Part shown: positions 1-64,000 of the stretch, one piece after another
How the letters are laid out: each line of letters opens with the position of its first letter
How positions within the stretch are numbered: position 1 is the stretch's first letter
Source: an uncultured Planctomycetales bacterium
GTDB taxonomy: Bacteria > Omnitrophota > Gorgyraeia > Zapsychrales > JBDRMG01
Reading direction: 5' to 3'
NCBI GenBank assembly: GCA_964478715.1
Contig: CAYZIY010000006.1
Location: 23,186-87,185, forward strand
DNA: 64,000 nucleotides
The notes under the pieces: generated by a model
Databases searched by the model: none
What the model was told of the DNA's origin: nothing
What the model saw: the letters and a program-made list of their open reading frames with translations, nothing else
Translations under genes and position numbers: made by a program

Positions 1-55
1 AAAAATTGGCGTAGTTTGTTGCCATGATTCAATTCTTTATATGCAAGGAGTAAAA

Positions 56-1261
56 ATGAAAAAGATCGGCGTGATTACAAGCGGTGGAGATTGCGGAGGA
101 TTAAATGCAGTTGTCAAAGGCGTAGCCCAGATGGCTCATCGCCAGGGTATTTCCTGTCATATTATTCCTAATGGATATGCCGGGCTCTATAATCTTTTGG
201 AATTTGACCGGCTGGTGGAGCTGAATCCCGAGCGCGTTGATTCAGTTAATTCCAATCTGGCCGGCTCAGAGGCTGGGCATTCCCGTGTCAAAATAAGAAA
301 AATCAATGATGAAAAGAAATATGATCGCATCAAAGAGGGTTTAAAGAAATTCGGAATCGAAGGCCTTGTGATCAGCGGCGGAGATGATACGGGTTCTGTG
401 ATGGTCGATCTGACGGCTCAGGGTATTGCCTGTGTCCATGCTCCTAAGACAATGGATTTGGATCTGCAAACGTATTCTGTCGGCGGTGATTCGACGGTCA
501 GCCGGATTGCCAGTTATGCCGAAGAAATCAAAACAACCGGACGTACTCATAATCGGATTATCGTAATGGAAGTTTTTGGCCGCTATGCCGGACACACGGC
601 TTTTCGTGGTGGCGTGGCTGCTGATGCGGATGCGATTCTGATTCCCGAGATTCCCGCCGACTTCAATATTCTCTACGATCACATGAAAAAGAGATATGTG
701 AGCCGTATTGAGCAAAGCGATGTGAATGCCGGAACTTATCTGATTATCGTGGCTGAAGGATTAAGGGATGCCAGTGGTCAGGAATTGGTTGATGAATCCG
801 CTGGTGTTGATGCGTTCGGCCATAAAAAACTGGCCGGGGCAGCCAAATTTGTCTGCCAGGAATTGACCAAGCGTCTGAGGAATGATGAGCAAATCAAGGA
901 ATTTATGAAAAAGACAAGAATGTACGTGGAAGGGCTGTACGAAATTCCCGAGGTGCGTTCGGTTTCTCCGGGGCATTTGGTCCGCTCGGGTCATTCTTCG
1001 GCTTTTGACGCGAATTTCGGGAAAGAAGCCGGGGCGGCTGCCGTGATGCTTTTAAGGCAAAAAATAACAGGCGTTACCGTTGTTGGAATTGAGGGAAAAA
1101 CAATCCGTTATATGGCCACCAAGGATGCAATTGTCCAGCGTCACGTGGATTTAGATATCGTTGGCTTACACGAGAATCTGGGAATCTGCTTCGGGCGCAA
1201 GAAAGAGATGATCAAGCCGGAATTCAAGGAAGTGCAAGGCAGGATCGAGAGGCATTTGTAG
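56..1261 (+). CDS. pfp: PPi-dependent 6-phosphofructokinase (Pfp/PfkA family)
   Basis: Protein contains KIGVITSGGDCGGLNAV, GGDDTGS (Asp rather than Gly at the 4th position) and PKTMDLD (Lys) motifs, which are typical of PPi-dependent PFKs. The ORF track starts at 41, but an AAGGAG RBS at 46-51 favours the ATG at 56. Confidence 0.85.
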   Translation: MKKIGVITSGGDCGGLNAVVKGVAQMAHRQGISCHIIPNGYAGLYNLLEFDRLVELNPERVDSVNSNLAGSEAGHSRVKIRKINDEKKYDRIKEGLKKFGIEGLVISGGDDTGSVMVDLTAQGIACVHAPKTMDLDLQTYSVGGDSTVSRIASYAEEIKTTGRTHNRIIVMEVFGRYAGHTAFRGGVAADADAILIPEIPADFNILYDHMKKRYVSRIEQSDVNAGTYLIIVAEGLRDASGQELVDESAGVDAFGHKKLAGAAKFVCQELTKRLRNDEQIKEFMKKTRMYVEGLYEIPEVRSVSPGHLVRSGHSSAFDANFGKEAGAAAVMLLRQKITGVTVVGIEGKTIRYMATKDAIVQRHVDLDIVGLHENLGICFGRKKEMIKPEFKEVQGRIERHL

Positions 1262-1284
1262 AGATTTTCTTAAGATGATTCACT

Positions 1285-1320
1285 CCCCACGCTGGCATCT
1301 GTCGGCGTGGGGATTTTTTT
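1285..1320 (+). terminator. Rho-independent terminator downstream of pfp
   Basis: GC-rich inverted repeat ccccacgc...gcgtgggg followed by a run of eight T. It sits between convergent pfp (+) and nnr (-). Confidence 0.6.
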
Positions 1321-1344
1321 GCACGCAACGATTGAAAAGGAATA

Positions 1345-2190
1345 TTATTTGAAGATGTCTGCAAGAGAATCAATAATATCCGAAGCGATTAAAGATGTTT
1401 TGGAGCGTTTCTCGGCGGCCCTGTTTCCTGCCCGCCCATGGACTAAAACTCCCCACTTCGCGGCTTCATAATCAGAAAGACCCTGAGCTAAGAAGGCCGC
1501 AATGATTCCTGTTAAAACATCCCCTGATCCGGCTGTGGCCATTCCGGAATTGCCGGCTTCCTGGATGGTGATCTTTCCGCTTTGATGGGCAATGACTGTT
1601 TTGTGGCCTTTGAGCACAACGGTGCATTGATTCTTTCGAGCAAAATCAGCAGCAACCGTCTTTCTATTTTTCTCAATGAATGATTTTTCAAAACCTGTTA
1701 ATCGGGCCATTTCGCCGGGGTGAGGGGTGAGAATGCGGGTCTTTGCGTTTTTGTGAAGATTATCTTTGTTACTGGCCAAGGCATTGAGGGCGTCGGCGTC
1801 GACAACGGTTGGTAGAGCAACGCTTTCGTAAATCTTCAGGATGAGCTTTTGTGTGCTCTTGTTCTGAGAAAGGCCGGGACCAAGAGCCATGACAGTACAT
1901 TTCTTTGCAAAGGCAGCAATTTCTTTGTAAGCGCTTAAAGAAAGGGTCTGTTGAGGGGTTTCTTTAAGGCTCCTCGACATGACAACAAAAGGAATCTTTT
2001 TCTGAGCAACTGTGTTGAGACTTTTGGGGACACCAAGGGTGGTTAATCCCGCGCCTGAGCGCATGGCGGCAAGAGTTATGAGGCCGGCTGCTCCCATCAT
2101 GTGACGCGATCCGGCCAGCACAAAAACATGACCGAAATTATTCTTGTGGACGTTCTTTTTATTCCGTAATAAGGGCGCTGGCAACCGCAT
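1345..2190 (-). CDS. nnrD: ADP-dependent NAD(P)H-hydrate dehydratase (YjeF C-terminal domain only)
   Basis: Carbohydrate-kinase-like fold with VLKGHKTVIA and GNSGMATAGSGDVLTGIIAAFLAQG motifs. No N-terminal epimerase domain. Overlaps acpS by 32 nt. Confidence 0.8.
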   Translation of the reverse strand: MRLPAPLLRNKKNVHKNNFGHVFVLAGSRHMMGAAGLITLAAMRSGAGLTTLGVPKSLNTVAQKKIPFVVMSRSLKETPQQTLSLSAYKEIAAFAKKCTVMALGPGLSQNKSTQKLILKIYESVALPTVVDADALNALASNKDNLHKNAKTRILTPHPGEMARLTGFEKSFIEKNRKTVAADFARKNQCTVVLKGHKTVIAHQSGKITIQEAGNSGMATAGSGDVLTGIIAAFLAQGLSDYEAAKWGVLVHGRAGNRAAEKRSKTSLIASDIIDSLADIFK

Positions 2191-2509
2191 AATTTTCGGT
2201 GTGAGAAATCGAAACGAGAATGGTTTGCGAGCAGTCTTTCTCGCAGAAGACGCAAACCGGTCTTCCGTTTTTCTGGTTCATGATCTTAATGTCTTTCCAG
2301 TTAATGTGGGCGTTTTCGCCAAAGGCTTTTAGAACGGCTTCCTTGGCCGCGAACCGGCCCGCATAATGCTGCTGCGGGAAGCGTTGTTTATTGGCGTAGG
2401 CGATCTCATCCTCTGTAAAAACATGCCTGAGAAAAGATTCCCCCCAGCGTTCGATCGCTTTCTGGATCCGTTGCACTTCGATAATATCTATACCGCTTCC
2501 CTTGATCAT
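2159..2509 (-). CDS. acpS: Holo-[acyl-carrier-protein] synthase
   Basis: 116 aa with GIDIIEVQRI N-terminus typical of AcpS. Conserved pdxJ-acpS neighbourhood. Confidence 0.85.
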   Translation of the reverse strand: MIKGSGIDIIEVQRIQKAIERWGESFLRHVFTEDEIAYANKQRFPQQHYAGRFAAKEAVLKAFGENAHINWKDIKIMNQKNGRPVCVFCEKDCSQTILVSISHTENYAVASALITE

Positions 2510-2510
2510 G

Positions 2511-3227
2511 TCAACCTTTGGCTAGAGTCAGCATTTCTTTAACGGCTTTTTTGAGCCCCGCAAAAATAGAGCGGGATATGATGCTGTGGCCGATATTTAA
2601 TTCTTCAATGCCTGCAATGCGGGCCACGGCCCTGGTGTTTTGATAATTGAGGCCGTGGCCCGCATGAACAATCAAGCCCATCTCCTGCGCGGTTTGGACG
2701 GCTTTTTTCAGCTTGGCTAATTGTTTTGAAACTGCCTTTCTTGTTCTGGCCTGCGCATAATTTCCGGTGTGAAGCTCAATGGCATCACAACCTGTCTCTT
2801 TGGCGCATTGGATCTGCCTCTCTGAGGGATCAATAAAAAGACTCACCAGAATTCCTTTTCCTTGGAGCCTTCCAACAATATTTTTGATTCTGCGTATTTG
2901 TTTGCAAACGTCAAGGCCTCCCTCTGTTGTCAATTCCTGCCTTTTTTCTGGAACGAGCGTTGCCTGATCAGGCCTTAAGCGGCAGGCAATAGCAACGATA
3001 TCCTTTTGGATGGACATCTCCAGATTAAACTTGGTTTTCACTTGTCTGTTTAAAAGGCGAACATCGCGGTCATTGATATGCCGGCGATCTTCGCGCAGAT
3101 GAGCGACAATGGCATGTGCGCCTGCCTGCTCAATGATTTTGACGCCCTTCAGAGGATCAGGGTGCCCTTCTCTTCTGGCCTGACGAACTGTTGCGATATG
3201 GTCGATATTGACACCGAGCTTAGGCAT
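2511..3227 (-). CDS. pdxJ: Pyridoxine 5'-phosphate synthase
   Basis: N-terminus LGVNIDHIATVRQAR and TIM-barrel PdxJ motifs. Stop is 1 nt from the acpS start. Confidence 0.9.
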   Translation of the reverse strand: MPKLGVNIDHIATVRQARREGHPDPLKGVKIIEQAGAHAIVAHLREDRRHINDRDVRLLNRQVKTKFNLEMSIQKDIVAIACRLRPDQATLVPEKRQELTTEGGLDVCKQIRRIKNIVGRLQGKGILVSLFIDPSERQIQCAKETGCDAIELHTGNYAQARTRKAVSKQLAKLKKAVQTAQEMGLIVHAGHGLNYQNTRAVARIAGIEELNIGHSIISRSIFAGLKKAVKEMLTLAKG

Positions 3228-3230
3228 GGC

Positions 3231-3338
3231 TCAAGGAATAGGCCGGACTTCAAAATAAACGTACAGCCAGGTAATGATGGCGAGCGCTAAGGCGATAATC
3301 TTCAAACCGATATTATTGATAAAAAAGTCTCTGATCAT
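3231..3338 (-). CDS. 35-aa single-TM miniprotein resembling the N-terminal membrane anchor of CdaR/YbbR (likely a remnant)
   Basis: Own translation gives MIRDFFINNIGLKIIALALAIITWLYVYFEVRPIP. Its ATG overlaps the cdaA TGA stop (ATGA), and its stop lies 3 nt before the pdxJ ATG. Too short to appear in the ORF track. Confidence 0.4.
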   Translation of the reverse strand: MIRDFFINNIGLKIIALALAIITWLYVYFEVRPIP

Positions 3339-4129
3339 TTCTTATTCTGCGGTTTAATAAACAGACTTTTCAAGATATTGGCAAAACGTTCTCTGTTGAC
3401 AATCGGAATAAATCGTCCGTCATCGGCAATAGAAATTTCCCGGGTTTCTTCCGAAACCATAACGACAATAGCATCCGTTTGCTCTGTTAACCCCAGCGCA
3501 GCCCGATGGCGCGTGCCGATGATTTTATTGAAATTCGGATTCTCGGATAAAGGAAAAAGACAGGCCGCGGCACAGATTCTCTCCCCCCGGATGATAACTC
3601 CTCCGTCATGCAGCGGGGATGTCGTGACAAAAATGCTTTGAAGCAGTTCCGAGCTGATCTTGCTGTCAATGATTACTCCGCTTTCGATGTGAGTTTTGAG
3701 CTGAGTTTCACGTTCGATTGCAATCAGGCAACCGATCTTTTTCTGGGATAATTTATGAACCGCATCGGAAATCTGTTCAATCAAAGCCACAATTTCCGAT
3801 TCTTCTAAAGCGACGTTAAAAAGATGTTGTTGACCTAAGCGCGCAAGCCCCTGGCGGAGTTCCTGCTGAAAGATGATCAATACAGCTATAATGGAAATAG
3901 CGAAAAGTTTTGTGAGCAGCCAATTGAGAGTATGCAGATACAGAAGCTGGCTTAAAAGAAAAGCAATTGTGATATAGGTCATTCCCTTGAGAACCTGAAA
4001 GGCCCGGGTTCCCTGAAAAAAAACCAGAATTTTGTAGAAGACGTACCATAAAATCAAAATCTCAAAAAGCGTTTTAATCGAAAATAAAATAACACTATCG
4101 GGGGCAAAAATTAATTTTAATTGTTCCAT
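3335..4129 (-). CDS. cdaA: Diadenylate cyclase CdaA (c-di-AMP synthase, three N-terminal TM helices plus DAC domain)
   Basis: TM-rich N-terminus and a DAC domain with TTSPLHDGGVIIRGERICAAACLFPLS and TRHRAALGL motifs. Confidence 0.85.
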   Translation of the reverse strand: MEQLKLIFAPDSVILFSIKTLFEILILWYVFYKILVFFQGTRAFQVLKGMTYITIAFLLSQLLYLHTLNWLLTKLFAISIIAVLIIFQQELRQGLARLGQQHLFNVALEESEIVALIEQISDAVHKLSQKKIGCLIAIERETQLKTHIESGVIIDSKISSELLQSIFVTTSPLHDGGVIIRGERICAAACLFPLSENPNFNKIIGTRHRAALGLTEQTDAIVVMVSEETREISIADDGRFIPIVNRERFANILKSLFIKPQNKK

Positions 4130-4144
4130 TGGAAATAATATTTT

Positions 4145-5017
4145 CTATGCGAAACAGATTGCGTCGCTCAAGCGAACTACTTGCTTCATCTCTCTAACAT
4201 CATGGACTCTGATGATATGGACTCCCCGGGATATTGCCACAGCAACCGAAGCCGCGGTTCCCAGCATTCGATGACAAACATCTTGTTTTAACACTTTTCC
4301 GATAAAGGACTTACGGGATGTTCCGATTAGAAGCGGCAGATTAAGACAGTGAAATTTATCAAGCTGTTGCAAAATCTTTAGATTATGCTCGACCGTCTTG
4401 CCAAACCCGATTCCCGGATCAATTATTATTCTATCCGATTTGATTCCGATTTCCAAGCACTTTTCAGCAGATTTTTTTAGCTCTCGAATAATTTCTTTGA
4501 CGATACTTTTGTAGCGAATATTTTTTTGCATGGTTTTGGGTTTTCCTCTGATGTGCATCAGGACAATGGCGGCATCAAATTTCTTTACGGTTTTGAGCAA
4601 ATCCTCATCACAATGAGTTCCCAGAATATTATTGACCATGCTGGCTCCTGCTTTGAGAGCGGCTAGCGCTACTTCCGGCTTATAAGTATCAATAGAGAGC
4701 GGTTTTCTGGTTATTTTCCTTAAGGCCTTAATAACGGGAACGACACGCTTGATTTCCTCTTGAACGGATACCGGATTTGATCCTGGACGGGTGGATTCTC
4801 CCCCGACATCAAGGATATGCGCTCCTTCTTTGAGCTGATGTTCAGCTTTTTGAATAATAGATTTTAGAGATAAAGACTTTTTGAGGCATCCGTCACCGCT
4901 AAAGGAATCCGGTGTGATGTTCAAAATTGCCATGATTTTTGTTTCTCGATATAAAGGAATGCGATGTTGGCGGGCTTTAAGCAGATAGGACGGGTGTTTT
5001 CTGATAACCGGATTCAT
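4145..5017 (-). CDS. folP: Dihydropteroate synthase
   Basis: ILNITPDSFSGDG and GGESTRPG motifs. Conserved ftsH-folP synteny. Confidence 0.9.
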   Translation of the reverse strand: MNPVIRKHPSYLLKARQHRIPLYRETKIMAILNITPDSFSGDGCLKKSLSLKSIIQKAEHQLKEGAHILDVGGESTRPGSNPVSVQEEIKRVVPVIKALRKITRKPLSIDTYKPEVALAALKAGASMVNNILGTHCDEDLLKTVKKFDAAIVLMHIRGKPKTMQKNIRYKSIVKEIIRELKKSAEKCLEIGIKSDRIIIDPGIGFGKTVEHNLKILQQLDKFHCLNLPLLIGTSRKSFIGKVLKQDVCHRMLGTAASVAVAISRGVHIIRVHDVREMKQVVRLSDAICFA

Positions 5018-5035
5018 GTATGAAGCATTATCGTC

Positions 5036-6970
5036 TTATGCGGATTGAGGAGGTGGCGCAGCCCCACCCTCTTGTTCCTTGACTTCGCCTGTCTCGATTC
5101 TCAATAATTCTTTGGCTTCCTCAACGTCAAGAACTTCTCTTTCCATCAATGCCTGGGCCAGCTGGTTGAGCTTTTGTCTGTTTTCGTTTAAAAGCTTTTT
5201 CCCGCGACTGTAAGACTGTTCCACAAAAAGGCGGACCTCATCATCAATAGCTTTCGCTGTTTCCTCGCTGTAATCCTTTTGTTCCATCATATCCCGGCCC
5301 AAAAACAACTGATGATTATGGCGGCCCAATGTGAGGGTGCCCAGCCGTTCACTCATTCCAAATTCGCAGACCATTTTTCGGGCGATTTGAGTGGAGGCCT
5401 GCAGGTCGTTTTGCGCGCCGGTGGTGATATTTTTCAGGCAGATTTCTTCCGATGCGCGACCCCCCAGCGTTACCGCGATCTTGCCAAAAAGTTCCTCTTT
5501 GCTCCAATAGTGCCGGTCTTCGATGGGAGGCGTCATGGTATATCCACCGGCCATGCCTCGGGGAATAATCGAAACTTTTGTAAAGGGATCAACCTCTTCA
5601 ATCAAAAGGGAAAGCAGCGCGTGACCCGCTTCATGGTAGGCCGTGATTTCTTTTTCTTTCCTTGATATCTTACGCGATTTTTTCTCCGGCCCCATTGTGA
5701 CCCGTTCGATAGCGGCCACAAATTCATCATTACCGATAGCTTCTTTATCTTTACGGGCGGCTAAAAGAGCAGCCTCGTTACAGACATTAGCCAAATCGGC
5801 GCCAGAGAAATAAACTGTCTGCCGAGCGATTTTTTTAAAATCAACATCAAGCTCCAGCTTTAGATTTTTAGTATGCACTTTAAGGATTGCCTCTCGTCCG
5901 AGGATATCCGGAAGCGAGACGACGATTTGCCGGTCGAATCGGCCGGGTCGAAGCAGGGCCGGGTCCAGGGTATCCGGACGGTTGGTTGCCGCAATCAAAA
6001 TAAGTCCGGCTTGTGTGTCAAAACCATCCATTTCGACAAGCAGCGCGTTTAAGGTTTGCTCCCGTTCGTCATGGCCGCCGCCGATTCCCGAAAATCTCAA
6101 TCGACCAACCGCGTCGATTTCATCAATAAAAACAATACAGCCCTTGCCGGACATTTTCGAAGCCTTGCGGCCTTGCTCAAAAAGATCCCGAACACGGGAA
6201 GCGCCAACACCGACAAACATCTCGACAAAATCTGAGCCGCTTAAGGAAAAAAACGGGACTCCAGCTTCACCGGCAACGGCTTTAGCCAAAAGCGTTTTTC
6301 CTGTTCCCGGGGGACCTATCAAGAGGACGCCTTTGGGTATTTTTCCTCCGAGACGCTGGAATCTTTTTGGTTCTTTTAGGAATTCAATTACTTCCTGAAG
6401 TTCTTCTTTTTCTTCGTCAACTCCGGCCACATCGTTGAATGTGATTCGTCCCTGCTCATTATTGGTATTGATTTTAGCGCGCGATTTTCCAAAGGACCAA
6501 ATCTTATTGCCCAGCTGGGCGCCCCTGTTGGACATCCACCAGAAAAACAGGATCAAAAGACCGATCGGCAATAGGCTCCCCAGAATGCTCCAGAGAACAC
6601 TGGGCTTTTCGACCTTAAAATCGTCGACATTTTTTCTCAGCAGATCCAGAAGGACTTTGTCGTCTTCGGGAATGGTTACCCGGAAGCGTGTTCCATCCGA
6701 GCGGACACCATCAAGCATGGTTTCGGTTTTCACCACAGAGGCAATTTTCTGGGTTTTTTTGTTGCCTTGAAGGAGTTTGTAAAACTCGCTGTATTTTATC
6801 TCAACGGGATTGGTCAAGGATCCGGTTGTTTGAAACTGACTGAGAAGCAGCATCATCGCAAAGATAATAAATACCCAGAGAAAAATATTATTGTTGGGCT
6901 GCGGCGGAAGATCTTTTCTTCCCGGTTTTCGCTTGGGAGTATTTTTTTTGTTAGGTCTTTGATTGTCCAT
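5036..6970 (-). CDS. ftsH: ATP-dependent zinc metalloprotease FtsH
   Basis: Two N-terminal TM helices, AAA module ([13 protein letters not shown]) and an HEAGH zinc motif. Confidence 0.95.
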
Positions 6971-7020
6971 TTTTCATCTTTTAAGTATAGCGCTCATTAT
7001 ATGACGGAATGTGCGCTAAA

Positions 7021-8007
7021 TCAAGGCTTTCTTATAGAGAAGATGACAGCGGATGGTTTTTTTTGGACCCAAATACCAAAAGGCAGATGCACGCAAGAAC
7101 CGACCGGTCGCTGGATGATGAGCTGATCTAGCTCAAGAAGATGTGAAAAAGAGATTCGACGGGTGTGCCCGACAATTTTTTCTATGGCTAAGCGAAGAAT
7201 CATTCTTTGCAGAGAGACAGGTTGTTGTCTCCATTTATCCAGAGATAATACAGTTTGGCCCGCTGGTTCTTTCTTGACAATTCTGTGGTAGATTTTTTCT
7301 CCCGATTGTCGAAGAAAAGAGTAGTCTTCAAGGGCTGTCCGGCCCAAATAACTCAGAATAGTTCGCATTTGACTTTGATATTCTTTTTCAAGATGAGGTA
7401 AAAGTTTATGGCGTATTCTGTTTCGTAAAAGATTTGTGTTTCGATTGCTGGGATCATGGCAATATTTGATTTTATTCTTCCTTAGATAATCTTTGATTTG
7501 GGATCGACTGATGTTTATCAGCGGTCGAATGAGGCGGATGTGGTCGCGCTCTGCGCAAGGACTTATTCCCTTAAGGCCTTGCAGACCTGTTCCCCTGATA
7601 ATACGCATGAGAACCGTTTCCGCCAAATCATCCTGATGGTGCCCTAAGGCGACGGCGGCAGCTTTATGTTTTATGGCTGCCTGAATCAGGAAACCCAAAC
7701 GCCTCTCCCTGGCCTGTTCTTCTAGGTTTCCCTTTGCTTTCTTGAGATCCAACACTTTTTTGCAAATAATAACACATTGATTTTCTCGCGCGGCTTTTTC
7801 TGTAAACTTCTGAAATCTATCTGAATCTTTAAGTAATCCATGATTGAAGTGGGCTACAAGGAGTTGTATGCCCAGTCGGTGTCGTAAACGGATCAGGATA
7901 TTCAGCAGGGCTATGGAATCAGGTCCTCCGGAGACAGCGACAATGATCCGCTCTCCTTTCTGGATCATGACATGATCGTTAATCGTTTTCTCGATTTCTT
8001 TAAGCAT
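7021..8007 (-). CDS. tilS: tRNA(Ile)-lysidine synthetase
   Basis: PP-loop SGGPDS motif near the N-terminus. Conserved tilS-ftsH order. Confidence 0.8.
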   Translation of the reverse strand: MLKEIEKTINDHVMIQKGERIIVAVSGGPDSIALLNILIRLRHRLGIQLLVAHFNHGLLKDSDRFQKFTEKAARENQCVIICKKVLDLKKAKGNLEEQARERRLGFLIQAAIKHKAAAVALGHHQDDLAETVLMRIIRGTGLQGLKGISPCAERDHIRLIRPLINISRSQIKDYLRKNKIKYCHDPSNRNTNLLRNRIRHKLLPHLEKEYQSQMRTILSYLGRTALEDYSFLRQSGEKIYHRIVKKEPAGQTVLSLDKWRQQPVSLQRMILRLAIEKIVGHTRRISFSHLLELDQLIIQRPVGSCVHLPFGIWVQKKPSAVIFSIRKP

Positions 8008-8100
8008 AAAATTAAAAGCGATCCATCCATTTCACGCCAAAGACCGTGATCAATGTGAAGAGGCAGATGACAACAGCAATGGTGGCAAGGACTTTAAGGA

Positions 8101-8640
8101 TCAATTTCCCTGGATACCCCGTTTTTCTTTTCGGGCTTCCCGATAGGCTTGACGCAGTTGATCGGCGTACTTAGTATTGGGCACAACGATTCTCAGCTGG
8201 GCGTAACCGTTTTCAAGGACGAGAGAATTGACGAATGATCCATCCTTTAGAAAGGCATAGGCAAATGTGGAATAGTCGTTATCTTTCCTGAGATCATCAA
8301 ATTCGAGACGCACATGTTGGCCCTCAAGAAGATCTTTAACATAATAAAGAGCTCTTTCATTTAACGGGATCAGGGGGCTGGCTTCCCTGATAATGATTCC
8401 ATGTTCGTCGGTTTTGATTTCTTTTTTTTCCGGTAAAGGCAGAGCCTTGAGGCCAATCAGCCGGATTTTCTCCCCGCTTTCTAAGATCAACAAATCCGTG
8501 CTGAGGACTTCTTTAATGAGCACGCTTTGGTATCGTTCATCTGTATGAAAAAGCGGCTCGCAAGACACAAAATCTTGCGGCATCGCGACGATCAGTCCAC
8601 AAGTAAACAAAAACGTAATGGTGAGGCAGCGAAGTTTCAT
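8101..8640 (-). CDS. Secreted thermonuclease (SNase-like) family protein
   Basis: Signal peptide plus SNase-like core (RLIGLKALP... EFDDLRKDNDYSTFAYAFL... NSLVLENGYAQ). Confidence 0.65.
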   Translation of the reverse strand: MKLRCLTITFLFTCGLIVAMPQDFVSCEPLFHTDERYQSVLIKEVLSTDLLILESGEKIRLIGLKALPLPEKKEIKTDEHGIIIREASPLIPLNERALYYVKDLLEGQHVRLEFDDLRKDNDYSTFAYAFLKDGSFVNSLVLENGYAQLRIVVPNTKYADQLRQAYREARKEKRGIQGN

Positions 8641-9044
8641 TTTCTTTTTTCTAGGCTATATTGTCCAGGTCCGATGATGGCTAAACTTATAAATATAATA
8701 AATAGTTTTAAAGGATGACTGAAGACCGAGAATTCCTGCCCATTATTGATATGCATCATGGTGGCGACGAACATAGTTAGCGCTAATAATACATTGGCCC
8801 AGCGAAAAAGAAATCCTGCTGTCAGCAGAAATCCTCCAAGAAATTCGGCAACAGAGGCCAGGAATCCAAAAAGTGTGGGGGCAAAATAAATTCCGACACT
8901 GGCCGTTGCCATTCCTAAAGATTTCCAGACCTCGGGTCCTCCCGTTATTTTGGGCCATCCGTGAAGCATCATCATAATGCCTAATCCACAACGCAGGATG
9001 AGCAATCCAGTGTCTTTATTTTCTTTCAAAAAAATATTACGCAT
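8637..9044 (-). CDS. DoxX family membrane protein
   Basis: Four predicted TM helices with LLILRCGLGIMMMLHGWPKI. The ORF track start at 9119 would overlap the upstream gene by 83 nt, so the internal Met at about 9044 was chosen. Confidence 0.55.
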   Translation of the reverse strand: MRNIFLKENKDTGLLILRCGLGIMMMLHGWPKITGGPEVWKSLGMATASVGIYFAPTLFGFLASVAEFLGGFLLTAGFLFRWANVLLALTMFVATMMHINNGQEFSVFSHPLKLFIIFISLAIIGPGQYSLEKRK

Positions 9045-10752
9045 CGGGACCTCCTTCTTTTTTCTGATTAACATGGTTCTTAAGCCTGCGAAGAAATTCT
9101 GGATGAGCCTTGTGGCCAAGCCGTAAAGACATTTTACAATTTTTCCATGCTTTTTGGTAGTTTTGTTTTTTGTAATAGGCTAAAGCCAAATTGTAGTAGG
9201 CTGTCGGAAAATCTGGATCTATTTTTGCAGCTTCCTTGAAATACGCAATTGCTTTATCCAGATCTTGTAGAAGATAGTAAGATTTTCCAATACTGTTGGG
9301 GATAAACGGATCATCAGGATCAAGGGCTTTGGCCGTCTTAAGCGTTTTTAAAGCCAGGTGAGGCTTACCTGCGTTGTTATAAGCAATTCCCAGGTTCAAA
9401 TGGATAGGCGCGTTTTGCGGAAATCTGCCGAGGCCTTGATGAAGAATCTGGACAGCGTCTTGAGGCCTCCCTTTTTCAATGTAGAGATATCCGAGATTGA
9501 CAAAAGGAAGCGCGATAGTCGTATTTTTTGCAAGAAGAGATTCCCATAATGTCTCCTCATCCTTATACCGGTTTGTTAAGTGAAATGATTTCACGGATAA
9601 AAAAGTGATCATCATTAGGCTCAGGAAAAAGCTTCCGATAGATCGATGGAAATTTCTCAAAAATAAATATCGTTTTCTTAAGCTTTCCCAGAAATAAAAA
9701 AAGAATGTTAAGAAAAAAAAGATCAAATACGGCATAGCTGGATAAGTAAAATGATCCGCGACAAAAGAAAACTTCATCCCATAAAAATTAAAAAATCCTA
9801 AAACCGGGAAGAGTGCGGCTGTCATCATAAGAAAAGATAACAAGGGCTCCCTTTTGTTGTTTTGAAATAATCTAAAGAGAACAAAGAGGATTGCCGCTAA
9901 GGCCAGCGGAAAAGCATAAGACCAGAGGTTTGTTAAATCCAAATTCCAGTGGGGATAAAAAAACAGGAATTCACCAAACGGAAAAAGAAAACGACTTGAA
10001 TAAAAAAACAGAATTTGACAAGACAGTAAGAGCCGTTGGGCAATACTAAAATCCCACTCAGGGCCGTAAGCTCCCACTCGAAATCTTTCCAGATAGACGG
10101 TATGCAAAGCCGCCACAAGACCCATAATGAGAAATGGTCCAATCCTTTTGGCATCTCGTCTAGTTGGTCTCTCTCCTTTTCGCAGGGTCACAAAGATCGG
10201 AAAAAGAATGAAATGCACAACCGCTGTCTTGCACAAGAGCGCCAGGGTGAAACAGAAAAACGAAAGAGCGTACCAGCCTGTTTTATTTTCATCATCATAT
10301 CGCATAAAACTTAAAGCGGCGCAAAAAAAGAAAAAAAGGCTAAAAATATTTTTTTGCTCCATTACCCAGCAGACCGTCTCCACCTGAAGCGGATGGCAGG
10401 AGAAAATAAGGGCGCCCAGAAATGCGAATTTCGGGAACAGCCGACGAAAAAATTCGAAACACAAAAGCGTATTGGCGATATGGAAAACAAGACTGAGGAG
10501 ATGATATCCGAGAGGATTCAGCCCCCAGAATTTTTCCTGAATCCAGAAAAAAGAAAACACCAGGGGGTAATACTGGTGTATTTTATGAGAAAACCAAATA
10601 TTTTTCAGACCCTCCAGATTTTGCAGATAAGGATTGTTGAGGATGTAGGAATCGTCATCCCAGATAAAACCATTACCGAGAGAGGATGCATAAATCAAAA
10701 GGGGCAAAAGGATCAGTATGAAAATTTTAGACTCTCGATTGAATGATAACAT
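9037..10752 (-). CDS. TMTC-like polytopic membrane protein (GT-C/DUF1736-type N-domain) with C-terminal TPR repeats
   Basis: N-terminal loop motif GNGFIWDDDSYILNNPY followed by more than 8 TM helices. The C-terminal 150 aa are TPR repeats (AYYNLALAYYKKQNYQKA). Confidence 0.6.
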   Translation of the reverse strand: MLSFNRESKIFILILLPLLIYASSLGNGFIWDDDSYILNNPYLQNLEGLKNIWFSHKIHQYYPLVFSFFWIQEKFWGLNPLGYHLLSLVFHIANTLLCFEFFRRLFPKFAFLGALIFSCHPLQVETVCWVMEQKNIFSLFFFFCAALSFMRYDDENKTGWYALSFFCFTLALLCKTAVVHFILFPIFVTLRKGERPTRRDAKRIGPFLIMGLVAALHTVYLERFRVGAYGPEWDFSIAQRLLLSCQILFFYSSRFLFPFGEFLFFYPHWNLDLTNLWSYAFPLALAAILFVLFRLFQNNKREPLLSFLMMTAALFPVLGFFNFYGMKFSFVADHFTYPAMPYLIFFFLTFFFYFWESLRKRYLFLRNFHRSIGSFFLSLMMITFLSVKSFHLTNRYKDEETLWESLLAKNTTIALPFVNLGYLYIEKGRPQDAVQILHQGLGRFPQNAPIHLNLGIAYNNAGKPHLALKTLKTAKALDPDDPFIPNSIGKSYYLLQDLDKAIAYFKEAAKIDPDFPTAYYNLALAYYKKQNYQKAWKNCKMSLRLGHKAHPEFLRRLKNHVNQKKEGGPDA

Positions 10753-10771
10753 AACGGATCCCTGTGGAGAA

Positions 10772-12451
10772 TCAGGGCGTTAGCAGCCCTTGTGCCAGCA
10801 GGATCCCCAGGACTAAAATGATCACCGCGCTCAAGATCATATAGACTTGATCATCTTTTCTGGGGTTAAGATCATGGACTTTTGTCTTTGCCCACTGGTC
10901 GCCCCACCTTTTTCCGAGGCGATCGAAATACATAATAAAATATTCAAAAATGGCAAGAAACGGAATGATTAAGGTCAGATTTCTTGAGAGACCCTGCAGG
11001 AAATCGATATCGTCATTATTGTCTTGAACAACTTTGAGATTGATTAGGGCTTTGCCAGGACTTCTTCCGGTAAAGGAATCTCGTAAAAGAAAATAGAGAG
11101 CAAAAATTATAATGAAGATATTCCATCGGAAAAGAACCACCAGAAAGAAATGGATGACAAAAGTCAGCATCAGATCAATCAGATAGGCGCAGACTCGCTT
11201 ATAAGCGCTCGGTTTGTGAAAAATTTTCTTTGCAGTCGGATTGATTTCTTCCTGAATGGCCGGCGTAATTTCAGGATGAGAAATATGATTTTCTGGGTTT
11301 GGAGTGAAAGCGGATTTTGATGACTTTATTATCTTGCTTTTTCTTTTTTCCGAAAAGAGCAATACGAAAGCCGTACCAAAGACGATAAATAAAAGAACGA
11401 TAATAATAAGCAGGAATACGGATCCAATGGTTTGTTCCCGGAAATTATTGCGGTTGATGTTTTGTTTGAAAGCAGGGTTCTTCTGAGCCTTGGTGGCTTT
11501 AATTTGATTCAGAAGATCTCTTTTGAAGGGCTCGTGAACTTGATACCCCAAATGTTCTGCGGTTATTAAGTCCTGATGGCTCTCGGAGAATCTTTTTTTG
11601 GCGAATAAGGCAATACTGCGACTGTAATAGGCGGGGGCATAATCAGGATCGCGGTTCAGCGACATTCGATAAAATTTGATCGCTTCATCATAATCTTCTG
11701 CCGTCAAATAAAGATTTCCGATATTGGTATAAATATCGGCCCGTTGCGGATTGATCTCAGTGACGCTCGCGTAATCATTGAGCGCCATCTCCAACTCTCC
11801 CAGAGTATAGTACACATTGCCTCTATTGAGATAGGCTTGGAGCAAAGCGGGATTAATTTCAAGAGCCCGGGTTAGATAATCGACAGCTTTTTCAAAATCC
11901 TTATTTTCAAAGGCGTGAGTTCCTTTATTGTAAAAAATCAGCGCCATATCGGGGTGGTAGTGACCTGAAATATCATAAGCTTTGAGATAATATTCCAGCG
12001 CCTGCTCCTGTTTTCCTAGAGCGGCATAGGCGGATCCTAAGCCCCTATAGGCTTGCTCGTCATCGGGATGATCCTCCAGAACAGTTTTGTAGTATTTGAT
12101 GGCAATATAGGGATCATCAAGGGAAACGCTTAGTTTGGGAGGCGGTGTCTGACGGAAATGTGTATCGGATTCCCGATTATCCTCTTGGTCAATACGATCT
12201 TTGAAATCCGATATTTTTTCGATTTCATCTCGGTAGTACTTAAGTTCAATCTCCTGAGATGTCTTGATCTTAATGAAATCCCTGTTCTGCTCTATGATCT
12301 GACCGGAAATTGTATTGCCGTTCTTTAGGGAAATAATTTCAGCAAAGATGCCGAAAGAAGGAAGCAAAAGCAAGAGTGAAAATAAAAGAAACTTCTTTAT
12401 TAAATCGCAGAATTTTTTCATGCTGGTAGCGGCGGGCGAGGCCTCGTCCAA
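10772..12451 (-). CDS. Signal peptide plus TPR-repeat protein with a C-terminal RDD-family membrane domain
   Basis: Multiple TPRs (AYRGLGSAYAALGKQEQALEYY...), a central TM helix, and a C-terminal RDD-like region (YLIDLMLTFVIHFF...RDSFTGRSPGKALINLKVV). Confidence 0.6.
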   Translation of the reverse strand: MDEASPAATSMKKFCDLIKKFLLFSLLLLLPSFGIFAEIISLKNGNTISGQIIEQNRDFIKIKTSQEIELKYYRDEIEKISDFKDRIDQEDNRESDTHFRQTPPPKLSVSLDDPYIAIKYYKTVLEDHPDDEQAYRGLGSAYAALGKQEQALEYYLKAYDISGHYHPDMALIFYNKGTHAFENKDFEKAVDYLTRALEINPALLQAYLNRGNVYYTLGELEMALNDYASVTEINPQRADIYTNIGNLYLTAEDYDEAIKFYRMSLNRDPDYAPAYYSRSIALFAKKRFSESHQDLITAEHLGYQVHEPFKRDLLNQIKATKAQKNPAFKQNINRNNFREQTIGSVFLLIIIVLLFIVFGTAFVLLFSEKRKSKIIKSSKSAFTPNPENHISHPEITPAIQEEINPTAKKIFHKPSAYKRVCAYLIDLMLTFVIHFFLVVLFRWNIFIIIFALYFLLRDSFTGRSPGKALINLKVVQDNNDDIDFLQGLSRNLTLIIPFLAIFEYFIMYFDRLGKRWGDQWAKTKVHDLNPRKDDQVYMILSAVIILVLGILLAQGLLTP

Positions 12452-12455
12452 ATAA

Positions 12456-12529
12456 TAGCGGGGGTCAGAATTGAACTGACGACGCCACGGGTATGAGCCG
12501 TGTGCTCTAACCAGCTGAGCTACCCCGCC
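12456..12529 (-). tRNA. tRNA-Met (anticodon CAU), elongator type; could alternatively be the tRNA-Ile2 lysidine substrate
   Basis: Manual cloverleaf fold. The reverse complement reads GGCGGGG-TA-GCTC-AGCTGGTTA-GAGC-A-CACGG-CTCATAC-CCGTG-GCGTC-GTCAG-TTCAATT-CTGAC-CCCCGCT-A. The 1:72 pair is G:U, positions 11:24 are C:G, and no CCA is encoded. Confidence 0.85.
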
Positions 12530-12667
12530 ATGGAATCAATCTTATTTCATCGGGCTTGCTAAAGATCTTGACCATCTATGGCTAAGTCTTTGTGATGAAA
12601 GATTTTAAGCGAATTGAGAGCAAAGATCAAGGGTTTTCTTCTAAAGTGTCAAGCCAAAGCGCAAGCC

Positions 12668-12967
12668 TTAGAGGTAAAAGATCGTATACAGCAGGATTGT
12701 GATCAAAATCAGTGAAAGGATATAGAAGTCGTTATAATAAATGAAATCTCTTATCTTCTCGGAGACGGTGTAGTCAAACCGGGTTGTTTCTTGCTCAATC
12801 TGTTCTTCGTTTCTCAAGTCAAGGACTTCGCTTCTTTTTAGACGCAAAAACTGTCCGGCTATGCGATAAGCCTGGAGCTTGCGCTGTTCGATAAAATCCA
12901 TGATTTTTTTTTCCGAAATGCCCAAAGCCTGGGCTGCTTCTCGGACAGATATAAATTGATCAGCCAT
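12668..12967 (-). CDS. Small membrane-anchored protein with an N-terminal HTH_17/excisionase-type DNA-binding domain
   Basis: N-terminus ISVREAAQALGISEKKIMDFIEQRKLQAYRIAGQFLRLKRSEVLDL. C-terminus is a hydrophobic helix (FYILSLILITILLYTIFYL). Confidence 0.55.
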   Translation of the reverse strand: MADQFISVREAAQALGISEKKIMDFIEQRKLQAYRIAGQFLRLKRSEVLDLRNEEQIEQETTRFDYTVSEKIRDFIYYNDFYILSLILITILLYTIFYL

Positions 12968-12978
12968 TTCGATGAGAC

Positions 12979-13497
12979 CTATTTAATTTTTGTGGAGGCC
13001 GCCCATTCGTCAATACGGGAGCGTTCAAACTTCCAGGCATTGCCTTCCTTTTTAGCGGGAATTTGTCCGGAATTAGCCAGCTCAATAATCGAATTTTGCT
13101 CAATCTCCAGATAACGCGCTAGTTCATCTAATTCAAGAAACTCATCCATCATTTGGCATTTTCCCTGGAAGATGGCCCCTTCAACGACATTGAGTTTGGG
13201 AGTCTGGATATTGCCGTTTAAGACCGCCGTAGGCATTAGAACAAGCATTTTGCGTGCGAGAATATCTCCCTTAACTTTTCCGGCGATAACAATATTCTCT
13301 CCATTGATATGAGCGGATACATTTGCCGTTTGACCGACGGTGAGAGTTCCGCGTGTTTCCAGAGTTCCCTCAAATTTCCCGTTAATTTTTAGATTTACGG
13401 GATCTTTAAAGGATAAGGTGCCCTGCATTTTTGCGTTGATTTCGATGACTTTTTCATGATCCTCGTTTTGACTGTTTCTGCGGTCGCGTAATGCCAT
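12979..13497 (-). CDS. Bactofilin-domain protein fused to a C-terminal HTH_17/excisionase-type domain
   Basis: Beta-helical bactofilin repeats (GTLTVGQTANVSAHINGENIVIAGKVKGDILA...VVEGAIFQGKC) followed by LDELARYLEIEQNSIIELANSGQIPAKKEGNAWKFERSRIDEW. Confidence 0.7.
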   Translation of the reverse strand: MALRDRRNSQNEDHEKVIEINAKMQGTLSFKDPVNLKINGKFEGTLETRGTLTVGQTANVSAHINGENIVIAGKVKGDILARKMLVLMPTAVLNGNIQTPKLNVVEGAIFQGKCQMMDEFLELDELARYLEIEQNSIIELANSGQIPAKKEGNAWKFERSRIDEWAASTKIK

Positions 13498-13520
13498 TTG
13501 ACCAACCTCCTTTTATGAGT

Positions 13521-13967
13521 CTATGCCAGCGATTTTTCAATGGAACGCAATCCCGTTAAAACAAAAAATACAACTAAAGCAACAAAAATGGCCGCTCGGT
13601 AATATCCCACCCCTACAGCGATTCCAATTGCGGCCGCAATCCAAAGGGTTGCTGCTGTTGTTAAACCTTTCACTCCTGAACCTCCCTGGATGATTGTTCC
13701 GGCACATAGAAAACCTATTCCCGTAATAACAGCGGCAATAATGCGCGTGGGATCGACTCTTGTTGCTATGCTACTTATATCAGAAACAAAAAAAGAAGTC
13801 AATACAATCAATGCCGCACCTAACCCTATCAGAATATGTGTTCTTAAGCCCGCGTCCTTATGCCGGATACCGCGTTCGGCTCCGATTAAACCACTTAAAA
13901 CAATGGCCAGGACAATCCGGATGACTAATACAAAAAAAGATATTTGCATGACAAAACCCTCCTTCAT
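13521..13967 (-). CDS. MgtC/SapB family membrane protein (membrane domain only)
   Basis: LSGLIGAERGIRHKDAGLRTHILIGLGAALI motif. 148 aa with four TM helices. Confidence 0.7.
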   Translation of the reverse strand: MKEGFVMQISFFVLVIRIVLAIVLSGLIGAERGIRHKDAGLRTHILIGLGAALIVLTSFFVSDISSIATRVDPTRIIAAVITGIGFLCAGTIIQGGSGVKGLTTAATLWIAAAIGIAVGVGYYRAAIFVALVVFFVLTGLRSIEKSLA

Positions 13968-13978
13968 GGTGTTGATGT

Positions 13979-14953
13979 TTAAGCAAAATGAAATCCTAAG
14001 CCGGCGATCATGGCGGCATTATCCATGCAGAGTTCGAGGTCAGGAATAAAAACATGAATTTTTCTCAATCGACATTCTTCGGTGAGCCTTTGACGCAATA
14101 GGGAATTGGCGGCTACGCCACCACCAACCAAAAGTATTTTGACATTTTTTTTCTGACACGCTTGAAGACTGTTGGCAACCAGAGATTCCACAACACAGTT
14201 TTGAAAAGCAAAACAGATATCCGCTAAAGACAACTTATTATTTCTATTTTTTTGAACAAAATAGGCCACAGCCGTTTTAATTCCGCTGAAGCTAAAGTCT
14301 AGGCTTCCGGGAAAACGGGCACATCGAAACTGAATCCGGGAAGTCCCGCCTTTTTTGGCGAGTCGGTCTATAGCCGGTCCTCCGGGATAATCCAGCCCAA
14401 GAATACGGGCTACTTTGTCGAAGGCTTCTCCGGCGGCATCATCACGGGTTTGTCCGATCAGAACCTGATGTCGAAAATCCTTTAAATAAAAAAGCGAAGA
14501 ATGCCCACCGGATGCAACCAGGCCGATAGCTGGTAGTCGAGGAGATCTTTTCTGTTTATTTATAGATTGCCTTTTCGCTGTTCTTTTTTTAAGGAAATTG
14601 GCATACAGATGAGCGTGAATGTGGTTTACATTGATGACGCGAATTCTTTGGGCGTAACCAAGGGCTCTGGCAAAAGCGGTTCCCACCAAAAGAGACCCGA
14701 TCAAGCCTGGATTATGAGTCATGGCTATGGCATGGATATTCTTTAGAGATAATCCGGATTTCCTGAGAGCCTGCTCAACGACAATGTGAATAAGCTCCAT
14801 TTGCCGACGGGAAGCAATTTCGGGTATAATCCCCCCGTATTTCCGGTGTTCTTTGATGCTTGAGGAAACGGTGTTGGATAGGATGAAGCGTCCATTTTGC
14901 ACAACGGAAGCAGCTGTTTCATCGCAAGATGTTTCGATGCCCAGAATGTTCAT
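13979..14953 (-). CDS. tsaD: tRNA N6-adenosine threonylcarbamoyltransferase
   Basis: N-terminus MNILGIETSCDETAASVV with Kae1/TsaD fold motifs. Confidence 0.9.
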   Translation of the reverse strand: MNILGIETSCDETAASVVQNGRFILSNTVSSSIKEHRKYGGIIPEIASRRQMELIHIVVEQALRKSGLSLKNIHAIAMTHNPGLIGSLLVGTAFARALGYAQRIRVINVNHIHAHLYANFLKKRTAKRQSINKQKRSPRLPAIGLVASGGHSSLFYLKDFRHQVLIGQTRDDAAGEAFDKVARILGLDYPGGPAIDRLAKKGGTSRIQFRCARFPGSLDFSFSGIKTAVAYFVQKNRNNKLSLADICFAFQNCVVESLVANSLQACQKKNVKILLVGGGVAANSLLRQRLTEECRLRKIHVFIPDLELCMDNAAMIAGLGFHFA

Positions 14954-15786
14954 TGTATTTTAAGGATTTCTTCAACGGGAACGAATTTGAACCCCTTTTT
15001 TTCATATTCCTTGATCTGTTGCGCGATAATTCTTAAGGACAAAATGCGGTCATGGGCAATACCTATGGCATAGCCTTTTTCACGGGCAATTTGCGCTAAT
15101 TGCGCAAATTGCCCGGCAATATAATCGGCATCGCTTTCGTTGTCCAGAAACACATCTCGAGAACCGTTCAAAATGCCCATCTGTTTGGCTACTTTTTGGC
15201 TGATCGAATGCTGTGTCACAAGACTGTCTACAAAAAAAAGCCCCCTCTTTTTCAATTCCCCGAGTACAATACGCATAAAGTTTTCATCTTCTGTGGCTTT
15301 TGAACCCATGTGATTATTGATTCCTTCAATATGAGGAACGCTGGATAATATCCGGCGAAGGAGTTTTTTAATTTTTTCTTTTGACATATCTGTTTTTATG
15401 ATGTAATCGTTCGGATATTTTTCATAACTTATATGCGGTTCCAACGGCAGGTGCAGCAAAACGTCCTTATTCTGTTGATGGGCGCAGGCGGCGATATCCT
15501 TGGAGTAAGGCAAATCAGGAAGAACGGAAACGGCAATGGGGGAATCAATGCCTTGTAGCTGTTCGCAATGATTTATATTATAGCCCCAATCGTCGATGAT
15601 AATCGCTATGAGTCCCTGGGTAGGAGAAATTTTTTCTTGATCAATAACGGGCGTTTTTTTTATATATTCTCTCTGCTGGTAGAGGATGAAAAGGCTCTCC
15701 AGGATAACAAGGAGAGACAGGATGATAATCGTTATCGATGAGGCACTTAACAGATTGCTTTTTCGAAGCGGTCTCCTTCTTTTCAT
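14950..15786 (-). CDS. Divergent polysaccharide deacetylase (YibQ/DUF610-like)
   Basis: TM anchor followed by IAIIIDDWGYN...NNHMGS motifs. Confidence 0.65.
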   Translation of the reverse strand: MKRRRPLRKSNLLSASSITIIILSLLVILESLFILYQQREYIKKTPVIDQEKISPTQGLIAIIIDDWGYNINHCEQLQGIDSPIAVSVLPDLPYSKDIAACAHQQNKDVLLHLPLEPHISYEKYPNDYIIKTDMSKEKIKKLLRRILSSVPHIEGINNHMGSKATEDENFMRIVLGELKKRGLFFVDSLVTQHSISQKVAKQMGILNGSRDVFLDNESDADYIAGQFAQLAQIAREKGYAIGIAHDRILSLRIIAQQIKEYEKKGFKFVPVEEILKIQ

Positions 15787-15828
15787 AATGACACATCATC
15801 GATCAGGGAAAGCCGAAATTTTCGGTTG

Positions 15829-17199
15829 TCAGCTTTCAAAATTTTGATAAACCTTCAGTCCTTTAATGATATTAATGGCGCCCTGGACCTGATTATCGTC
15901 TTTCAGTCGCTTGGAGATTATTTCTTCGCGGCGAATCTTTTCGGCTTCATTAGGGTCATCGCTTTGCTCTTCAACGGTTTTAAAAATTTCATCGGCCTTG
16001 TCGATATTTTCAACATCTTCGCCTTTGAGCAGTTCTTCGCCAATGCGATAGACTCTTTCAATCACGACATCGGGCGTGATCCCTGTTTCGTGAATGGACT
16101 GCCCCGAAGGGGTGAAATATTTACTGGTGGTTAATCTCAGACCCGCTCCGTCAGGCAACGGAATCACGGTTTGAACCGAACCTTTTCCGAAAGACTGGGT
16201 TCCGACAATAATGGCTCTCTTGTCATCTTGAAGGGCTCCTGCCAGGATTTCACTTCCGGAAGCTGACCCTTCGTTAATCAAAACAACCAGGGGCCAATTT
16301 AAGAAATTTTTATTCCTATTTTTGGACATGATTTCTGTTGTCTGAGAGGGCCGCCTTCCTTTTGTGCTGACAATGCCGGCTCCTTCAGGGAGAAGTTCTT
16401 CGGTAATATCAATGGCGACATTCAGAAGACCGCCTGGATTATTGCGCAAATCAAGGATCAGGCTGTCCGCTCCTTGATCTTTAAGTTGTTCAAGGGCTTT
16501 GACAAATTCTTGGTGCGTATCTTCTCGAAATTCTGCCAGACGAACATAGCCGATGCTTTCTTCTATAATGCGAGTATATTTGATGTCCTGAATATGAATT
16601 ACCTTGCGCGTGATTGTGAAGTCTAGCAGTTTCAAGCTTCCCTCTCTCCAGACGGTGATTGTCACATCTGTTTTGGGATCTCCCCTCAATTTCTTTACGG
16701 CATCAGCCAATGACATATCGCGGGTGATTTCGTCTTCAATTTTGACAATTCGATCTCCGGCTTGAATTCCGGCCTCCCAAGCAGGCGTATCTTCCAAAGG
16801 CGTAACAACGGTTAAAAGGCCGTCACGGATTGTGATTTCGATTCCCAGGCCGCCGAATTTTCCCTTGGTTTCTGTCTTTAACTCTATGTATTCTTCCGGT
16901 TTCATGAATTGACTATGAGGATCAAGAGACTGAAGCATTCCATTCAAAGCCCCGTAAATCAGTTCCTGAGGACTTGGCTCTTCCGCATATTCGGTTTGCA
17001 CAGTAGCCAGGGCATAGCTAAAGAGCTCGACCTGGGTATAAAGATCGCCCTTGATTTCTTCTTGTATTTCCTCGATGGTGGCTGGCTGTCGCTCGAGAAT
17101 TTCATCAGGATTGATCGTTTCATTCATCTGGCTCAAACTTATTTGAGCAGGCAAAAGAAAAAGTATGCAGATGATCCAAGCAAGAATTCGTTTACTCAT
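15829..17199 (-). CDS. ctpA: Carboxyl-terminal processing protease (S41, with PDZ domain)
   Basis: Signal peptide, PDZ region (GIQAGDRIVKIED), and an S41 catalytic region (GSASGSEILAGALQD... FGKGSVQ). Confidence 0.85.
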   Translation of the reverse strand: MSKRILAWIICILFLLPAQISLSQMNETINPDEILERQPATIEEIQEEIKGDLYTQVELFSYALATVQTEYAEEPSPQELIYGALNGMLQSLDPHSQFMKPEEYIELKTETKGKFGGLGIEITIRDGLLTVVTPLEDTPAWEAGIQAGDRIVKIEDEITRDMSLADAVKKLRGDPKTDVTITVWREGSLKLLDFTITRKVIHIQDIKYTRIIEESIGYVRLAEFREDTHQEFVKALEQLKDQGADSLILDLRNNPGGLLNVAIDITEELLPEGAGIVSTKGRRPSQTTEIMSKNRNKNFLNWPLVVLINEGSASGSEILAGALQDDKRAIIVGTQSFGKGSVQTVIPLPDGAGLRLTTSKYFTPSGQSIHETGITPDVVIERVYRIGEELLKGEDVENIDKADEIFKTVEEQSDDPNEAEKIRREEIISKRLKDDNQVQGAINIIKGLKVYQNFES

Positions 17200-18631
17200 G
17201 AGATGTCCTCCTTTGTATCATTTCGTTAATTATTTTGGGGTTGGCTTTTCCCTTTGATTTTTTCATGCACTGTCCGACTAAAAAACCTATGGCTGATTGT
17301 TTTCCACCTTTGATTTCCTCAACGATCTTCTTGTTTTCCTGAAAAACCTCTTGTATGATTTCCTCAAGACTCTCTTCATCCGAGACTTGCAAGAGATTTT
17401 TTTCCTTAATAATGACATCAATTGATTTTTGAGTGTCAATCACTTCTTTCAAAATATCTTTCGCCGCCAAGTTGCTGAGACTCCCAGATTCCACTTTTTC
17501 AATCAATTCGGTGATATTTTTGGGATCCAGGGGCATTTCAGCCATACTCATTTTTCTCTCATTCAATTCCTTGAGAATGGGTCCGTTGATCCAATGGCAG
17601 ATTTTTTTTGTGTTTTTTGAATGGGTTGTGCATTTCTCAAAAAAGTCCGCCAGACTCCGGTCTTGAATAAGAATTTGATTATCCGCATCTTCAAGTTGAT
17701 ATTGTTTGCGGAAACGATCAAATTTGTCAAAGGGTCCTTCTCCAAGAGATTGACGCAACTTTTCAATGACAGAGTCATCGGCTATAAACGGGACCAGGTC
17801 CGGCTCTGAAAAATAACGGTAATCATGGGCTTCTTCTTTGGTGCGCATCGATGCTGTGATCTGCCGAGCTTCTCTCCAGAGACGGGTTTCCTGAATAATC
17901 TTTTCGCCTGCCCGCAAAAGTCCTTGTTGCCGCGTAGTTTCATATTCCAAGGCACTTCTTACTGCTCTGAAACTATTAAGATTCTTAATCTCTGTTTTTG
18001 TTCCGAGCTTGTCTTCACCTTTGGGTCTTAAAGAAATATTGGCATCACAGCGCAGGGAACCATTTTCCATATCGCAATCAGAAATATCCAGATAAGAAAG
18101 AGTTAATTTTAAGGCGTTTAAGTAATCATAGGCTTCTTGGGGAGAGCGGATATCGGGCTGGCTGACAATCTCTAGAAGCGGGGTTCCGGTTCGGTTATAA
18201 TCAACCAAGCTGCAATTATGATCTTGATCGTGGATCAATTTACCGGCATCTTCTTCCAGATGCGCACGTAAAATGCCTATTTTTCTGGCCCTTTCATCAT
18301 GTCCGATCGTGACATATCCGTTATGGGCGACCGGCATGTCGTATTGAGATATTTGATAAGCCTTGGGTAAATCCGGATAATAATAATTCTTTCTGTCAAA
18401 TTTAATCACGGGATTAATAGAGCAGTTTAAGGCCAAGGCAGCCTTGAGGGCAAACACAAGAACTTCTTTATTAAAGACCGGCAGGCTTCCCGGCAAACCC
18501 AGGCATACGGGGCAAGTTTGAGCATTGGGGCTTGAGCCGAATTGATTGACGCACCCGCAGAAGATTTTCGTTCTTGTTTTAAACTGCAGATGAACTTCTA
18601 GGCCGATAACGATTTCGTATACTTGACTCAT
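17192..18631 (-). CDS. gatB: Asp-tRNA(Asn)/Glu-tRNA(Gln) amidotransferase subunit B
   Basis: EIVIGLEVHLQF N-terminus and full-length GatB. Confidence 0.95.
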   Translation of the reverse strand: MSQVYEIVIGLEVHLQFKTRTKIFCGCVNQFGSSPNAQTCPVCLGLPGSLPVFNKEVLVFALKAALALNCSINPVIKFDRKNYYYPDLPKAYQISQYDMPVAHNGYVTIGHDERARKIGILRAHLEEDAGKLIHDQDHNCSLVDYNRTGTPLLEIVSQPDIRSPQEAYDYLNALKLTLSYLDISDCDMENGSLRCDANISLRPKGEDKLGTKTEIKNLNSFRAVRSALEYETTRQQGLLRAGEKIIQETRLWREARQITASMRTKEEAHDYRYFSEPDLVPFIADDSVIEKLRQSLGEGPFDKFDRFRKQYQLEDADNQILIQDRSLADFFEKCTTHSKNTKKICHWINGPILKELNERKMSMAEMPLDPKNITELIEKVESGSLSNLAAKDILKEVIDTQKSIDVIIKEKNLLQVSDEESLEEIIQEVFQENKKIVEEIKGGKQSAIGFLVGQCMKKSKGKANPKIINEMIQRRTSHE

Positions 18632-20055
18632 AAAGATGGTTTCTGTTTGCGCCAGTTTGTTTTCTGTTCATAAGCATAAGCAACGTTAAACATTGTTGGC
18701 TCATCAAATGGTTTCGCCATAATTTGTAATCCGATCGGCATATTTTTATGATCAAATCCGCAAGGCAAAGAAAGCGCGGGGATACCGGCCAGATTGGCTG
18801 AGATCGTGTAAATATCCGAAAGATACATCGCTAGAGGATCTGACGACCTTTCTCCAATTTCGAAAGCGGTTGTCGGTGAGGTGGGGGTTACAATCACGTC
18901 TAATTCCTTAAAAGCTTGATCAAAATCGCTTTTGATTAGCGTGCGGACTTTTTGAGCTTTCAAATAGTAGGCATCATAATAACCGGAGGACAAGGCATAA
19001 GTTCCAAGCATAATTCTTCGCTTAGCCTCGCTTCCGAACCCTTGTCCTCTTGTTTCTTCATAGAGATCGATGATCGGAGTGCGTCTTTGCCGTTGGGGGT
19101 AGCATCTAAGACCATATTGGACACCATCAAATCGGGCCAAATTCGAACTGGCTTCGGCTGTGGCTAAAATATAATATGTGGCCACTGCATATTCGGTATG
19201 CGGCAATGAGATATCGATCAGCTGGGCCCCTTGCGTCTTAAGAACATCCATTGCTTGGTTCACGGCTTGCCTGACATCATTGCTGAGTCCTTCGACAAAA
19301 TATTCTTTAGGAAAACCGATTTTAAGTCCCTTGATGTTGGGGTTCAACATTTCACTGTATTGAGGGACGGGAAAATCAACGGAAGTCGAATCTTTAGGGT
19401 CGTATCCGGCAATGATTTCTAAAAGCAATGCTGCATCTTTTATATTCTTTGTGATCGGACCGATTTGATCCAGGCTGGATGCGAAGGCAATGAGGCCGTA
19501 TCTCGAAACTCGTCCGTAAGTTGGCTTGACGCCGATGACTCCGCAAAAAGAAGCTGGCTGACGAATAGAGCCTCCGGTATCTGATCCAAGAGCCCAAATA
19601 GCCTCGTCTGCGGCGACGGCAGCAGCGGATCCGCCGGACGAGCCTCCGGGAACGCAATTGATATTCCAAGGGTTTCGCGAAGGACCCTCACAGGAATTTT
19701 CAGTGGATGAGCCAAAGGCAAATTCATCCATATTGGCATATCCCATCGGGAGACAGGATCTTTCTTTCAGTTTTTCAATAACAGTTGCATCATAAGGAGA
19801 GCGGAAATCATTGAGAATCTTTGAAGCGCAGTTAGGAATTCGGTTTTTAATACAAATATTGGCTTTGACTGCAATCGGTAATCCCGGCTCGTTTCTGTTT
19901 TCGATGGGGTCTTCGAAAACTTCCAGAAAGGCCTTGATTTTCTTCTCTCTGACATCGATTGCTTCTTTGATAGAAGTATAAATCTCTGAAGAAGTCGTGC
20001 TTTTGTTCTGAAGCTGATTCAAGAGTTCGCAAGCGGTTTGTTGATGAAGTTTCAT
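18628..20055 (-). CDS. gatA: Glu-tRNA(Gln) amidotransferase subunit A
   Basis: Amidase signature GGSSGGSAAAVAA. Its start overlaps the gatC stop by 4 nt. Confidence 0.95.
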   Translation of the reverse strand: MKLHQQTACELLNQLQNKSTTSSEIYTSIKEAIDVREKKIKAFLEVFEDPIENRNEPGLPIAVKANICIKNRIPNCASKILNDFRSPYDATVIEKLKERSCLPMGYANMDEFAFGSSTENSCEGPSRNPWNINCVPGGSSGGSAAAVAADEAIWALGSDTGGSIRQPASFCGVIGVKPTYGRVSRYGLIAFASSLDQIGPITKNIKDAALLLEIIAGYDPKDSTSVDFPVPQYSEMLNPNIKGLKIGFPKEYFVEGLSNDVRQAVNQAMDVLKTQGAQLIDISLPHTEYAVATYYILATAEASSNLARFDGVQYGLRCYPQRQRRTPIIDLYEETRGQGFGSEAKRRIMLGTYALSSGYYDAYYLKAQKVRTLIKSDFDQAFKELDVIVTPTSPTTAFEIGERSSDPLAMYLSDIYTISANLAGIPALSLPCGFDHKNMPIGLQIMAKPFDEPTMFNVAYAYEQKTNWRKQKPSL

Positions 20056-20384
20056 TCAACCACCCTGGGAACTTTAAAGAAGTCTTGATGCATGTCTTTT
20101 GCCATTTTTTTGATCTCAGTGATATCGAGAGACGGTTTGAGAGTGTCCGGGCGATAAACGTTTTTTAGTGGCAAGACATGGCTGGTTGGCTCAACTCCGG
20201 ACACATCAAGCTTATTGAGCTTCTCGACATACGTCAAGATATCCTCAAGCGTCTTTTTCAGCTGAATGATTTCTTCATCTTTAAGATGAATTCTGGAAAG
20301 ATGTGAAATATATTCAACGTCTTTTTTAGTTATCTTTTCTTGATTCATAAGACTAATATAATAACATCGTAAATGGCTTAGCAC
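20052..20384 (-). CDS. gatC: Glu-tRNA(Gln) amidotransferase subunit C
   Basis: About 110 aa, with ISHLSRIHLKDEE, and positioned immediately upstream of gatA. Confidence 0.8.
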   Translation of the reverse strand: MLSHLRCYYISLMNQEKITKKDVEYISHLSRIHLKDEEIIQLKKTLEDILTYVEKLNKLDVSGVEPTSHVLPLKNVYRPDTLKPSLDITEIKKMAKDMHQDFFKVPRVVE

Positions 20385-20392
20385 AAGCGCAT

Positions 20393-20773
20393 CTAAAGCA
20401 ATCGTGACTTGAGATTCTCAGAAAGCGCTGTGGGCTTGAAATCTTTTGTTAAACAAACGAGAGTTACTTCAGCTTCTACGACGAGGCGTTCGGTTTCTTT
20501 CTCTCTAATGGATTGATCGAATATCATACGAGCGGCGGTCACTTTTTTAAGACGGGCATCACATTGGAGAATTTCTCCATAGCAGGCCGGAGATTTATAA
20601 GAAATGTGACATTGGCTGACGGCATAAAGAAAACCCTGCTTGTGGAAATCTTTTACGCTCAATCCGCGCTTTTCCAGAAATTCTGTCCGTGCCTCTTCCA
20701 GATAATTCAGATAGCGCCCATAATAGACCACGCCTCCGGCGTCTGTATCGTGGTAATAAATGCGTTTATCCAT
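20393..20773 (-). CDS. Acyl-CoA thioesterase, hotdog fold (YbgC/4HBT family)
   Basis: YYHDTDAGGVVYYGRYLNYLEEARTEFL motif. Confidence 0.75.
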   Translation of the reverse strand: MDKRIYYHDTDAGGVVYYGRYLNYLEEARTEFLEKRGLSVKDFHKQGFLYAVSQCHISYKSPACYGEILQCDARLKKVTAARMIFDQSIREKETERLVVEAEVTLVCLTKDFKPTALSENLKSRLL

Positions 20774-20782
20774 GGTTCTCCT

Positions 20783-21202
20783 TTAAGGTTGATTTTGAAT
20801 AAGCCAATAGCTGGTTGTTGACCGAAAATTGATTTTGTGCGGCCCGAATAAATTGATATTCTTCGTTGTGAGCATAAGCTGGCGGGCTGTATCCAGCAGT
20901 GTTAAGCTTAAATGATCCCATTGGCGGGTTATTCTCCAGGCCTCAACGATATTATCAGCGATTTCTTTTTCGCTATTGACGCATCGATTCTTCAGCGTTT
21001 GCAAAATCCATTCGAATTCGGCAATCGTTGAGCGGGGAGGTTCCAGAAACTCATCGAGCATGGCTTCTTCCGGATACAAATAGCGCGAGTGCATTAATGA
21101 TAAGCGATAGGCATATGTTTTCGCATTATCTTGTGCCACCGAAACTATTGGCGTCCAAAGGCAACACAACATAAAGAATATCAAAAGCTTATAAAACTTC
21201 AT
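20783..21202 (-). CDS. Hypothetical secreted protein (signal peptide, no recognisable domain)
   Basis: N-terminal hydrophobic signal-like segment ending in AQD. No family recognised. Confidence 0.4.
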   Translation of the reverse strand: MKFYKLLIFFMLCCLWTPIVSVAQDNAKTYAYRLSLMHSRYLYPEEAMLDEFLEPPRSTIAEFEWILQTLKNRCVNSEKEIADNIVEAWRITRQWDHLSLTLLDTARQLMLTTKNINLFGPHKINFRSTTSYWLIQNQP

Positions 21203-21280
21203 ATCGGAAATAAATGTATTAAAATTGAAGAATGATTCATTTTACTCATTGGCAGTGCGCTGTGTCAAGTCTCAAATGAG

Positions 21281-21808
21281 TCATCGTTGTGGATTGCGTC
21301 TGCGCTTGGCAATGAGGGAGAAAAGCAAGCCCAAAAATCCTCCGCCGGCGTTAAAAAGAATATCGCGTAGATCATAATATCTTTGCGGCAAAAGATGTTG
21401 GATTCCTTCATCCAGCCATCCGCAGCCAGCTGTCAAAATAAAAGCAAGGAGATAATGTTTCGCGCGGGGCTGTTCATCATTGAGAGCCCGCAAAATCAAG
21501 AAAGACAGCACTCCATATTGAAGAAAATGAATTTTTTCTTCGGGAATTTTGATGAAGCAGACAATCAAGCCACCAGCTATCAGGATGAGAGTAAGTAAAA
21601 GATAGTTCAAGAGATCGTGGTTTATTCTCTCAATCAGGACAAAGATCAATATGGCCGTTACGGTTAAGAAAATTCCGGCATTGATGGCCGCCGAAAAGGG
21701 AATCGCTTCGCGCAGAAAACCGCTGATCGATCGCGCCAATGGAAGCGTCGCGTAAATAAACAATAACCAAAGGCCGGCAATCATCCATTGTTTCTGTTTT
21801 TTATTCAT
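21281..21808 (-). CDS. VanZ-like family membrane protein
   Basis: Four TM helices and a C-terminal WLDEGIQ...R...D...FNAGGGFLGL pattern reminiscent of VanZ. Confidence 0.5.
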   Translation of the reverse strand: MNKKQKQWMIAGLWLLFIYATLPLARSISGFLREAIPFSAAINAGIFLTVTAILIFVLIERINHDLLNYLLLTLILIAGGLIVCFIKIPEEKIHFLQYGVLSFLILRALNDEQPRAKHYLLAFILTAGCGWLDEGIQHLLPQRYYDLRDILFNAGGGFLGLLFSLIAKRRRNPQR

Positions 21809-22643
21809 GGCCCCCTTTACTTATCCAGATGGATTTTCCGTCCGTTTTAAAAACGATATCTCCATCTTGATCGGTGCGAAAAAAGCGATTTTTAATCTTA
21901 GCGAGATCTTCTTCGCCGGGAATGCCCCACTTGTTTTTACCGGTGCTCATCACCAGCACAGCTTCTTTAAAAGCATTCGCGAATTCCCCGCTAATCGGTC
22001 CGCCATGATGCGGAATTTGGACAACTTTTGCTTTCTTGATCTGAGGATATTCCCTTAAGAGTTCTTGCTGTTGTTCGGGCTGAATATCCGCCGTGAAAAG
22101 GACAGAAACATCTTTGTATTCTAATAAAAGGACCATGGAGCTGGCATTGACGCCCTGGTTGAAGTGTTGAGGATGTAAAACGGTCAAATCGAGATCTCCC
22201 GGAAGTTGGCTGACCGATGTCCCTTTCAATCCAATTTTTACAGGAACATTCTGAGAGCGGATCAGACCCAAAAGCTCTGCATAGCCCTCCTCTGCTCGGG
22301 TGTCACCATTAATCAAAAAATGTTTGACCCTTTTGCTTTCTGCCAGCGGTAAAAATCCTTCGAAATGATTTTTATGCGGATGCGTAATGATTCCCATATC
22401 AATCGGGATAACCTCTTCATTTCTCAAATACGAAAGGAGATGGGGAGCCGATTCTTTTGACCCGGCATCAATCAGGATATTCGCGTGCTCGGGGTATTTG
22501 ATTAAAATGGCATCAGCGTAATCAACAGAAATGAAATGAATAGAAAGATACTCATTCTTATTCGATTGATTTATCGCAAAAATGATCAGAATGATCAAGA
22601 TGCAAATAAGATTAATAACAGGAAACCTATTTTTTATGGACAT
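21801..22643 (-). CDS. ComEC/Rec2-related metallo-beta-lactamase-fold protein (membrane-anchored)
   Basis: ILIDAGS and ITHPHKNH (HxHxDH-like) motifs after an N-terminal TM helix. Confidence 0.6.
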   Translation of the reverse strand: MSIKNRFPVINLICILIILIIFAINQSNKNEYLSIHFISVDYADAILIKYPEHANILIDAGSKESAPHLLSYLRNEEVIPIDMGIITHPHKNHFEGFLPLAESKRVKHFLINGDTRAEEGYAELLGLIRSQNVPVKIGLKGTSVSQLPGDLDLTVLHPQHFNQGVNASSMVLLLEYKDVSVLFTADIQPEQQQELLREYPQIKKAKVVQIPHHGGPISGEFANAFKEAVLVMSTGKNKWGIPGEEDLAKIKNRFFRTDQDGDIVFKTDGKSIWISKGGHE

Positions 22644-23421
22644 AGGGCAATAACATATTGCTTAAATGGATATATTGCTCCAAAGAGATTGTTTGCGGTC
22701 TCTGCCGGGGATCGATGAATATCTTACCCAAGCAATGTTCAAGGACATCTTTTCTGTGATCGTTTTTAAGGGAATTAATAATGGTTTTTCGTCTTTGCTG
22801 AAAAGATTTGCGAACTAAAGATAAGAAAAATTCTTGATTTCTGACGGCCGGAAAAATATTTTTTCTGGGATCAAAACGGCAAAAGCATGACTCTACTTTC
22901 GGCTTGGGTTGAAAAGAGCTGTTCTTGATTTTGAATAAGATCGTGCCCAAGGTGTGGAATTGACAAAAAATACTGAAAGCGCTATAGTTTTTATCTCCCG
23001 CCTTCGCGATCATGCGTTGGGCCAATTCGGTTTGAAGCATCAGGAAGATCTGATTGAAGCGTTCTTTATGCGTAAAAATTTTGGCGATAATCGCAGAGGC
23101 AATACAATACGGAAGATTGGCGATGATTTTAATTTTTTTTGGCAGTTTGTTGAGATCAAAGCGCATAAAATCTTCCTGAAATAAGGTGAAATTTTCCTGC
23201 GGAAATTTTTCTGTCAATAATTTACAGAGACAACGGTCTGTCTCAACCGCATAAAGATGACCTGCGTTCTTTAAAATGGATCCTGTCAGTGCTCCTCGAC
23301 CCGGTCCAATTTCCAAGACCTTTTCGTTTTGACTCAAATCACTTATGTCGATGATTTTCCGGATGATGTTTTGATTGATAAGAAAATTCTGACCCCACCT
23401 TGGTTTGGATTGAGAGCGCAA
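22627..23421 (-). CDS. rsmA: 16S rRNA (adenine1518/1519-N6)-dimethyltransferase
   Basis: GQNFLINQNII and EIGPGRGALT motifs. Conserved surA-pdxA-ksgA cluster. Confidence 0.9.
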   Translation of the reverse strand: MRSQSKPRWGQNFLINQNIIRKIIDISDLSQNEKVLEIGPGRGALTGSILKNAGHLYAVETDRCLCKLLTEKFPQENFTLFQEDFMRFDLNKLPKKIKIIANLPYCIASAIIAKIFTHKERFNQIFLMLQTELAQRMIAKAGDKNYSAFSIFCQFHTLGTILFKIKNSSFQPKPKVESCFCRFDPRKNIFPAVRNQEFFLSLVRKSFQQRRKTIINSLKNDHRKDVLEHCLGKIFIDPRQRPQTISLEQYIHLSNMLLPYVHKK

Positions 23422-23431
23422 AAGAAGTTCC

Positions 23432-24394
23432 TTATGCTTTTGAGAAATTCATGAGCCGATGGGCAAGCACAATAGATTGTTCCATCGATGTTTCATCCGC
23501 TTGATTTTTTCCTGCAATGTCATAGGCCGTTCCATGGGCCGGAGACGTTCTGATGAACGGAAGACCGATCGTTAGATTGACCAATTCTTTAAAATAGAGC
23601 GCTTTAAGAGGGGCGAGCCCCTGATCATGGTACATAGCAATGATCCCATCATATCTTTTAATATGTTGCGGACAAAAGAGTGTATCGGCCGGCAGGGGGC
23701 CTTGCGCGGAAATTCCCTTTCGGAGAGCTTCTCTTATCGCCGGTAAGAGAATGGTTCTTTCTTCATTACCCATGTGGCCTTGCTCACCGGCATGAGGATT
23801 AATGCCGCATAAAGCAATTTTTGGCTTTTTGATTTTAAACAATTTTCTTAAGGCCTGATGAGTTAATGTCAGGGTTTTTAGTATGTTTTTCTTAGAAAGT
23901 TTTTCAGGAATTTGCTTTAAGGGAATGTGCCGGGTGGCCAGTACCAATTTGATGGATTTGGCGACAAACATCATTTCATAATTTTTAATCATAAATGATT
24001 CGGCCAAAAATTCGGTGTGACCCCGAAAATTGTATCCCAGGGAACAGATCATCTGTTTAGAGAGCGGTGCCGTGACCAGAGAATCTATTTTCTTGTTTTT
24101 CAACATTTCGCAGGCTTGTTCCAGATAAGCCATAGCCGCTTTGGCTGCGTGTCGATTTGGACGACCGATGGAAAAAGATTGAGAACTCAGCGGTGAAGGA
24201 TCAATGATTTCAATATTCGGCCTCCTTCTTAATCCGTAGCTTTTTAGCAGGTTTTCGTTTGCGATAACGATAAAATGCGCACCATGACTGAGCGATCTCT
24301 TGTTTAGCGTTTTGACGATAATCTCCGGGGCGATACTGCTCGGATCTCCACCGGTGATTCCGATTGTTTTCTTTTTAAGCATACGTATGGTCAT
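23432..24394 (-). CDS. pdxA: 4-hydroxythreonine-4-phosphate dehydrogenase
   Basis: GITGGDPSSIAPEI N-terminus and HDQGL motif. Confidence 0.9.
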   Translation of the reverse strand: MTIRMLKKKTIGITGGDPSSIAPEIIVKTLNKRSLSHGAHFIVIANENLLKSYGLRRRPNIEIIDPSPLSSQSFSIGRPNRHAAKAAMAYLEQACEMLKNKKIDSLVTAPLSKQMICSLGYNFRGHTEFLAESFMIKNYEMMFVAKSIKLVLATRHIPLKQIPEKLSKKNILKTLTLTHQALRKLFKIKKPKIALCGINPHAGEQGHMGNEERTILLPAIREALRKGISAQGPLPADTLFCPQHIKRYDGIIAMYHDQGLAPLKALYFKELVNLTIGLPFIRTSPAHGTAYDIAGKNQADETSMEQSIVLAHRLMNFSKA

Positions 24395-24413
24395 GCAGAG
24401 TCCTTAAAATTTT

Positions 24414-25403
24414 CTATTCTTTGATTTCAATGTAAGCTTCTTTCTTAAGTTCTTCCAGCCATTGAGTCAAGCGCTTCAGGTACTTTTCTTCATAGATTCG
24501 GGATTGAATCTCATCCTGAACCTCTTCCAGAGTAGCTTGCTGGGCGGGCACCTTCTTAATTATCTTGAAAATGAAGACTCCTGTTTCTGTTTCTATGGGT
24601 TCGGACACTTGCTGAGGTTTTAGGTTAAAAATTATCTTTTCGACTTCCGGCAAGAGCGTGCCTTTTTGGACTGTTTTAATGGAAGGAGAATCCGAATATT
24701 CTTCGATTAATTCAAGAAAATCCGTACCTTGGTCAATTTGAGCCTTAATATTATTGGCCAGCTCAAGGATTTTTGTGCGATCATCATCTTTAAATTGGAG
24801 ATAAATCGAATCAACTTTGGCCTTTGGCGCAATGGCAAACTCATCCTGATGTTCTTGATAGTAAGCGGTGATCTCCTGAGGTTTGATGAATATCATTTTT
24901 CGGACAAAATTATCCAACATATATTTGATCTTGATATCGTCTTTGATTTTATTTTCCAGATCTGTCACCGTTAGGTCTTTCTCGACGACATTCTCCAGAA
25001 AATGCTGCTCACTGGGATATTGCTCTTTGATCTTTTCGATCTTCTGCTCTACATTGCGATCGGGTATCACGAGTTCAAGCCTATCGGCTTCATCCAGGAT
25101 CAACTTCTCTTCGATGAGTCTCTTGAGGCCGTCATTTTGATAATAGGCAATTTGTTGCTGAATCTCTCGCTCGGGGAGACCTTCGGCTTTCAGTCTTAAA
25201 TAAATCGAATTCATGAATGTCCGAAGGTCCTTCATCGTGATCACGTGATTGTTGACGAGGGCAATAATAGCATCTTCCAGCCCCCGGGCTGGATGAGCGC
25301 CTGTCAGAAGGCAGCAGAGGAGAAAAAATAATGCGAAAATATTTTTCATAGTTTTTACACCTTTTTTATTATATGAGTGATTGATTCTTTTAAAAGCCGG
25401 CAA
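24414..25403 (-). CDS. surA: Periplasmic chaperone/peptidyl-prolyl isomerase, SurA-like (parvulin type)
   Basis: Signal peptide, SurA-N-like domain, and position upstream of pdxA-ksgA as in gamma-proteobacterial synteny. Confidence 0.65.
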   Translation of the reverse strand: MPAFKRINHSYNKKGVKTMKNIFALFFLLCCLLTGAHPARGLEDAIIALVNNHVITMKDLRTFMNSIYLRLKAEGLPEREIQQQIAYYQNDGLKRLIEEKLILDEADRLELVIPDRNVEQKIEKIKEQYPSEQHFLENVVEKDLTVTDLENKIKDDIKIKYMLDNFVRKMIFIKPQEITAYYQEHQDEFAIAPKAKVDSIYLQFKDDDRTKILELANNIKAQIDQGTDFLELIEEYSDSPSIKTVQKGTLLPEVEKIIFNLKPQQVSEPIETETGVFIFKIIKKVPAQQATLEEVQDEIQSRIYEEKYLKRLTQWLEELKKEAYIEIKE

Positions 25404-27229
25404 TAAAGATCAAAACCGACGGAAGCTATGTATCCGTGCTGTTGCTCACCCAGTAGATTTCCGGCCCCGCGAATCTGCAAATCTTCAAATGCGATATCAA
25501 ATCCGCTTCCTAAACCGCTATGCTTTTGAAGCGCGTCAAGACGCGTTTTAGAGACCCGTGAAAGATGGGCCCGCGGGGGGGTGATGAAATAGGCATAAGC
25601 CTTATTCAAATAGCGCCCCACTCTTCCGCGCAATTGATGCAGCTCGGCCAGCCCGAATCGATCCGCCCGATTGACAATCAGCGTGTTGGCATTGGGAATA
25701 TCAATGCCTGATTCGATAATCGTTGTGCAAACGAGAATATCAATCTTGCCTCTGAGAAAATCAAGCATGATTTCCTCAAGAAGACGGTTGGGCATCTGCC
25801 CATGGGCAACAGCGACTCTTGTCCCGGGGCAAAGTCTTATTATTATCTTAGCGATTCTCTCGATATCGTCAACTCGATTATGCAAAAAAAAGACCTGCCC
25901 TTTTCTCCTGAACTCTCTTTGCATGGATTCCTTAAGCAGGTCTTCATCAAATTCAACAATATGGGTTGATACAGGAATGCGGTCCTGCGGGGGGGTGGAG
26001 ATCACAGACATATCTTTTGCTCCAGAGAGGGACATGTAGAGAGTGCGCGGAATGGGTGTGGCGGTTAAGGTTAGGACATCAACCAGTAATTTCAAATGCT
26101 TAATGCGTTCTTTGGCGCGCACGCCGAATCGCTGTTCTTCATCAATGACTAAAAGCCCCAGATTTTTGAATTTAATATCACCCGACAACAGGCGGTGAGT
26201 GCCGATGATCATATCGACTTGACCTTGGGAGAGGTCCTCCAGGATTTCTTTCTGCTCCTGTCGGGTGCGAAAACGGCTGAGCATTTCAACGCGGACTGGA
26301 AAATCCTGACAACGCCTTCTAAAATTATAAAAATGTTGTTCAGCCAAGATTGTGGTGGGAACGAGAATTGATACCTGCCGGTTGTCCATCACCGCTTTAA
26401 AAGCGGCTCTCATAGCGACTTCCGTTTTGCCGTATCCGACATCACCGCAAATAAGCCGATCCATAGGAAAAGGCGCCTCCATGTCTTTTTTGACATCTTC
26501 TGTGGATTTGATTTGGTCAGGCGTTTCCTTATAGGGAAATTTCTTTTCAAATTGCGTTTGCCAGGGCGTGTCTTTAGAGAATGCATAACCGGAAAGACTG
26601 GATCGAATCGCCTGCAGGCGCAAAAGTTCGGCCGCAAAACGCTGTATTCTTTTTTGGATTCGGGCTTTGATCCGCTTCCATTCCCCGCTTCCCAGTTTAT
26701 ACAATCTCGGAGGGTGTTTGGAAAAACCGACATATTTTTGAACCAAATGGATATCGTGACGGGGAACGAAAAGCCGGTCTCCTCCCTTGTATTCAATGAT
26801 CAGATGTTCTTTCTTCTTTTCCTGGAGAGAGAATTCCTTAAAACCGATGAATTTCCCGATACCATGATTATTGTGAACGACATAATCTCCCTTTTTGATA
26901 TCGACAAATCCGCTTAAGGGCGTTTCGCTGTTAAAAATGCGTTTTTTGGATTTTTTATTAGCGAGGATGATGACGATCTCATGAGACCAGATGGAATCGC
27001 CTGTTTTAGGGTTGATACTGCGGATGAAGCGGATGATATCATCATCCAGATCTATCCGGATGGGACAGTCAAAATTGGTGGGAAAGATATCAATAATCCC
27101 GCCGCGTTGGGAGAACTCCCCTTCTTTGAAAACTTTCCGTTCTTGCTCATATCCCAAGCTGATGAGTTCGGATTTTATCTGATTTAAATCGATCTGTTGG
27201 TCGACCAGAAGCTTGAGAGACTGAAACAT
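25355..27229 (-). CDS. mfd: Transcription-repair coupling factor Mfd, short form (624 aa; CarD-like RID plus SF2 translocase plus TRG motif; lacks most of the UvrB-homology module and D7)
   Basis: Contains GEFSQRGGIIDIFP, CarD-like GDYVVHNNHGIGKF, helicase motifs GDVGYGKTEVA/DEEQRFG/QLRGRVGR, and a TRG-like tail ending 12 aa after VGFDLYCRLL. The start sits 1 nt from the secDF stop. Confidence 0.8.
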   Translation of the reverse strand: MFQSLKLLVDQQIDLNQIKSELISLGYEQERKVFKEGEFSQRGGIIDIFPTNFDCPIRIDLDDDIIRFIRSINPKTGDSIWSHEIVIILANKKSKKRIFNSETPLSGFVDIKKGDYVVHNNHGIGKFIGFKEFSLQEKKKEHLIIEYKGGDRLFVPRHDIHLVQKYVGFSKHPPRLYKLGSGEWKRIKARIQKRIQRFAAELLRLQAIRSSLSGYAFSKDTPWQTQFEKKFPYKETPDQIKSTEDVKKDMEAPFPMDRLICGDVGYGKTEVAMRAAFKAVMDNRQVSILVPTTILAEQHFYNFRRRCQDFPVRVEMLSRFRTRQEQKEILEDLSQGQVDMIIGTHRLLSGDIKFKNLGLLVIDEEQRFGVRAKERIKHLKLLVDVLTLTATPIPRTLYMSLSGAKDMSVISTPPQDRIPVSTHIVEFDEDLLKESMQREFRRKGQVFFLHNRVDDIERIAKIIIRLCPGTRVAVAHGQMPNRLLEEIMLDFLRGKIDILVCTTIIESGIDIPNANTLIVNRADRFGLAELHQLRGRVGRYLNKAYAYFITPPRAHLSRVSKTRLDALQKHSGLGSGFDIAFEDLQIRGAGNLLGEQQHGYIASVGFDLYCRLLKESITHIIKKV

Positions 27230-27230
27230 C

Positions 27231-29438
27231 TTACTTAATAAATTTCTGCCAGGCTAAGACAAGCGGGGTCGCGATAAAGATCGTCGAATACGTACCGCTG
27301 ATGAATCCAATCATAAGACACAGAGCAAAAGTGTTAAGAACTTCGCCGCCCAGAAGATAAAGAGTGACGACCACTAAAAGAGTTGTGATGGTTGTGATGA
27401 TCGTTCGTCCTAGAGATTGATTGACACTGGCATTAAGGACTTCGCGGAAGCTGAGTTTTTTTAGCTTCAGCATATTTTCCCGTACCCGGTCATAAATAAC
27501 GATGGTGTCATTGATCGAATAACCGGCTATCGTCAAGAGAGCCGTAATAACCAAAAGATCGACTTGTCTGCCCAGAGCCACCACTAATCCCAATGTGAGG
27601 ATAACATCGTGTAAAAGGGCGATCACGCCGGCGGCCGCAAAGTCAAAGTGCTTGAAGCGGAATCCGACATAAATCAAAATTCCAAAAAGCGCAAAGACGA
27701 TGGCCAAGATCGCTTTTTCGCGCAGTAGCTTTCCAACGACAGGCCCCACTTTTTCAATACGCAGGATTTCAAAGGAGTTTTCGGGCGCCATCTTTTGAAA
27801 AACATCTTGCACTCTTTGGTATGTATCCTCTGGTGTGCGGATAATGATATTCTCCGGATTTTGATCAAAGCGCTGAATAACAGCGTCTCTCACCCCGGCT
27901 TGCTCAAGAGCGCTTCGCAGTTCTGCGGTTTCGACAGGCTGCTCAAAACGATATTCCTGAAGCTGGCCACCGGCGAAGTCTATTCCGTAGGCCTCGTCTT
28001 TCTTGGAGAAGAAAATATACATCCCGCCGATAATTAAAATCAGTGAAAGGGCATAACAAAAATATCTCTTGGCGACAAAATCGATTTTTGTGTTGCCAAA
28101 AAGTTGAAACATAGGTAGTTTTTTAAGAATTTTAGCATTGAGGAGTAATTCAAAAATGGTTCGGGTCACAACGAAAGCGGTAAAGAGACTGGCCAGCAGA
28201 CCCATGGTCAGGGTGACGGCAAATCCTTTGATGGGACCAGATCCAAATTGAAACAAAATCAGGGCGGCAATCAAGGTTGTGATATTGGAATCAAAGATAG
28301 CCCGGAAGGCTTTATGATAGCCGTTATTGATAGCCGCTCGCAAGGGTCGTCCGTTTCGGATTTCTTCGCGGATTCGTTCATTAATAAGGACATTGGCATC
28401 GACAGCCATGCCGAGAGTCAAAATAATACCGGCGATTCCGGGAAGTGTCAGGGTAACTTGAGAAGCGGGCATCATGACATTCAAAAAGCCCATCAGTCCC
28501 AGAATAATTAAAAGATTCAAAACCAGAGCGATATCTGCTACAAAACCGCTGGTCAAATAATAAAGGAGCATAAAAGCCAGGACAATGCACCCGCCTATGA
28601 GGGTAGCCTTAATGCCTGCATTGATGGAATCTTTCCCCAGAAGAGGACCGATGGTGCGTTCTTCCTCAATGCGCATGGGGGCAGGCAGGGCGCCGGAGCG
28701 AAGTGATAAAGCCAGCAAGCTTGCATCTTCGAAGGTAAACAAACCGGTGATTTCGGCCTGACCGGAGAGAATCGGTTCGCGGATATTTGGCGCCGAAATA
28801 ACCTTTCCATCGATAACAATAGCCAATTGCTTGCCCACATTTTCTTGTGTCAATTTACTGAAGGTTTTGGCTCCTTGCGAATCAAAAGACAAAGAAATTT
28901 TTGGTTCCCCAAAGCCGGATTGATTAAAATCAACACGGGCATCTTTTACATGCTCGCCTTCAAGAGTCATAGTATCTTTGATAAGAATCGGCTCTCTTTC
29001 CTTTGTTTCTCGGTCCTCGATATATTTCAAGACATATCCTTCGGGGACATCGCCCTTAAGAGCTTGTTTTAGTTTTACAGGATCTCCTACCAGCCGGAAC
29101 TCCAGTTGGGCGACTTTGCCGATAATGGCCAGGGCATTATCGCGATCAGTGACCCCCGGCAGTTGAATAATGATATCATCCTCCCCCTGTCTTTGAATCA
29201 CTGGTTCGGAAACACCCAGAGCGTCAATCCTGTTTCTGAGAATTTCCATTGCTCTTAAAACGACATCACTTCGAGCGTCATCATCCAATTTTTCTGTTTC
29301 GACTTTAACGATCAAATGCATGCCGCCTTTAAGATCCAATCCGAGATTGATCCTTTTTTCAAGTGGAAAAGTGAAGTAGATCGAAGCTAAAAGCACCCCC
29401 AGGATCAATAGGATTTTCCATTTCAGATTTTTTCCCAT
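27231..29438 (-). CDS. secDF: Protein translocase subunit SecDF (fused SecD-SecF)
   Basis: 735 aa with two 6-TM bundles and periplasmic domains. yajC lies immediately upstream. Confidence 0.9.
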   Translation of the reverse strand: MGKNLKWKILLILGVLLASIYFTFPLEKRINLGLDLKGGMHLIVKVETEKLDDDARSDVVLRAMEILRNRIDALGVSEPVIQRQGEDDIIIQLPGVTDRDNALAIIGKVAQLEFRLVGDPVKLKQALKGDVPEGYVLKYIEDRETKEREPILIKDTMTLEGEHVKDARVDFNQSGFGEPKISLSFDSQGAKTFSKLTQENVGKQLAIVIDGKVISAPNIREPILSGQAEITGLFTFEDASLLALSLRSGALPAPMRIEEERTIGPLLGKDSINAGIKATLIGGCIVLAFMLLYYLTSGFVADIALVLNLLIILGLMGFLNVMMPASQVTLTLPGIAGIILTLGMAVDANVLINERIREEIRNGRPLRAAINNGYHKAFRAIFDSNITTLIAALILFQFGSGPIKGFAVTLTMGLLASLFTAFVVTRTIFELLLNAKILKKLPMFQLFGNTKIDFVAKRYFCYALSLILIIGGMYIFFSKKDEAYGIDFAGGQLQEYRFEQPVETAELRSALEQAGVRDAVIQRFDQNPENIIIRTPEDTYQRVQDVFQKMAPENSFEILRIEKVGPVVGKLLREKAILAIVFALFGILIYVGFRFKHFDFAAAGVIALLHDVILTLGLVVALGRQVDLLVITALLTIAGYSINDTIVIYDRVRENMLKLKKLSFREVLNASVNQSLGRTIITTITTLLVVVTLYLLGGEVLNTFALCLMIGFISGTYSTIFIATPLVLAWQKFIK

Positions 29439-29452
29439 AAAGCGAAGCTCCT

Positions 29453-29740
29453 TTACTCTTCTTTTGGCTTTGTTTTGACTGTACTGACGGCTTCTTTATC
29501 AAGTTCTATTTTTACATTATCGTCAAAGCGGGCGATAATCGTTTTGTCTTTGACATTGACGACTGTTCCGTGTAGGCCGCCGGCCGTTATGATTTCATCG
29601 TTTTTCTTTATGTTCTCAACCATGTCTTTGTGCTGTTTTTGCTTATCTTTTTGAGGTTTAATAATAAAAAAATAAAAAATTATAAAGATAAGTAAAAATT
29701 GAAACAAAACCATGGGATTTATTCCTTGTTCACCAGTCAT
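29453..29740 (-). CDS. yajC: Preprotein translocase subunit YajC
   Basis: Single TM helix and the AGGLHGTVVNV motif. Confidence 0.8.
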   Translation of the reverse strand: MTGEQGINPMVLFQFLLIFIIFYFFIIKPQKDKQKQHKDMVENIKKNDEIITAGGLHGTVVNVKDKTIIARFDDNVKIELDKEAVSTVKTKPKEE

Positions 29741-29778
29741 AGGAAAATGATCCTTTCGTTAGAAGTTATCGAAATCAA

Positions 29779-30030
29779 TTAGGATTTCTTTTTCGTTTTC
29801 TTTACCAAACTGCGGACCGTTTCGGTCATTTGAGCGCCGCGCTGAATCCATTTATCGATTTTGTCATGATCGACATGGATCAAGGCGGGATTTTGGGCCG
29901 GATCGTAGTAACCTAAAATTTCCAGCACCCGTCCTTCACGAGGCGCTTTTCGGCTAATTGCAACGATCCGACTGTTGTGTCTTTTTTTTGCTGATTTCCC
30001 TGCTTTTTGCAAGCGAATACGGACTTCCAT
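29779..30030 (-). CDS. rpsP: 30S ribosomal protein S16
   Basis: RIRLQKAGKSAKKRHNSRIVAISRKAPREGRVLEILGYYDP. Confidence 0.85.
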   Translation of the reverse strand: MEVRIRLQKAGKSAKKRHNSRIVAISRKAPREGRVLEILGYYDPAQNPALIHVDHDKIDKWIQRGAQMTETVRSLVKKTKKKS

Positions 30031-30047
30031 CTGTGAGCATCCTTTCT

Positions 30048-31592
30048 TTAATCAATGTGGTTGCTGGCAAGTTCAATGGCTTTGACTTGCGCTTTGGCTT
30101 TGTTAATGGTTTCCTGAAATTCTTTGCGCGGATGGGAATCTGCCACGATTCCTGCGCCCGCCTGTATATAGGCCTTCTTCTTATCCATGATAATGGTTCT
30201 GATGGTGATACAGGTATCGGAATTCCCATAAAAATCAAAATAACCGACGCAACCGGCATAGGGACCGCGGGTATGAGGTTCAAGATTTTCTATAATTTTC
30301 ATAGCCCGGATTTTGGGCGCGCCCGATACAGTCCCGGCCGGAAAAGAAGCCTGAATAACATCAAAATAGTCTTGTCCAGGCTTAAGCTCCCCGCGGACAT
30401 TACTGACGATGTGCATGACATGGGAATATTTCTCAATATTCATAAATTCGCTGACATGAACACTGCCTTTTTTACAAACCCGACCGAGGTCATTCCGACC
30501 CAGATCAACAAGCATGATATGCTCGGCCTTCTCTTTGGGATCTTTAAGTAAATCTTTGGCTAACTGCTGGTCTTTTTTTTCATCCATTCCCCGGGGTCTG
30601 GTTCCGGCAATCGGGCGCGTTTCAACGTTTCCATTTTCGACTCGGACCAGCATTTCGGGTGATGAACCGGCGATATGCAATCCGTCAAAATTGAGATAAA
30701 ACATGTAAGGCGAAGGATTGACGGATCTAAGAGCCCGGTAGACATTTAAAGGGTCCGTTGCTAATTTCACATGGAATCTCTGGGAGAGAACTGTTTGGAT
30801 AATGTCACCGGCACGGATATTTCTTTTAGCGCTTTGCACGATCGATTCAAAGCGCTTTTGACTCATATTTGAGCGAACCTTGATTCTTGATCTCAATCGA
30901 GGTCTTTTCCTATTGATGGACTGGCTATTAATTGAGGTCTTAAGTTCCTTAATGATTTGATTGATTTTACGTATGGCCTGGTGATAGGCTTTGATTTTAG
31001 AGAGCTTTGATCCATCTGGATTGACAGTTGCGCAAGAAACGACTTTAATCTTGTGAGCGAGGTGATCAAAAATGATCAACTGTTTGGCCAGGATAAATAC
31101 CATGTCAGGTAAATTCAAATCGTCTTTTGCTTGAGACGGAATTTTTTCAAAGAAACGGACAATGTCATAGCTCATAAAGCCGACCAGGCCGCCGCAAAAA
31201 CGCGGCAGGCCTTCGACCGCGACAGGACGATATTGTGCCATGAGCTCTCTGAGAAATTCCAATGGTGTATCAAAGATATTCATGAAGTTTTCGGTCTTTT
31301 TTGATTGATGATATCGAATGATTCGGGCTTTGCGTCCTTTGCTGGAAAAAACGAGCTCCGGATCTTTGGCTAAGAAAGAATATCGGGCTACTTTTTCTTC
31401 CCCCTCAACAGACTCCAGAAGAAAAGAATATTTTGACTTTTTAGTCAATTTCAAATACGCGGAAACCGGAGTTTCCGTATCTCCCAGAAATTCCCTGAAG
31501 ACAGGAACTAGATTTCCTTTCTTGGATAATGACAGAAATTGTTTTTGTGATGGTATAGCTTGGTTCATAGCTGAATTCTTCGATAAAAACAT
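30048..31592 (-). CDS. Chorismate-utilising enzyme, anthranilate synthase component I / aminodeoxychorismate synthase (TrpE/PabB family)
   Basis: Chorismate-binding C-terminal domain ([18 protein letters not shown]...). Overlaps hisI by 28 nt. Confidence 0.8.
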
Positions 31593-31915
31593 GTCTTACG
31601 TCCCGTGTGGCAGGCGCCTCCAATCTGACGGACTTTTATGAGCAGGCAGTCGCAATCGCAATCATAGGAGATGCTTTTGACAAACTGAAAATGACCGCTG
31701 GTCATCCCCTTGACCCAGAATTCTTTACGGGAACGCGACCAGAAGCATGTTTTCTTTATTTTGAGAGTTTTCTTCAAGGATTCAAGGTTCATGAAAGCCA
31801 TCATCAAAACTTCTTTACTGCGATAATCTTGGACAATAGACGGAATAAGCCCCTCTTTGTTAAATTTTAATTTTTTTAGATTTCGCTTTGTGATTTTGAT
31901 TGTACCGGGATTCAT
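31565..31915 (-). CDS. hisI: Phosphoribosyl-AMP cyclohydrolase (HisI only, no HisE fusion)
   Basis: [21 protein letters not shown] motif. Confidence 0.85.
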
Positions 31916-32670
31916 CAGATGCGTGTCCTTATTTTATTTTTGTTTAAGTAATTTTTCATTTCTTCAATGGGTATTTCATTGTAATGAAAAACAGATGCGG
32001 CTAAAGCGGCATCAGCCCCTGTTTGCTTAAAGACATTGACAAAATCTTCCTTTGTTCCTGCCCCGCCCGACGCAATAACAGGAATATTCACCGCTTTACA
32101 GACAGCCTGCGTCAAAGCGAGATCATAACCGTTCTTTGTGCCGTCAAAATCCATGCTGGTCAAGAGGATTTCTCCGGCCCCGCGCTCCTGCGCTTCTTTA
32201 GCCCAGGACACGGCCTCTTTTTCGGTTTGCGTGCGCCCTCCGTGAATAAAAACCTTCCAGTTATCATTACACTTTTTAGCATCAATGGCCACCACAATGC
32301 ATTGACTTCCAAAAAGTTGAGCCGCTTCTATAATTAAATCCGGATTCAAAACAGCGGATGTGTTGATGGAAACTTTATCAGCTCCCGCATTCAGCAGGTT
32401 TCTGATATCGTCTACATTATTGATGCCCCCTCCCACGGTTAAGGGCATAAATACCTGTTCCGCCGTATTTTTGACAACCTCAATAATAATTTTGCGATTT
32501 TCGTGACTGGCTGTGATATCCAGAAAAACAATTTCGTCGGCATGTTGGCGGTCGTATGCTTTGGCCACTTCTACTGGATTGCCGGCATCGCGCAGATTGA
32601 TGAAATTAATACCTTTAACCACGCGGCCGTCTTTAACATCCAGGCAGGGTATTATCCTTTTTGTGAGCAT
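31915..32670 (-). CDS. hisF: Imidazole glycerol phosphate synthase cyclase subunit
   Basis: [17 protein letters not shown]-terminus. Confidence 0.95.
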
Positions 32671-33383
32671 AATTCGATTACATCCCGCAAGAAAACTTTT
32701 CGTTCATAAAGAGCTTTACCGATGATCATGCCACTTAAGCCCTCAGCTTCAATTTTTTTTAGATCCATTATGTCTTTAAGGCTGCTCACGCCGCCTGAGG
32801 CAATGACCGAGACGGATACGGCTTGAAGGATTTGCTTGATTCCTTCAATATTGGGCCCCCTGAGAGTTCCATCACGGGTTATATCTGTATAAACAAGGGT
32901 TTTAAGTCCCATTTGCTCCAGTTCTTTGACGAAATCGACGGCATCAATATTCGAAATACTGGTCCATCCGCGGGTCGTAATCTTGCCCCGCATGCAATCG
33001 ATGCTTACGGCAATGCGGTCACTCCATAGATTCAGGATTTCTTGAAGGCAGAGACGGTTTTCGATCACCCTTGTTCCCAAAATCACTCTCTTAACACCCA
33101 TATCGATCAGCTTGGCAATGTCATCATTTTCGCGAATCCCTCCTCCAACTTCGATAGGGATATCAATTTCATTCATAATTTTTTCAATGATTTCGCCGTT
33201 TTCCATCTTGCCTTTTTCAGCTCCGTCCAAATCGACAATATGCAGCATCTGAGCACCAGCCTCAGCCCAATCTTTAGCAATCTGAAGAGGCCGATCGCTG
33301 TATATGGTTATTTCCTGGAATTTTCCCTGGGAAAGGCGCACCACTTTTCCCCCGCGGAGATCAATCGCTGGTATGACAATCAT
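32652..33383 (-). CDS. hisA: 1-(5-phosphoribosyl)-5-[(5-phosphoribosylamino)methylideneamino]imidazole-4-carboxamide isomerase
   Basis: [18 protein letters not shown]-terminus. Confidence 0.9.
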
Positions 33384-33384
33384 C

Positions 33385-33990
33385 TTATCCTCTCTCGATA
33401 AAATTTTTAATGATCGCTAGTCCTAATTCCTGACTCTTTTCCGGATGGAACTGAACTCCGTACAGATTTTGGTGCCAAATGCTGGATGTGAAATCATTTC
33501 CGTAATCAGTTATGGTTGCTGAGATTTCCGTATCTTGGGGCTCAACGTAAAAAGAGTGACAAAAATAAGCATAGGAATTATTTTCCACTCCGTCATAAAG
33601 CGGACATTCGCTTTTTTTGATATTTAGATTATTCCATCCCATATGAGGGATCTTAAGATCATGATTAAAGCGGACCACCCGGCCTTTAATAATCCCCAAG
33701 CCCTCGACACCGCCACTCTCATCACCTTTTTCAAATAACAGTTGGAGACCCAGGCAGATACCCAAAAACGGTTTACCTTCAGTAATGGCTTTTTCGATCG
33801 CCCCGATTAAGTTAAGGGATTGGAGTTTCTCCATGGCTGGTTTCATAGCTCCCACGCCGGGTAGGACAATCCTATCTGCTTTTTCAAGGTCTGATTTATT
33901 TTGTGTAATATAAGTTTTTTCCCCCATTTTTTCAAAGGCTTTTTGGACACTTCTCAAATTTCCGGAATCATAATCGATGATGGCAATCAT
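33385..33990 (-). CDS. hisH: Imidazole glycerol phosphate synthase glutaminase subunit
   Basis: Class I GATase with GICLGLQLL and HMGWN motifs. Confidence 0.9.
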   Translation of the reverse strand: MIAIIDYDSGNLRSVQKAFEKMGEKTYITQNKSDLEKADRIVLPGVGAMKPAMEKLQSLNLIGAIEKAITEGKPFLGICLGLQLLFEKGDESGGVEGLGIIKGRVVRFNHDLKIPHMGWNNLNIKKSECPLYDGVENNSYAYFCHSFYVEPQDTEISATITDYGNDFTSSIWHQNLYGVQFHPEKSQELGLAIIKNFIERG

Positions 33991-34625
33991 TAATCGATGA
34001 TTCCCTTTGTTGAAGGGATTCCTTTACGGCGCGGATCAATCTGTGTGGCTTGATCCAGGGCCAAACCCAAAGATTTGAAGATCGCTTCAAGATTAGTATG
34101 CAGATCATTGCTGATATTGGTGACCTCTACATTGATATTGGCTCCCAGGCTATGGGCCAAAGATTCCAGGAAATGCTCCAGATATTTAAAGGCGTATCCT
34201 TCGGGATCGCTGGCTGCCTCCAGTTGACCTCCCCGCTGGTTGATTGACAGATAGCCGCGTCCGCTGATATCGATAACTGTCCGAGCCACAGTGGCTTCCA
34301 TCAGAGCGCAAGCACACCCGAATCGGCGGATGCCGGTCTTTTCATCGAGGGCTTTTTTAAATATTTTGCCCAAGACAATACCGATATCTTCATTGACGTG
34401 ATGAATATCTACATTGGTATCAGCTTTTTTGACAGTCAAATCTAAGTTAAAAAGGCCATGAAAAGCAAAGAGCTCCAGCATATGGCTTAAAATCCCTATG
34501 GGGGTTTTGATTTTTGTTGATCCTTCTCCGTCAATATTTAATTGAGCGCTGATTTCTGTTTCTTTACTGTTTCGTTCTAAAGATGCGGTTCGTTTTTTCA
34601 TGGTGATTGCTCCCCTATTATTCAA
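33990..34625 (-). CDS. hisB: Imidazoleglycerol-phosphate dehydratase
   Basis: RNTKETEI-like N-terminus (RNSKETEISAQLNIDG) and HHVNEDIGIV motif. Confidence 0.9.
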   Translation of the reverse strand: MNNRGAITMKKRTASLERNSKETEISAQLNIDGEGSTKIKTPIGILSHMLELFAFHGLFNLDLTVKKADTNVDIHHVNEDIGIVLGKIFKKALDEKTGIRRFGCACALMEATVARTVIDISGRGYLSINQRGGQLEAASDPEGYAFKYLEHFLESLAHSLGANINVEVTNISNDLHTNLEAIFKSLGLALDQATQIDPRRKGIPSTKGIID

Positions 34626-35841
34626 AACGGATATTGACCGATTCGTAGTGCTTGGTCAATCCCTCAAGCTTGGCAATTTTCTCTAAAGGCTCTCGCGCTT
34701 TTTCCAGAGCCTTTTTGGAATAAGAGATGATATGGCTGGTTTTTGTAAAATCAGAGATGCATAACCCGCTAAAAAATTTAGCCGTGCCCAGCGTCGGCAG
34801 CACATGACTGGGCCCGGCGACATAATCACCAACGGCAATCGGGCTGTATGGACCAAGAAAAATAGCACCGGCATGAGAGATTTTATTAGCAACGGCCGCA
34901 GGATTATTGGTTAAAATTCCTAGATGCTCTGGAGCGATACGGTTGGCGATTTCGATCGCTTCATTAATGTTCTTAGCATAGACCATGTAGCCTTTAGGAA
35001 CTTTGCTTTTAACCTGTCGCATTAATTTTCTGGATGTGGTGATCAAGATCGCCAAACCGCCTAAATGTTCAGCTTGGGCTTCAAGATCCGCCACCACATA
35101 ATCGGGATTACTGTGACGATTGGCTATGACAGCCAATTCCGAAGGTCCGGCCAGCATATCAATATCGGCAAATCCGAAGATTTGACGTTTGGCTTCGGTA
35201 ACATACATATTCCCCGGGCCGATGATTTTGTCAACCGGAGGGATTGTTTTTGTTCCAAAAGCTAGGGCGGCGATAGCTTGCGCTCCGCCGATGCGATAAA
35301 TTTCGTTAACTTTTAACAAATTAGCGACCGCCAGAATATGAGGATTGACGTGTCCCTGGCGATCAGGCGGAGTGACTAGAGCGATTCGCTTAACACCAGC
35401 TACCTTGGCCGGGATCACAGTCATGTAAACTGAGGAGACGAGCGGAGCCGTTCCGGCCGGCACATACACCCCGACCGATTCCAAAGGTTGAATGCGTTCT
35501 TTTAGAAGAACACCGTCCTGGCTATTAACGCGGCATGGTTTCTTGCATTGTTTTTTGTAAAAGAGCGTGACATTATTGATGATCATTTTAAGCGTTGCAA
35601 TAAATTCACTGTCGATATTCTGAAATGCCCCGCTGATTTCATTTTCGGCCACTCGAATCTGACGGGAATTGATTTTTGCTTTGTCAAAAAGCTTGGTGTA
35701 TTTGACAATGGCCTCATCTCCGTTTTGACAAACGTCATCGAGGATTCTTTTGACTTTTTCTTCGATATGTTTCTTACGGCTGAACCGATTTCGATTATAG
35801 AGTTTCAGAAGATTTTGTCCGGTTGTTTTGAGTGTTCTCAT
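34618..35841 (-). CDS. hisD: Histidinol dehydrogenase
   Basis: 407 aa with full-length HisD motifs (GPSHVLPT). Confidence 0.9.
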   Translation of the reverse strand: MRTLKTTGQNLLKLYNRNRFSRKKHIEEKVKRILDDVCQNGDEAIVKYTKLFDKAKINSRQIRVAENEISGAFQNIDSEFIATLKMIINNVTLFYKKQCKKPCRVNSQDGVLLKERIQPLESVGVYVPAGTAPLVSSVYMTVIPAKVAGVKRIALVTPPDRQGHVNPHILAVANLLKVNEIYRIGGAQAIAALAFGTKTIPPVDKIIGPGNMYVTEAKRQIFGFADIDMLAGPSELAVIANRHSNPDYVVADLEAQAEHLGGLAILITTSRKLMRQVKSKVPKGYMVYAKNINEAIEIANRIAPEHLGILTNNPAAVANKISHAGAIFLGPYSPIAVGDYVAGPSHVLPTLGTAKFFSGLCISDFTKTSHIISYSKKALEKAREPLEKIAKLEGLTKHYESVNIRFE

Positions 35842-38453
35842 GATGTTAATTGCCCCTTGATGATTTGTACGGCTTCTTTGATTGCTTTGTCCAAATAGGT
35901 GTGGTTTTTACTGCCCGCCTGGGCCATTTGAGCACGGCCGCCCCCGCTGCCTTGGATAATCGGCGAAACATCTTTGATAATTTGATCGGCCTTGATATCT
36001 TTTTTAATAAGATCACCGGAAACAGTCACTAATAAGTAAGCATTATTTTCGATGTGCGAACCGAGTATAACGGCTGCGGACTTCTTTTTACTCTTAATTA
36101 AATCGCAGATTTGTCTCAAGAGGCCCGTAGAAAAATTTTTAAAAATATGACTGACAATAACTGTCTGACCCACCTTTTCAGCTTTATTAATGATCTGTTC
36201 GAGATCCGACTTGATCAAATCCAGCTGAATTTTTTCAAACTCTTTACTCATGTCCTTTATTTTTTTTGCCTGAGTTTTAATACGATCAACGATTTCAGAC
36301 TGAGGAGATTTCAGTAGATAGCCGATTTCTTCGAGCAGCTGCTGTTGGCTTAAAACTATTTCAAAAGCGCCTGCTCCGGTTTTAGCTTCAATTCGCCGTA
36401 TTCCCTGAGCGATGGCGGTTTCGCTGATGATTTTAAAAAGACCGATTTGGGCGATCGAATCGATATGAGTGCCTCCGCAGAGCTCCAGGGAGATATCTCC
36501 TATAGAAATCATCGTCACTTTTTGTCCGTATTTCTCGGCAAAGAAAGCCAGAGCGCCGCGTTTCTTCGCTTCATCCAGAGTAAGTGCCTCCTTTTTGACA
36601 TCCAGGCTGGAGAGAATATACTGATTTACCGTTTTTTCAATTTTTGTGATTTCCTGCCGGCTCAATCCTTTCGGGTGCGAAAAATCAAAACGAAGCCGGT
36701 CGTCGGTTACTAAAGAACCTTGTTGCCTGATATGTTTTCCTAAAACGCTGCGCAAAGCGGCTTGCAGTAGGTGCGTGGCTGTGTGATTGCGCATGATATT
36801 AATTCGCCTTTGACTGTTGATTTGCGACTGAATGGTCTCGCCTTTTTCAAAACAGCCTTTTTTTACAGAACCCAAATGGATAAAAATGTCAGCGATTTTT
36901 TGGGTATCCTCGATTTGAATTTCATTTTCGTTTGCGCTGATAAGGCCGGTATCCCCTATCTGGCCCCCGGATTCTGCATAAAAAGGGGTTTGATCCAAAA
37001 TCACTTTCACTTCATCGCCTTGAGCGACGCTTTCAACTTCCTGGGTTCCTTTAAAAATTTTAAGGATTTTTCCGGCGGTCTTGTATTGCGTTGTTCCAAG
37101 GAATTTTGTTTTCGGCAAATCAAGATCCATGCCCAGATTCGTGAAAACATCGCCGGTCATCTTGCTTGATAAACGTGAGCGCGTTTTCTGGTCTTCCATC
37201 AGGCGGTTAAATTCGTCGATTCCTTTTTCAATTTCTTTAGGATCGATATCGAGTGACTGAGCGGTCTTGATGATTGTCGGCAAAGTAAGACCGTAAGTGT
37301 CACGATAATTGAAAAAGATCTCCCCTAAATCCTGACCGTTTTCAATGTGCTGTTTAAGTTCTGGGATACGATCTTTGCGGATGCGAAAATAAGCCTCTTC
37401 GCTTCTTTGAACAGCTTGGGTGATTTCATCACATTTTTCCGTCAATTCGGGATAAGGCTCTTTCATGACATCAACCACAGCAGGAACTATTTTATGAATA
37501 ACGGCTGATTGGGCTCCGGCATTAGCGGCCAGATCGCAGGTATCAACGATCAGGCGCTTGATAACATATCCCCGGTTTTCGTTTGAGGGAATTACTCCAT
37601 CGCAGATTCCAAAGACAACCGCGCGGATGTGATCGGCAATCAGATATTCCTGCTGTTGATCTAAAGAACCAATTTCCTTTCGGATGGCTTGACGAATCCG
37701 GACAAACAGATCAATATCAAAATTATTGGTCTTTCGCTGCATGATACAGGCCAGGCGCTCTAATCCCATGCCGGTATCGATGTTTTTATTGGGCAAAGGT
37801 TCAAGCCTTCCGCTCTCCATCCGGTTATATTGAGTGAAAACAAGATTCCAGATTTCGCTGAAACGTCCGCAGTCGCAGGCCGGTGAGCATTCTTTTTTCC
37901 CGCAGCCGACATCTGTTCCAAAATCATAAAATATCTCAGAACAGGGACCGCAGGGGCCATTGGGTCCTTTGGTTTTCGCTTCGGCTGGCCAGAAATTGCT
38001 CTTGTCGCCGAGCTTGACAAGTTTTTCTTCGGGAATATGGATTTCGTTTAACCAAATATGTTCCGCTTCCGCGTCATCTTCATAAACGGAAACCCACAAT
38101 TTTTCTTTGGGGAGATTCAGCTCCTCGGTCAGAAATGCCCAGGCCCAGGCAATCGCTTCCTTCTTGAAATAATCGCCGAAGGAAAAATTGCCCAGCATCT
38201 CAAAAAATGTATGATGAAAAGCGGTATGACCGACCTCTCCTAGATCATCGGTGCGCAGGCATTTTTGAGATGAAGCTGCTTTTGTATATTCGTCGATTTG
38301 GCCGAGAAACTGTTTTTTAAATTGCTGCATACCGGCCGTTGTAAAGAGGACGGTGGGGTCATCTTTGGGGACCAGCGAGTCGCTTTCAACAATGGTGTGG
38401 CCGCGGTGTTTAAAAAAATCGAGAAATTTTTGACGGATTTCGTTAATTGTCAT
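35838..38453 (-). CDS. alaS: Alanine--tRNA ligase
   Basis: 871 aa with class II core plus editing domain (HTATHLL). Its stop overlaps the hisD start (ATGA). Confidence 0.95.
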   Translation of the reverse strand: MTINEIRQKFLDFFKHRGHTIVESDSLVPKDDPTVLFTTAGMQQFKKQFLGQIDEYTKAASSQKCLRTDDLGEVGHTAFHHTFFEMLGNFSFGDYFKKEAIAWAWAFLTEELNLPKEKLWVSVYEDDAEAEHIWLNEIHIPEEKLVKLGDKSNFWPAEAKTKGPNGPCGPCSEIFYDFGTDVGCGKKECSPACDCGRFSEIWNLVFTQYNRMESGRLEPLPNKNIDTGMGLERLACIMQRKTNNFDIDLFVRIRQAIRKEIGSLDQQQEYLIADHIRAVVFGICDGVIPSNENRGYVIKRLIVDTCDLAANAGAQSAVIHKIVPAVVDVMKEPYPELTEKCDEITQAVQRSEEAYFRIRKDRIPELKQHIENGQDLGEIFFNYRDTYGLTLPTIIKTAQSLDIDPKEIEKGIDEFNRLMEDQKTRSRLSSKMTGDVFTNLGMDLDLPKTKFLGTTQYKTAGKILKIFKGTQEVESVAQGDEVKVILDQTPFYAESGGQIGDTGLISANENEIQIEDTQKIADIFIHLGSVKKGCFEKGETIQSQINSQRRINIMRNHTATHLLQAALRSVLGKHIRQQGSLVTDDRLRFDFSHPKGLSRQEITKIEKTVNQYILSSLDVKKEALTLDEAKKRGALAFFAEKYGQKVTMISIGDISLELCGGTHIDSIAQIGLFKIISETAIAQGIRRIEAKTGAGAFEIVLSQQQLLEEIGYLLKSPQSEIVDRIKTQAKKIKDMSKEFEKIQLDLIKSDLEQIINKAEKVGQTVIVSHIFKNFSTGLLRQICDLIKSKKKSAAVILGSHIENNAYLLVTVSGDLIKKDIKADQIIKDVSPIIQGSGGGRAQMAQAGSKNHTYLDKAIKEAVQIIKGQLTS

Positions 38454-38917
38454 AATTGATTGATGGCTTCTTCCGAGAGATTAGGATCAAACCCGCGGCG
38501 CAGTAAATAGCCATATAATCGCTGTTTTCTTATTCTGGGATTCAGCTTATTAAGCGTTTTCATTTTTTTACGTATCAAAATCTCGATAATTTCTTTTTCC
38601 GATGATTGGCATCGGAGAGATTCCATTTTTTGCGAAATTAACTGCTGATCAAGACCTTTTTCAGTCAGTTCCTTTTTTATTCGAAGTGGACCGTATGATT
38701 GGCCATAACGGTTTTCGATCCAGTCCTGTGCGAATTGAGCATCATCAACAAGCCCGGTTTTTTTAAGGTCTTTAAGGACATTTTGGATAATGATTTCAGA
38801 GAACCCCTTTCGCCTTAATCGCTTTTGCAGTTCATTTTCACTGCGAGCGCGGAACTTTAAAAGAACCAGGGCCGCTTGTTTTGCCTGACGAAGCGGCCTT
38901 GGAATCATATCGCTCAT
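38450..38917 (-). CDS. recX: Regulatory protein RecX
   Basis: 155 aa helical-repeat protein. Conserved recX-alaS neighbourhood. Overlaps alaS by 4 nt. Confidence 0.75.
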   Translation of the reverse strand: MSDMIPRPLRQAKQAALVLLKFRARSENELQKRLRRKGFSEIIIQNVLKDLKKTGLVDDAQFAQDWIENRYGQSYGPLRIKKELTEKGLDQQLISQKMESLRCQSSEKEIIEILIRKKMKTLNKLNPRIRKQRLYGYLLRRGFDPNLSEEAINQL

Positions 38918-40423
38918 CTATTCTTGCTTTTCTTTAATGACCACATATCCGCGGTTGGTCCGAAGAAGACAGTCTCCTTGGCATTTTATTGCTTCCAGAC
39001 GGAATTCCTCGGCATCCTTTACGGGTTTATTATTGACAGATGTAATGATGTCTCCTTTGCGTAATCCGGCGTCCCCAGCAGGGGAATCTTCTTCAACGCC
39101 ATTGATCACAACCCCATCGGCATCTCCTCTTCTGAGCCGATCTGCCAAAGATTCGGGAATATTCTGAAAACTCATTCCGCGCCAGGTGTTATCCGCGTCT
39201 CGGTCGTCTTTTTCATCATCGACCAGCACCTGGCCTTCTTCATCGAATAAAGGCCGTTTGCCGGTTTTCAGATCTACGAGCAGGGTTTTCTGATCGCGCA
39301 AGACCTTAATCCTGATTGACTCACCAACGGGAGTTTGGCCTACCAGATTGACAAGATGGGATACGTTTTTGACTTTTTCTCCTTCAATCTCCAAGATCAC
39401 ATCGCCTTCCTGAATGCCGACTTTTTCGGCCGGACCACCTTCTAGGACCTTGCTGACTAGAGCGCCCTGAGTGGAATCCAGATCGAAATAATCCGCCAGA
39501 CTTTGATCAATATCTTGAATGCTGACACCGATCCACCCATATTCGACATCTTCCCCTTTGATCAGGCTTGTAATAATGCGTTTAGCGGTCGTTACCGGAA
39601 TAGCAAAACCGATTCCCTGATATCCGCCGGATGTGGAAAAAATAGCCACATTGATGCCGATGACTTCTCCTTTGAGATTAACCAAAGGACCTCCGGAATT
39701 GCCCGGATTGATGGCGGCATCTGTTTGGATCAACCCTGTATAATTTCGATCCTGGCGGCGGCCTTGCGGTAATGATCGGTTTAGTGCACTAACAACTCCG
39801 ACGGTCACTGTTGGTTCTGGATTGGCGATTAATTGCCCGAAGGGATTACCGATCGCCACAACCCATTGGCCGATTCTGATATCATCCGAATTACCAAGCT
39901 TGGCTACCGGAAGCTTTCCCGCCTCAATTTTGACCACTGCCAAATCGCTTCTCGAATCGGTTCCCACCAGCTTTCCTTCAAATTCACGTCCGTCCGGAAG
40001 GGTCACATTGATTTTATCGGCTTCTCCAACAACATGTTCATTAGTGAGAATATATCCTCGCTGATCGATGATCACTCCGCTTCCCAGCCCATGCTGGCGT
40101 CTTTCGTATTCCGGCAGATTACCGAAGAAATCTTCAAAGAAACGGTCAAAGAAATCGTCATGAAACGGTGAAGAAAAGCGTCGCTGGATATTGTATTTTC
40201 GCTTGACTTCGACGTGGATGGAAACAACCGCCGGGCCTATGGCCTCAGCGACTTTTTCTACAGCCTGGGTAAAATTCCCCTGCTCTACGGTTCTCGCTCC
40301 TTCGTTTTGAAAACCGCCGGAGTTAACAACCGGATTCATTTCCAGACGGGATGATATCATCAGTCCGATGATAATACCGCAAACCAAAATTAAAACAGAA
40401 ATAGAACGTTGATTTCTATTCAT
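38918..40423 (-). CDS. htrA: Periplasmic serine endoprotease DegP/HtrA-like (trypsin domain plus two PDZ)
   Basis: GNSGGPLVN catalytic serine motif, two PDZ domains and a signal/TM anchor. Confidence 0.9.
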   Translation of the reverse strand: MNRNQRSISVLILVCGIIIGLMISSRLEMNPVVNSGGFQNEGARTVEQGNFTQAVEKVAEAIGPAVVSIHVEVKRKYNIQRRFSSPFHDDFFDRFFEDFFGNLPEYERRQHGLGSGVIIDQRGYILTNEHVVGEADKINVTLPDGREFEGKLVGTDSRSDLAVVKIEAGKLPVAKLGNSDDIRIGQWVVAIGNPFGQLIANPEPTVTVGVVSALNRSLPQGRRQDRNYTGLIQTDAAINPGNSGGPLVNLKGEVIGINVAIFSTSGGYQGIGFAIPVTTAKRIITSLIKGEDVEYGWIGVSIQDIDQSLADYFDLDSTQGALVSKVLEGGPAEKVGIQEGDVILEIEGEKVKNVSHLVNLVGQTPVGESIRIKVLRDQKTLLVDLKTGKRPLFDEEGQVLVDDEKDDRDADNTWRGMSFQNIPESLADRLRRGDADGVVINGVEEDSPAGDAGLRKGDIITSVNNKPVKDAEEFRLEAIKCQGDCLLRTNRGYVVIKEKQE

Positions 40424-40450
40424 TGAAGCACCCCCTCCTGCTTAATGGAA

Positions 40451-41473
40451 CTACTTTTTCATCTTTTCCATAATCAATTTTTCAACCTTGGTTAATACTT
40501 TCGGATTTTCCTTAAGAAAAGCCCGGGCGCTTTCCCGCCCCTGGCCAATCTTTTCATCCTCAAAAGAAAACCAGCTGCCCGATTTATTGATTACTTCAGA
40601 TTTGATCCCCATATCAATGACATCACTGATACGCGAGATTCCCTCGCTAAAGTGAATTTCAAACTGGGCTTCGCGAAACGGAGGAGCCACCTTGTTCTTA
40701 ACAACTTTGGCCCGCACGCGGGTTCCGATCATCTCTTCGCCTCTTTTTAAAGATTCGATGCGTCTAAGATCAATGCGGACCGACGAGTAGAATTTCAGAG
40801 CCCGGCCGCCGGTAGTGGTCTCTGGAGAACCAAACATGACGCCTATCTTCATGCGAATCTGATTGATAAAGATCACGCAGGTTTTTGATTTACTGATAGC
40901 CGCCGTAAGCTTGCGCAGGGCTTGGCTCATTAAGCGGGCCTGTAAACCCATGTGGCTGTCGCCCATCTCTCCTTCAATCTCGGCCCGGGGAGTCAGGGCA
41001 GCTACCGAGTCAATGACAATCAAATCGACTGCATTAGAGCGAACCAGCGTTTCGGCAATCTCCAGCGCCTGTTCCCCCGTATCCGGCTGTGAGATTAAAA
41101 GTTCGTCGAGATTGATCCCGATGGTTTTGCCGTAAGCTGAATCAAAGGCGTGCTCCGCATCGATAAAGGCAGCCACACCGGCCATCTTCTGAATTTCTTT
41201 GATAATGCTTAGGGTCAATGTGGTTTTTCCGGAAGATTCCGGACCGTAAATCTCGACCACTCTTCCCCGGGGGACGCCGCCGATTCCTAAGGCCAGGTCC
41301 AGAGATAAGGAACCTGTTGGAATGGCCGGAATATTGAGCGCTACATCACTGTTGAGCTTCATAATAGAGCCTTTGCCAAATTGTTTTTCAATTTGAGAAA
41401 GAGCCAGCTCCAGAGCTTTGTGCCGATTGGAAGCGTCCGGCTGTGGTTGTTGAGCTTTTTTACTCGATTTCAT
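40451..41473 (-). CDS. recA: Recombinase A
   Basis: [10 protein letters not shown] Walker A and canonical RecA core. Confidence 0.95.
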
Positions 41474-41524
41474 AGGAAACCCCCTTATTACATCTATTGA
41501 TTATGAGCTTGCGACGGATTTTTG

Positions 41525-41553
41525 ATTATACCTAAGCGAATGTTCCTTGTCAA
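41525..41553 (-). promoter_or_regulatory. Near-consensus sigma70 promoter upstream of recA
   Basis: On the minus strand: TTGACA, a 17-nt spacer (aggaacattcgcttagg), then TATAAT. About 45 nt upstream of a GGGGG RBS and the recA ATG. Confidence 0.5.
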
Positions 41554-41628
41554 TAATTTATCGGCATACTAACACTATCAAAATAAAGGAGTTACATTTA
41601 TTCTGTTCAAGCGAATATTATAATAATA

Positions 41629-43425
41629 CTAATTTTTCTTTATGCACTTTTGGTAATCGAAAGGAATGTTGGGCTGGGATTGTGGAAATATTTGCAGGAG
41701 CATCTTGACGTGTCTTTCAGCTTCTTGGCATCGGGCCTCTCGGGAGTAAAGGCCGATTAAGCGATAATGAGCATCGACACTTTGAGGGGCAAAATGAAGC
41801 ACCTCATGAAATAATCGGATAGCCTCCTCGGTGTTCTCCATTTTCTCAAAGGCAAAAGCCAGGTTGTAGAGCACATCCACATCAAAGGGATTGATCCGCA
41901 AAGCTTTATTGTAAGTCAAGGCGGCATTTTTAAGGTCACCCGTGTTAAGATAAAGATTGCCGAGATTGTAAAGGACATTGGTGTCATTTGGTTGAAGACG
42001 TAGAGCATTGAGATAGCTTTCTCTGGCCTGATCCATCTCTCCCCGACGAGAATGAATCGGACCGGATTTGGAGAATGTAAGGAACTCAACGATCTTGGGA
42101 TTTAATTTCACGGGCTTACAGATGGCGAAAACGACGGCAACCCCCAGCAGGCTTGCCGAAAAAGCTTCCCATTTTTTCTTTATCAACATATCAAAAAGAA
42201 AAACAATAGCCGCGCTTTCAAAAATAATCAAAAACGGCAAGATGCTGATCCGGTGTCTGAGAATCAAAAAATAGATGAGAGTAAAAATCAATTGACTTAA
42301 AATCAGAAAGACGATCAGCCAGGCTTTGGGATTCTTTTTAAGGCCAATGATCATCCCCAGAAGCGCTAACGGTAAAATTATGCGAAAACCGTTGTGATCA
42401 AGTTTTTTCTTCCACTGTCTTTGAAAGATCAAATCCAGGTCATAGGTAGCCTGATGATCAATGAAAAAAAGCTTGAGCTTGTTAACAATCAAATCAAAAT
42501 ACCGTTGGGGATTTTCGCGGATAAAATCCACGGCTAGATTTTGCCAATAGGCGGACACCTCTGAGGGCTTGAGCTCTTTGCGGAGCCTGGATTCGGCGAT
42601 GATGCGCGGATCATCCACATGTCCCTGGTGAAAGGGCCTTAAAAACATTGGATTGTTAAATGTGCCTGTGGATTGAGGATTATTGCCGATATAAAAATTA
42701 ATGCCGCTATGGGCGCTTAAAAAAACAAAATCATTCCCCAATTTATAGTTGCGATAGGAAACGGATGCCAGCACAAGTAAAAGTCCCAGAGCGCATAATG
42801 CTAAGCGTTTTGCGATAGCTCGCGCAGATCGGCGTTTGCGAAAAAGAATAAAACAAAATGAAAACATAACGAAAATAAGAAATTTACCGTCGGCGAGAGC
42901 ACCTGATCCCAGAAAAAGACCCAGCAGGAACCAGCGCAAAAAACGGGAATGTTCATCCAAATAGAGGAAGCCGCAAATGACGACACAGCTTAAAAAGATG
43001 ATCAAGGGAACCGGCATCAGGAGCCAGTCATAATAAATCAGCGGAAAGCTCAGCGCGGTTAAAATACCGGAAAGGACAGCCACTTTTTGGCCAAAGAGAC
43101 GTTTGGCAATGACATAGATGAATATTACATTGACCGAACCGAGGACGAGGTGAAATCCGCGAATCAGCTCAATATTATCGCCGAGAAGGCGCATCAAAAA
43201 GGCCAGGAAATACGGATAAAGCGGCATGCCATGGAAGGCGCGTTTAGCCAGACCGGTTTGGGCAATGATCTGGCGGGCCCAGTCCTGATAAAAAAGGACA
43301 TCACTGCTGGGATCATCGATAAAGAAATAGTGAGCCTGCAGGAAAGCGCTGTAAGTAAAGCGCACAGCCAGGGAAACCATAAACAGGATGGCCAGAAAGA
43401 AAATTTCTTTACGATTTGCGTTCAT
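41629..43425 (-). CDS. GT-C fold (ArnT/PMT-like, GT39/GT83-type) membrane glycosyltransferase with C-terminal TPR repeats
   Basis: First-loop motif FIDDPSSDVLFYQDWA and about 11 TM helices. The C-terminal 170 aa are TPRs (VLYNLGNLYLNTGDLKNA...). Confidence 0.6.
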   Translation of the reverse strand: MNANRKEIFFLAILFMVSLAVRFTYSAFLQAHYFFIDDPSSDVLFYQDWARQIIAQTGLAKRAFHGMPLYPYFLAFLMRLLGDNIELIRGFHLVLGSVNVIFIYVIAKRLFGQKVAVLSGILTALSFPLIYYDWLLMPVPLIIFLSCVVICGFLYLDEHSRFLRWFLLGLFLGSGALADGKFLIFVMFSFCFILFRKRRSARAIAKRLALCALGLLLVLASVSYRNYKLGNDFVFLSAHSGINFYIGNNPQSTGTFNNPMFLRPFHQGHVDDPRIIAESRLRKELKPSEVSAYWQNLAVDFIRENPQRYFDLIVNKLKLFFIDHQATYDLDLIFQRQWKKKLDHNGFRIILPLALLGMIIGLKKNPKAWLIVFLILSQLIFTLIYFLILRHRISILPFLIIFESAAIVFLFDMLIKKKWEAFSASLLGVAVVFAICKPVKLNPKIVEFLTFSKSGPIHSRRGEMDQARESYLNALRLQPNDTNVLYNLGNLYLNTGDLKNAALTYNKALRINPFDVDVLYNLAFAFEKMENTEEAIRLFHEVLHFAPQSVDAHYRLIGLYSREARCQEAERHVKMLLQIFPQSQPNIPFDYQKCIKKN

Positions 43426-44155
43426 GAAGCATTTGGGAGATCAGCGCCACCGAAATGATCGCTGCGGTATCGACTTTGAGAGTTGTGGGGCCCAGAGTAA
43501 CCGGTTCGCATTTATGCTTGAAGGCCAATTCCAACTCGTCTTTAGTAAAATCGCCTTCGGGTCCTACAAAGATAATAATCCGCTTAAAAGAATAATTTTT
43601 CTTAAGCAGGTTAGCTATGGTCTTTTGCTTCTCGGATAAAACCGCGATTAAAGCCAGATGGCCGTTGTTATTGATTAATTCAAGGGCTTTGGGGAAAAGC
43701 ACGGGATCTTTGATTTCCGGAACGGTTTTTCGCTGACATTGTTTGGCCGCATTAATTGCGATTGCTTGATAGCGCTGCTTTTTTTTGCGCGCCCTCTCTC
43801 CTTTAAGATTCACTTCACTGCGTTTAGTCTGAAGCGGAATGATTTCATCGACACCGAGTTCCGTGCATTTTTCGATAATGGTTTCAAACTTCGCTCGTTT
43901 GGGAATCGCGCAGGCCAGGCAAATTGGGGGTCGATCAGGTATATTCCTTTGAAAGGCTTGGATTGTTAATTCAACGAGACTGTCAGAGAGCTGAGTGATT
44001 TGTGCTTGCCCCTGGCCCCCTTTTCTGTCAAAAATCTCTATATCATCTCCCTTTTTATGGCGCAAAACATTTTTTAGATGATGGATTTCCTTATGATCAG
44101 TTAATTTTATAAATTTTTGATCCGAGAATATTTGAGGGATGAAGAAACGGTGCAT
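43409..44155 (-). CDS. rsmE: 16S rRNA (uracil1498-N3)-methyltransferase
   Basis: MHRFFIP N-terminus and SPOUT C-terminal domain. Confidence 0.85.
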   Translation of the reverse strand: MHRFFIPQIFSDQKFIKLTDHKEIHHLKNVLRHKKGDDIEIFDRKGGQGQAQITQLSDSLVELTIQAFQRNIPDRPPICLACAIPKRAKFETIIEKCTELGVDEIIPLQTKRSEVNLKGERARKKKQRYQAIAINAAKQCQRKTVPEIKDPVLFPKALELINNNGHLALIAVLSEKQKTIANLLKKNYSFKRIIIFVGPEGDFTKDELELAFKHKCEPVTLGPTTLKVDTAAIISVALISQMLHERKS

Positions 44156-44165
44156 AATTATTTAA

Positions 44166-44238
44166 TGGACCGAGGGGGAGTCGAACCCCCGACCTCCTGA
44201 TTGCGAACCAGGCGTTCTCCCAGCTGAACTACCGGCCC
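44166..44238 (-). tRNA. tRNA-Ala (anticodon CGC)
   Basis: Manual fold. The reverse complement reads GGGCCGG-TA-GTTC-AGCTGGGA-GAAC-G-CCTGG-TTCGCAA-TCAGG-AGGTC-GGGGG-TTCGACT-CCCCC-TCGGTCC-A. G3:U70 identity pair and A73 are present; no CCA is encoded. Confidence 0.85.
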
Positions 44239-44332
44239 ATAATTTATTATTAGAAATCAAACTCAACTTTGAGGCTCCGAGTATATTGGAGAAAGCTTAT
44301 TTTAGCAAAGCTGAAAAATAATAACAAGGACG

Positions 44333-46192
44333 TTATAAATCTTTCGGATTACCAGGATTGCTTCGTTTTCCTTGAAGAATTTCGGATACAGCCCAATACG
44401 CGATATCTTTCGTATTTGATGATGGATTTATCGATATTGCCCGAAGAATAAGTTGAACACCTGCTCCGTGATAGCCCAGATCAATCAATAGGGCTCCCTC
44501 TTCCAAAAGATCATTGAAATGAAATGGAGGATTAAGCATGTCCTTTATCTTGGATCTGTCTCTGGAAAGTATATGCTGTTTTAGCAATTCGAGATCGCTC
44601 TCCTGAGTCTTAACGGCGGTCATCCTTGTTTCGTAATTTTGTGCTTTTTCAGGAAGATCGAAAGTATTCCTTCTCACAAAGATAACATTGGTCTTATTGA
44701 CGAATATAAGCTGCCAATCGGGATCGTGATTCAGATAGTCGATAAATTTCCATAGAAAATGCTTGGCGGTATCCAATAAAACGATATGCAGATTGTGAGT
44801 TTTCGAAAATTGCGGCCACAGTTCTTCATGTGAGATGATGACGTCATAATATTGATCCATGAAATTTTTATCAAGTTGACGACCATCCTTGACCGGTTTC
44901 AGATTGGGATAAGCAGACCACAAAAGATAGCCTCCGTAAACGTGAGAATTAAAGACGGGTCCGGAGATCTTGGTTTCCTTAAGGAACTCAACAGCCTCCC
45001 CAGGATTACCAAAATAGATTGCAGAGCTGTAGAAATTAACTACGCGTCCATCAAGGTAGAGTCTTTTAGTAAATTTGCGATATCCTTGAAAGGCTAAAAG
45101 AGAAATTAAAAGAATTATGTAAAAAGCCGGATGGCGCAGTATAGAAAAAATTTTCTTGTTCATAATTTTGAGGATAAAACTTTTCGAATTCTGGAAGGTT
45201 TCGGTAATGATGACGCATGAAATCAAACCGAAATACACAGATGCTCTTTTCGTATAAAGAAATAAAAATAAAGCAAACATAAAATGCAGAAGAAAAAGAA
45301 AGCGAAATTTCTTATTGATTGCAAGAGAAAAGATTACCAAGGCGATAGTCAGGTGAGCCCAGAGTCCGCTGAGTTTCAATAGATATAATGGAGGCCGAGC
45401 TTCAGCGATAATAAGACTGTATCGGCCATAATGAGAAAATCCGGGCTTAAGAAAGAATTTGAACCAATGCAACACCCCTTTTATTCCATGGGGGTTTATG
45501 CAAAAGGCTAAAAGCAGGAGAGTATAGATTGATATGTTTTGCGTGAGGCGTTTTATTATTCTTTGCTTCTCTGAATCACGAACAAATAATTGAACGAAAT
45601 CATGAAAGATGAAGACGACCCAAAGGAGATTTCCATAAACAAACGCACCGGGGTGGATGTTGTACCAGATAATACCGAGAACCGGAAGCCAAAGAATATG
45701 TTTAGACTGATCGTCTTTTTGGTGTTTCAATAATTGAGTAAAGAATATGATGATACAGGGAAAATTGATCAAAAGCGGACGCAAGAGGCATCGCAGCGAC
45801 AGAGGATAAGATAACAACAGGCAAATGACCAGTAAAAAATAAAAGGATATTTTTTTACGGTAAATAAGAAAAAATAATGCCATTACGCAAATCAAATAAA
45901 TCAATCTGAAAAGAATCAAGCCTTGTAAACCCGCGATACGATAGGTTCCGTAAAGCAAGACATCTCCCAGCCATTGATTATGGATCCAGGGTATTTCTTT
46001 TTCGTTGAATGAAAAGGGATCTACGAGGGGAATAGTTTTATTTTGAACAATCCACTCCCCTGTTTTAAGATGCCACCAGACATCATCGGTTTCAATTGGT
46101 TGATAGAATATCAGGGCAAGATAAGCGATGAATAAAACAAGGGCTGCAATCTGATATTTAGAATGGCATGAACTATGTGGTTTTTCTAACAA
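44333..46192 (-). CDS. Large polytopic membrane protein, GT-C-like (candidate glycosyltransferase) coupled to the pilin genes
   Basis: 619 aa with more than 12 predicted TM helices. First extracytoplasmic loop carries ETDDVWWHLKTGEW...WIHNQWLGD. The C-terminus is a soluble domain. The start is 3 nt after the upstream pilin stop. Confidence 0.45.
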   Translation of the reverse strand: MLEKPHSSCHSKYQIAALVLFIAYLALIFYQPIETDDVWWHLKTGEWIVQNKTIPLVDPFSFNEKEIPWIHNQWLGDVLLYGTYRIAGLQGLILFRLIYLICVMALFFLIYRKKISFYFLLVICLLLSYPLSLRCLLRPLLINFPCIIIFFTQLLKHQKDDQSKHILWLPVLGIIWYNIHPGAFVYGNLLWVVFIFHDFVQLFVRDSEKQRIIKRLTQNISIYTLLLLAFCINPHGIKGVLHWFKFFLKPGFSHYGRYSLIIAEARPPLYLLKLSGLWAHLTIALVIFSLAINKKFRFLFLLHFMFALFLFLYTKRASVYFGLISCVIITETFQNSKSFILKIMNKKIFSILRHPAFYIILLISLLAFQGYRKFTKRLYLDGRVVNFYSSAIYFGNPGEAVEFLKETKISGPVFNSHVYGGYLLWSAYPNLKPVKDGRQLDKNFMDQYYDVIISHEELWPQFSKTHNLHIVLLDTAKHFLWKFIDYLNHDPDWQLIFVNKTNVIFVRRNTFDLPEKAQNYETRMTAVKTQESDLELLKQHILSRDRSKIKDMLNPPFHFNDLLEEGALLIDLGYHGAGVQLILRAISINPSSNTKDIAYWAVSEILQGKRSNPGNPKDL

Positions 46193-46195
46193 AGC

Positions 46196-46906
46196 TTAAA
46201 AACTATGAAGTTGAGGGGTTGTTTGTGTGTGGATTTCGAATCTCGGGTTTGTTTGCTGATCAAGCGGTGTTTGACAGGGCTGGGTGTTGTCAAAGCAAGA
46301 ACGAAGCGTTAAGTCCAAATAAAAATCGCTGACAGCCGGATCGTCATTTCGTTCAAAACTGGTAACAAAACCACCAGCTTCAATGGCAGGGTCGAGAACC
46401 TGGCCCACAACCGGGGCCACGGCAGTGCATATTGTCCATCCGCCTCTGCATCGATGAATGTTCTGTCCTATTTGGGTATAGCAGGTGATCACGCCCAAAT
46501 ATTCTTCAAGGGGTACCTGTAACATGCAGGTATTCGAACACTGATCATTGGCGCCGCTATAGCCGCCGTCGTCACACTGTTCTCCAGCTACCAAATAGCC
46601 GTCTCCGCAAACTGCATCAGCAATAAGTTCCCGATAACGGCTGCGGATACAAAGAGTGGATGCGTCGGGCATGCGGATACCCAAATCATTCGCGTGTCCT
46701 GTGGCCATTTCGGCTCTTTTTGCGATTTCCATCATCAAGCCGGTTGTGCGGCTGGCAACCAGAGCATCACGGGATGCGCCTTGCTGCATTTGCCGCATGG
46801 AAGAATCTGTAACCACAATGCCGATGCCGACAATACCGGCAATGATAGCTACGATAAGCAGTTCGGTTAAAGATAACCCGTTTTTTATGAGCAGACTTTT
46901 TCTCAT
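46196..46906 (-). CDS. Type IV pilin-like protein with a Myxococcus-type cysteine-rich repeat
   Basis: Prepilin N-terminus KNG|LSLTELLIVAIIAGIVG (Glu at +5) and a C-terminal CGDGYLVAGEQCDDGGYSGANDQCSNTC repeat. Start taken at the internal Met (MRKSLL). Confidence 0.65.
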   Translation of the reverse strand: MRKSLLIKNGLSLTELLIVAIIAGIVGIGIVVTDSSMRQMQQGASRDALVASRTTGLMMEIAKRAEMATGHANDLGIRMPDASTLCIRSRYRELIADAVCGDGYLVAGEQCDDGGYSGANDQCSNTCMLQVPLEEYLGVITCYTQIGQNIHRCRGGWTICTAVAPVVGQVLDPAIEAGGFVTSFERNDDPAVSDFYLDLTLRSCFDNTQPCQTPLDQQTNPRFEIHTQTTPQLHSF

Positions 46907-46925
46907 GATTTCTTCCGGAACAAGG

Positions 46926-47321
46926 TCATTCTGTCCAGGTAATATTGAGCGTGATTTTGCGCAGGGCCTTAGGGTTTCCTCCGATAGCGATGTTCGTGCA
47001 TGTAATTTGAACATCTCCGTTAAAGTTACTTAGTTCAGCCGGAAGAGTTCCTGTCCATGATTGAGTGGTTCCCGGAGCCGGAGAGCATGTTAAAGGAAAT
47101 GATCCATCCCAGATGTCCTGATTGACTTTAGACCGCAGCTCTTCCAGTATCTGTTTGCCCAAATGAGCTGCAATGATATCGCGGTCAGAAACGCCTCCTT
47201 CCTGCCGTGTCGCGCGAAGAGCGGTAAAAGTGCCCACAACGGCTACAGAGAAAATCAGAGTCGAGACAAGGACCTCGGCCAAGGAAACGCCTCGAATATT
47301 ATTTCTTAATTTCTTTATCAT
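46926..47321 (-). CDS. Minor (pseudo)pilin, PilV/GspI-like
   Basis: N-terminus MIKKLRNNIRG|VSLAEVLVSTLIFSVAVVG with Glu at +5. Start taken at the internal Met. Confidence 0.6.
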   Translation of the reverse strand: MIKKLRNNIRGVSLAEVLVSTLIFSVAVVGTFTALRATRQEGGVSDRDIIAAHLGKQILEELRSKVNQDIWDGSFPLTCSPAPGTTQSWTGTLPAELSNFNGDVQITCTNIAIGGNPKALRKITLNITWTE

Positions 47322-47322
47322 T

Positions 47323-47757
47323 TTAATTGTAGGGGCAGGCACCGGTGGTGCACCGGGGGTTTATATTGCCTTCAACATCCAGATTATTTTCTGTAACGAT
47401 GATTCGGAAGCGGGATGTATCCGCCAGAGAAGGACTGGCTGCTTCGCAAATAAACATCATACTGTTTCCGCTGCATTCATATTCAACATTTGATTCCGGT
47501 AAAATATTGATATTTAAATTTGCGTTTATGGCTGCCACTCCTTGAGCTCCTCCATTTGGCCAGAATCCACCGAATTTGGCTCGATAAGCCATGTTGGCGC
47601 CGTGAATGATGACCAAATTATTGGTGGCCGTGCGGGCTGAAGCCAGCACCATGCTGCGTTGAAAATTTGGAATCGCCAGCCCGGCGATAATTCCCACAAT
47701 GATGACGACAACAAGGACTTCCGTTAATGTGTATGATTTATGGCTGGTATATTTCAT
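47323..47757 (-). CDS. Type IV pilin-like protein (paralog of the next gene)
   Basis: N-terminus MKYTSHKS|YTLTEVLVVVIIVGIIAGLAIP with Glu at +5, and C-terminal Cys pairs. Confidence 0.6.
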   Translation of the reverse strand: MKYTSHKSYTLTEVLVVVIIVGIIAGLAIPNFQRSMVLASARTATNNLVIIHGANMAYRAKFGGFWPNGGAQGVAAINANLNINILPESNVEYECSGNSMMFICEAASPSLADTSRFRIIVTENNLDVEGNINPRCTTGACPYN

Positions 47758-47766
47758 AATAAAATC

Positions 47767-48261
47767 CTAAGGACAAAAGCCTGAAGCAGAAATGCAGTTC
47801 GGATTTGTCGCGTCAAGAGGTTGATTGAGGTGAATATAGATTAAATAGGAATTACTAGGTTGAACTGTCGCGGGATTCATATTAGGACAAGTTCCTGTCG
47901 GGCGACAAACTCCGCAAATATGAATCTCTACCGGTACTCCTAGCCCTGTTGAACAGGCATATTGTTCATTATTATGAGGAATAATATTAAGATTGAGATC
48001 CGCATTAATTCCTTGAATATCTTTCTCAAAACCTGGTCCCCCAAAAGGAGGCCAGTATGTCTGCGTTTCTAATCTTCTAGCCTGTGCGGCCGCGTGGATC
48101 AAAAGGAGATTATCGATCGCCTGCCTGGCGTAAGAGCGTTCCCGCATTCTTGTTAAGTTGGGTAGGGCGAATGAAACCAGTACCCCGAGGATGACAAGAG
48201 TAACCAGTATTTCTGTCATCGTAAATCCGTTACGCGCATATTTTAAGGGACCTAAAAACAT
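47767..48261 (-). CDS. Type IV pilin-like protein (paralog of the previous gene)
   Basis: N-terminus MFLGPLKYARNG|FTMTEILVTLVILGVL with Glu at +5. Shares the LIH.A..A.R....YWPP/NGG...G..A.NA.LNLNI.P....Y.C block with the 47323-47757 pilin. Confidence 0.65.
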   Translation of the reverse strand: MFLGPLKYARNGFTMTEILVTLVILGVLVSFALPNLTRMRERSYARQAIDNLLLIHAAAQARRLETQTYWPPFGGPGFEKDIQGINADLNLNIIPHNNEQYACSTGLGVPVEIHICGVCRPTGTCPNMNPATVQPSNSYLIYIHLNQPLDATNPNCISASGFCP

Positions 48262-48275
48262 AATGATAATCTCAA

Positions 48276-48734
48276 TTAGAAACCAAGATCCCCGCATGGG
48301 GAGCCGGCTGCCATATCCCGGCATATAATTTTCCCGTTACTGCAGATCGTGAAACCGTAGTCATTCGTTCGCCGGTCAATGCTGGCGGCCTCAACTCCGC
48401 TGGGGCAGACACCCGGATTACCGGCATTGATGATATCCGGCGCCAAGAAATTACTTGAAGCCGCTTGATCGATATCTAAAGGCCAGCCGGCATTATCGCT
48501 GGAGTAGCTGTTATGGTCAAGGCGCCAGCGTTCTTGAGAGGCCAAGACGGCTTCAAGAATGCGGCGCCCTTCTTGTGCCCGCTGGCGTTCGATGATTTTT
48601 CCCATTTTCGGCAACATCAGGCCAGCGATTATTGCGGTCATCAAGATTACGACCAATAACTCTGTAAGCGAGTAGCCGCTTGAATATATTTTCTCAGAAA
48701 ATATATCACGGAAAACTCTAAAGGAATTAGTCAT
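48276..48734 (-). CDS. Type IV pilin-like protein
   Basis: N-terminus ...KIYSSG|YSLTELLVVILMTAIIAGLMLP with Glu at +5. Start codon uncertain; the ORF track gives 48782. Confidence 0.55.
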   Translation of the reverse strand: MTNSFRVFRDIFSEKIYSSGYSLTELLVVILMTAIIAGLMLPKMGKIIERQRAQEGRRILEAVLASQERWRLDHNSYSSDNAGWPLDIDQAASSNFLAPDIINAGNPGVCPSGVEAASIDRRTNDYGFTICSNGKIICRDMAAGSPCGDLGF

Positions 48735-49182
48735 CCAAGTTATCGAACTTGCCGTTACCTGCTTTCGCGCCATCTTCTTCAATTTCTATCCAGTCATCAT
48801 CATTGCCTGGTGTCGGTGTTCCGCTTCCGGCCAATCTCCGAGTAGCTCTAATTCTGAATGTGGTATCGGTATTATCCTCCGCAGTATAATTGAATAATCT
48901 TCTGGCTGGATCATTGGGATTTTCAACATCGCATCCTGGGCAAAGATTATCATTGTTTTCTGGATCTGCTGTTTCATCGAGGCAACTATTATAGGATCCT
49001 TTAACAAAATAACATCGCTGGAGTGACTGGCGCAACTCACCGAGTGTAGAGAGCGCTTCCATGGCGCGGGACTGCTCGATTGTGTTGGAAAAACGCGGAA
49101 TCGCCAAGCCGGCCAACACACCCATAATAATAATAACAATCAGAACCTCAAGAAGCGTAAAACCTTTTTTGGATAACATCAT
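48727..49182 (-). CDS. Type IV pilin (candidate major pilin, first in the pilin array)
   Basis: N-terminus MMLSKKG|FTLLEVLIVIIIMGVLAGLAIP (classic Gly-1/Phe+1/Glu+5), AAGGAGGA RBS upstream, and an acidic C-terminus. Confidence 0.65.
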   Translation of the reverse strand: MMLSKKGFTLLEVLIVIIIMGVLAGLAIPRFSNTIEQSRAMEALSTLGELRQSLQRCYFVKGSYNSCLDETADPENNDNLCPGCDVENPNDPARRLFNYTAEDNTDTTFRIRATRRLAGSGTPTPGNDDDWIEIEEDGAKAGNGKFDNLDD

Positions 49183-49297
49183 ACTTCCTCCTTCTTTTTC
49201 TTTATTCTTTATGGAATAATTCCAAAACATATTGACAATTCACTTTAATAGCATATTTTTCTTATCCGCACCCACCTCCTCTCGAGGATATATTTTT

Positions 49298-50527
49298 TTA
49301 AAGACTCGCGATATCAAATATTGGAAGATACATAGCTACAACGGCAATCAAGATAAACACACCCACTACGATGATCATCACCGGTTCGAAAATAGTCCCG
49401 AAGCGTTTTAAAAATGTCTCAACGGTTTTTTGATAAAATTCAGATACCTTGTTGAGCATTTTGCCCAGTTCACCGGTTTCCTCGCCGACCATAATCATTT
49501 GAACCGTCATCGGCAGGAAGAATCCGCTCTGGCCCATGGGCTCGGCGATCAATTTTCCTTCACGGACACTGCTTTTGATCTCTCCGATGGCTTTTTCGGC
49601 CGTTAAGTTATTCACCAGTTTTTGAGAAATATCCAAAGCGTAAAGGATGGGGACGCCGCTTTCAACCAGAATCGCCATTTGCGAAGTGAAGCGTTCAATC
49701 ACAAAAATCTTATAAATTTTGCCGAATTTCGGCAATAAAAACAGGATATTCTCAATATTACGCCGGCCGTTAAAAGTCAAAGTATATCGATGCCCTATAT
49801 AGAGTATAGCACCAAGACTGGCCAGTATCACGAGAAATCTGGTTCTAATGAGTTCAAAAAGACTAAGGAAAAAAAGCGTTAGTCCCGGCATATCCACATC
49901 AAAGGCGCCGTAAAGATCCTGAAACTTCGGGGCGATAACGATCGCAAAAAAGCAGATCGCCCCAAAAGCGAACAGGATGAGGAAAACAGGATAGATAACT
50001 GCCGAAACAACGGCCCGATTAAAAGCGTCTTGCTGCTCCAAATAGAATGCGAGTTTTTCAAGTACTTGCGGCATATTGCCCGAAGTTTCTCCCACTTCGC
50101 AAAGACTGACCCAGAATTGATTAAAAACTTTAGGATGTTTAGCAATGCTTGAGCTAAAAGAATTGCCGGCTTCTACCTCAAGGGCCACCTGAGTCAAGAC
50201 ATCAGCCAGCTGTTTGCTTTCGACCTGTTCGATAATGATCTTAAGACTGCGTAAAAGCGGAACGCCGGAATCCAGCATAGTAGCCATTTGATGGCAGAAA
50301 ATCAGTAAATCTTCAAGGCAGATACCACCGTGCGTGTAGGCTTTTCTATCGGCTCTTTTTTTGATTTGGGCCGATGGTGTGATGCCGGAAGAATAAGCCT
50401 CTATGGCAACAATATAGTATCCCTGATTTTGTAAACGCGTAATCAGAGTGTTTTCATCAGGGGCATCATCAGTTCCCTGAAGCGTTTTGCCTCCAACATC
50501 TTTGACTGTATAGGAATAACGTGGCAA
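49298..50527 (-). CDS. pilC: Type IV pilus assembly platform protein PilC (GspF family)
   Basis: Two T2SS-F domains and three TM helices, 409 aa. Confidence 0.9.
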   Translation of the reverse strand: MPRYSYTVKDVGGKTLQGTDDAPDENTLITRLQNQGYYIVAIEAYSSGITPSAQIKKRADRKAYTHGGICLEDLLIFCHQMATMLDSGVPLLRSLKIIIEQVESKQLADVLTQVALEVEAGNSFSSSIAKHPKVFNQFWVSLCEVGETSGNMPQVLEKLAFYLEQQDAFNRAVVSAVIYPVFLILFAFGAICFFAIVIAPKFQDLYGAFDVDMPGLTLFFLSLFELIRTRFLVILASLGAILYIGHRYTLTFNGRRNIENILFLLPKFGKIYKIFVIERFTSQMAILVESGVPILYALDISQKLVNNLTAEKAIGEIKSSVREGKLIAEPMGQSGFFLPMTVQMIMVGEETGELGKMLNKVSEFYQKTVETFLKRFGTIFEPVMIIVVGVFILIAVVAMYLPIFDIASL

Positions 50528-50543
50528 GCTTGACTCCTAAAGT

Positions 50544-52250
50544 TTAAATCGTTACACTTAAGATTTCTTCCAGACTCGTAATGCCTTCAGCTACTTTTTT
50601 CATGCCGTCTTCAAAAAGGGTAATCATGCCGTTTTTACGGGCCAGTTCTTTGATTTCCACATAGGAAGCCTGTTTGTAAATGATGCGGCGGATATCGTCA
50701 GTGATATTCAAAATTTCCGTGATAGCGACTCGCCCCTTGTAGCCGGTTTGGTTGCATTCTTCGCAGCCCTTAGGGCGATAAATAAGATCCGCATTGATTT
50801 TGATGTCAGAAAATTGCTGTTTTTCGGGCTCATAAGCCTCTTTACATTTTTCGCACAAGCAACGGGCCAGGCGCTGAGCAACAACCATGTTCAAGGAAGG
50901 CATCAGAAGATAGGGTTCGACTCCGATATCCAAAAGCCTTGTGATGGCCGACGATGCATCATTAGTGTGCAGTGTGCTTAGAACCATGTGGCCGGTTAAA
51001 GCGGCCCGTACGCAAATTTGAGCTGTTTCCAAATCGCGCACCTCACCGACCATCATAATATCCGGATCCTGACGCAGGAATGACCGCAAGGCTGAGGCAA
51101 AAGTTAAGCCGATTTCCGGCCGGACATTCACTTGATTCAGTCCGTTAATTTTAAACTCTACTGGATCTTCGATGGTCATGATATTCTTTTTCGGATCAAT
51201 CAGTTCTTTGAGGGCGGCATAAAGAGTTGTAGACTTGCCGCTTCCCGTAGGCCCTGTTACAAAAAAAAGTCCATAAGGAGATTTGATTGATTTTCTGATT
51301 TTCTCCAGAGATTTGGGATCAAATCCCAGGTGAGATAGCTGCAGAGGCGCTGCCTTTTGATCTAAAATTCGCATGACTACTTTTTCTCCCCAGACGGTGG
51401 GGACAGTTGAAATACGCAAGTCAACGGTACGGTCTTCGAGCCGTACCATGATGGCTCCATCCTGGGGCAGGCGCTTTTCGGCAATGTCCAGCTTGGCCAG
51501 GATCTTGATGCGAGAGACAATCGGCAGATGAAGGTGACGGGCCGGCGGCGGGATTTCATAAAGAACCCCGTCGATGCGATAGCGCAATGACAGACGATCT
51601 TTGGTCGGCTCCACGTGGATATCGCTTGCCCGCTCATCAATAGCCTGACGGATAATCAAATCTACCAGTTTGACCACCGGGGCTTCTTCGGCCCTGGCGA
51701 TCAGCTTGTCGAGGCTCAGCTCTGTTTCTGCTTCTCTGCTGAGGATGCTGGAGCGTTGCGTGGCCGATTCATAGGTACTTTGAACTGCTGCTCCGAGCAT
51801 AGAAGAATGACTTTCGCTATAGAATTCTTCTATCGAATGAATAATATCTGATTTTGTGGCCAGCACAAGATTGACTTCACATCCGGTTATTTTCTTCAGA
51901 TTATCCATCAAGAGCAGGTCCAATGGATCAAAAACAGCGCAGGTGAGCGAATTCAGATGGCGCGATAAGGGCAAAACCAGATTCTTCTGGGAAAATTCCT
52001 TGGAAATTAAATCTTCCAGGCCTTGATTGGGCTGAGGTTTGAGCAGTCCCCCTTGGCGTGAGGCATAAGGGATATTGAGCTGTTTAGCGAGAGCGGTAAT
52101 CATTTCGCTCTCCTTAATCATACCCAGGCGAATAAAGATTTCACCGATACGCCCGCCCTCTCTTTGCTGATGGGCAATGGCTTCTTTGAGTTGTTTTTCG
52201 GTAATGAGCTCTTGGGCTAATAATATTTCACCCAGTTTTTTATAAGTCAT
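50544..52250 (-). CDS. pilB: Type IV pilus assembly ATPase PilB (GspE family, with N-terminal T2SSE_N domain)
   Basis: N-terminal GSPII_E_N-like domain, Walker A GPTGSGKSTT, and a tetracysteine motif (CEKC...CEEC). Confidence 0.9.
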   Translation of the reverse strand: MTYKKLGEILLAQELITEKQLKEAIAHQQREGGRIGEIFIRLGMIKESEMITALAKQLNIPYASRQGGLLKPQPNQGLEDLISKEFSQKNLVLPLSRHLNSLTCAVFDPLDLLLMDNLKKITGCEVNLVLATKSDIIHSIEEFYSESHSSMLGAAVQSTYESATQRSSILSREAETELSLDKLIARAEEAPVVKLVDLIIRQAIDERASDIHVEPTKDRLSLRYRIDGVLYEIPPPARHLHLPIVSRIKILAKLDIAEKRLPQDGAIMVRLEDRTVDLRISTVPTVWGEKVVMRILDQKAAPLQLSHLGFDPKSLEKIRKSIKSPYGLFFVTGPTGSGKSTTLYAALKELIDPKKNIMTIEDPVEFKINGLNQVNVRPEIGLTFASALRSFLRQDPDIMMVGEVRDLETAQICVRAALTGHMVLSTLHTNDASSAITRLLDIGVEPYLLMPSLNMVVAQRLARCLCEKCKEAYEPEKQQFSDIKINADLIYRPKGCEECNQTGYKGRVAITEILNITDDIRRIIYKQASYVEIKELARKNGMITLFEDGMKKVAEGITSLEEILSVTI

Positions 52251-52256
52251 ATCAGT

Positions 52257-53756
52257 TCATCTCTCAAAGCGGTCTAAAGCGTTTTCAACAACAGATTCCC
52301 GGTGAAAGGAATATTGTTTCTTAAAAAAAGATTCCTGAGTCAGGAGTGCGGATTGGACAGACTTCATATCAGGCAGAATATGCGGTGTAATAAAAATAAC
52401 CAGTTCCCGTTTTGTCTTATTATCATCTTTATGCCTGAATGCCATTCCCAGAATTGGGATTTTAGAAAGAATAGGAATGCCCGTTCTTGTTTTTTCACTA
52501 TCGTCTCTCAGCAAACCTCCGATAACGATGGTTTGGTTATCCGGTACACGCAAGATGGATTTTGTTCCTCTTTCTTCCGCGTCTTTGAATGTCTGCCCTT
52601 GAAAAGTGCCGCCTGTGCGGGCTTCGATGACCCGGGGTTGAATCGCCATGGTAATTTCTCTGGTTTCTAAATTGGCTTGAGGCGTGACAGTGAGAAAAAC
52701 ACCTGTTTCGACACGTTCCGCTTCAACGGATAAAGTGGAAGATCCTTCCGAGGCCTGGGTAATCGTCTTAATTCCGATAGCTTCATCAGTTGAGATCATG
52801 ATTTCGGCGGTTTCATTATTGAGAGTGAGAATTCGCGGTCGAGCCAGATTTTTGGTATCCGTATGGGTTTTTAAAAATTGCAAGGTGGCCGTCAGCCCCG
52901 AGGCGTCGATGGTGCCGGACGTATAAGTTGAGCCGGTGACCGAGCCTTTACGGACAAGCTCATTTTGATCCCAGGGATAATAATGGGTACGGCTGCCACC
53001 GGTAAAAGAAAGCGGTGTCGCTCCCGGTTTAATCCCCATCAAATCGGCAATAGATTTGCTAATATCAAGCATCTCCACTTCGATCAATATCTGTGGAATC
53101 GGAACATCCAGTCGGGCGATGGTTTGCTCTATGGCCGGGAAACGGTCGGGATAATCGCTGACAATAAGACTGTTGGTTCGGGGATCTTCAACAACCTCTC
53201 CTTCATTCGATAATACTCTTTTTAAGGCTTCCTTAATGCCTTTATCTTCCGATCCCCCTCCGTCGCTTGAGGAGCTTTCCGATGAGTCCTCTTCGCCTTC
53301 CGCGCTTTCAATAGTAAAAGTATCTTTTATTTTCGAATTGGATACGCTGGAATGTTTGAGGCGGTAGACCCGGGTAGTTAGTTGGGTAGAGACCGGGCCA
53401 AGCGATTTGACAATAAAGATATTGCTATCAGATTGAAGCTCGTAGGTTAAGTTATTAGCCTTTAAAATACGGTTTAAGGCTTCCTCTACCGGGACTTTTT
53501 CGAAATAAAGGGTGACTTGTTTGCCTCGGATTTCATCGGCGGCAATGAAATTCATGCCGGATTGCTGGGAAAAGATCTTCAGTACATCCGAAAGCTCAGC
53601 GTCTTCAAAGTCCATCGAGATCGTTTTGTCGTACTGGGGATAAATAAAACGCTTTAAGATATCATCCTCAAAGGCCGAAGCCGAAAGGGTTGATATCACA
53701 AGGGCAACACTAACAGAAAAAATAACAGCGAATATTTTTTTCATGGCACTCCTCAC
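52257..53756 (-). CDS. pilQ: Secretin (PilQ/GspD family)
   Basis: Signal peptide, N0/secretin-N domains and the C-terminal secretin motif VPILSKIPILGMAF...ELVIFITPHIL. Confidence 0.85.
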   Translation of the reverse strand: MRSAMKKIFAVIFSVSVALVISTLSASAFEDDILKRFIYPQYDKTISMDFEDAELSDVLKIFSQQSGMNFIAADEIRGKQVTLYFEKVPVEEALNRILKANNLTYELQSDSNIFIVKSLGPVSTQLTTRVYRLKHSSVSNSKIKDTFTIESAEGEEDSSESSSSDGGGSEDKGIKEALKRVLSNEGEVVEDPRTNSLIVSDYPDRFPAIEQTIARLDVPIPQILIEVEMLDISKSIADLMGIKPGATPLSFTGGSRTHYYPWDQNELVRKGSVTGSTYTSGTIDASGLTATLQFLKTHTDTKNLARPRILTLNNETAEIMISTDEAIGIKTITQASEGSSTLSVEAERVETGVFLTVTPQANLETREITMAIQPRVIEARTGGTFQGQTFKDAEERGTKSILRVPDNQTIVIGGLLRDDSEKTRTGIPILSKIPILGMAFRHKDDNKTKRELVIFITPHILPDMKSVQSALLTQESFFKKQYSFHRESVVENALDRFER

Positions 53757-53768
53757 TTTATATTCTAT

Positions 53769-54143
53769 TTATAATTTATCGATTTTGAATTCTTTTCCCA
53801 TAAATCTGATCGAGATGCCCGTTGGTGAAATATCAAGGATTTCGGCTTGATCGATGGAATCTCCGATGCTGACAACCTCATCATTGACAATGGCTTGAGG
53901 CTTTTTCGTGTCCCAAATGAGACCGCTAATCGTCAAGGATGGGGGTATAATTTCTTCGGGAATTTCTTTTCGAATTTTAGTTTTGGGAGTAACTTTCTCC
54001 GTTGTCTCAATCGGCTTCGGCTTCTTGGGCAATTGCGAAACAAAAGGATTCTGAAATCTCAGATCCCTCCTTTCAAGAGCACAAGCCAAATGTGTTTGAC
54101 CGAAGAAGAGAAGACAGCTTAAGAAAGTGATGAATATCCTCAT
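53769..54143 (-). CDS. PilP-like periplasmic pilus assembly protein
   Basis: Signal peptide, Pro/Lys-rich linker and a C-terminal beta-domain (GLIWDTKKPQAIVNDEVVSIGDSI...). Position between pilO and pilQ. Confidence 0.5.
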   Translation of the reverse strand: MRIFITFLSCLLFFGQTHLACALERRDLRFQNPFVSQLPKKPKPIETTEKVTPKTKIRKEIPEEIIPPSLTISGLIWDTKKPQAIVNDEVVSIGDSIDQAEILDISPTGISIRFMGKEFKIDKL

Positions 54144-54754
54144 GGTTGTCCTTCCTTGAAATTGATGGCAACGATATTAATGTTAGCTGTTATCTTATCT
54201 TCGCCTGGGGGATCTGTAAAAGAAAAATAACTGCTTCTTCTGGTAGATGAGCTTCCCATTTCAAAATTGTCGACTCTCAAATTTATGTTGGCGTTTTCCA
54301 GATCATAAATGAAATAACCGATCTGCTCATACGAATCAGCTCGGACCACCAGTTGCATCTGGATCGGATAAAAAAATTCGGTCTCGCGGGATCTTTGGGG
54401 TGTGTAATCAGAAATTTGAATATTGTTAGCGGTAGCCAGCTGGTTGATCTTCCCGATCAAATCATCCACTGTTTCCGGCCCCTGTGGCAGAGATGTTCTG
54501 ATGCTATTCAGGTCCTTTTCGGTCGCGTTCATTTTTTTAACAGCTTTTTCTTTTTGTGATAATTCATTGATTTCTTGTATTAAGGTTTCTTTTTCCTTTT
54601 GGATGTATCCGGATATTTTCATTGCCATAAATAAAACGGCCAGAATGATAACGATATTGGCCAAGATGTCTTTGCGCATTTTCAGCTGATTGATGATCTT
54701 ATTGATATCAATGTCTTTAATATCGTATTCTTTAAGATCCTGGAAAGTGAGCAT
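54140..54754 (-). CDS. PilO-like inner-membrane pilus alignment protein
   Basis: Short cytoplasmic N-terminus, one TM helix, a coiled coil, then a periplasmic domain. Position between pilMN and pilP. Confidence 0.55.
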   Translation of the reverse strand: MLTFQDLKEYDIKDIDINKIINQLKMRKDILANIVIILAVLFMAMKISGYIQKEKETLIQEINELSQKEKAVKKMNATEKDLNSIRTSLPQGPETVDDLIGKINQLATANNIQISDYTPQRSRETEFFYPIQMQLVVRADSYEQIGYFIYDLENANINLRVDNFEMGSSSTRRSSYFSFTDPPGEDKITANINIVAINFKEGQP

Positions 54755-56296
54755 TTATTCGCACCTGATTTCAAAATGGGTTGACACGATATCATCTTCC
54801 TGGTTTTTGCGAACCGAGACCAAAACAATATTATCAAATTCAGCAGAAAATTCTTTGTTACGCCGCAGGGAATCGACGAATTCATTGATCACTTCCACCT
54901 GGCGTGATGAGTTTTTGTCATAAACCTGTCCTTGCAGAGAAACCACGGGGGATATTATGTTTGCGTTTTGATCCGTTTGGGATCTGGCGCGTTTTTCTCT
55001 CATTTCAATTTTCATATTATTGAGCCAAGCCCCTTTCGGAAGAAGCTGGGGGATCATGTTCAAATAAAAGGCGGTGTGCGTTTTTACCGGAACACTCTTA
55101 TAACCGTTGATTTTTCTTTCTAGTTCGATTTGCTTGCTTTGAATATCGCGGATTTTCAAGGCTTCCAATGGCGTTATTTGCTGGATAATACTCTGCTTGC
55201 GCTTCCTGACTTCATTTAATTCTCTATTTTGCCAGCTATAAAATATGCCAAGCAGAACAGCGCAAGCGACAGCGATCTTGATGGTGAGCTGAAAATCTAC
55301 CGGTGCCCATTCGACAGGGGCTTCCTTTTTTTTGGGTCTTCGCTCTCTTTCGGATAGATCGACTTTAAAAGGAAGCGGAATTTCTTGGCGCAAAGTTATA
55401 CCCATTGCCTGGAGACAACCCAGATCAATGCCCTGCTTCGATTCAAATAAACCTTGAGAACTGACAGCGGTTGTTTTGACACCAAGCGCTGTTTCAAGAT
55501 CTCCGGTTCGGCTTTGATTGATATCATCTGTAAGGAATAGAATCTCATCGACCTTTGCTTGAGAATGTTGACGGCGATAGTAGTCGAGCGATATTCTGAT
55601 TTCGTTTATCAGGTTGGTTTTTAGCGCGGCCTGGTCAGCGCTCAGGCTGCTTTGATCGGAAGAAAGCTTAAAATCTCTGATGAATTGTGGGGATTCGGAG
55701 TCGATAATCATAAGACTCCCAAACAGATTATTGAGCTGCAAAACAGCAGAAGTTTTTTTGGGTTGGATGATTTTCTTAGACCGCAGAAGTCTTAAAAGAC
55801 CGATGGGCGCCGGTTCGATGAATCCGACATCCAAGCCAGACTGCTCGATCAGTTCCCGGTATTTCCTGACAATCTCCTTGCGGACAGCAATGAAAAGAAT
55901 TCTGATGCGTCGGTTTTTGTTTTCTTTGACGGTTTGGGTGTGATAGCTGAATAATAATTCATCGAGTTTAAAAGGAATATAGCGACGCACTTCAAATTCG
56001 ACGACTCCTTTGACTTCTGAGCTGGTCATCCAGGGGATGTAGAAAGATCTCAGAATTATTTCATGACTAGGCAAAGCCAATAAGACATCTTGGTTTTGGA
56101 CTTCGTGATCTCTGAGGCATCGTTGGATGATTGCAGCTAATTTGATGTCATCGTCAATATTTTGAATGGAAGGCTGCTGCGTATTATCGAAAAGGCTATG
56201 TGGAGCCGAAAAGCAAAAAAGGCATTCTTTCTTTTGAGTCTGAACCATATTCAACGAATTGATTCCGAAATAGATACCGAGTTTCTTTTTATTCAT
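54755..56296 (-). CDS. Fused PilM (actin-like ATPase fold) and PilN (TM plus periplasmic domain) protein
   Basis: 513 aa. N-terminal 330 aa are PilM-like. Then a TM helix (IKIAVACAVLLGIFYSW) and a PilN-like coiled-coil/periplasmic region. Confidence 0.7.
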   Translation of the reverse strand: MNKKKLGIYFGINSLNMVQTQKKECLFCFSAPHSLFDNTQQPSIQNIDDDIKLAAIIQRCLRDHEVQNQDVLLALPSHEIILRSFYIPWMTSSEVKGVVEFEVRRYIPFKLDELLFSYHTQTVKENKNRRIRILFIAVRKEIVRKYRELIEQSGLDVGFIEPAPIGLLRLLRSKKIIQPKKTSAVLQLNNLFGSLMIIDSESPQFIRDFKLSSDQSSLSADQAALKTNLINEIRISLDYYRRQHSQAKVDEILFLTDDINQSRTGDLETALGVKTTAVSSQGLFESKQGIDLGCLQAMGITLRQEIPLPFKVDLSERERRPKKKEAPVEWAPVDFQLTIKIAVACAVLLGIFYSWQNRELNEVRKRKQSIIQQITPLEALKIRDIQSKQIELERKINGYKSVPVKTHTAFYLNMIPQLLPKGAWLNNMKIEMREKRARSQTDQNANIISPVVSLQGQVYDKNSSRQVEVINEFVDSLRRNKEFSAEFDNIVLVSVRKNQEDDIVSTHFEIRCE

Positions 56297-56335
56297 TATA
56301 GTGTAAAGAATGGTTCATCATTTAGTATAAGCGAT

Positions 56336-56527
56336 TTAAGAGCGTGCTTTACGGGCTCTCGAGCGCAGCCAACGATCAATTTCTTTCTTATCGAATCTCC
56401 AGACGCCTCCGATCTTGATCCCCGAGATCTTTCTTTGATTGAGCCAATTGTAAATGGTTTGCTTCTGGAGCTTTAGGTAGTTTGCCAGCTCATCGACATC
56501 CATTAAGCTGTTAAGTCCACGCGGCAC
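56336..56527 (-). CDS. Small HTH_17/excisionase-family DNA-binding protein at the head of the pilMN-Q-B-C-pilin gene string
   Basis: VDELANYLKLQKQTIYNWLNQRKISGIKIGGVWRFDKKEIDRWL. Ends 40 nt upstream of pilMN. Start is GTG at 56527 or the internal ATG (MDVDEL). Confidence 0.6.
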   Translation of the reverse strand: MPRGLNSLMDVDELANYLKLQKQTIYNWLNQRKISGIKIGGVWRFDKKEIDRWLRSRARKARS

Positions 56528-56591
56528 AGGAAATATCTTCCTTTCTGGAAGTACGGTTCTTTGATTAGAATTAGTTAACCTTCTATTTTTT

Positions 56592-56620
56592 ATTACACTA
56601 TAATAAACTTACTTGGTCAA
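56592..56620 (-). promoter_or_regulatory. Putative sigma70-type promoter for the HTH-pil operon
   Basis: In an AT-rich 186-nt gap, minus strand: TTGACC, a 17-nt spacer, then TGTAAT. Weak call. Confidence 0.3.
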
Positions 56621-56713
56621 TTATAAAGTTCCCTATTTTTCAAAATGGTCAAATTTTGGAAAAATGAAAATACTTCTCGAAGCGGATTTTGGCTGGAGTC
56701 AAGCGAAGGAATC

Positions 56714-57052
56714 TCAATAGGATATCGTGATGCCTACCTCATCGGTTCCGCTGGGTCCGGCCCCTGCGGAATTAGCGACATTGACCGAAAAATCTTTTCC
56801 ATCTAGAGTTTCGCTGGGAGGAACGAAGGGTCCAGGATTACCCTGGAGCGTTCGGTAAGTGTAATGGTACCACAGGGCTCCCTTGGCTAGTTCTTCGGCT
56901 TTGATGCGGTCGATTTGATGTTGTGAATAAATTGCTTTTGAATAATTGGTGCTCACGACCCCCACGGTTACAATCATCATCGCGATGGAAAGAATGATCA
57001 CCAAAACCAAAACGACACCTTTACTATTTCCTGAAATCTTCATGCTTTTCAT
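56714..57052 (-). CDS. Small membrane-anchored protein with a PilX_N-like hydrophobic N-terminus (possible minor pilin/pilus-associated)
   Basis: N-terminus MKSMKISGNSKGVVLVLVIILSIAMMIVTVGVV with no Glu at +5. Gly/Pro-rich C-terminus. Confidence 0.35.
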   Translation of the reverse strand: MKSMKISGNSKGVVLVLVIILSIAMMIVTVGVVSTNYSKAIYSQHQIDRIKAEELAKGALWYHYTYRTLQGNPGPFVPPSETLDGKDFSVNVANSAGAGPSGTDEVGITISY

Positions 57053-57278
57053 TTCCTTTATAATGAATATAGCTGAGACAGTGAGGGCATTGGATGATTT
57101 CATCGCCGTAAGTCATTTCAAAAAAAAGTGTACAATACGGACATTGTTTGTGGTTCGATCGATACTGCTCACATCTTTTTTCCTCTCTATAAGTATAATT
57201 GATCCAGGCGGCAGCAGCAAGCACAATCGCGATAAAGACAAGCAAAGCAATGGCTTGGGAGAATTCGATTTCGATCAT
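57024..57278 (-). CDS. Small membrane protein with a zinc-ribbon motif (CPYC...CPHC)
   Basis: MIEIEFSQAIALLVFIAIVLAAAAW...CPYC..(15 aa)..CPHC. Its ATG overlaps the TGA of the upstream TonB-like gene (ATGA). Confidence 0.45.
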   Translation of the reverse strand: MIEIEFSQAIALLVFIAIVLAAAAWINYTYREEKRCEQYRSNHKQCPYCTLFFEMTYGDEIIQCPHCLSYIHYKGNEKHEDFRK

Positions 57279-57724
57279 GGATGAGATTCGTCCAAGGTTA
57301 ATGGTTGCGGCGGCTTCACCGAGGGTCCGTTGTTTCCAAGCGGCAGTCTTTGTTTGGGGAAAATATCGGTCCATTCTTTACCGGTAGGCCACTTTTTTGA
57401 TTCCTTTATGCTGATATTTTTTTGATCATTTTGATCAAAGGTCGGCTTTTTTTCGGCCCGATAGAGATCTTTGACCAGCGAAGGTTTTAAAGATAGATCC
57501 TGATCGACTGTCAGTGAAGCGGAAAGTTTCTCTGGCCGGATTTTTTTAGACGCTTTCTTCTTGCTGAGTTCCTCTTCCCTTAGTATGGATCCGATAAAAA
57601 TTGCCAGAGGTTTTTTTTGTTCTTTTTTGCTGCGAAAGACGATAACAAATAAACTCAGAACGAGAGCGTGAACGGCTAAAGAAAGGCAGAATGCATAAAA
57701 CAAAAACGATCTCGAAAGCCTCAT
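57275..57724 (-). CDS. TonB-like N-terminal anchor protein (SxxxH TM motif, Lys/Glu-rich linker, no recognisable TonB C-terminal domain)
   Basis: MRLSRSFLFYAFCLSLAVHALVLSLFVIVF with the S-x3-H motif. Immediately downstream of exbB-exbD. Start taken at the internal Met. Confidence 0.5.
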   Translation of the reverse strand: MRLSRSFLFYAFCLSLAVHALVLSLFVIVFRSKKEQKKPLAIFIGSILREEELSKKKASKKIRPEKLSASLTVDQDLSLKPSLVKDLYRAEKKPTFDQNDQKNISIKESKKWPTGKEWTDIFPKQRLPLGNNGPSVKPPQPLTLDESHP

Positions 57725-57734
57725 AAGGCTATCC

Positions 57735-58139
57735 TTAATCTTTTCGGTCTGTGGCGATGTTGACTCGTTCGATCTCAAGTTCCCGGCATAAATCCCAGAT
57801 ATCAATGATGCGCCCCAGCGAGGCCCGGCGATCCGCTTTGATCAAGATGGGTCGCTTGCGGCTGTCCGCTTTAGACAGTCGGGTCTTTAGGTCGGCCATA
57901 GTGGCGATAGAATTTTCCAGATAAACGATATTCTCGCTGGTCACGACAATTTCGATGTTCTCCTCGTCGATAACTTCGCTGGTGATGGCGCGCGGCAGCT
58001 TGACTTTAATACCGGATTGAAAAACGAAAGACGACGAGAGCATAAAAAATATGAGCAGCTGAAAAATAACGTCGACAAGCGGGGCGAGATCGATCTGCTT
58101 AAGTCCGGAATCAAGTTTTGTTTGACGTTTAAATTTCAA
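57735..58139 (-). CDS. exbD: Biopolymer transport protein ExbD/TolR
   Basis: LAPLVDVIFQLLIFFML TM helix with conserved Asp, 134 aa. Confidence 0.85.
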   Translation of the reverse strand: MKFKRQTKLDSGLKQIDLAPLVDVIFQLLIFFMLSSSFVFQSGIKVKLPRAITSEVIDEENIEIVVTSENIVYLENSIATMADLKTRLSKADSRKRPILIKADRRASLGRIIDIWDLCRELEIERVNIATDRKD

Positions 58140-58819
58140 GAAATATCCTTTTCGTTGTCATTGTCCTGATTATGGTGAGAGACTTCTCTTTGTGAGAGCA
58201 GATTCAGCAATTCGGTGGCGCTGTGTTCCATCTGCAGAATAAAGGCATTTACGCGATTGACAAAATAATTATAGAAAACGAAAGCAATGATCGCGATGAT
58301 TAGTCCGGCGACCGTTGTTAAAAGAGCTTCCCAGATACCGCCGGCCAAGTCTCCGGGAGTAACCGGATTAAGAGAGGTGGCTCTCTCCTGAATAGTATGA
58401 AAGCTGGCCGCCAAGCCGGTGACGGTCCCCAAGAGCCCCAGAAGCGGTGCAATATGGGAGATGGTAGATAAAGCAGGCAACTTTTTTTCGAGGCGGGGTA
58501 CTTCATAGAGGCTGGCGTCTTCGATGGATTCCCTGATTTCTTCTCGAGACGCGCCGAATTTGATGATTCCGGCCTGCAGGATTTTAGCAACCGGTGATCG
58601 ACTGTTTTCGCATGCAGAGAGCGCCTCTTGCCAATCATTATTTTTAAGCGCGCCAAAAATGTTCTCTTTGAGTTTTTTGACATTGGTGGTAATGGAACTG
58701 TAAAAAACAAAACGTTCAATAATAATGGCCAGTGAGAGCACGGAGCATAGAAGCAGAACATACATAATCGGTCCACCGGCCATCATCAAACTCCACGCGT
58801 CAATTTTCCATATCCCCAT
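58136..58819 (-). CDS. exbB: MotA/TolQ/ExbB proton-channel family protein
   Basis: Three TM helices and ISHIAPLLGLLGTVTGL motif. Confidence 0.85.
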   Translation of the reverse strand: MGIWKIDAWSLMMAGGPIMYVLLLCSVLSLAIIIERFVFYSSITTNVKKLKENIFGALKNNDWQEALSACENSRSPVAKILQAGIIKFGASREEIRESIEDASLYEVPRLEKKLPALSTISHIAPLLGLLGTVTGLAASFHTIQERATSLNPVTPGDLAGGIWEALLTTVAGLIIAIIAFVFYNYFVNRVNAFILQMEHSATELLNLLSQREVSHHNQDNDNEKDIS

Positions 58820-58834
58820 TGTTAGACCCCCCCG

Positions 58835-61375
58835 TTATTGATTGAGTGAACTGTTTTGATCGATCCATTCCAGGCGTTCTTTGGCAAACTTTGATTCATC
58901 GACCTGCTGATTGACGATTTTTTCATAGACAAGCTTGGCATTTTTCCAGTCTTCTTCATCTTCAAAAATCCGGGCCATTCTCAGATAAGCCTTAGTGGTC
59001 CAGTGAAGTTCATCCGGAAAAAGATAAGGAATTTTCAGATAAGCCTCAATGGCTTTGTTATTTTCATTTATTATTTCATAAGTATCGGCAATCAAAAAAT
59101 AAATTTCAACCTCTTTGATCGTGCTCAGACCCTTAGCAGCCTTAAGCGCTTTTTCGTATTCATTCAGGGCCTTGGCGTGCTGATCTTGCTGTAGGTAAAT
59201 ATCCGCACTTTTAATAAAAGAATCACGCATAAATTCGGGACATTGTTGAGCGATATTCAGATAGATATCGACAGCTTGATCGTGAGGAATATCGCGGGAG
59301 AAAATATTGGCAATGGCCAACTGAGCTTTAGCGAAGACTTCTCGATGGGTGGTGTCGGTGATTTGTTTGTACTGATTCAGAGCCAAATCAAATGATTCCT
59401 TCTTTTCATAAGCCTGACCCAGATAGAGTCTAGCCTGATCCACGCTGCCGCTGTCGGGGAACTGATCGATAAGTTGAGTTAGGTAAGTGATCACCTGGTC
59501 CCAATTTTCCTGAGCAAAGTAATATTGCCCCAGCCAAAACAGAGATTCAAGCGCTGCTTCACTTTGCGGATATTTATAAATAATAATCTTAAAACGCTTT
59601 AACGCTTCTTTGTCATTCCCCAGGCTGTAAAAACACTTAGCGATATTGATTTCTACGTCCTTTAATAAATTTTTTCGATGAGAATAGTTCATTAAGATTA
59701 ATTCAAAATTATCTTTTGCCTCATGGACTTCCCTTAGATTAAAATAAGCCAAGCCCATCAGATAATGGGCGTCTGGCTGGAGCTCATGGGTATGGGGAGC
59801 CTGATCGATAAAAGCCTGCAGTTCCTCTTTGACCGCCTGCCAGTTTTCTTTTTTGAAATAGGTCAGGCCCAAGTAGTATTTTGTTTCCAATAAATAGCGA
59901 CTGTCCGGATAATTATTTTTAAGACTTTGAAAAACGATGGCCGCTGAATCGGTACGTTCCATTTTGAGTAAGACAATTCCCTGACGGTATTGCACGTAGT
60001 CGGTATAGAGGCTCTCGGGAAACTCTTTCAGAATACGATCGTAAATATTGAGAGCCTTGGACAATTTACCGGTGTCGTGATACGCATCGCCGATTTGTGT
60101 TAAAGCGCTGATTTTGATCGATTTACTTTGTGCTTGGTCGACAATGGTCTGAAAGCTTGCGATCGCTTTTTCTATCTCTCCTTGTTTTAAAAAAATCCAT
60201 CCCAAAGAAAAGTATGCTTTCTGGACGATGTTTTTCGCTTGAGGTTGGTCGTCTACGGTTTTGATAATCAAACGATTTTGTTTAATAGCTTCATCAAAAC
60301 GGTTCAGTAGATATAATTCATTGGCTTTACCCAATCGGGCTTCTGGAATATGAGAACTTTGAGGGTATTCAGTGATCAATTGGTTGTAGACGGATAAAGC
60401 ACGGAGATGATCATTTTGTTTGGCGTGAAGTGTGGCTTGGGCTAAGAGGACGTCATCCGCCGGAAAATTATTGACTTGGGCTATATCCAGCGCTTTGGTT
60501 ATATGCATTTGCGCATTGTCGAAATCATTGAGCTTTAAGAAACTCCATCCTGCGCTGACATTGGAAAGCAGACAAATGTTTTGGTCGCTGCTGATCTCCA
60601 TGGACTTTTTATAATATTCGATGGCTTGAGGAAAATCTTCATGATAATAGTAGCATTCTCCCATTAAGAAATAAGCTCTCTCGGCTTGAACGGATTTCGG
60701 GAACTGAATGATAAATTGTCGGAAGGTTTCAATCGCTTTTTCATAAAGGCCGGAAAGATATTGCGATTCGGCAGCTTTAAAGAGACTTTCTTGGTAAAGT
60801 TCATGATTCTTAAAGCGGTTAACAAACTCCAAAAATATTTTCTGAGACTCTTGATAGTTGTCTTGTTCGAAATAACTCCAGCCTAATGAATGCAAGGCGG
60901 TGGGGACGTATGGTGAATCAGGGTATTCGTTAATCAACTGATGATAAAGCTCCTGGGCATTGGAATAATCTTGACCTTTCAGGTAAGTCTCTCCCATCCA
61001 AAACAGAGTCGCGTCTTTGAGAGAGGAAGTTTCCAATAACCCGCGGAAAACTTCAAAGGCTTCAAGATATTTCTCTTGAAAGAAATAACAACGCCCGATT
61101 AGCAGTTTGGCTTCATTCTTTTTACTGGATCGCGGATACGTTTTTAGAAAATCATTCAGATAGCGAACAGCCGTATCGTAAAAGCGGTCGTCATAAGCGC
61201 GTTGAGCGACATAAAAAAGCTCTAGCTCGCTTTCGGCATAAATGCTGACGCTAAAGGGATAATTCCCTAACGCCGTTGAACAAAGCAAAGTTAGAAAAAG
61301 GACTCTTAAGAAGGATGCGCGTGCCATTTTCGTGATCATTCGCCGTATTATAACAAGTGTCAGAGGCATTGACAA
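58835..61375 (-). CDS. Large secreted TPR-repeat protein (846 aa, more than 15 TPR units)
   Basis: Signal peptide then an almost uninterrupted TPR array. Lies 11 nt downstream of uvrA and 16 nt upstream of exbB. Confidence 0.7.
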   Translation of the reverse strand: MSMPLTLVIIRRMITKMARASFLRVLFLTLLCSTALGNYPFSVSIYAESELELFYVAQRAYDDRFYDTAVRYLNDFLKTYPRSSKKNEAKLLIGRCYFFQEKYLEAFEVFRGLLETSSLKDATLFWMGETYLKGQDYSNAQELYHQLINEYPDSPYVPTALHSLGWSYFEQDNYQESQKIFLEFVNRFKNHELYQESLFKAAESQYLSGLYEKAIETFRQFIIQFPKSVQAERAYFLMGECYYYHEDFPQAIEYYKKSMEISSDQNICLLSNVSAGWSFLKLNDFDNAQMHITKALDIAQVNNFPADDVLLAQATLHAKQNDHLRALSVYNQLITEYPQSSHIPEARLGKANELYLLNRFDEAIKQNRLIIKTVDDQPQAKNIVQKAYFSLGWIFLKQGEIEKAIASFQTIVDQAQSKSIKISALTQIGDAYHDTGKLSKALNIYDRILKEFPESLYTDYVQYRQGIVLLKMERTDSAAIVFQSLKNNYPDSRYLLETKYYLGLTYFKKENWQAVKEELQAFIDQAPHTHELQPDAHYLMGLAYFNLREVHEAKDNFELILMNYSHRKNLLKDVEINIAKCFYSLGNDKEALKRFKIIIYKYPQSEAALESLFWLGQYYFAQENWDQVITYLTQLIDQFPDSGSVDQARLYLGQAYEKKESFDLALNQYKQITDTTHREVFAKAQLAIANIFSRDIPHDQAVDIYLNIAQQCPEFMRDSFIKSADIYLQQDQHAKALNEYEKALKAAKGLSTIKEVEIYFLIADTYEIINENNKAIEAYLKIPYLFPDELHWTTKAYLRMARIFEDEEDWKNAKLVYEKIVNQQVDESKFAKERLEWIDQNSSLNQ

Positions 61376-61386
61376 TCGCTTTAGCT

Positions 61387-64000
61387 TTATAGTTTCAACA
61401 AACCTTTTAGAAATCGTCCGGTATAACTGGCCTCATGGGAGCAGATTTCTTCGGGAGTTCCGGCGCAGACGACCTTTCCCCCTCTGTCACCCCCTTCGGG
61501 CCCCAGATCAATAATGTGATCGGCCGTTTTTATAACCTCAAGATTGTGCTCAATAACTAAAACGGTATTGCCCTTATCGACCAGACGGCTGAGGACTTCG
61601 AGTAATTTATGGACGTCGGCAAAGTGAAGGCCTGTGGTGGGCTCATCCAGGATATAAAGAGTGCGACCTGTCGATTTTTTGCTGAGTTCAGAGGCCAACT
61701 TGACTCTTTGCGCTTCTCCGCCGGAAAGAGTTGTCGCCGGCTGTCCCAATTTGATATAATCGAGCCCCACGTCATGAAGTGTTTTTAAAATTCTTTTGAT
61801 TCGGGGAATATTCTCGAAATGTTTCAGGGCACCCTCAACAGACATGTTAAGAATATCGGCAATATTTTTATCCTTATAGAGGACCTCTAAAGTTTGCTGA
61901 GTGAAGCGTTTTCCTTGGCATACTTCGCATTCTACATAAACATCGGGCAGAAAATGCATTTCGATTTTTTTGATTCCATCCCCTTTACAGGCTTCACAGC
62001 GGCCGCCTTGAACATTGAAGCTAAAGCGTCCAGGTTTATAGCCCCTCATTTTGGCTTGGGGCATTTGACTAAGAATCGTCCGGATATGGCTAAAAACACC
62101 GGTATAGGTGGCCGGATTGGACCGGGGTGTGCGGCCGATGGGAGATTGATCCACAACAATAACCTTATCTAAATGCTCTGTTCCCTTTAAGGCGTCATGA
62201 TTTCCGGGCTTTTCTTTTGAATGATAAAATTTTTGAGACAAAGACTTATAAAGCACATCATCCACCAGGGTTGATTTCCCCGAACCGGAGACACCGGTAA
62301 TGCAAACAAATTTCTTGAGCGGAATCGAGACATTGATTGATTTAAGATTATGCTCTCTGGCACCGATAATTTTCAACTCGCTTGGTTTCTCATTTTTTCT
62401 TCTTTTTAAAGGAAGGGGTATGTTAAGTTTACCGCAAAGATAACGGCCGGTAAGTGATTTTTTAGATTTCAGTAAGCCGCGGACATTGCCCGCATAAATC
62501 ACGCGACCTCCGTGTTCTCCGGCTCCGGGGCCAAGATCAATGACATAATCGGCAGCGCGAATGGTCGCTTCGTCATGCTCCACGACTATGAGAGTATTAC
62601 CCGTATCTCTTAAGTCTTGCAGCGTGGAGAGCAGCCGTTCGTTGTCTTTTTGATGAAGTCCGATGCTTGGTTCATCCAGAATATAAATAACGCCCACCAG
62701 GCCGCTTCCCACCTGAGTCGCTAAACGAATGCGTTCGGCTTCGCCGCCAGAGAGCGTCGCACTCTTACGATCGAGAGTTAAGTAGTCGAGACCGACATTG
62801 ATGCAAAAATCTAATCTGCGAATAATTTCTTTAAGGATCTGTTCGCTGATGACTTTTTTATCCCGGGACAGGTGGAGATTCGTAAAGAAATGTTTGGCTT
62901 GACTAATCGAAAAGGTGGATATTTCGCTGATATTCTTTTTATTAATCTTAACCGCTAGAGATTCTTTTTTGAGACGCTTTCCGTCACATTCCGGGCAGGG
63001 TGAAACAGACATAAATTTTGAAATTTCACTTTTCAGCCAGTCGTTGTCGGTTTCATTAAACATACGTTCAAGATAAGGAATGATGCCTTCGTACTGACGG
63101 GACCAGATCACATCTTTGGATCCGTAGAGAATCATCTTTCTTCTGGATTTAGAAAGCCTTTTGTAAGGAGTATCAAGCACTAAATCATGAAGATCGGCCA
63201 GCTCGCGCATGACGGCCCGGTAATACATCAGAAATCCGCGGCCTCCCTTTTTCCAGGGAGCAATGGCATTAATCCAGGGCTTATCCGGATTGGGAACTAA
63301 AAGCTGGGGGTCAATCTCCATTTTTGTTCCAAGACCCTTGCAGCGAGGACAGGCTCCGTAAGGAGAATTAAAGGAAAAAATTCTTGGCTCAATCTCAGTC
63401 AGGCTCATGCCGCAATCCAGGCAGGCATAATGTTCGCTGAAGATTTTATCCTGACCCTTTTCTAATCCACTGATGATCACTATGCCGTTGCCGGTTTTTA
63501 GCGCTGTTTCAATGGAATCGGTTAGTCTGTTTTTGGCCTGAGCTTTTAGCACGAGACGATCAACCACGACTTCGATGTGATGGACTTTGTATTTATCGAG
63601 ATTGATTTTTTCATCAATGCCAACAATATTTCCATCGATCCTTAAACGACTGAAGCCTGCTTTGGTGATCTGTTTTTGGATATCACGATATTCCCCCTTC
63701 CGGCCTCTAACAAGCGGAGCGAGAATCATAATCGGCCGGTGTGTTTTTTCCTTCAATAGCGCATAAACGATTTCTTGGGAGGTTTGTTGTTCGATTTTTT
63801 TGCCGCATTGATAACAATAAGGGGTACCGATGCGGGAAAAAAGCAAACGGAGATAATCGTAGATCTCTGTTTGGGTGGCGACGGTTGAGCGCGGGTTGCG
63901 GCTGGTTGTTTTCTGTTCGATGGAAATGGTTGGAGAAAGCCCTTCGATCGACTCGACTCTCGGTTTCTGTAGCTGCTCCAGAAATTGGCGGGCATAAGCC
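61387..64000 (-). CDS. uvrA: Excinuclease ABC subunit A (N-terminus lies beyond the window edge)
   Basis: The ORF track shows 61387..63846 from a TTG start. In-frame translation continues to nt 64000 (...[62 protein letters not shown]) with no stop. Zinc-finger CxxC pairs and two ABC modules are present. Confidence 0.95.

Follow-up and report, generated by a model that had tools for sequence, protein, structure and literature searches.

The membrane-bound diadenylate cyclase CdaA is an essential osmoregulatory c-di-AMP synthase, and in the Firmicutes Bacillus subtilis, Listeria monocytogenes, and Staphylococcus aureus the gene directly after it encodes the regulator CdaR (YbbR), with glmM completing a cdaA-cdaR-glmM module. 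Firmicute CdaR has an N-terminal stub and transmembrane (TM) helix followed by three or four YbbR domains, for a total of ~310-450 aa; these domains are extracellular (PMC10636490), and the envelope-sensing input of the protein has been attributed to this ectodomain (PMC10117814). Two-hybrid reports place the contact with CdaR on the TM region of CdaA (PMC6368335, PMC8573169, PMC8316131). Full-length CdaA must itself be embedded in the membrane to make c-di-AMP efficiently, and its tetramer interface falls in the TM domain in an AlphaFold2 model that agrees with cryo-EM classes (PMC11686323). How CdaR controls CdaA 'remains unclear' (PMC8573169), and opposite effects of CdaR have been reported in different species (PMC10117814). 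The PDB holds no solved CdaA-CdaR membrane complex; its entries are of YbbR ectodomains and DAC domains, and 9G69 resolves DAC and GlmM only.

Two groups of small proteins provide further points of comparison. KdpF, AcrZ, CydX, and MgtS are single-helix subunits of 30-50 aa, encoded in the operon of their partner and acting through helix-helix contact; none is known to have arisen from a bigger regulator with several domains. In eukaryotes, microProteins (for example LITTLE ZIPPER and the ID proteins) descend from a multi-domain ancestor, retain only the interaction module, and act as dominant-negative competitors of their full-length paralogues.

We examined a contig stretch of 64,000 nt (the window) in which the cdaR position is occupied by a gene of 35 codons, here called micro-cdaR (3231..3338, minus strand, with a TGA stop; product MIRDFFINNIGLKIIALALAIITWLYVYFEVRPIP). 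It lies between cdaA (3335..4129, minus strand; TIGR00159 1.1e-70, PF02457 3.1e-42, PF19293 CdaA_N 7.7e-6), whose product is a three-helix TM domain joined to a DAC domain and is the presumed partner of the micro-cdaR product, and pdxJ, encoding pyridoxine 5'-phosphate synthase (2511..3227, minus strand; PF03740 1.2e-97). Reading the sequence directly, the micro-cdaR ATG (3338-3336) shares bases with the cdaA TGA (3337-3335), so that the cdaA stop is nested in an ATGA overlap (3335..3338, minus strand) of the geometry expected for translational coupling. At its other end the gene stops at 3233-3231, followed by 3 nt (3230-3228) and the pdxJ ATG (3227-3225). No Shine-Dalgarno-like motif precedes the micro-cdaR ATG, where the sequence is A-rich instead, so we propose coupling to cdaA from the geometry. 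Between cdaA and pdxJ we saw no convincing terminator and no convincing internal promoter that would split cdaA from micro-cdaR.

The surrounding genes all lie on the minus strand, in the order tilS (7021..8007), ftsH (5036..6970), folP (4145..5017; PF00809), cdaA, micro-cdaR, pdxJ, acpS (2159..2509; Pfam PF01648), and an NAD(P)H-hydrate dehydratase/carbohydrate-kinase gene (1345..2190; Pfam PF01256). Unlike in the Firmicute module, glmM does not follow micro-cdaR, its place being taken by pdxJ, and no GlmM-like ORF was found within the 64-kb window. A parallel in gene order is the Borrelia turicatae operon cdaA-bt0009(ybbR)-bt0010(acpS) (PMC8316131), which likewise links cdaA, ybbR, and acpS outside Firmicutes without glmM, but BT0009, in contrast to the stump, carries a YbbR-domain annotation, and no pdxJ stands in between. 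Outside Firmicutes, cdaA-cdaR-acpS may be a widespread linkage that takes the place of cdaA-cdaR-glmM.

The micro-cdaR product has the features of a small membrane protein: 35 aa, one hydrophobic helix, conservation, and a gene adjoining cdaA. Its TM core, IGLKIIALALAIITWLYVY (codons 10-28; 3255..3311, minus strand), is the top-scoring 19-aa hydropathy window (mean Kyte-Doolittle 2.04) and contains the signature residues K13, A16, L17, L19, A20, T23, W24, and Y26. AlphaFold2 models the peptide as a single helix spanning residues 2-31 with a mean pLDDT of 86. It has no sequence relationship to KdpF, AcrZ, CydX, or MgtS. Pfam and NCBIfam scans of the 35-aa peptide returned nothing useful, the sole weak match being to Vpu (E 0.047); a blank Pfam scan is expected because PF07949 models the CdaR ectodomain only. 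We also considered a non-coding RNA element at this position and rejected it, as an Rfam scan of 2000..5200 gave zero matches at E<=1.

The gene had been picked out by a sequence-only reading, made from the letters and a list of ORFs, which described an ORF between cdaA and pdxJ with its ATG on the cdaA stop and its own stop 3 nt from pdxJ; our reading of the sequence gives the same coordinates. That reading also called the ORF unannotated, which holds insofar as it falls below the 60-aa ORF cutoff used there, but the same 35 residues have already been called as a gene in public assemblies (P0127, in NCBI and Logan). Several 32-aa relatives have been named 'YbbR domain-containing protein' by JGI/IMG, and one cluster carries the NCBI name 'hypothetical protein [Candidatus Omnitrophota bacterium]'. 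A full-text literature search found no paper on a TM-only CdaR or on c-di-AMP regulation in Omnitrophota, leaving the JGI automatic naming as the only prior trace of such a protein and a cdaR pseudogene in Lactococcus lactis MG1363 (PMC10117814) as the nearest reported case.

Homology to CdaR was assessed with a 40-sequence profile headed by the window peptide, scored without a word filter against 1.84 billion representative proteins, which gave 234 matches at E<=1e-3. The longer matches were proteins of 130-156 aa and 312-447 aa that aligned to the profile at residues ~1-35 only (E 2e-8 to 5e-5). Ten of these were scanned with Pfam and all ten contain PF07949 YbbR domains above the Pfam cutoff, with one domain in the short proteins and one to three matched stretches in the long ones. 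For comparison with Firmicutes, we retrieved 120 Bacillaceae proteins using full-length Sediminibacillus CdaR, many of them named 'CdaR family protein' or 'CdaA regulatory protein CdaR' by NCBI or UniRef, and kept their N-terminal 40 residues. Aligned with hhalign, the micro-cdaR profile matches these N-termini over 35 columns, in register from Met1, with a probability of 96% and an E-value of 4.6e-9. Every one of the 120 N-termini beats the 99th percentile of composition-matched shuffles (median 13.5 versus -1.5 bits), and the same N-termini reversed give no score against the micro-cdaR profile. In the opposite direction, the window peptide scores 17.1 bits against a model built from Bacillaceae CdaR N-termini only. 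A second model, limited to the N-termini of YbbR-domain proteins, gives it 56.7 bits; the longer Omnitrophota members of this second set were found through their similarity to the micro-cdaR profile, as the Bacillaceae set was not. In neither case did any of 2000 composition-matched shuffles reach the score of the peptide.

Microproteins, one-domain forms, and Bacillaceae CdaR have in common the signature W5, K/R13, A/S16, L17, L/F19, A20, I/V21, an aromatic residue at 24, Y/F26, V27, and E30. The window peptide keeps the consensus residues N9, K13, A16, L17, L19, A20, T23, W24, Y26, and E30 but has Y-F at positions 28-29, where the family consensus reads N-G. On these alignments, micro-cdaR is homologous to the N-terminal stub and TM helix of CdaR, a resemblance that the sequence-only reading had pointed out and that is borne out by proper alignment and shuffle controls.

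Three other candidates from the profile searches need separate mention. P0211 (375 aa) was rejected as a homologue: its 10 matched stretches come from tandem 'SYVNTELAKKA(D/N)' repeats that mimic the last ten profile positions, 'YVNGELxK'. This match indicates that the tail of the micro-cdaR profile is motif-like. P0140 (71 aa) is an in-frame fusion of the CdaA C-terminus to the microprotein and looked like Rosetta-stone evidence for an interaction; we rejected it as an assembly or frameshift artefact, its source contig (L027; ENA ERZ2470813, NODE_2539) having a coverage of 0.37x and fragmented ftsH, folP, and pdxJ genes. P0170 (135 aa) ends in 23 residues of the microprotein helix (…LKLIALGLAVITWIYVNGELIK), but its first 110 look unrelated; a chimeric gene call or misassembly could account for this protein.

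Where Firmicute CdaR continues into its extracytoplasmic domains, micro-cdaR has none. The peptide gives no PF07949 match even at E<=1, and the YbbR-domain model, which detects control proteins at 3e-36, 4e-28, and 9e-15 (the last a Firmicute CdaR), finds no match in the 64-kb window, in the 360 nt after each micro-ORF of this gene family, or in 138 kb of flanking sequence around cdaA in 14 relatives. All extracytoplasmic YbbR domains have thus been deleted from the gene in the cdaR slot in this Omnitrophota clade, and what remains is ~8 residues, which a CdaR-like topology would place in the cytoplasm, one TM helix, and a tail of 3-7 residues that ends just past the conserved glutamate. As it contains no YbbR domain, the peptide is not a YbbR-family protein despite the JGI name, and we refer to it as a CdaR-derived microprotein.

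Longer forms occupy the same slot in other genomes, within the same gene order as in the window. P0210 (323 aa, three matched YbbR stretches) lies in the order cdaA-[x]-pdxJ-acpS-carbohydrate kinase, where [x] marks the slot; P0190 (142 aa, one YbbR domain; L020) in ftsH-folP-cdaA-[x]-pdxJ-acpS-carbohydrate kinase; and P0153 (70 aa, no YbbR domain; L026) in folP-cdaA-[x]-pdxJ-acpS-carbohydrate kinase. The P0210 and P0190 types have an identical neighborhood and nearly the same N-terminal 33 residues as micro-cdaR, differing in that they retain one to three YbbR domains. Judged by this shared neighborhood, micro-cdaR is positionally orthologous to full-length cdaR. In a neighbor-joining tree of CdaA, built without support values and rooted on a Firmicute with a 411-aa CdaR, genomes with the 312/323-aa forms branch deepest, followed by those with 142/70-aa forms, and then by one clade holding all of the 32-42 aa forms. 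On this tree, the P0210 and P0190 types appear to be evolutionary intermediates of the reduction. Among the 150 best representatives, 119 are at most 100 aa long, 26 are 126-160 aa, and five are 301-500 aa, with none of 101-125 or 161-300 aa; such discrete length classes are in keeping with the removal of entire domains and not with truncation at random. The sequence-only reading had proposed a cdaR reduced to its membrane anchor and suggested looking in relatives for a full-length cdaR after cdaA. The 323-aa form with three YbbR stretches is such a gene, and the proposal is now supported by three independent lines: sequence homology, positional orthology, and stepwise nesting of the size classes on the CdaA tree.

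Four proteins of 65-83 aa (P0152, P0153, P0158, and P0191; for example L026:1644-1856) consist of the helix and a polar tail of 30-50 residues (…ELDKERRLSSREFYQS…GYIMEKE) that has no YbbR match. This tail may have decayed from a linker, which would place these proteins midway from the one-domain to the 32-aa forms.

To gauge conservation, we scanned one genome per species with the CdaA protein and collected 14 loci from Omnitrophota metagenome-assembled genomes (some labelled 'uncultured Planctomycetales'), whose CdaA proteins are 59-72% identical to that of the window, or 61-75% over the best segment. All 14 have an ORF of 32-42 aa between cdaA and pdxJ, making 15/15 with the window. The ATGA overlap with the cdaA stop is present in 13 of the 15 genomes; in the other two the micro-ORF starts a few nucleotides from the cdaA stop, once upstream, overlapping cdaA, and once downstream. 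The stop codon of the micro-ORF differs among the 15 genomes (TGA, TAA, or TAG) and its position is kept. On a 26-codon ungapped core, pS is 0.746 (near saturation) and pN 0.210, giving a pN/pS of 0.28 in frame, compared with 0.92 and 1.92 in the other two frames, and variability at codon positions 1/2/3 is 0.19/0.09/0.43. For cdaA in the same genomes, pN/pS is 0.28 overall, 0.255 in the TM domain, and 0.27 in the DAC domain. Mean pairwise amino acid identity is 0.66 for the micro-ORF core, 0.68 for the CdaA TM domain, and 0.67 for the DAC domain. The matching pN/pS and identity values indicate that the peptide is as constrained as the CdaA enzyme. The family extends beyond these genomes: a search with a profile of the 15 peptides, in an alignment headed by a 42-aa member, found at least 120 clusters of 32-54 aa micro-cdaR proteins among 5.8 billion clusters (best E 2.5e-17). 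Conservation of the 35-aa ORF in related genomes, which the sequence-only reading had named as a check, is thus clear, and micro-cdaR is a real coding gene under purifying selection.

We read micro-cdaR as a functional gene descended from cdaR (ybbR), the regulator of CdaA, encoding a helix that is made together with CdaA and would bind and tune its TM domain, and put the probability of this reading at roughly 70%. It corresponds to one of two fates offered by the sequence-only reading, a retained TM micropeptide interacting with CdaA; the retained gene and the helix fit the evidence, and the interaction with CdaA is what we would expect from CdaR. Since the reported CdaR contact lies on the CdaA TM region, where the tetramer interface is also placed, we infer that the peptide is a co-translated subunit tuning the oligomeric state or activity of CdaA. 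Under this model the peptide would be made alongside CdaA by translational coupling at the ATGA overlap. Its N-terminus would be in the cytoplasm, as in CdaR, and the tail after E30 outside, an orientation predicted from homology to a protein with extracellular YbbR domains. The helix would pack on the three-helix TM domain of CdaA through a conserved face made up of a small-xxx-small motif, A16-L-x-L-A20, and then W24, Y26, and E30. It could thereby serve as a constitutive small subunit that stabilizes or tunes the TM-driven oligomerization on which cyclase activity depends. Having no ectodomain, it would not report on the cell envelope as full-length CdaR is thought to do, and the membrane itself would be the only possible source of any signal it carries. 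It might activate CdaA or inhibit it; both effects have been reported for full-length CdaR (PMC10117814).

The alternative that survives best, which we nonetheless consider unlikely, is that the gene has been retained but its function has moved off CdaA, either to another membrane partner or to a translational relay passing ribosomes from cdaA to pdxJ. pdxJ follows the micro-ORF in 15/15 genomes, and in several the micro-ORF overlaps or abuts the pdxJ start, with an ATGA overlap in L002 and L003 and the 3-nt gap in the window (L006 also has an overlapping upstream ATG, whose assignment as the pdxJ start is uncertain), an arrangement that would suit a relay. Selection on the amino acid sequence as strong as that on CdaA would, however, be needless for a relay ORF, and the start always lies within a few nucleotides of the cdaA stop while the distance to pdxJ varies widely, the LGVNIDH motif of pdxJ lying 2-260 nt past the micro-ORF stop. 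A further point against this alternative is that the conserved residues are the same as those in full-length CdaR.

We regard as improbable a second alternative, modeled on microProteins, in which another locus of the genome encodes a full-length CdaR and the stump acts as its competitor at the CdaA TM domain. The stump does keep the presumed interaction module, and the view of this genome spans 64 kb, but no YbbR domain appears in that window or in the 138 kb around cdaA in the 14 relatives. Moreover, the slot that the stump occupies is that of the ancestral cdaR, which argues for replacement rather than duplication. In this it differs from LITTLE ZIPPER and the ID proteins: micro-cdaR replaces its ancestor in its own locus, and no paralogue is seen in the window or the 138-kb flanks.

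The other fate offered by the sequence-only reading, a decaying cdaR pseudogene left by a nonsense mutation or deletion, has very little left in its favor. Loss of cdaR does happen, as the L. lactis MG1363 pseudogene illustrates, and there too the full-length product is gone, but that case is a strain-level inactivation as opposed to a stump selected across a clade (PMC10117814). micro-cdaR has stayed intact throughout a deep clade (15/15 genomes) and across hundreds of clusters from metagenomes, has a pN/pS of 0.28 that equals the constraint on CdaA, keeps its stop position though the codon varies among TGA, TAA, and TAG, and is followed by no YbbR remnant. Least credible of all is a chance ORF, or a generic hydrophobic resemblance in place of homology to CdaR: short hydrophobic peptides often give spurious similarity, as the weak Vpu match may exemplify, but no composition-matched shuffle scored as high as the real sequences, the alignment to CdaR keeps register from Met1 onward, synteny agrees with homology, and YbbR domains are present in 10/10 of the longer matches.

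Returning to a helix that acts on CdaA, the signature residues held in common with CdaR go beyond the conservation that simple membrane anchoring requires, and the conserved stump suggests that the helix has a function of its own. All that this clade retains of CdaR is the N-terminal helix of ~33 residues, evolving as slowly as the enzyme, which argues that the 'anchor' carries function; K/R13, A/S16, L17, A20, the aromatic residue at 24, and E30 are the conserved candidate functional residues. The stump also makes the question of how CdaR controls CdaA directly testable. A broader and more tentative possibility, to which we give less than even odds, is that the effector module throughout the CdaR family is the N-terminal helix, able by itself to bind CdaA and regulate it, with the YbbR domains an optional sensory add-on. 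If so, the Omnitrophota forms of 323, 142, 70, and 32 aa would amount to a deletion series made by nature that exposes the effector helix, and the shortest of them could make the cyclase responsive to membrane properties such as lateral pressure or lipid packing, and through these to osmotic state, rather than to the cell wall. micro-cdaR also offers a clear bacterial example of a microprotein arising from a multi-domain regulator by stepwise domain loss, and genes of this kind are easily missed with common ORF length cutoffs.

Two features of the intergenic sequences were noted in passing. In one relative, a G+C-rich spacer of ~250 nt (L001:6852-7102) separates the micro-ORF from pdxJ, with segments that look palindrome-like by eye, ccccacgggcaagcccgtgg and ccaccccgcagtacttttgcggggtgg, and it looks like an inserted structured element; spacers between the micro-ORF and pdxJ in other relatives measure 80-110 nt. 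In the window, a strong hairpin at 1284-1313, with nine G-C pairs among its 13 and a T-run after it, separates a convergent phosphofructokinase-like gene (41..1261, plus strand) from the kinase gene at 1345..2190 (minus strand), and is probably a shared terminator that closes the string of genes from tilS to the kinase.

Follow-up and report, generated by a model that had tools for sequence, protein, structure and literature searches.

A short form of the transcription-repair coupling factor Mfd in Omnitrophota that keeps the UvrA-interaction domain D2

The 624-amino-acid protein encoded in the window (the whole 64-kb stretch of DNA analyzed here) is a true Mfd, the Omnitrophota ortholog of the transcription-repair coupling factor, and its sequence relatives indicate a real, phylum-wide form that has lost four of eight domains. 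It is most likely a coupling factor that still recruits UvrA, without the D2:D7 autoinhibitory clamp. Canonical Mfd comprises about 1150 amino acids folded into eight domains and is studied both as a model regulated molecular motor and as a drug target, being regarded as an 'evolvability factor'; current models of its action center on the D2:D7 clamp and on large domain rearrangements. The account given below starts from what can be read directly, namely domain content and boundaries, the integrity of motifs, conservation across the family, synteny, and a UvrA whose partner domain is intact. The genes concerned, and the parts of the short Mfd in order from its N-terminus, are as follows.

25355..27229 (-): short mfd, 624 aa plus stop (ORF list, TIGR00580, E. 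coli Mfd structure matches, Logan assembly)
27231..29438 (-): fused secDF, directly upstream of mfd (NF009583 SecDF, 780 bits, cutoff 721)
24414..25349 (-): SurA-like peptidyl-prolyl isomerase, directly downstream of mfd
61387..>64000 (-): uvrA, presumed partner, N-terminus beyond the window edge (NF001503 UvrA, 1225.6 bits, cutoff 1147)
26954..27217 (-): D2, aa 5-92, UvrA-interaction domain, sole retained part of the UvrB-homology module (PF17757 UvrB_inter)
26897..26953 (-): basic, probably flexible tether between D2 and RID, aa 93-111 (MAFFT alignment)
26729..26896 (-): D4, RNA-polymerase-interacting domain (Tudor-like RID), aa 112-167 (PF02559 CarD_TRCF_RID)
26600..26683 (-): relay helix from RID to translocase lobe 1, aa ~183-210 (AF2 helix 183-210; gap-free against E. 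coli ~549-576)
26000..26554 (-): D5, translocase lobe 1, aa ~226-410 (PF00270 DEAD, aa 256-397)
25559..25999 (-): D6, translocase lobe 2, aa ~411-557 (PF00271 Helicase_C, aa 436-540)
25361..25558 (-): TRG (translocation in RecG) and hook helices, aa ~558-623 (alignment to E. coli 924-990)

The short mfd gene is tightly enclosed by its neighbors. Translation starts at an ATG at 27229 and ends with the stop codon at 25357-25355. The TAA stop codon of secDF occupies 27233-27231, a spacer of 1 nt that leaves no space for D1a upstream, while the likely ATG of surA lies at 25349, a spacer of 5 nt that leaves no space for D7 downstream. A first-pass annotation of this DNA had described a 624-aa ORF of about half the canonical length between secDF and surA, and its coordinates, start and quoted strings all hold: GEFSQRGGIIDIFP, DDDIIRFI and GDYVVHNNHGIGKF are found in the protein, as is VGFDLYCRLL, after which 11 residues remain. 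That annotation had also called for a check of the assembly for frameshifts, and an independent Logan assembly (SRR7048227) encodes the identical 624-aa protein.

Domain boundaries were set from the E. coli Mfd structure matches and a MAFFT alignment. Pfam matches along the protein are UvrB_inter (aa 5-92), CarD_TRCF_RID (112-167), DEAD (256-397), and Helicase_C (436-540). Residues 10-73 align with E. coli 133-196 and residues 91-617 with E. coli 457-983 free of gaps, such that the protein corresponds to E. coli ~125-213 (D2) fused straight to ~457-990 (D3-D4 linker to hook helices). The UvrB_inter match (E=5.4e-19) spans profile positions 1-89 of 91. Most of the UvrB-homology module had been described as absent; D1a and D1b are indeed gone, but what had been taken for a short UvrB-like segment is a complete D2. 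D3 is absent as well, a loss that the first-pass annotation did not state explicitly. In the MAFFT alignment the tether that follows D2 is the homolog of the D3-D4 linker of E. coli Mfd (~457-477); it is also the least conserved region across the short-Mfd family. The RID match (E=1e-16) covers profile positions 2-57 of 57, and two crystallized RID fragments in the PDB, 3mlq_E and 6yhz_A, are among the matches of the protein; the equivalent of E. coli L499 is F133, inside a family-variable stretch. The RecG-like SF2 translocase motifs I-VI, the TRG motif, the relay helix and the hook helices are all intact. Walker A (GDVGYGKT) and Walker B (DEEQ) of D5 are invariant in the family, motif VI of D6 (QLRGRVGR) is conserved throughout the alignments, and little or no variation occurs in GDVGYGKT, DEEQRFGV, TATPIPRT, QLRGRVGR, and IRGAGNLLG. 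The alignment of the TRG and hook region to E. coli 924-990 includes IRGAGNLLGEQQHG, and the C-terminus falls at the start of the E. coli D6-D7 linker (~990). Pfam yields no match to PF03461 (TRCF/D7) in the protein, which ends at E. coli ~990. Relative to E. coli Mfd, then, D1a, D1b, D3, and D7 are cleanly excised, as judged from Pfam and alignment. Retention of the RID, both RecA-like lobes and TRG, and absence of D1a and all of D7, had been proposed from the first reading, along with annotation against PF17757, PF02559, and PF03461; these proposals agree with the Pfam and alignment results, in which the first two families are found and the third is not.

An AF2 model run with a more diverse alignment (pLDDT 83, pTM 0.70) supersedes an earlier run on a shallow alignment (pLDDT 67, pTM 0.49), in which the RID and TRG regions were unreliable. 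D2 has pLDDT values of 74-91 over the two runs. In the better model the RID is a beta-barrel with confident pLDDT, the C-terminal helices span residues 558-569, 576-587, and 595-623, and pLDDT falls below 50 only at residues 93-109, within the tether.

The same architecture recurs in at least 120 plus at least 120 protein clusters (about 240) of 615-683 aa, all from Omnitrophota where named, and subclade 1 shares a conserved start, MF.S. Open mfd frames of 627-660 aa with secDF-mfd-surA synteny are present in about 30 GTDB species genomes, a layout that leaves no room for the missing parts; secDF lies upstream in about 28 related loci and surA downstream in nearly all. A closed 3.36-Mb contig (ERZ21862645 ctg38531l) has this layout too. 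The tail following DLYCRLL has a median length of 17 aa across the family (range 8-41). Among other Mfds, 148 of the 150 best 50%-identity representatives measure 975-1332 aa, including one from the sister PVC phylum Auribacterota (1065 aa), indicating that the short form is the derived state. A 'SIWQH' motif (W81, H83) was considered as a new intramolecular contact and rejected as a general feature, being confined to subclade 1.

Several other explanations for a protein of this length were weighed. Identification as RecG, or as a branch-migration helicase of the RecG type, has almost no probability. A RecG-like motor is present, though this is common to all Mfds, and a weak match to PF19833 (RecG_dom3_C) falls below its cutoff. 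RecG equivalog models score only 193-388 bits against cutoffs of 555-995 (the best, 388 against 718), whereas TIGR00580 mfd reaches 877.6 bits and passes its equivalog cutoff of 800. Against NF007966, a model of full-length enterobacterial-type Mfd, the score of 655 bits lies below the cutoff of 1329, a shortfall to be expected when half of the domains are missing. In a PDB sequence search E. coli Mfd structures are matched at E=3.5e-175, E. coli Mfd outranks RecG by E-value (1e-175 vs. 1e-74), and Mfd is the top Foldseek match for the model. The RID and D2 are both present in the short Mfd and both lacking in RecG, and a Pfam scan gave no match to the RecG wedge domain. The choice of Mfd over RecG made in the first-pass annotation is thus upheld on realignment. 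An assembly error, frameshift or truncated call of a normal ~1150-aa mfd, or a pseudogene, is rejected and its probability is negligible: nothing was found in its favor, and it is opposed by the same architecture and conserved start in about 240 independent clusters drawn from NCBI, JGI, ENA, and Logan assemblies, by the identical protein in an independent assembly, by conserved synteny with tightly abutting neighbors, and by catalytic motifs that are all intact. A split gene, with D1a/D1b/D3 and/or D7 encoded elsewhere as separate proteins that reassemble with the 624-aa core, is very unlikely. In tblastn searches D7 of four full-length Mfds had no match anywhere along the 64-kb window, nor in any of about 30 Omnitrophota loci, each ~14 kb long, while all four full-length control loci were recovered (E 1e-6 to 1e-16). 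D1a and D1b+D3 from E. coli and three other full-length Mfds likewise gave nothing significant in the window or the roughly 30 related loci; the negative for D1a is weak, since this domain is too divergent for BLAST and only one of four positive controls was significant, a point in favor of a split. No separate ORF for the missing domains, as the first-pass annotation had contemplated, was therefore found nearby within the scope of these searches. The TRCF domain is also absent from precomputed Pfam lists within ±10 kb of the short mfd in two further genomes, neighbors abut the gene at 1 and 5 nt, and split genes normally remain adjacent.

A more serious alternative concerns function. To the first-pass annotation, most of the region bearing the UvrA-binding surface appeared to be missing, and the protein was suggested to be a translocase uncoupled from UvrA. 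On this reading it would displace RNA polymerase and serve only in anti-backtracking, termination or roadblock clearing, D2 having a structural or other role. Its support lies in the absence of D1a, D1b, and D7, in two substitutions within D2, and in the repair-independent roles known for Mfd (PMC13453472). The equivalent of E. coli F185 is D, E or H in the short Mfds and F in 95 of 148 full-length Mfds, and the near-universal Q200 (E. coli numbering) is G. In E. coli Mfd the substitutions R165A/R181A/F185A abolish UvrA interaction and transcription-coupled repair (Manelyte, 2010; PMC3025350), and UvrA-interface residues are taken here as in that study. Both arginines persist in the short form: R42 (E. 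coli R165) is kept in 235 and R58 (E. coli R181) in all of the 239 listed family members, hence each in at least 98%. D2 has drifted to only 30% identity between the two subclades, yet Y27, G37, R42, G43, P50, P56, and R58 are kept across both and the same positions are near-invariant in 148 full-length Mfds, suggesting that D2 is under selection. The best PDB matches of isolated D2 are 4DFC chain A (4dfc_A), the Mfd D2 fragment of a UvrA complex, and 3FPN chain B (3fpn_B), the UvrB interaction domain of a UvrA complex, so that its closest solved relatives are UvrA-bound fragments; UvrB structures match the short Mfd over residues 6-89. Because the N-terminal segment is a complete D2 domain, the UvrA-binding surface appears to be retained, contrary to the first-pass view. 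The uvrA gene reported there is indeed in the window, with a reading frame open up to the window edge, and its product keeps the UvrB/Mfd-binding domain (PF17760 UvrA_inter, E=3.2e-36, profile positions 1-106 of 109). Loss of UvrA coupling would most simply be expected to remove the whole UvrB-homology module, whereas D2 alone outlived the two deletions flanking it; its survival through three separate deletions in the protein argues for UvrA coupling, not against it. The uncoupled translocase is accordingly judged unlikely, and a UvrA-recruiting Mfd is preferred. The UvrB fragment that regulates the UvrA GTPase comprises domains 1a, 2, and 1b (PMC3025350), and D2 without D1a/D1b may bind UvrA more weakly.

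Comparison with characterized proteins helps to frame what such a UvrA-recruiting short Mfd might do. To canonical Mfd (E. coli, PDB 2EYQ; TIGR00580, HAMAP-type Mfd) it is orthologous, 47% identical from RID to hook over 526 aa with no gaps, and the two share the RID, relay helix, translocase motifs, TRG, hook helices, and the D2 fold with its signature residues. Unlike the canonical protein it lacks D1a (~125 aa), D1b+D3 (~240 aa), and D7 (~160 aa), and with them the D2:D7 clamp and the D1-D3 block, and it carries other residues at the positions of E. coli F185 and Q200. Autoinhibitory elements have likewise been removed from E. coli Mfd by engineering, in MfdΔD7 and in N-terminal truncations (Smith, 2007; Murphy, 2009; Manelyte, 2010; PMC3025350). 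MfdΔD7 still carries out strand-specific repair, its ATPase activity is raised and its UvrA binding is constitutive, indicating that D7 is dispensable for repair and needed for repression (PMC3025350). By analogy the short Mfd would be a natural counterpart of MfdΔD7/ΔN, and MfdΔD7 behavior is predicted for it. D2 is spared in both, but in contrast to MfdΔD7 the natural protein has lost D1a, D1b, and D3 as well and has been under long selection across a phylum; the literature on engineered Mfd considered here contains no construct that combines deletion of D7 and D1a/D1b/D3 with retention of D2. Mfd of Thermus thermophilus is a natural Mfd reported to be constitutively derepressed, with a dynamic UvrB-homology module (Brugger et al., 2026; PMC13453472), and that study argues against universal autoinhibition, a precedent for the short form. 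The T. thermophilus protein (PDB 13JQ, 6M6A; 978 aa) has all of D1-D7, whereas the Omnitrophota protein physically lacks domains, and the latter is proposed to carry the weak autoinhibition of T. thermophilus Mfd to an extreme. UvrB domain 2 (PF17757; PDB 3FPN, 1T5L) is of the same fold family as the N-terminal 90 aa and has the same conserved arginine pair; unlike in UvrB, D2 of the short Mfd is not inserted in a helicase domain 1a/1b and stands alone, N-terminal to a dsDNA translocase. RecG shares the homologous SF2 motor and TRG motif, and differs in having a wedge domain and neither RID nor D2.

In canonical Mfd, D2 is masked by D7, which also joins the D1-D3 block in clamping the motor. 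In the mechanism proposed for the short form, three clean deletions have left D2, a ~20-aa tether, RID, relay helix, two lobes, TRG, and hook helices. The Tudor-like RID would dock on a stalled RNA polymerase at its beta-protrusion, and the RecG-like motor would grip the upstream duplex, with ATP driving the polymerase forward or off the DNA. D2, held beside the RID by its short flexible tether, would recruit UvrA(2)B via the conserved arginine surface. With neither the D7 mask nor the D1-D3 block present, this surface would stay exposed at all times and the ATPase/translocase would be derepressed constitutively. The sequence gives good support for the loss of autoinhibition by D7, and D2 might have acquired an alternative mask through contact with the motor, with DNA or with a further protein. 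That the short Mfd displaces RNA polymerase, binds UvrA and is free of autoinhibition is inferred from homology and from the behavior of E. coli mutants. Taken as a whole, a reduced, UvrA-recruiting and non-autoinhibited Mfd is the probable explanation, held with reasonable rather than high confidence.

Literature searches on short or minimal Mfd, or on Mfd in Omnitrophota, returned nothing relevant. It is suggested, tentatively and as somewhat less than an even prospect, that all Omnitrophota carry out transcription-coupled repair with a four-module Mfd (D2-RID-TD1-TD2) whose UvrA surface is never masked and whose motor is never clamped or, alternatively, whose D2 is gated by a different mechanism. 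In E. coli, masking by D7 and the D1-D3 rearrangements through which D2 becomes exposed are thought to prevent premature UvrA engagement. If the suggestion is correct, these would be regulatory add-ons, and a working coupling factor would need no more than a single UvrA-docking domain tethered beside a RID-anchored motor. The parts that evolution treats as indispensable would, judging from the short Mfd, be the RID, the motor, and D2, in support of D2 as the essential UvrA-recruiting element. A compact protein of ~72 kDa would also lend itself to structural and single-molecule work on whether repair can be targeted accurately when the UvrA site is not masked. With respect to annotation, 'transcription-repair coupling factor' calls in Omnitrophota hide a distinct architecture.

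The short mfd gene lies exactly where the first-pass annotation had placed it, and its claimed confinement between secDF, with a stop 1 nt upstream, and surA holds, the spacers being 1 nt and 5 nt. The features of the locus, together with uvrA, are as follows.

25355..27229 (-): short mfd, ATG start, 624 aa, from the ORF list
27231..29438 (-): fused secDF, NF009583 at 780 bits vs. a cutoff of 721
24414..27229 and 22627..24394 (-): gene order, with surA-pdxA-rsmA (ksgA) directly downstream of mfd and secDF and yajC upstream
61387 to beyond 64000 (-): uvrA, in the window

The TAA of secDF occupies 27233-27231 and the mfd ATG follows 1 nt further on; the mfd stop codon is 25357-25355, and the SurA-like gene most likely begins with the ATG at 25349, 5 nt past that stop. 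The genes then run surA, pdxA, rsmA, an order kept at Omnitrophota loci, one of them on a closed 3.36-Mb contig whose gene order matches that of the window across >20 kb. The E. coli surA-pdxA-rsmA operon has this order too. Run SRR7048227, assembled independently in Logan, encodes the same 624-aa protein with the same neighbors.

Judged by its profile matches and alignments, the short protein is an ortholog of Mfd. It passes the NCBIfam Mfd equivalog TIGR00580 (877.6 bits vs. a cutoff of 800), while all RecG equivalogs fall far under cutoff (best 388 vs. 718), so that the original reading of a minimal Mfd rather than a RecG is upheld. In sequence searches of solved structures E. coli Mfd matches with E=3.5e-175, RecG reaching 2e-74 only. 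This match falls in two pieces, with residues 10-73 corresponding to E. coli (Eco) 133-196 and residues 91-617 to Eco 457-983 with zero gaps. Pfam assigns UvrB_inter (PF17757; aa 5-92, profile positions 1-89 of 91, E=5e-19), CarD_TRCF_RID (PF02559; aa 112-167), DEAD (aa 256-397) and Helicase_C (aa 436-540), and a Pfam search of the 624-aa protein gives no match to PF03461, the TRCF or D7 domain. In a MAFFT alignment with E. coli Mfd (from NC_000913) and four other full-length Mfds, the short protein begins at the first D2 strand (Eco ~125), runs through D2 to Eco ~213, and passes directly to the basic D3-D4 linker (Eco ~457), the RNAP-interacting domain (RID), the relay helix, D5, and D6 with its TRG and hook helices. 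It ends 11 residues past DLYCRLL, at the start of the E. coli D6-D7 linker (~990). D1a, D1b, D3 and D7 are therefore absent, the cuts coincide with domain boundaries, and the loss of D7 proposed earlier is borne out. Thus the classical D7 is missing and only a third of the UvrB-homology module (D1a, D2, D1b) is present. All helicase motifs remain intact and do not vary within the short-Mfd family, namely GDVGYGKT, DEEQRFGV, TATPIPRT and QLRGRVGR together with the TRG segment IRGAGNLLG. An AlphaFold2 model built from a diverse family alignment is confident (mean pLDDT 83.3, pTM 0.70): D2 is folded, the RID has five strands, a long relay helix spans 183-210, and two RecA-like lobes and C-terminal hook helices follow, the sole low-confidence segment being the D2-RID tether (residues 93-109). 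Foldseek places Mfd structures at the top (query TM-score 0.62-0.76) and RecG below (0.54).

The first-pass annotation had viewed the N-terminus as a remnant with most of the UvrA-binding surface gone and had suggested that the protein may be uncoupled from UvrA; on this main functional point it was probably wrong. Residues 5-92 are a complete D2. The top two PDB matches of the isolated domain are 4DFC chain A, which is a D2 fragment of Mfd, and 3FPN chain B, which is the interaction domain of UvrB; both are constructs that were co-crystallized with UvrA. The UvrB-homology module is essential to repair in vitro and in vivo, and the triple substitution R165A/R181A/F185A in Mfd abolishes both its interaction with UvrA and strand-specific repair (Manelyte et al., PMC3025350). 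Eco R165 and R181 correspond to R42 and R58. In an alignment of 240 sequences from both subclades of Omnitrophota short Mfds, D2 identity between subclades is 30% vs. 54-67% for the motor, yet R42 is kept in 235/239 and R58 in 239/239 short Mfds; Y27, G37, G43, P50 and P56 are kept as well, the same positions being near-invariant in D2 of 148 full-length Mfds. Retention of these residues despite such drift supports selection acting on the UvrA-binding surface. At the F185 position 95/148 full-length Mfds have F and the short ones D, E or H; at Q200, 145/148 have Q and the short ones G. In the uvrA of the window the UvrA_inter domain is kept in full (PF17760, E=3e-36). That D2 was spared while both flanks were deleted would be hard to explain in the absence of selection on its function.

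The best 120 database relatives are 65-73% identical, all of 615-665 aa with the same Pfam set, and all source-named ones are Omnitrophota/Omnitrophica. An exhaustive HMMER search covered 1.84 billion 50%-identity representatives; among the best 150 considered, only two are short (P0121, 642 aa; P0123, a divergent representative, 640 aa), the remaining 148 having 975-1332 aa. Queried in turn, P0123 finds at least 120 further clusters of 627-683 aa and one fragment, all named ones Omnitrophota. In the GTDB species-genome collection short mfd occurs in ~30 Omnitrophota MAGs, some mislabelled 'uncultured Planctomycetales', as open frames of 627-660 aa with secDF directly upstream and surA directly downstream. 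A subclade 2 member has another upstream gene on the opposite strand, with short mfd-surA-pdxA unchanged. The four non-Omnitrophota loci recovered (Chloroflexota, Acidobacteriota twice, Ignavibacteria) carry mfd ORFs of 1129-1236 aa, and the full-length relatives with the highest scores belong to other phyla, among them Candidatus Tritonobacter (Auribacterota, PVC group; 1065 aa). Short Mfds across Omnitrophota and full-length relatives in other phyla indicate that the short form is a derived, lineage-wide state reached via three deletions. An artefactual short ORF is ruled out by the identical protein in an independent assembly, the family-wide lengths and the shared synteny. A split gene, with the missing domains in a separate ORF, was the alternative raised in the first-pass annotation. 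D7 segments of four full-length Mfds, used as tblastn queries, recovered D7 in 4/4 full-length control loci (E 1e-6 to 1e-16) and gave no match in either the 64-kb window or the ~14 kb covered at each of ~30 Omnitrophota loci; for the more divergent D1a a negative tblastn carries little weight, most of its controls having failed. With spacers of 1 nt and 5 nt there is no space for adjoining fragments, and a distant stand-alone fragment outside the window and these loci is unlikely.

Two Acidobacteriota MAGs (L027 and L029) have a SurA-like gene downstream of full-length mfd, and the mfd-surA adjacency is therefore probably older than the domain losses. The contig CAZHTB010000027.1 (L033), labelled 'uncultured Gammaproteobacteria', carries at ~5935-7366 an Mfd-like ORF in which D2 likewise abuts the RID. 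Identity to Omnitrophota short forms is only 44-49% over the first two thirds of this ORF, and its last ~100 aa are near-identical to the Omnitrophota consensus; secDF is absent upstream and the gene is cut by the contig end, and this is either a chimeric contig or another lineage with the short architecture. A 975-aa Mfd representative from a Verrucomicrobiota MAG (P0207) matches the query in a single stretch without D2, with a low-complexity N-terminal region and D7 apparently present; it may represent another reduced architecture lacking the UvrB-homology module, or its start may have been mis-called.

From homology we infer RNAP docking, translocation, UvrA recruitment and derepression for the short Mfd. 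The RID would dock on the beta-protrusion of RNAP, the motor would bind upstream duplex DNA and translocate toward the polymerase, and D2 would recruit UvrA. In an E. coli cryo-EM series the relay helix ends up wrapped around DNA, a proposed basis of processivity (PMC7864632); with this helix retained, the feature may persist. Regulation is expected to differ. In the free E. coli protein and in its early loading states, the surface of D2 that binds UvrA is covered by D7, and disruption of the D2:D7 contact derepresses ATPase and translocation (PMC3025350, PMC7864632, PMC13453472). E. coli MfdΔD7 shows almost wild-type strand-specific repair and constitutive UvrA binding (PMC3025350). A recent study reports that T. 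thermophilus Mfd, with all its domains in place, is derepressed by nature (PMC13453472), whereas Omnitrophota Mfd wholly lacks D7 and the D1a/D1b/D3 block, from which we predict that its D2 is always exposed and its motor constitutively active. Many family members are already labelled 'transcription-repair coupling factor' in databases; full-text literature searches found no description of a naturally minimal Mfd, nor discussion of Mfd in Omnitrophota. The short Mfd would not overturn the field's models, agrees with the emerging view that not every Mfd is autoinhibited, and offers a clean natural experiment on the question of which domains are essential to Mfd.

Other genes were noted in passing. 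A subclade 2 short mfd (L040, ENA ERZ27253376 k141_830230) is flanked by giant genes, their called products being 2417, 2923 and 8492 aa long and nearly without Pfam matches apart from one faint RHS_repeat match. Large TPR-repeat proteins of 559-846 aa are encoded in the window (-) at 58835..61375, 41629..43425, 10772..12451 and 9037..10752, one of them directly downstream of uvrA, with matches solely to TPR families such as YbgF, BamD, MamA and PrsT. A 280-aa ORF at 21801..22643 (-) matches only the C-terminal part of ComEC/Rec2 (profile positions 424-663 of 663; 65 bits, under the cutoff of 190), which is the metallo-beta-lactamase-like domain, with the competence-channel part missing; it may be another domain-reduced protein of the same genome.

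Follow-up and report, generated by a model that had tools for sequence, protein, structure and literature searches.

A Conserved Type IVa Pilus Locus of Omnitrophota and an Upstream Tol/Ton-Like Gene Module as a Possible Accessory of the Pilus Machine

The locus was found in an Omnitrophota MAG, in a 64-kb stretch of DNA that was analyzed at its full length and is called the window hereafter. Its genes are ordered as uvrA, TPR protein, ExbB, ExbD, TonB-type anchor, zinc-ribbon protein, and pilin-like protein, which are followed by a spacer and then by HTH_17, PilMN, PilO, a gene in the PilP position, PilQ, PilB, PilC, six prepilins, and a 619-aa protein (Table 1). Every gene named in a preliminary description of this DNA was located on the minus strand, at or near the coordinates assigned there. 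The co-orientation emphasized in that description holds throughout the locus, but it is nothing special, as approximately 60 consecutive genes of the window are on the minus strand and only pfk is on the plus strand. The spacer is not the sole gap above about 40 nt, as had been claimed; another sizeable gap of 67–115 nt separates pilC from the first pilin gene. Pfam annotation of the whole window detected neither a second T2SSE ATPase nor a Peptidase_A24, which bears out the reported lack of PilT/PilU and PilD, and no gene for a TonB-dependent receptor or an outer-membrane beta-barrel.

Table 1. Genes and sequence features of the locus and its upstream flank, in the direction of reading.
Feature	Position	Strand	Remarks
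Whole locus	44333-61375 (~17 kb)	minus	Omnitrophota MAG; type IVa pilus genes and upstream module
uvrA	61387 to beyond 64000	minus	in frame, extends off the window
Putative sigma70-like promoter	61347..61375	minus	TTGTCA-17-TGtTATAAT; uvrA stop to TPR gene
TPR protein	ORF 58835-61375; protein 58835-61369	minus	start probably 61339 or 61327; ~830-844 aa
ExbB/TolQ-family stator subunit	58136-58819	minus	MotA_ExbB 109 bits
ExbD/TolR-family stator subunit	57735-58139	minus	Pfam ExbD 88 bits; TM Asp23 kept here
TolA/TonB-type single-pass anchor	57275-57724	minus	149 aa; no Pfam match
Zinc-ribbon protein	57024-57278	minus	84 aa, bitopic: N-terminal TM helix, then C4 zinc ribbon
PilX/GspI-K-like minor pilin	56714-57043	minus	109 aa
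AT-rich spacer, module to HTH_17/pilMN	56528-56713	minus	186 nt
HTH_17 small DNA-binding protein	56336-56527	minus	Pfam HTH_17 60 bits
PilM-PilN fusion (alignment subcomplex)	54755-56296	minus	PilM_2 54 bits; PilN 20.7 bits, slightly under cut-off
PilO	54140-54754	minus	Pfam PilO 40.9 bits; T2SSM_b 22.8 bits
124-aa secreted protein, PilP position	53769-54143	minus	weak T2SSB, 25 bits, under cut-off
PilQ secretin	52257-53756	minus	Secretin 131 bits, Secretin_N, STN
PilB extension ATPase	50544-52250	minus	MshEN N-terminal domain; T2SSE 469 bits
PilC platform protein	49298-50527	minus	T2SSF 187 bits, two repeats
Six prepilin genes	46196 to about 49182-49230	minus	G/S↓x-x-L-x-E motif in 6/6
619-aa polytopic membrane protein	44333-46192	minus	3 nt past last pilin gene

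Among the pilus genes, PilB was aligned over its full length with the T4aP PilB structures of M. xanthus and Geobacter in the PDB (E 1e-146 to 1e-149), and GspE was aligned with its C-terminal part only. The top PDB match of PilQ was residues 322–736 of Neisseria PilQ (E 1e-34), and its architecture is N0/STN-N1-secretin without AMIN domains. The PDB matches of the PilMN fusion were the PilM proteins of Thermus and Myxococcus. A gene does occupy the place expected for pilP, as described before, but its product is a putative PilP by gene order, the T2SSB match being below the cut-off. N_methyl matches were obtained for 4 of the 6 prepilins. The first prepilin (48727–49182), whose gene has a strong Shine-Dalgarno sequence (AAGGAGG), is a candidate for the major pilin, and the last one (46196–46906) is 226 aa long in its mature part, which includes a Cys-rich DUF4215-like segment. 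This set resembles the canonical T4aP systems of Myxococcus, Pseudomonas, and Thermus in containing PilB, PilC, PilM, PilN, PilO, PilQ, and several prepilins, with PilB and PilQ nearest to T4aP structures. It differs from them in the fusion of PilM with PilN, the secretin devoid of AMIN, the Tol/Ton-like module located upstream, and the absence of PilT, PilD, and PilF/Tgl-type pilotin genes from the window. The 619-aa protein may belong to the pilus system, judging from its adjacency. Its hydropathy suggested approximately 9 or more TM segments, whereas its sequence matched nothing in Pfam, NCBIfam, or the PDB and was not significantly similar to either of the window's two PMT_2 proteins, which leaves its former GT-C label unsupported.

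The upstream half begins with a gene for a secreted-type TPR protein. This protein had been given 846 residues, but its start is probably further in, because the TTG start of the ORF overlaps the best promoter match. It matched TPR_6 of Pfam (242 bits) and, over 10 stretches, the YbgF model tol_pal_ybgF of NCBIfam (253 bits), and its AF2 model (pLDDT 90.5) consisted of a signal-like N-terminal helix and 43 helices with no further domain. As modeled, it is a secreted all-TPR solenoid with CpoB/YbgF-like TPR_6 repeats. More than 450 homologs were found, of which every named one belongs to Omnitrophota, and the JGI label on them is "TolA-binding protein". For the ExbB-family protein, NCBIfam gave 112 bits with TolQ versus 69.5 bits with ExbB, and for the ExbD-position protein 60.2 bits with TolR, each under its equivalog cut-off; in the PDB, TolQ and ExbB were equally distant from the former (E about 1e-10 to 1e-11). 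The anchor has S-x3-H in its TM helix, followed by "FxFLGSIL", K-P, and a C-terminal P-Y-x-P-L-R-L-like motif, without a globular C-terminal domain. Its His19 was invariant in an alignment of 36 orthologs (A2), and neither a Pfam family nor a TonB C-terminal domain was detected in any of the 36 orthologs scanned, which agrees with the earlier view of a TonB-like protein lacking the usual domain. Using hhalign, its TM helix was placed in register with those of E. coli TolA (E 1.9e-4) and TonB (E 0.024). The families of the ExbB/ExbD/TonB-like module described before are hence present, but by homology this module is nearer to Tol than to Ton, because TolQ and TolR give the highest scores, TolA is the better match for the anchor, and the TPR protein is CpoB-like. 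TonB_C, TolB, and Pal are all missing from it. The zinc-ribbon protein has four Cys residues that were invariant in 32 orthologs, matched only generic Zn-ribbon families in Pfam, and is predicted from the positive-inside rule to hold its ribbon in the cytoplasm. Its gene, a single-copy ortholog in 72 loci, overlaps its flanking genes by 4 and 20 nt, the latter overlap being shared with the pilin-like gene. The product of this last gene has a conserved Gly at −1 and lacks Phe1 and Glu5; both its pilin fold and its PilX_N signatures uphold the name "PilX-like".

Of the 66 species-level Omnitrophota genomes that were informative, 64 carry the six-gene module 0.9–1.7 kb upstream of pilMN, with a TPR protein that shares 36–50% identity, and the genes of the module are single-copy orthologs in 71–72 loci. 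This answers the question, raised beforehand, of whether the ExbBD-TonB-like-TPR genes adjoin pilMNOPQ in relatives: the join is phylum-wide and not incidental. A literature search found no description of the module-pilus arrangement, in accord with the preliminary statement that it is not a described operon type, and TonB and ExbB occur zero times in the text of Seymour 2023 on Omnitrophota T4aP. Synteny alone is, however, weak evidence of a functional link, because the functionally unrelated uvrA is equally kept upstream (58/59 loci). Conserved adjacency is not diagnostic in Omnitrophota, and the 64-kb window is one co-oriented housekeeping run. Furthermore, in two independent lineages (L043 and L051) the six genes remain together beside housekeeping genes, and the pil genes are either at another place or missing. 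The HTH_17 gene was found at its place in only ~29 of 64 linked loci; in about half of these 64 it was undetected, and in that half the pilin-like stop codon is only ~75–130 nt away from the pilMN start.

The promoter-like match before the TPR gene and the signal-poor spacer are better evidence for a functional link than synteny. This putative promoter, known from its consensus match only (11/12 with an extended −10), was the top match in a 20-kb scan, and 29 of the 57 species compared have a match of at least 10/12 in the equivalent uvrA-TPR gap, where shuffling gave a mean of 7.6. The 186-nt spacer exhibited no significant fold (z = 0.01). In the module-to-pilMN gap of 65 species, sigma70 matches were not enriched (8.17 versus 8.27 shuffled) and a terminator-like hairpin was present in only 2; both surveys, for promoters and for terminators, were rough scans by consensus. 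The module may hence be co-transcribed with the pil genes.

We put at about even the chance that this is a conserved Omnitrophota type IVa pilus locus, in which the upstream half serves the pilus machine as an accessory module specific to the phylum. The linkage, the pilin-like gene inside the module, the transcription signals, the coherence of the unit, the anchor motif, and known precedents argue for a pilus role; the equal synteny of uvrA, the uncoupled loci L043 and L051, and the likeness to Tol, whose role is pilus-independent, argue against it. The closest precedent, by analogy, is PocAB-TonB3 ("polar organelle coordinator") of P. aeruginosa. PMC5285504 states that PocA, PocB, and TonB3, which are ExbB/ExbD/TonB homologues, are needed for T4aP and that pocB and tonB3 mutants are unpiliated, and gives the contact of TonB3 with the PilQ N0 domain as a proposal (citing Cowles 2013 and Huang 2004). 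As described there, such homologues serve type IVa pili and not nutrient import, which is the likeness to our module, and TonB3 is called a TonB homologue, whereas the present anchor lacks any C-terminal domain. A TPR, zinc-ribbon, or pilin-like partner has not been described for Poc. To our knowledge, the Poc genes are outside pil operons. A second likeness is to the Campylobacterota flagellar motor, in which giant TPR proteins and PilMNOPQ-derived parts (PflA/PflB, FcpMNO, PflD) scaffold 5:2 ion-driven stators in the periplasm (PMC11870540); its scaffold chain 9hmf_K was matched by our TPR model. In that flagellar machine the stators are MotAB and the pilus parts are exapted, in contrast to the complete pilus assembly set, the Tol/Ton-family stator, and the lack of flagellar genes in the present window.

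A less probable alternative is that the module is a reduced Tol-type system for envelope maintenance or cell division, in which a short TolA and a giant CpoB accompany TolQ and TolR; it would adjoin the pilus operon just as uvrA adjoins the module, and would take no part in piliation. The E. coli system (tolQ-tolR-tolA-tolB-pal-cpoB) shares with it the TolQ/TolR-type stator, the S-x3-H anchor helix, and a TPR_6 partner of the kind that binds TolA. The NCBIfam scores, the JGI name, the closer match of the anchor to TolA, the conservation of uvrA adjacency to the same degree as pil adjacency, and the two loci without neighboring pil genes all favor this alternative. However, every score is under its equivalog cut-off, TolB and Pal are missing from the window, the anchor has neither domain II nor III of TolA, and CpoB has 263 aa, whereas our TPR protein is pure TPR over 830–844 aa (Table 1). 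The gene order also differs, with the zinc-ribbon gene, the join to pil genes, and a minor-pilin-like gene translationally coupled inside the module.

The stator was also inspected for its charged residues. ExbD Asp23, the TM3 Glu of ExbB ("GIWEALLTT"), and the anchor His are all kept in this genome. The "PMF-harvesting" assumed before is nevertheless doubtful as a rule, since one ortholog in three has no Asp in ExbD. Among 76 orthologs this column contained D in 47, N in 25, and A/S/T in 4; the Asp was lost approximately 10 independent times, often along with the ExbB Glu (Glu to Gln), with all genes retained. Its loss in 29 of 76 orthologs was unexpected. These losses fit a PMF-dependent Tol system as poorly as any motor role. 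They also speak against a working proton-driven motor within the pilus machine itself, which would pull through the anchor on the TPR scaffold or the secretin and so gate PilQ or retract the pilus in place of the missing PilT, a proposal we consider improbable. The residues kept here, the absence of PilT within 64 kb, the resemblance of the secretin N0/STN to the signaling domain of TonB-dependent receptors, and the TonB3-PilQ contact proposed in PMC5285504 would suit such a motor, but pilT may sit elsewhere in the genome and the anchor is devoid of the TonB C-terminal domain by which a TonB box would be gripped. Least probable of all is a pilus-unrelated ExbB-ExbD-TonB energizer of nutrient uptake or an Agl/Glt-like gliding motor: the module does have ExbB and ExbD domains, and the Myxococcus Glt machinery has TPR proteins and Zn-ribbon TonB-like proteins, but TonB_C and receptor or beta-barrel genes are missing as noted, the ExbD paralog is only one, and Glt-type genes are absent. 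The "outer-membrane-energised motility apparatus" suggested earlier is speculation.

As an accessory of the pilus machine, the module would comprise a periplasmic solenoid of ~21 TPR repeats, a 5:2-type stator complex of TolQ/ExbB and TolR/ExbD, a TolA/TonB-type inner-membrane anchor with a ~110-residue periplasmic tail that carries short conserved motifs and no folded domain, a membrane-anchored cytoplasmic zinc ribbon, and a PilX/GspI-K-like minor pilin. The stator and anchor may form one inner-membrane unit, in which the tail of the anchor would bind the TPR solenoid via the C-terminal P-Y-x-P-L-R-L motif, as TolA does with CpoB. The envelope-spanning scaffold thus built may position, stabilize, or help assemble the PilQ/PilMNOP basal body, and the pilin-like subunit would let the module take physical hold of the pilus or of its priming complex. 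In species that retain the ExbD Asp and ExbB Glu, the present one included, a flow of protons may contribute force or switch conformations. Because a third of the species have neutralized these residues and yet keep every gene, the conserved core role is more likely to be structural or organizational than energetic, and in this it would resemble the requirement of PocAB-TonB3 for pilus assembly and localization in P. aeruginosa.

The gene string named in the preliminary description was recovered in full by annotation of the window, with every gene lying on the minus strand, as listed in the table. The same boundaries of the small genes appear in a gene prediction made independently for a public 2-kb contig. 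In exact look-ups, the pilin-like gene matched only a 2-kb Logan contig, and the ExbB and the TPR protein of the window gave no match. Pfam annotation assigned the rest of the window to housekeeping genes only, and an Rfam scan detected two tRNAs and nothing else. The co-orientation pointed out for the locus proved uninformative, because about 60 consecutive genes of the window share this strand. The locus had also been described as having a single sizeable gap, and this was corrected by a second gap of 67-115 nt found before the first pilin gene, which is preceded by a strong Shine-Dalgarno sequence. The consecutive minus-strand genes occupy 1345-64000, are nearly all housekeeping genes, and are mostly separated by tiny gaps or overlap, and the sole plus-strand gene is pfk, so that the strand bias is extreme over 64 kb.

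Features of the window treated in the text (window coordinates where reported)
Feature	Coordinates	Strand	Size	Remarks
uvrA		(-)		Extends past window end, in frame
TPR protein		(-)	~830-844 aa	Next after uvrA
ExbB	58136-58819	(-)		MotA_ExbB 109 bits
ExbD	57735-58139	(-)		Pfam ExbD 88 bits
Anchor	57275-57724	(-)	149 aa	Single-pass; without Pfam match
Zinc-ribbon protein		(-)	84 aa	N-terminal TM helix and C4 zinc ribbon
Pilin-like protein		(-)	109 aa	Followed by 186-nt AT-rich spacer
HTH_17, PilM-PilN fusion, PilO, PilP-position gene		(-)	124 aa (PilP-position gene)	In this order after spacer
Secretin, PilB, PilC		(-)		In this order after PilP-position gene
Six prepilin ORFs		(-)		Motif G/S|x-x-L-x-E in all six
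Sixth prepilin	46196-46906	(-)	226 aa (mature part)	Cys-rich segment
Polytopic membrane protein		(-)	619 aa	3 nt past last pilin gene, before tRNA-Ala
Three TPR-repeat proteins	9037-10752, 41629-43425, 10772-12451	(-)		Two with PMT_2, one with RDD
Bactofilin-HTH_17 protein	12979-13497	(-)	172 aa	
tilS-ftsH-folP-cdaA-pdxJ	2511-8007			~50 kb downstream of module
pfk	41-1261	(+)		

Judged by sequence comparison, the pilus genes are of type IVa. PilB (T2SSE, 469 bits) matched the type IVa pilus (T4aP) PilB structures of Myxococcus and Geobacter over its full length (E 1e-146 to 1e-149), and PilC gave 187 bits with T2SSF. The PilMN fusion matched PilM structures; its PilM_2 score (54 bits) and the PilO score (40.9 bits) were above the cut-offs, and that of PilN (20.7 bits) was just under. 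The secretin (131 bits) carries Secretin_N and STN without AMIN domains, and its best PDB match was the N0-N1-secretin part of Neisseria PilQ (E 1e-34). A type II secretion system was rejected since PilB and PilQ are closer to those of T4aP. The gene called PilP in the preliminary description is present at the expected position and owes its name to that position, its T2SSB match being sub-threshold. N_methyl matched four of the six prepilins, of which the sixth has a Cys-rich segment weakly matching DUF4215 (24 bits) and is a candidate tip or adhesin subunit. The reported lack of PilT and PilD holds for the 64 kb, as Pfam annotation of the whole window detected neither a prepilin peptidase nor a T2SSE ATPase besides PilB. 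On many Omnitrophota contigs, Seymour et al. (2023) described clusters for type-2/3 F-ATPases no more than 10 kb from T4aP genes. Their "symbiotic F-ATPase/T4aP locus" was rejected for the present case, because no F-type ATPase or ATP synthase gene occurs in the whole window.

The GT-C label given to the 619-aa protein could not be upheld at the sequence level, as no match was found in Pfam, NCBIfam, or PDB, and its BLASTP similarity to the two PMT_2 proteins of the window was not significant (E 0.03-0.08). These two proteins belong to a set of three with TPR repeats; in the two, the repeats are C-terminal and accompany a membrane domain, PMT_2 (GT-C-type), and in the third they occur together with an RDD domain. 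One PMT_2 protein sits just past the tRNA-Ala that closes the pilus locus. Elsewhere in the window, a single protein of 172 aa joins a bactofilin domain (88 bits) to a C-terminal HTH_17 (39 bits), the same DNA-binding family as that of the small gene upstream of pilMN.

The module of six genes comprising the TPR protein, ExbB, ExbD, anchor, zinc-ribbon protein, and pilin-like protein is a Tol/Ton-family unit, which appears from its sequences to be somewhat nearer to Tol. In NCBIfam, its ExbB scored 112 bits for TolQ (cut-off 221) versus 69.5 bits for ExbB, and the best model for its ExbD was TolR with 60 bits (cut-off 127); all stator scores were under the equivalog cut-offs, and ExbB was equidistant from TolQ and ExbB among solved PDB structures. 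The anchor was described as a TonB-like ORF without the usual C-terminal domain, and this was confirmed, since the window protein and 35 orthologs gave no match to TonB_C or to another Pfam family. The TM helix of these 36 sequences has an invariant His at the fourth position after a Ser. Further elements are the conserved segment FxFLGSIL, a K-P motif, and a P-Y-x-P-L-R-L-like motif at the C-terminus, and the stretches separating them are of low complexity. The last motif ends the protein apart from a few variable residues, and might serve to bind a TPR groove or to supply a partner with a β-strand. With hhalign, the TM helix was in register with those of E. coli TolA (E 1.9e-4) and TonB (E 0.024), and the rest of the anchor aligned with neither protein. 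The ExbB/ExbD domains and the ExbD TM Asp (Asp23 in this genome) are shared with the Ton system, but the anchor lacks the C-terminal domain with which TonB binds the TonB box, and no TonB-dependent outer-membrane transporter was found within the 64-kb window. Domains II and III of TolA are also missing, leaving only the TM helix to align, and the window holds no gene for TolB or Pal. In the TPR protein, NCBIfam matched tol_pal_ybgF (TIGR02795) in 10 stretches. CpoB/YbgF consists of an N-terminal coiled coil and one TPR_6 domain in about 260 aa, whereas the protein matching its repeats here is a continuous TPR of 830-844 aa without the coiled coil, which scored 91 bits with the E. coli-type CpoB model (cut-off 383). 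In its structure model (pLDDT 90.5), a signal-like helix leads into a series of 43 helices, and no further domain is seen. A Foldseek search with this model returned mostly generic eukaryotic TPR scaffolds and also a Campylobacterota flagellar scaffold.

The pilin-like gene overlaps the zinc-ribbon gene by 20 nt, indicating that it is part of the upstream unit. Three homologs were obtained by single-sequence search, and 41 through a profile of the locus-derived orthologs. In the AlphaFold2 model built with these 41 (pLDDT 86), an N-terminal helix of 61 residues precedes a sheet of three strands. PilX_N matched 13 of the 32 pilin-like orthologs, and one source calls a homolog PulK. A conserved Gly precedes the hydrophobic segment, and Phe1 and Glu5 are both absent, as in GspK/PilX-type subunits. 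The Gly-preceded hydrophobic helix and the long α1 packed on a small β-sheet are the features that characterize minor pilins and pseudopilins (PilX/GspI/GspK), and the earlier PilX-like call was borne out by the modeled fold and the PilX_N matches.

More than 450 homologs of about 830 aa were found for the TPR protein, and all the named ones are from Candidatus Omnitrophota. A scan of one genome per GTDB species kept 80 loci, essentially all titled Omnitrophota or bearing the generic MAG label "uncultured Planctomycetales"; the exceptions were single loci titled Elusimicrobia, "bacterium", and "uncultured bacterium". A tblastn search of these loci with the window proteins revealed the recurring order uvrA, TPR, ExbB, ExbD, anchor, zinc ribbon, and pilin-like protein, followed by an optional HTH_17, PilMN, PilO, PilP-position gene, PilQ, PilB, and PilC. 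The three small genes have single-copy orthologs in 71-72 loci. The join between module and pilMN is likewise conserved in the relatives, pilMN lying 0.9-1.7 kb after exbD in 64 of the 66 loci with enough downstream sequence; L011 was uninformative on re-reading. Of the 64 linked loci, only about 29 have HTH_17, and where it is lacking the pilin-like gene ends 75-130 nt before pilMN. In L011 (9026-11236), a 736-aa repeat-rich ORF in opposite orientation is inserted between exbD and the anchor gene; its repeats are of the STAMG/TTASG type, and its C-terminal segment resembles a tail-spike chaperone by eye.

As a control, uvrA was examined and proved to be the gene directly preceding the TPR gene in 58 of 59 informative loci, mostly at a distance of 30-200 nt. 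As a neighbor it is conserved to the same degree as the pil genes, although no functional relation is evident. The dap, pan, and fol genes are also syntenic further upstream. This indicates that gene order is kept here regardless of function, so that adjacency alone is no evidence of a shared role. The link to pilMN is broken in two independent lineages, in both of which the six genes stay together. In one (L043) they are followed by sugar-nucleotide genes, and in the other (L051, 12527-20839) they are joined directly to the tilS-ftsH-folP-cdaA-pdxJ block, which places a rearrangement breakpoint exactly between the pilin-like gene and pilMN.

The gap between uvrA and the TPR gene contains a sigma70 match of 11/12 with an extended -10 element, and this match, the best for a promoter in the region, overlaps the TTG annotated as the start of the TPR ORF. 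Matches of at least 10/12 were present in the equivalent gap of 29 of 57 species, where the mean best score was 9.05 versus 7.58 for shuffled sequences. The gap between the pilin-like gene and HTH_17/pilMN showed no such enrichment (8.17 versus 8.27 shuffled). A terminator-like hairpin occurred there in only 2 of 65 species, with a median folding z-score of -0.03, and no significant fold was found in the spacer of the window. These surveys were crude scans, which fit, without proving, read-through from a TPR promoter into the pil genes. A reduced Tol-like envelope system that is a mere neighbor of the pilus genes has to be weighed; the function-independent synteny and the two broken links stand on its side and the pilin-like subunit encoded within the unit on the other, and we regard it as rather unlikely while taking it seriously.

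A motor function was considered from the acidic residues of the stator. Ion-coupled function in the Mot, Tol, and Ton stators requires the TM Asp, which in 5:2 motors is normally treated as indispensable. The equivalent column of ExbD (E. coli ExbD D25, TolR D23) contains D in 47, N in 25, and A/S/T in 4 of 76 orthologs, so that Asp was lost in 29. The Glu in TM3 of ExbB co-varies with it (D/E 41, N/Q 15, the rest mixed or otherwise neutral). On a neighbor-joining tree of the TPR protein, a basal clade of 17 species is almost wholly N/Q, and about nine further losses are scattered inside the D/E clade, giving about 10 independent losses in total. The neutralized lineages retain intact ORFs, the L-R-L-like C-terminus, and full synteny, and most retain the anchor His. 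This recurrent neutralization speaks against a dependence of the module's conserved role on proton flow. Both acidic residues are kept in the ExbD and ExbB of the window; set against the losses, a true motor replacing PilT or gating the secretin nevertheless appears improbable. We give just as little credence to its extended form, where a proton-driven stator, acting via the domain-less anchor and TPR solenoid, would be an integral part of the T4aP that powers retraction or secretin gating instead of PilT and would become a static strut in the D-to-N/E-to-Q lineages. Nutrient uptake of the TonB type was rejected for want of a TonB_C domain, and conventional Ton uptake or Agl/Glt-like gliding is very improbable even with the shared ExbB/ExbD domains.

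The locus is a T4aP locus with a dedicated Tol/Ton-like module containing its own minor pilin, for which, in these uncultured organisms, we infer a functional link. The observation made in the preliminary description is real and conserved, and its interpretation is supported in part. We give about an even chance to the reading that the products of the six genes form an envelope-spanning sub-complex accessory to the T4aP machine of Omnitrophota, for which the following contacts and role are postulated. The stator and anchor would be seated in the inner membrane, and the anchor tail would engage the TPR solenoid, by analogy with TolA-CpoB. The minor-pilin-like subunit may form the tie between this unit and either the pilus or its priming complex. 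The role of the sub-complex would be to position, stabilize, or assemble the basal body; proton-driven action would be possible where D and E remain. According to PMC5285504, P. aeruginosa requires the ExbB/ExbD/TonB homologues PocA, PocB, and TonB3 to produce pili and to place them at the pole, and a contact between TonB3 and the PilQ N0 domain is suggested. The resemblance of the module to these proteins, as the literature describes them, is functional and architectural. In the flagellar motors of Campylobacterota, 5:2 stators are held in a scaffold of giant TPR proteins and parts derived from PilMNOPQ (PMC11870540).

T4aP is near-universal in the phylum according to the Omnitrophota literature that was searched, in which no mention of ExbB or TonB was found. 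These organisms are ultra-small and probably host-attached, and T4aP is regarded as central to their lifestyle (Seymour et al. 2023). If the module belongs to the pilus machine, the pili of this phylum carry a previously unlisted six-protein sub-complex. The repeated neutralization of the acidic residues with all genes kept suggests that such complexes can keep a non-motor role. The locus also offers a genetically compact case in which to approach the action on type IV pili of complexes of the ExbBD/TonB type, PocAB-TonB3 among them, with the pilin-like subunit, the TPR partner, and the C-terminal motif of the anchor as candidate contact points.

Follow-up and report, generated by a model that had tools for sequence, protein, structure and literature searches.

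The window analysed here, a 64-kb (64,000-nucleotide) stretch of a genome assigned to the Omnitrophota, carries a type IV pilus machinery, an array of six prepilin-type ORFs downstream of it and, behind the last of these, the gene for a 619-aa membrane protein (Table 1). All of them are encoded on the same strand. In each of the six ORFs a prepilin-type cleavage/methylation motif precedes a hydrophobic helix, and the last one encodes a mature protein of 226 aa with a Cys-rich DUF4215 repeat.

Table 1. Features of the locus and of the 619-aa protein (positions in the window; −, reverse strand)
Feature	Position	Strand	Basis or remark
Type IV pilus machinery	49298–56296	−	Upstream of the pilin array
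PilM/N fusion	54755–56296	−	Pfam match
PilO	54140–54754	−	Pfam match
T2SSB-like	53769–54143	−	Pfam match
Secretin	52257–53756	−	Pfam match
PilB	50544–52250	−	ORF translation and close homologues in pilus clusters of other loci
PilC	49298–50527	−	ORF translation and close homologues in pilus clusters of other loci
Six prepilin-type ORFs	46196–49230	−	Proposed acceptors
Individual pilin-like ORFs	48727–49230, 48276–48782, 47767–48324, 47323–47757, 46926–47342, 46196–47014	−	
Target gene, 619 aa, GT-C-fold membrane protein	44333–46192	−	TTG start; ORF, homologues, AlphaFold model
Transmembrane GT-C core, residues 1–377, ~11 TM helices, cytoplasmic N-terminus	45062–46192	−	DSSP of model, hydropathy, loop charge
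First periplasmic loop motif IETDDVWWHLKTGEWI, residues 33–48	46049–46096	−	Between TM1 and TM2
D36/D37	46082–46087	−	D37, putative catalytic base or metal ligand
R138-P139	45776–45781	−	Periplasmic end of TM4; ≥90% conserved
W176-x-N178-x-H180	45653–45667	−	Periplasmic end of TM5; W176 invariant
Motif I-x-E-x-x-(S)P in the long periplasmic loop, containing E264	45389–45412	−	
R316	45245–45247	−	Invariant Arg at periplasmic helix end
Periplasmic alpha/beta domain, residues ~395–512	44657–45010	−	Motifs GGY (44927–44935) and DGR (44879–44887)
C-terminal helical-hairpin tail (degenerate TPR-like), residues 515–607	44372–44650	−	Model

The last pilin-like ORF ends with CAT AGT TTT TAA (stop codon at 46196–46198), which is followed by GCT and then by TTG TTA GAA AAA. 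The gap of 3 nt between the two genes, as given in a preliminary description of this DNA, was thus read exactly from the sequence. No in-frame ATG was found near the N-terminus of the 619-aa ORF, and the TTG start agrees with the aligned N-termini of homologues. The ORF is real beyond chance: it has 78 database homologues with E-values down to 1e-107, and a profile search of the family matched 45,282 cluster representatives. An exact look-up returned no database record identical to the 619-aa protein. A promoter and terminator scan, whose counts were at shuffle level and thus uninformative, placed no terminator-like site in the gap ahead of the target gene. We propose that the latter is co-transcribed with, and translationally coupled to, the six pilin genes.

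The 64-kb window holds neither a GT2 nor a GtrA gene, and no further paralogue of the target family. Two neighbouring genes (41629–43425 and 9037–10752) have PMT_2 Pfam matches. The source genome has further GT-C-TPR genes. A check of the adjacent pilins for Ser/Thr-rich surface patches had been suggested; Ser/Thr enrichment was not unusual in any of the six, and they have no sequon in common. N-x-S/T sequons and Ser/Thr content, scored in the six pilins and in the Flp pilins neighbouring the relatives of the target gene, also gave no consistent signal.

Predicted fold and conserved residues

The AlphaFold model of the 619-aa protein had a pLDDT of 87. Together with the hydropathy profile it indicated about 11 TM helices, besides further helices in loops, where the preliminary description had counted 12 or more. 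The predicted cytoplasmic loops are rich in K/R, as would be expected of a protein with its N-terminus inside and its DD loop in the periplasm, and the first external loop is net acidic (7 D/E versus 3 K/R). The DD pair proposed for the first extracytoplasmic loop does lie there, as D36/D37 in an acidic loop predicted to be periplasmic. A soluble C-terminal domain had also been expected; in the model it is a periplasmic C-terminus of 225 residues made up of an alpha/beta domain and helical hairpins. Structure comparison assigned the alpha/beta domain to the type found in oligosaccharyltransferases (OST; AglB). At the position of the tail, Pfam TPR repeats were present in 19 of the 78 listed homologues (13–14 of 56 in a Pfam scan), and the 619-aa protein itself gave no Pfam TPR match.

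All 23 significant Foldseek matches of the model were GT-C enzymes. The best were the protein-modifying enzymes STT3, AglB, DPY19 and PMT, with STT3B and AglB among the top matches over 390–460 residues. OST and DPY19 were strong, and Emb enzymes were weak (E 0.1–0.5). The GT-C-like identity suggested earlier is therefore borne out, as the search returned no transporter or other fold that would speak against it. The protein also shows the features of the GT-C(A) type, namely a number of TM helices in the range of 7–13 with a cytoplasmic N-terminus, the structural likeness and a conserved acidic residue after TM1. Fold and domain evidence led us to reject a transporter, an O-antigen ligase/Wzy protein and a PMT_2 protein; for the last, neither PMT nor PMT_2 matched even at E≤1.

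Residue D37 was invariant in alignments of 56, 43 and 60 homologues, and G45, W176, R316 and D436 were likewise invariant in the sampled alignments. Conservation in at least 90% of the sequences was found for H41, R138, P139, N178, H180, E264, P429 and R438. In the model, all of these residues map to periplasmic loop ends, and R316 is a candidate ligand of the phosphate of a lipid donor.

We also compared the protein with PglB by hhalign. With alignment A2 against a 15-sequence PglB profile the probability was 38.8%, placing E264 on the TIXE motif and R316 in the GLRF region; a single-sequence run gave 8%. The alignment put R316 within two residues of PglB R375 (probability ≤39%, not significant). 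GGY and KVFIDGR were paired with WWDYG and KTLVDGG of PglB, a weak pairing (probability 8–39%) in which the aligned motifs are collinear. At probabilities of 8% and 39%, the comparison does not suffice for a claim of sequence homology to PglB.

Relatives in pilus clusters and donor cassettes

Scans of the 619-aa protein and of 43–56 homologues against Pfam and NCBIfam gave no match except TPR repeats in fused relatives, and sequence and profile searches of the PDB returned TPR proteins or noise only. The protein is best read as a member of a separate, unannotated and very large GT-C family. A literature search found no described pilus-linked GT-C family and no Flp glycosylation enzyme.

The preliminary description had asked whether homologues ever adjoin pilin genes, and they do so repeatedly, both among close relatives and at distant Flp/Tad loci in other phyla. 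Related loci were searched with a 10-sequence alignment. All five closest relatives adjoin pilin genes or the same pilus cluster. In one of them (P0002) the synteny is identical and the pilin gene lies 85 nt upstream; in others the pilin gene lies 1.1 kb upstream (P0004) or 440 nt downstream, followed by PilM (P0005). At P0006 the gene is found at the opposite end of the same UvrA-TPR-ExbBD-PilMNO-secretin-PilB cluster. Farther away, 12 of 13 Acidobacteriaceae loci have a same-strand Flp pilin gene 2–391 nt downstream, followed by CpaB-secretin-TadZ-TadA-TadB-TadC. An Acidobacteriaceae locus also has a PAP2 phosphatase gene upstream of the family gene. The gene order in Desulfobacula is a GT2 gene, then family member-Flp-prepilin peptidase-CpaB-secretin. 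Taken over at least seven phyla, type IVa pilins, or Flp pilins with Tad machinery, are encoded beside relatives of the target gene.

Among 33 genome lineages, a pilin gene was found within 2 kb in eight and a pilin gene or pilus machinery within 10 kb in 20, the enrichment over background being an estimate. Exact look-ups in metagenomes were pilus-linked in 8 of 11 cases. Pilus genes were absent within 8–10 kb in 13 of the 33 lineages (~40%) and in three of the 11 look-ups, where TPR proteins, YfhO, other glycosyltransferases, multihaem cytochromes or a giant NHL protein were found instead.

A GT2-methyltransferase-(GtrA) cassette is a hallmark of lipid-phosphate-sugar donors. The arrangement GT2-SAM methyltransferase-GtrA-family member was found at five annotated proteobacterial plasmid loci and at a Rhizobium locus whose gene table is without GT2. 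Two Flp pilin genes adjoin one of these six cassette-bearing plasmid loci, that of Phyllobacterium zundukense A18/3m, and no pilin is listed near the other five. The full-length family members of the plasmid cassettes match the family profile with E-values of ~1e-86 to 1e-88. At a further locus (L099) the order TadZ-TadA-TadB-TadC-GT2-methyltransferase-x-family member-family member occurs on one strand, without GtrA. A GT2 gene was present within 5 kb in 11 of the 33 lineages; jackhmmer found no GtrA homologues in the metagenomic loci, which may be a matter of sensitivity. The GT2 and GtrA neighbours suggest indirectly that the donors are single sugars linked to undecaprenyl monophosphate (Und-P).

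Proposed function and comparison with known systems

We consider it somewhat probable that the new GT-C family is an inner-membrane glycosyltransferase acting in the periplasm, whose acceptors at this locus are most likely one or more of the six pilins. We infer the acceptor from gene linkage: with proposed co-transcription of the gene with six pilin genes here, and pilin linkage in many phyla, pilins are the most likely substrate. An undecaprenyl-phosphate sugar would be made by a cytoplasmic GT2, encoded elsewhere in the source genome, and flipped across the membrane. This donor may be held by a ring of conserved basic and polar residues, namely R138, N178, H180 and R316, while D37 in the first periplasmic loop, aided by E264 in the long loop, would activate the acceptor or hold a metal ion. 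The C-terminal alpha/beta domain with its GGY and DGR motifs, like the acceptor-binding domain of AglB/PglB, could hold the protein substrate together with the TPR-like tail. The pilins would then be modified at the membrane before assembly. Since no sequon logic is apparent, the modification is probably O-linked. No glycan density was seen on the Tad pili of Caulobacter (PMC10710030), so glycosylation of Flp pilins is not general.

An active GT-C enzyme could also have another acceptor, for instance an LPS or O-antigen-like glycan, exopolysaccharide, peptidoglycan, a lipid or many periplasmic or surface proteins, with proximity to pilus genes reflecting the co-regulation of surface structures. 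We regard this as possible, though rather doubtful. The layout GT2-methyltransferase-GtrA-family member is that of classical O-antigen-modifying Gtr seroconversion systems (PMC11127046), and most plasmid cassettes have no listed pilin nearby. In several lineages, family members are found alongside YfhO, PMT_2-TPR, GT4/GT87, Wzy_C and AsnB-like genes, or cytochromes; the additional GT-C-TPR genes of the source genome and the lack of a clear glycosylation signature in the pilins point the same way. However, two classes of pilin are linked to the family in at least seven phyla, often on the same strand with gaps of 2–400 nt, and at P0006 the gene has kept its association with the pilus cluster despite a move to the opposite end. 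A protein substrate is further favoured by the protein-modifying function of the top structural matches (STT3, AglB, DPY19 and PMT), by the AglB-type C-terminal domain and by TPR fusions, which are typical of protein-binding GT-C enzymes.

It is very unlikely that the protein is a true PglB/AglB/STT3 oligosaccharyltransferase that transfers a glycan en bloc from Und-PP to a pilin Asn. STT3B and AglB among the best structural matches, the hhalign pairing of E264 with the TIXE Glu, of R316 with the R375 region and of GGY/KVFIDGR with WWDYG/KTLVDGG, and the PAP2 phosphatase gene at the Acidobacteriaceae locus agree with such an activity, but the low hhalign probability (just 8–39%) and the lack of an STT3 Pfam match, of WWD and of a conserved second DXD/E motif argue against it. 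Moreover, the neighbouring Flp and type IV pilins share no N-x-S/T sequon, and the GT2 and GtrA neighbours point to monophosphate-linked single sugars. More improbable still is a catalytically dead GT-C-like scaffold that assists pilus assembly, e.g. as an inner-membrane chaperone or docking site for pilins. The tight linkage to pilus operons would suit this role, non-enzymatic pilin accessory proteins such as TfpY exist (PMC11841053) and the 64-kb window holds no donor-synthesis genes. Arguments against a dead scaffold are the invariance, in very distant members, of acidic and basic residues at the positions of GT-C catalysis and donor binding, the recurrence of GT2 and GtrA donor genes beside the family and the many members without pilus genes nearby.

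A few pathogens (TfpO/PglL, TfpW) and archaea (AglB) are known to glycosylate their pilins. To our knowledge, neither Flp/Tad pilins nor the pili of uncultured phyla, the Omnitrophota among them, have a known glycosylation enzyme. If the family does glycosylate pilins, tens of thousands of 'hypothetical proteins' would be given a function, and Tad and type IVa pili would share a modification system with possible effects on adhesion, phage resistance and the host attachment of ultrasmall bacteria. Glycoengineering would also gain a protein glycosyltransferase scaffold that is new and comes with a donor cassette of its own. The hypothesis is testable in cultivable carriers of the family (Phyllobacterium zundukense, Acidobacteriaceae and Desulfobacula).

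Among the known GT-C enzymes, PMT/TMTC and DPY19 (GT39, GT105, GT98) differ from the 619-aa protein in their loop motifs. In three-component systems (GtrA, GtrB and a GT-C enzyme such as GtrC/GT136), the GT-C gene follows the same lipid-monophosphate logic as our relatives, which are the last gene of a like cassette (PMC11127046). The classical systems modify O-antigen (PMC11127046). The target gene has no GT2 or GtrA in the window, and the family differs from their GT-C enzymes by a C-terminal domain that is OST-like and in many cases by TPR repeats.

The likeness to STT3/AglB/PglB (GT66) comprises a place among the best structural matches, a first external loop with an acidic residue and the OST-type alpha/beta C-terminal domain. 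These enzymes have 13 TM helices as against about 11 in the 619-aa protein, and PF02516 (STT3), which true PglB proteins do match, was not matched by the 619-aa protein or by 56 homologues. The second metal-binding DXD/E motif of PglB is D154/D156 in an external loop; in place of the DXD/E loops the family keeps R138-P139 and W176-x-N178-x-H180, without a conserved acidic pair. At the position that hhalign assigned to WWDYG, the family has GGY(L/I)W with no Asp and no double Trp; the WWD(YG) motif of the OST C-terminal domain binds the +2 Ser/Thr (PMC7226087). Donors differ as well, being Und-PP-oligosaccharides for STT3/AglB/PglB and, as the neighbours of the family suggest, Und-P-monosaccharides here. 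We tentatively raise the possibility that the family is a divergent sister of STT3/AglB/PglB that kept the OST-type C-terminal acceptor domain but lost WWD and DXD, and whose ancestral role was the transfer of single (possibly methylated) Und-P sugars onto type IVa and Flp/Tad pilins. OST-like pilin glycosylation would in that case be common in Omnitrophota, Acidobacteriota, Desulfobacterota, Nitrospirota, Chloroflexota, Planctomycetota and Proteobacteria.

With TfpO/PilO, PglL, PglS and TfpM, which glycosylate pilins in the periplasm, the target shares a pilin-adjacent gene. These enzymes belong to another family, Wzy_C of the GT-C(B) type, and the 619-aa protein has no Wzy_C match. A separate Wzy_C gene occurs together with a family member in one pilin cluster of the Desulfobacterota (L018), which indicates that one cannot stand in for the other. 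TfpW of Pseudomonas aeruginosa group IV is a GT-C pilin D-arabinofuranosyltransferase whose gene directly follows the pilin gene and which has an essential DDX in periplasmic loop 1 (bioRxiv 10.1101/2020.04.19.049825). TfpW (AAM52060.1) was compared with the 619-aa protein by motifs only. TfpW has 11 TM helices and a periplasmic TPR C-terminus; the 619-aa protein has about 11 and a tail that is TPR-like only, with true TPR repeats in relatives. Genes of a D-Araf pathway were not seen, and a regular-expression search of the 619-aa protein did not find the Emb-like YX6PFX7P that TfpW has in periplasmic loop 4. The analogy with TfpW and TfpO drawn in the preliminary description does not amount to a demonstrable relationship, as the 619-aa protein lacks both the proline motif of TfpW and a Wzy_C domain; what it keeps is the pilin gene directly upstream, across a 3-nt gap, and the DDX motif of the first external loop, D36-D37-V38.

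The target gene and its operon

The preliminary description placed a 619-aa gene 3 nt after the stop of the last pilin, and the sequence bears this out: the TAA stop of the preceding pilin-like ORF (46196-46198) is followed by GCT and then by TTG TTA GAA AAA of the target gene. The TTG start matches the N-termini of homologues in the alignment, no in-frame ATG lies near it, and a scan found no terminator-like site between the last pilin and the target gene. The last 'pilin', as called mechanically, shares 89 nt with the pilin before it, which makes Met37 its probable true start; the protein may be a large minor pilin or a tip adhesin. The GC content is 38.4% at window positions 44001-46000 (target gene) versus ~44% for the whole window.

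The apparent PilM-PilN fusion was also found in the homologue-bearing loci L004, L007 and L010. In both the window and L004, the pilus assembly genes come immediately after an ExbB/ExbD pair and a TPR protein; it is uncommon for a type IV pilus operon to be headed by a conserved ExbBD module, which is driven by the proton motive force. From the PMT_2-TPR genes in the window it follows that the genome encodes several TPR-bearing GT-C proteins.

Coordinates and arrangement of features in the window, in loci carrying homologues (P, protein; L, locus) and in the AlphaFold2 model of the window protein
Feature	Position	Strand	Description
Target gene	44333-46192	-	619 aa, TTG start codon
Six prepilin-type ORFs	46196-49230	-	each with cleavage/methylation motif, then hydrophobic helix
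Last 'pilin'	46196-47014	-	226-aa mature protein, 10 cysteines, DUF4215 / myxococcal Cys-rich acidic repeat
PilC, PilB	upstream of pilin array	-	identified from translations
Secretin, T2SSB-like protein, PilO, PilM/N fusion	further upstream than PilC/PilB	-
Apparent PilM-PilN fusion	54755-56296	-	single 513-aa ORF
Two ORFs without Pfam match, ExbD, ExbB, 846-aa TPR protein, UvrA	beyond PilM/N fusion, going upstream
ExbB/ExbD and ~820-850-aa TPR (YfiO-like) protein	window 57735-61375; L004 11920-15462	- (window)
RsmE, PMT_2+TPR GT-C protein, RecA, HtrA, RecX, AlaS	downstream of target gene
Additional GT-C gene	41629-43425	-	PMT_2 + C-terminal TPR; only two genes downstream of target
Additional GT-C gene	9037-10752	-	PMT_2 + C-terminal TPR
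TPR + RDD-domain membrane protein	10772-12451	-
P0002	L001		window-like synteny: pilin, gene, RsmE, PMT_2-TPR, RecA, HtrA, RecX, AlaS
P0004	L086		pilin 1.1 kb upstream
P0005	L087		pilin 440 nt downstream, then PilM-like gene
P0003	L003		closes same-strand block that opens with pilin 7 kb upstream and includes two TPR proteins
P0006	L004/L005 10001-11887		between UvrA and TPR-ExbB-ExbD-...-PilM-PilO-secretin-PilB cluster
Desulfobacterota block	L018 5420-12295		three pilins, directly followed by Wzy_C, GT2, AsnB-like, family gene with TPR
Plasmid cassettes	L089 6705-10365; L090 5150-10488; L092 5698-9353; L094 2763-6422; L095 2723-6365; L096 3882-6352
TM1	residues 7-29
First external loop	residues 30-73		amphipathic helix at 38-51
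Ten more TM helices	after first loop, to about residue 377
Alpha/beta domain	about residues 395-512
Helical hairpins	residues 515-607

Predicted fold, conserved residues and family

The AlphaFold2 model (mean pLDDT 87.3, pTM 0.88) agrees with the earlier picture of a polytopic membrane protein with a C-terminal soluble domain, but model and hydropathy give about 11 TM helices instead of '12+'. The GT-C-like fold proposed earlier was recovered by Foldseek against the PDB, where all 23 matches at E≤1e-3 were GT-C enzymes (STT3 subunits, DPY19, AglB, PglB, ArnT and AftA); the next match had E=0.046 and probability 0.2. The model of the Tad-linked homologue P0019 (491 aa, 25% identical to the window protein; pLDDT 93.9) matched STT3B (18.2), Pmt4 (16.6), AglB (16.5), DPY19 (16.4), ArnT (14.9), PglB (14.3) and 3vu0 (10.2). 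From the matches of both models, which exclude a transporter fold, the family combines a GT-C(A) core with an OST-type (oligosaccharyltransferase) periplasmic domain.

Conservation was measured in alignments of 56 (A1), 43 (A2) and 60 (A6) sequences with a mean identity of about 20%. All three alignments keep D37, G45, W176 and D436 without exception; for R316 this holds in A2 and A6 (≥90% in A1), and for P429 in A1-A3 (≥90% in A6). Conserved at ≥90% are H41, P55, F60, W74, L75, G88, R138, P139, N178, H180, G187, P234, E264, G420 and R438. The DD motif assigned earlier to the first extracytoplasmic loop is indeed there, in IETDDVWWHLKTGEWI (residues 33-48, including D37), and its periplasmic location is upheld by the model and loop charge, which put all conserved polar residues of the membrane part at the periplasmic face. 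A GT-C active site would be expected to show this pattern of an acidic residue after TM1 and basic residues for the lipid phosphate. The window protein is very probably a GT-C glycosyltransferase; a dead scaffold is unlikely.

The window protein had no match in Pfam or NCBIfam even at E≤1, TPR repeats were the sole matches of 56 and 43 homologues in family libraries, and PDB sequence and profile searches returned TPR proteins or noise only. A word-indexed search listed 78 homologues (best E 1e-107; nearest named, Candidatus Omnitrophota), 19 of them with C-terminal Pfam TPR repeats. Against 1.84 billion cluster representatives, the family profile retrieved 45,282 proteins with E≤1e-3, of which 23,056 had E≤1e-30. 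Scanning one genome per species for motifs gave at least 572 loci in Omnitrophota, Acidobacteriota, Nitrospirota, Desulfobacterota, Planctomycetota, Verrucomicrobiota, Chloroflexota, Elusimicrobiota, Gemmatimonadota and others. The window protein is thus a member of a distinct, very large, unannotated family with OST-like architecture. Tandem arrays of two to four paralogues are frequent (L019, L023, L039, L068, L099, L090), which suggests several acceptor or donor specificities per organism.

Linkage to pilus and donor-sugar genes

The five nearest relatives share 28-34% identity with the window protein. The P0006 gene lies at the opposite end of the pilus cluster that the target gene terminates in the window (44333-63846); it is relocated yet kept beside pilus genes. 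The pilin adjoining P0002 was called as two overlapping ORFs (L001 125-441), which look like halves of an orthologue of the window's first pilin (48727-49230); a frameshift or assembly error may have split it. Together with six further homologues, these relatives gave pilus linkage in 8 of 11 exact look-ups. P0019 is 1.5 kb from, and divergent to, Flp-Flp-TadZ-TadA-TadB-TadC-TadE; P0023 lies within a single-strand TadZ-TadA-TadB-TadC-GT2-methyltransferase-x array ending in two family genes; P0017 is upstream of RcpC-secretin-TadZ/TadA; and no pilus genes were found near P0014, P0009 and P0020.

We also called ORFs in 85 loci, identifying family members by profile, pilus machinery by phmmer and pilins by class-III signal motifs. 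The family genes fell into 33 lineages at 45% identity. Of these, 7 had a pilin motif no more than 1 kb away and 8 no more than 2 kb away; 20 had a pilin or a gene of the pilus machinery inside 10 kb. Pilin motifs reach a density of 1.06 per 10 kb within the first kilobase, against about 0.5 overall; a typical genome with 10-40 such genes would have an estimated, not measured, background of 0.03-0.1. In Acidobacteriaceae the order is PAP2, family gene, Flp pilin, RcpC/CpaB, secretin, TadZ, TadA, TadB, TadC; in 12 of 13 loci the Flp motif is on the same strand, 2-391 nt downstream of the family gene. Desulfobacula has a GtrB-like GT2 divergent from family gene-Flp-prepilin peptidase-CpaB-secretin, and Anaerolinea an Flp pilin 113 nt away. 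T4 pilins lie 149-512 nt from the gene in Auribacterota and Omnitrophota; in Planctomycetia and Omnitrophota a PilM-pilins-PilC-PilB operon runs divergently from it. In the Desulfobacterota loci L018, L027 and L075, a TPR-bearing member follows a Wzy_C protein, a GT2 and an asparagine-synthase-like amidotransferase. Similar blocks were listed for L046, L033, L050, L063 and L049, but the upstream block of the Pyrinomonadaceae and Glassbacteria loci is unlike that of Desulfobacterota; in L046 it comprises a sigma-54 activator, an M50-like peptidase and a 618-aa protein without Pfam match.

A GT2 gene lies within 5 kb in 11 of the 33 lineages, in the GtrB-like form (~310-326 aa, C-terminal TM helices) at six of the GT2-bearing loci; the 64-kb window has none. 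By tblastn, plasmids of Alpha- and Betaproteobacteria carry full-length members annotated 'hypothetical protein' (E 1e-86 to 1e-88 against the family profile). The gene ends a GT2-class I SAM methyltransferase-GtrA family protein cassette in Phyllobacterium (three plasmids), Pararhizobium and Sulfuricystis; a Rhizobium locus (L096) has methyltransferase-GtrA-family gene, and its gene table lists no GT2. The P. zundukense A18/3m cassette directly follows two Flp pilin genes. Around the cassettes lie otherwise unrelated genes (for arsenic or copper resistance, ABC transporters and conjugation), and the family gene of Rhizobium sp. RCAM05350 is split into two annotated pieces.

Possible acceptors and known systems

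The data show the gene, its fold, the conserved periplasmic residues and the linkage to pilus and donor genes; catalysis, donor, acceptor and linkage type are inferred. The protein is most likely a periplasm-facing GT-C glycosyltransferase that, in the target operon, would move a sugar from a lipid-phosphate donor to one or more of the six pilins. Pilins are the acceptors with a probability we put a little above even. In the main rival reading, this enzyme would modify something other than pilin. What keeps that reading viable is the Gtr-like cassettes without pilins, the 13 of 33 lineages without pilus genes and the pilins themselves, which show no glycosylation signature. Small multihaem cytochromes (Paired_CXXCH_1, Cytochrome_C7), not pilins, make up 5 of 119 immediate neighbours pooled over the 33 lineages, which raises the question of other secreted filament or redox proteins as substrates.

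A true N-OST is unlikely. The C. jejuni PglB sequence used as query was validated: it is 99% identical to protein P0219 and matches PDB PglB chains at E ~1e-265. In an hhalign comparison of the family profile with this single sequence (probability 8%), I-x-E-x-x-SP fell over TIQE, R316 within 2 residues of the GLRF arginine, and GGYLIW...KVFIDGR over WWDYG...KTLVDGG; a 15-sequence PglB profile gave only 38.8%, over the E264-R316 segment. This collinearity is suggestive, not proof. OSTs are defined by an external-loop Asp, DXD/E, WWD, DK/MXXI and a pyrophosphate-binding Arg (PMC7226087). Neither WWD nor a second acidic motif occurs in the family, which therefore is not GT66.

TfpO/PglL identity was rejected since the window protein has no Wzy_C, and PMT_2 identity since it has no Pfam match. 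Emb enzymes are poor structural matches (Foldseek). Literature searches turned up no description of a comparable pilus-linked GT-C family or of an enzyme that glycosylates Flp. Three-component periplasmic glycosylation relies on a GT2 for Und-P-sugar synthesis, on GtrA as the proposed flippase and on a GT-C for sugar transfer; the plasmid cassettes have the same architecture (PMC11127046). The TfpW gene follows pilA, and its product combines 11 TM helices with a loop-1 DDX motif and a TPR domain in the periplasm (bioRxiv 10.1101/2020.04.19.049825). The TfpW/Emb proline motif is absent from the window protein. TfpW, compared by motifs and description, is its nearest functional counterpart.
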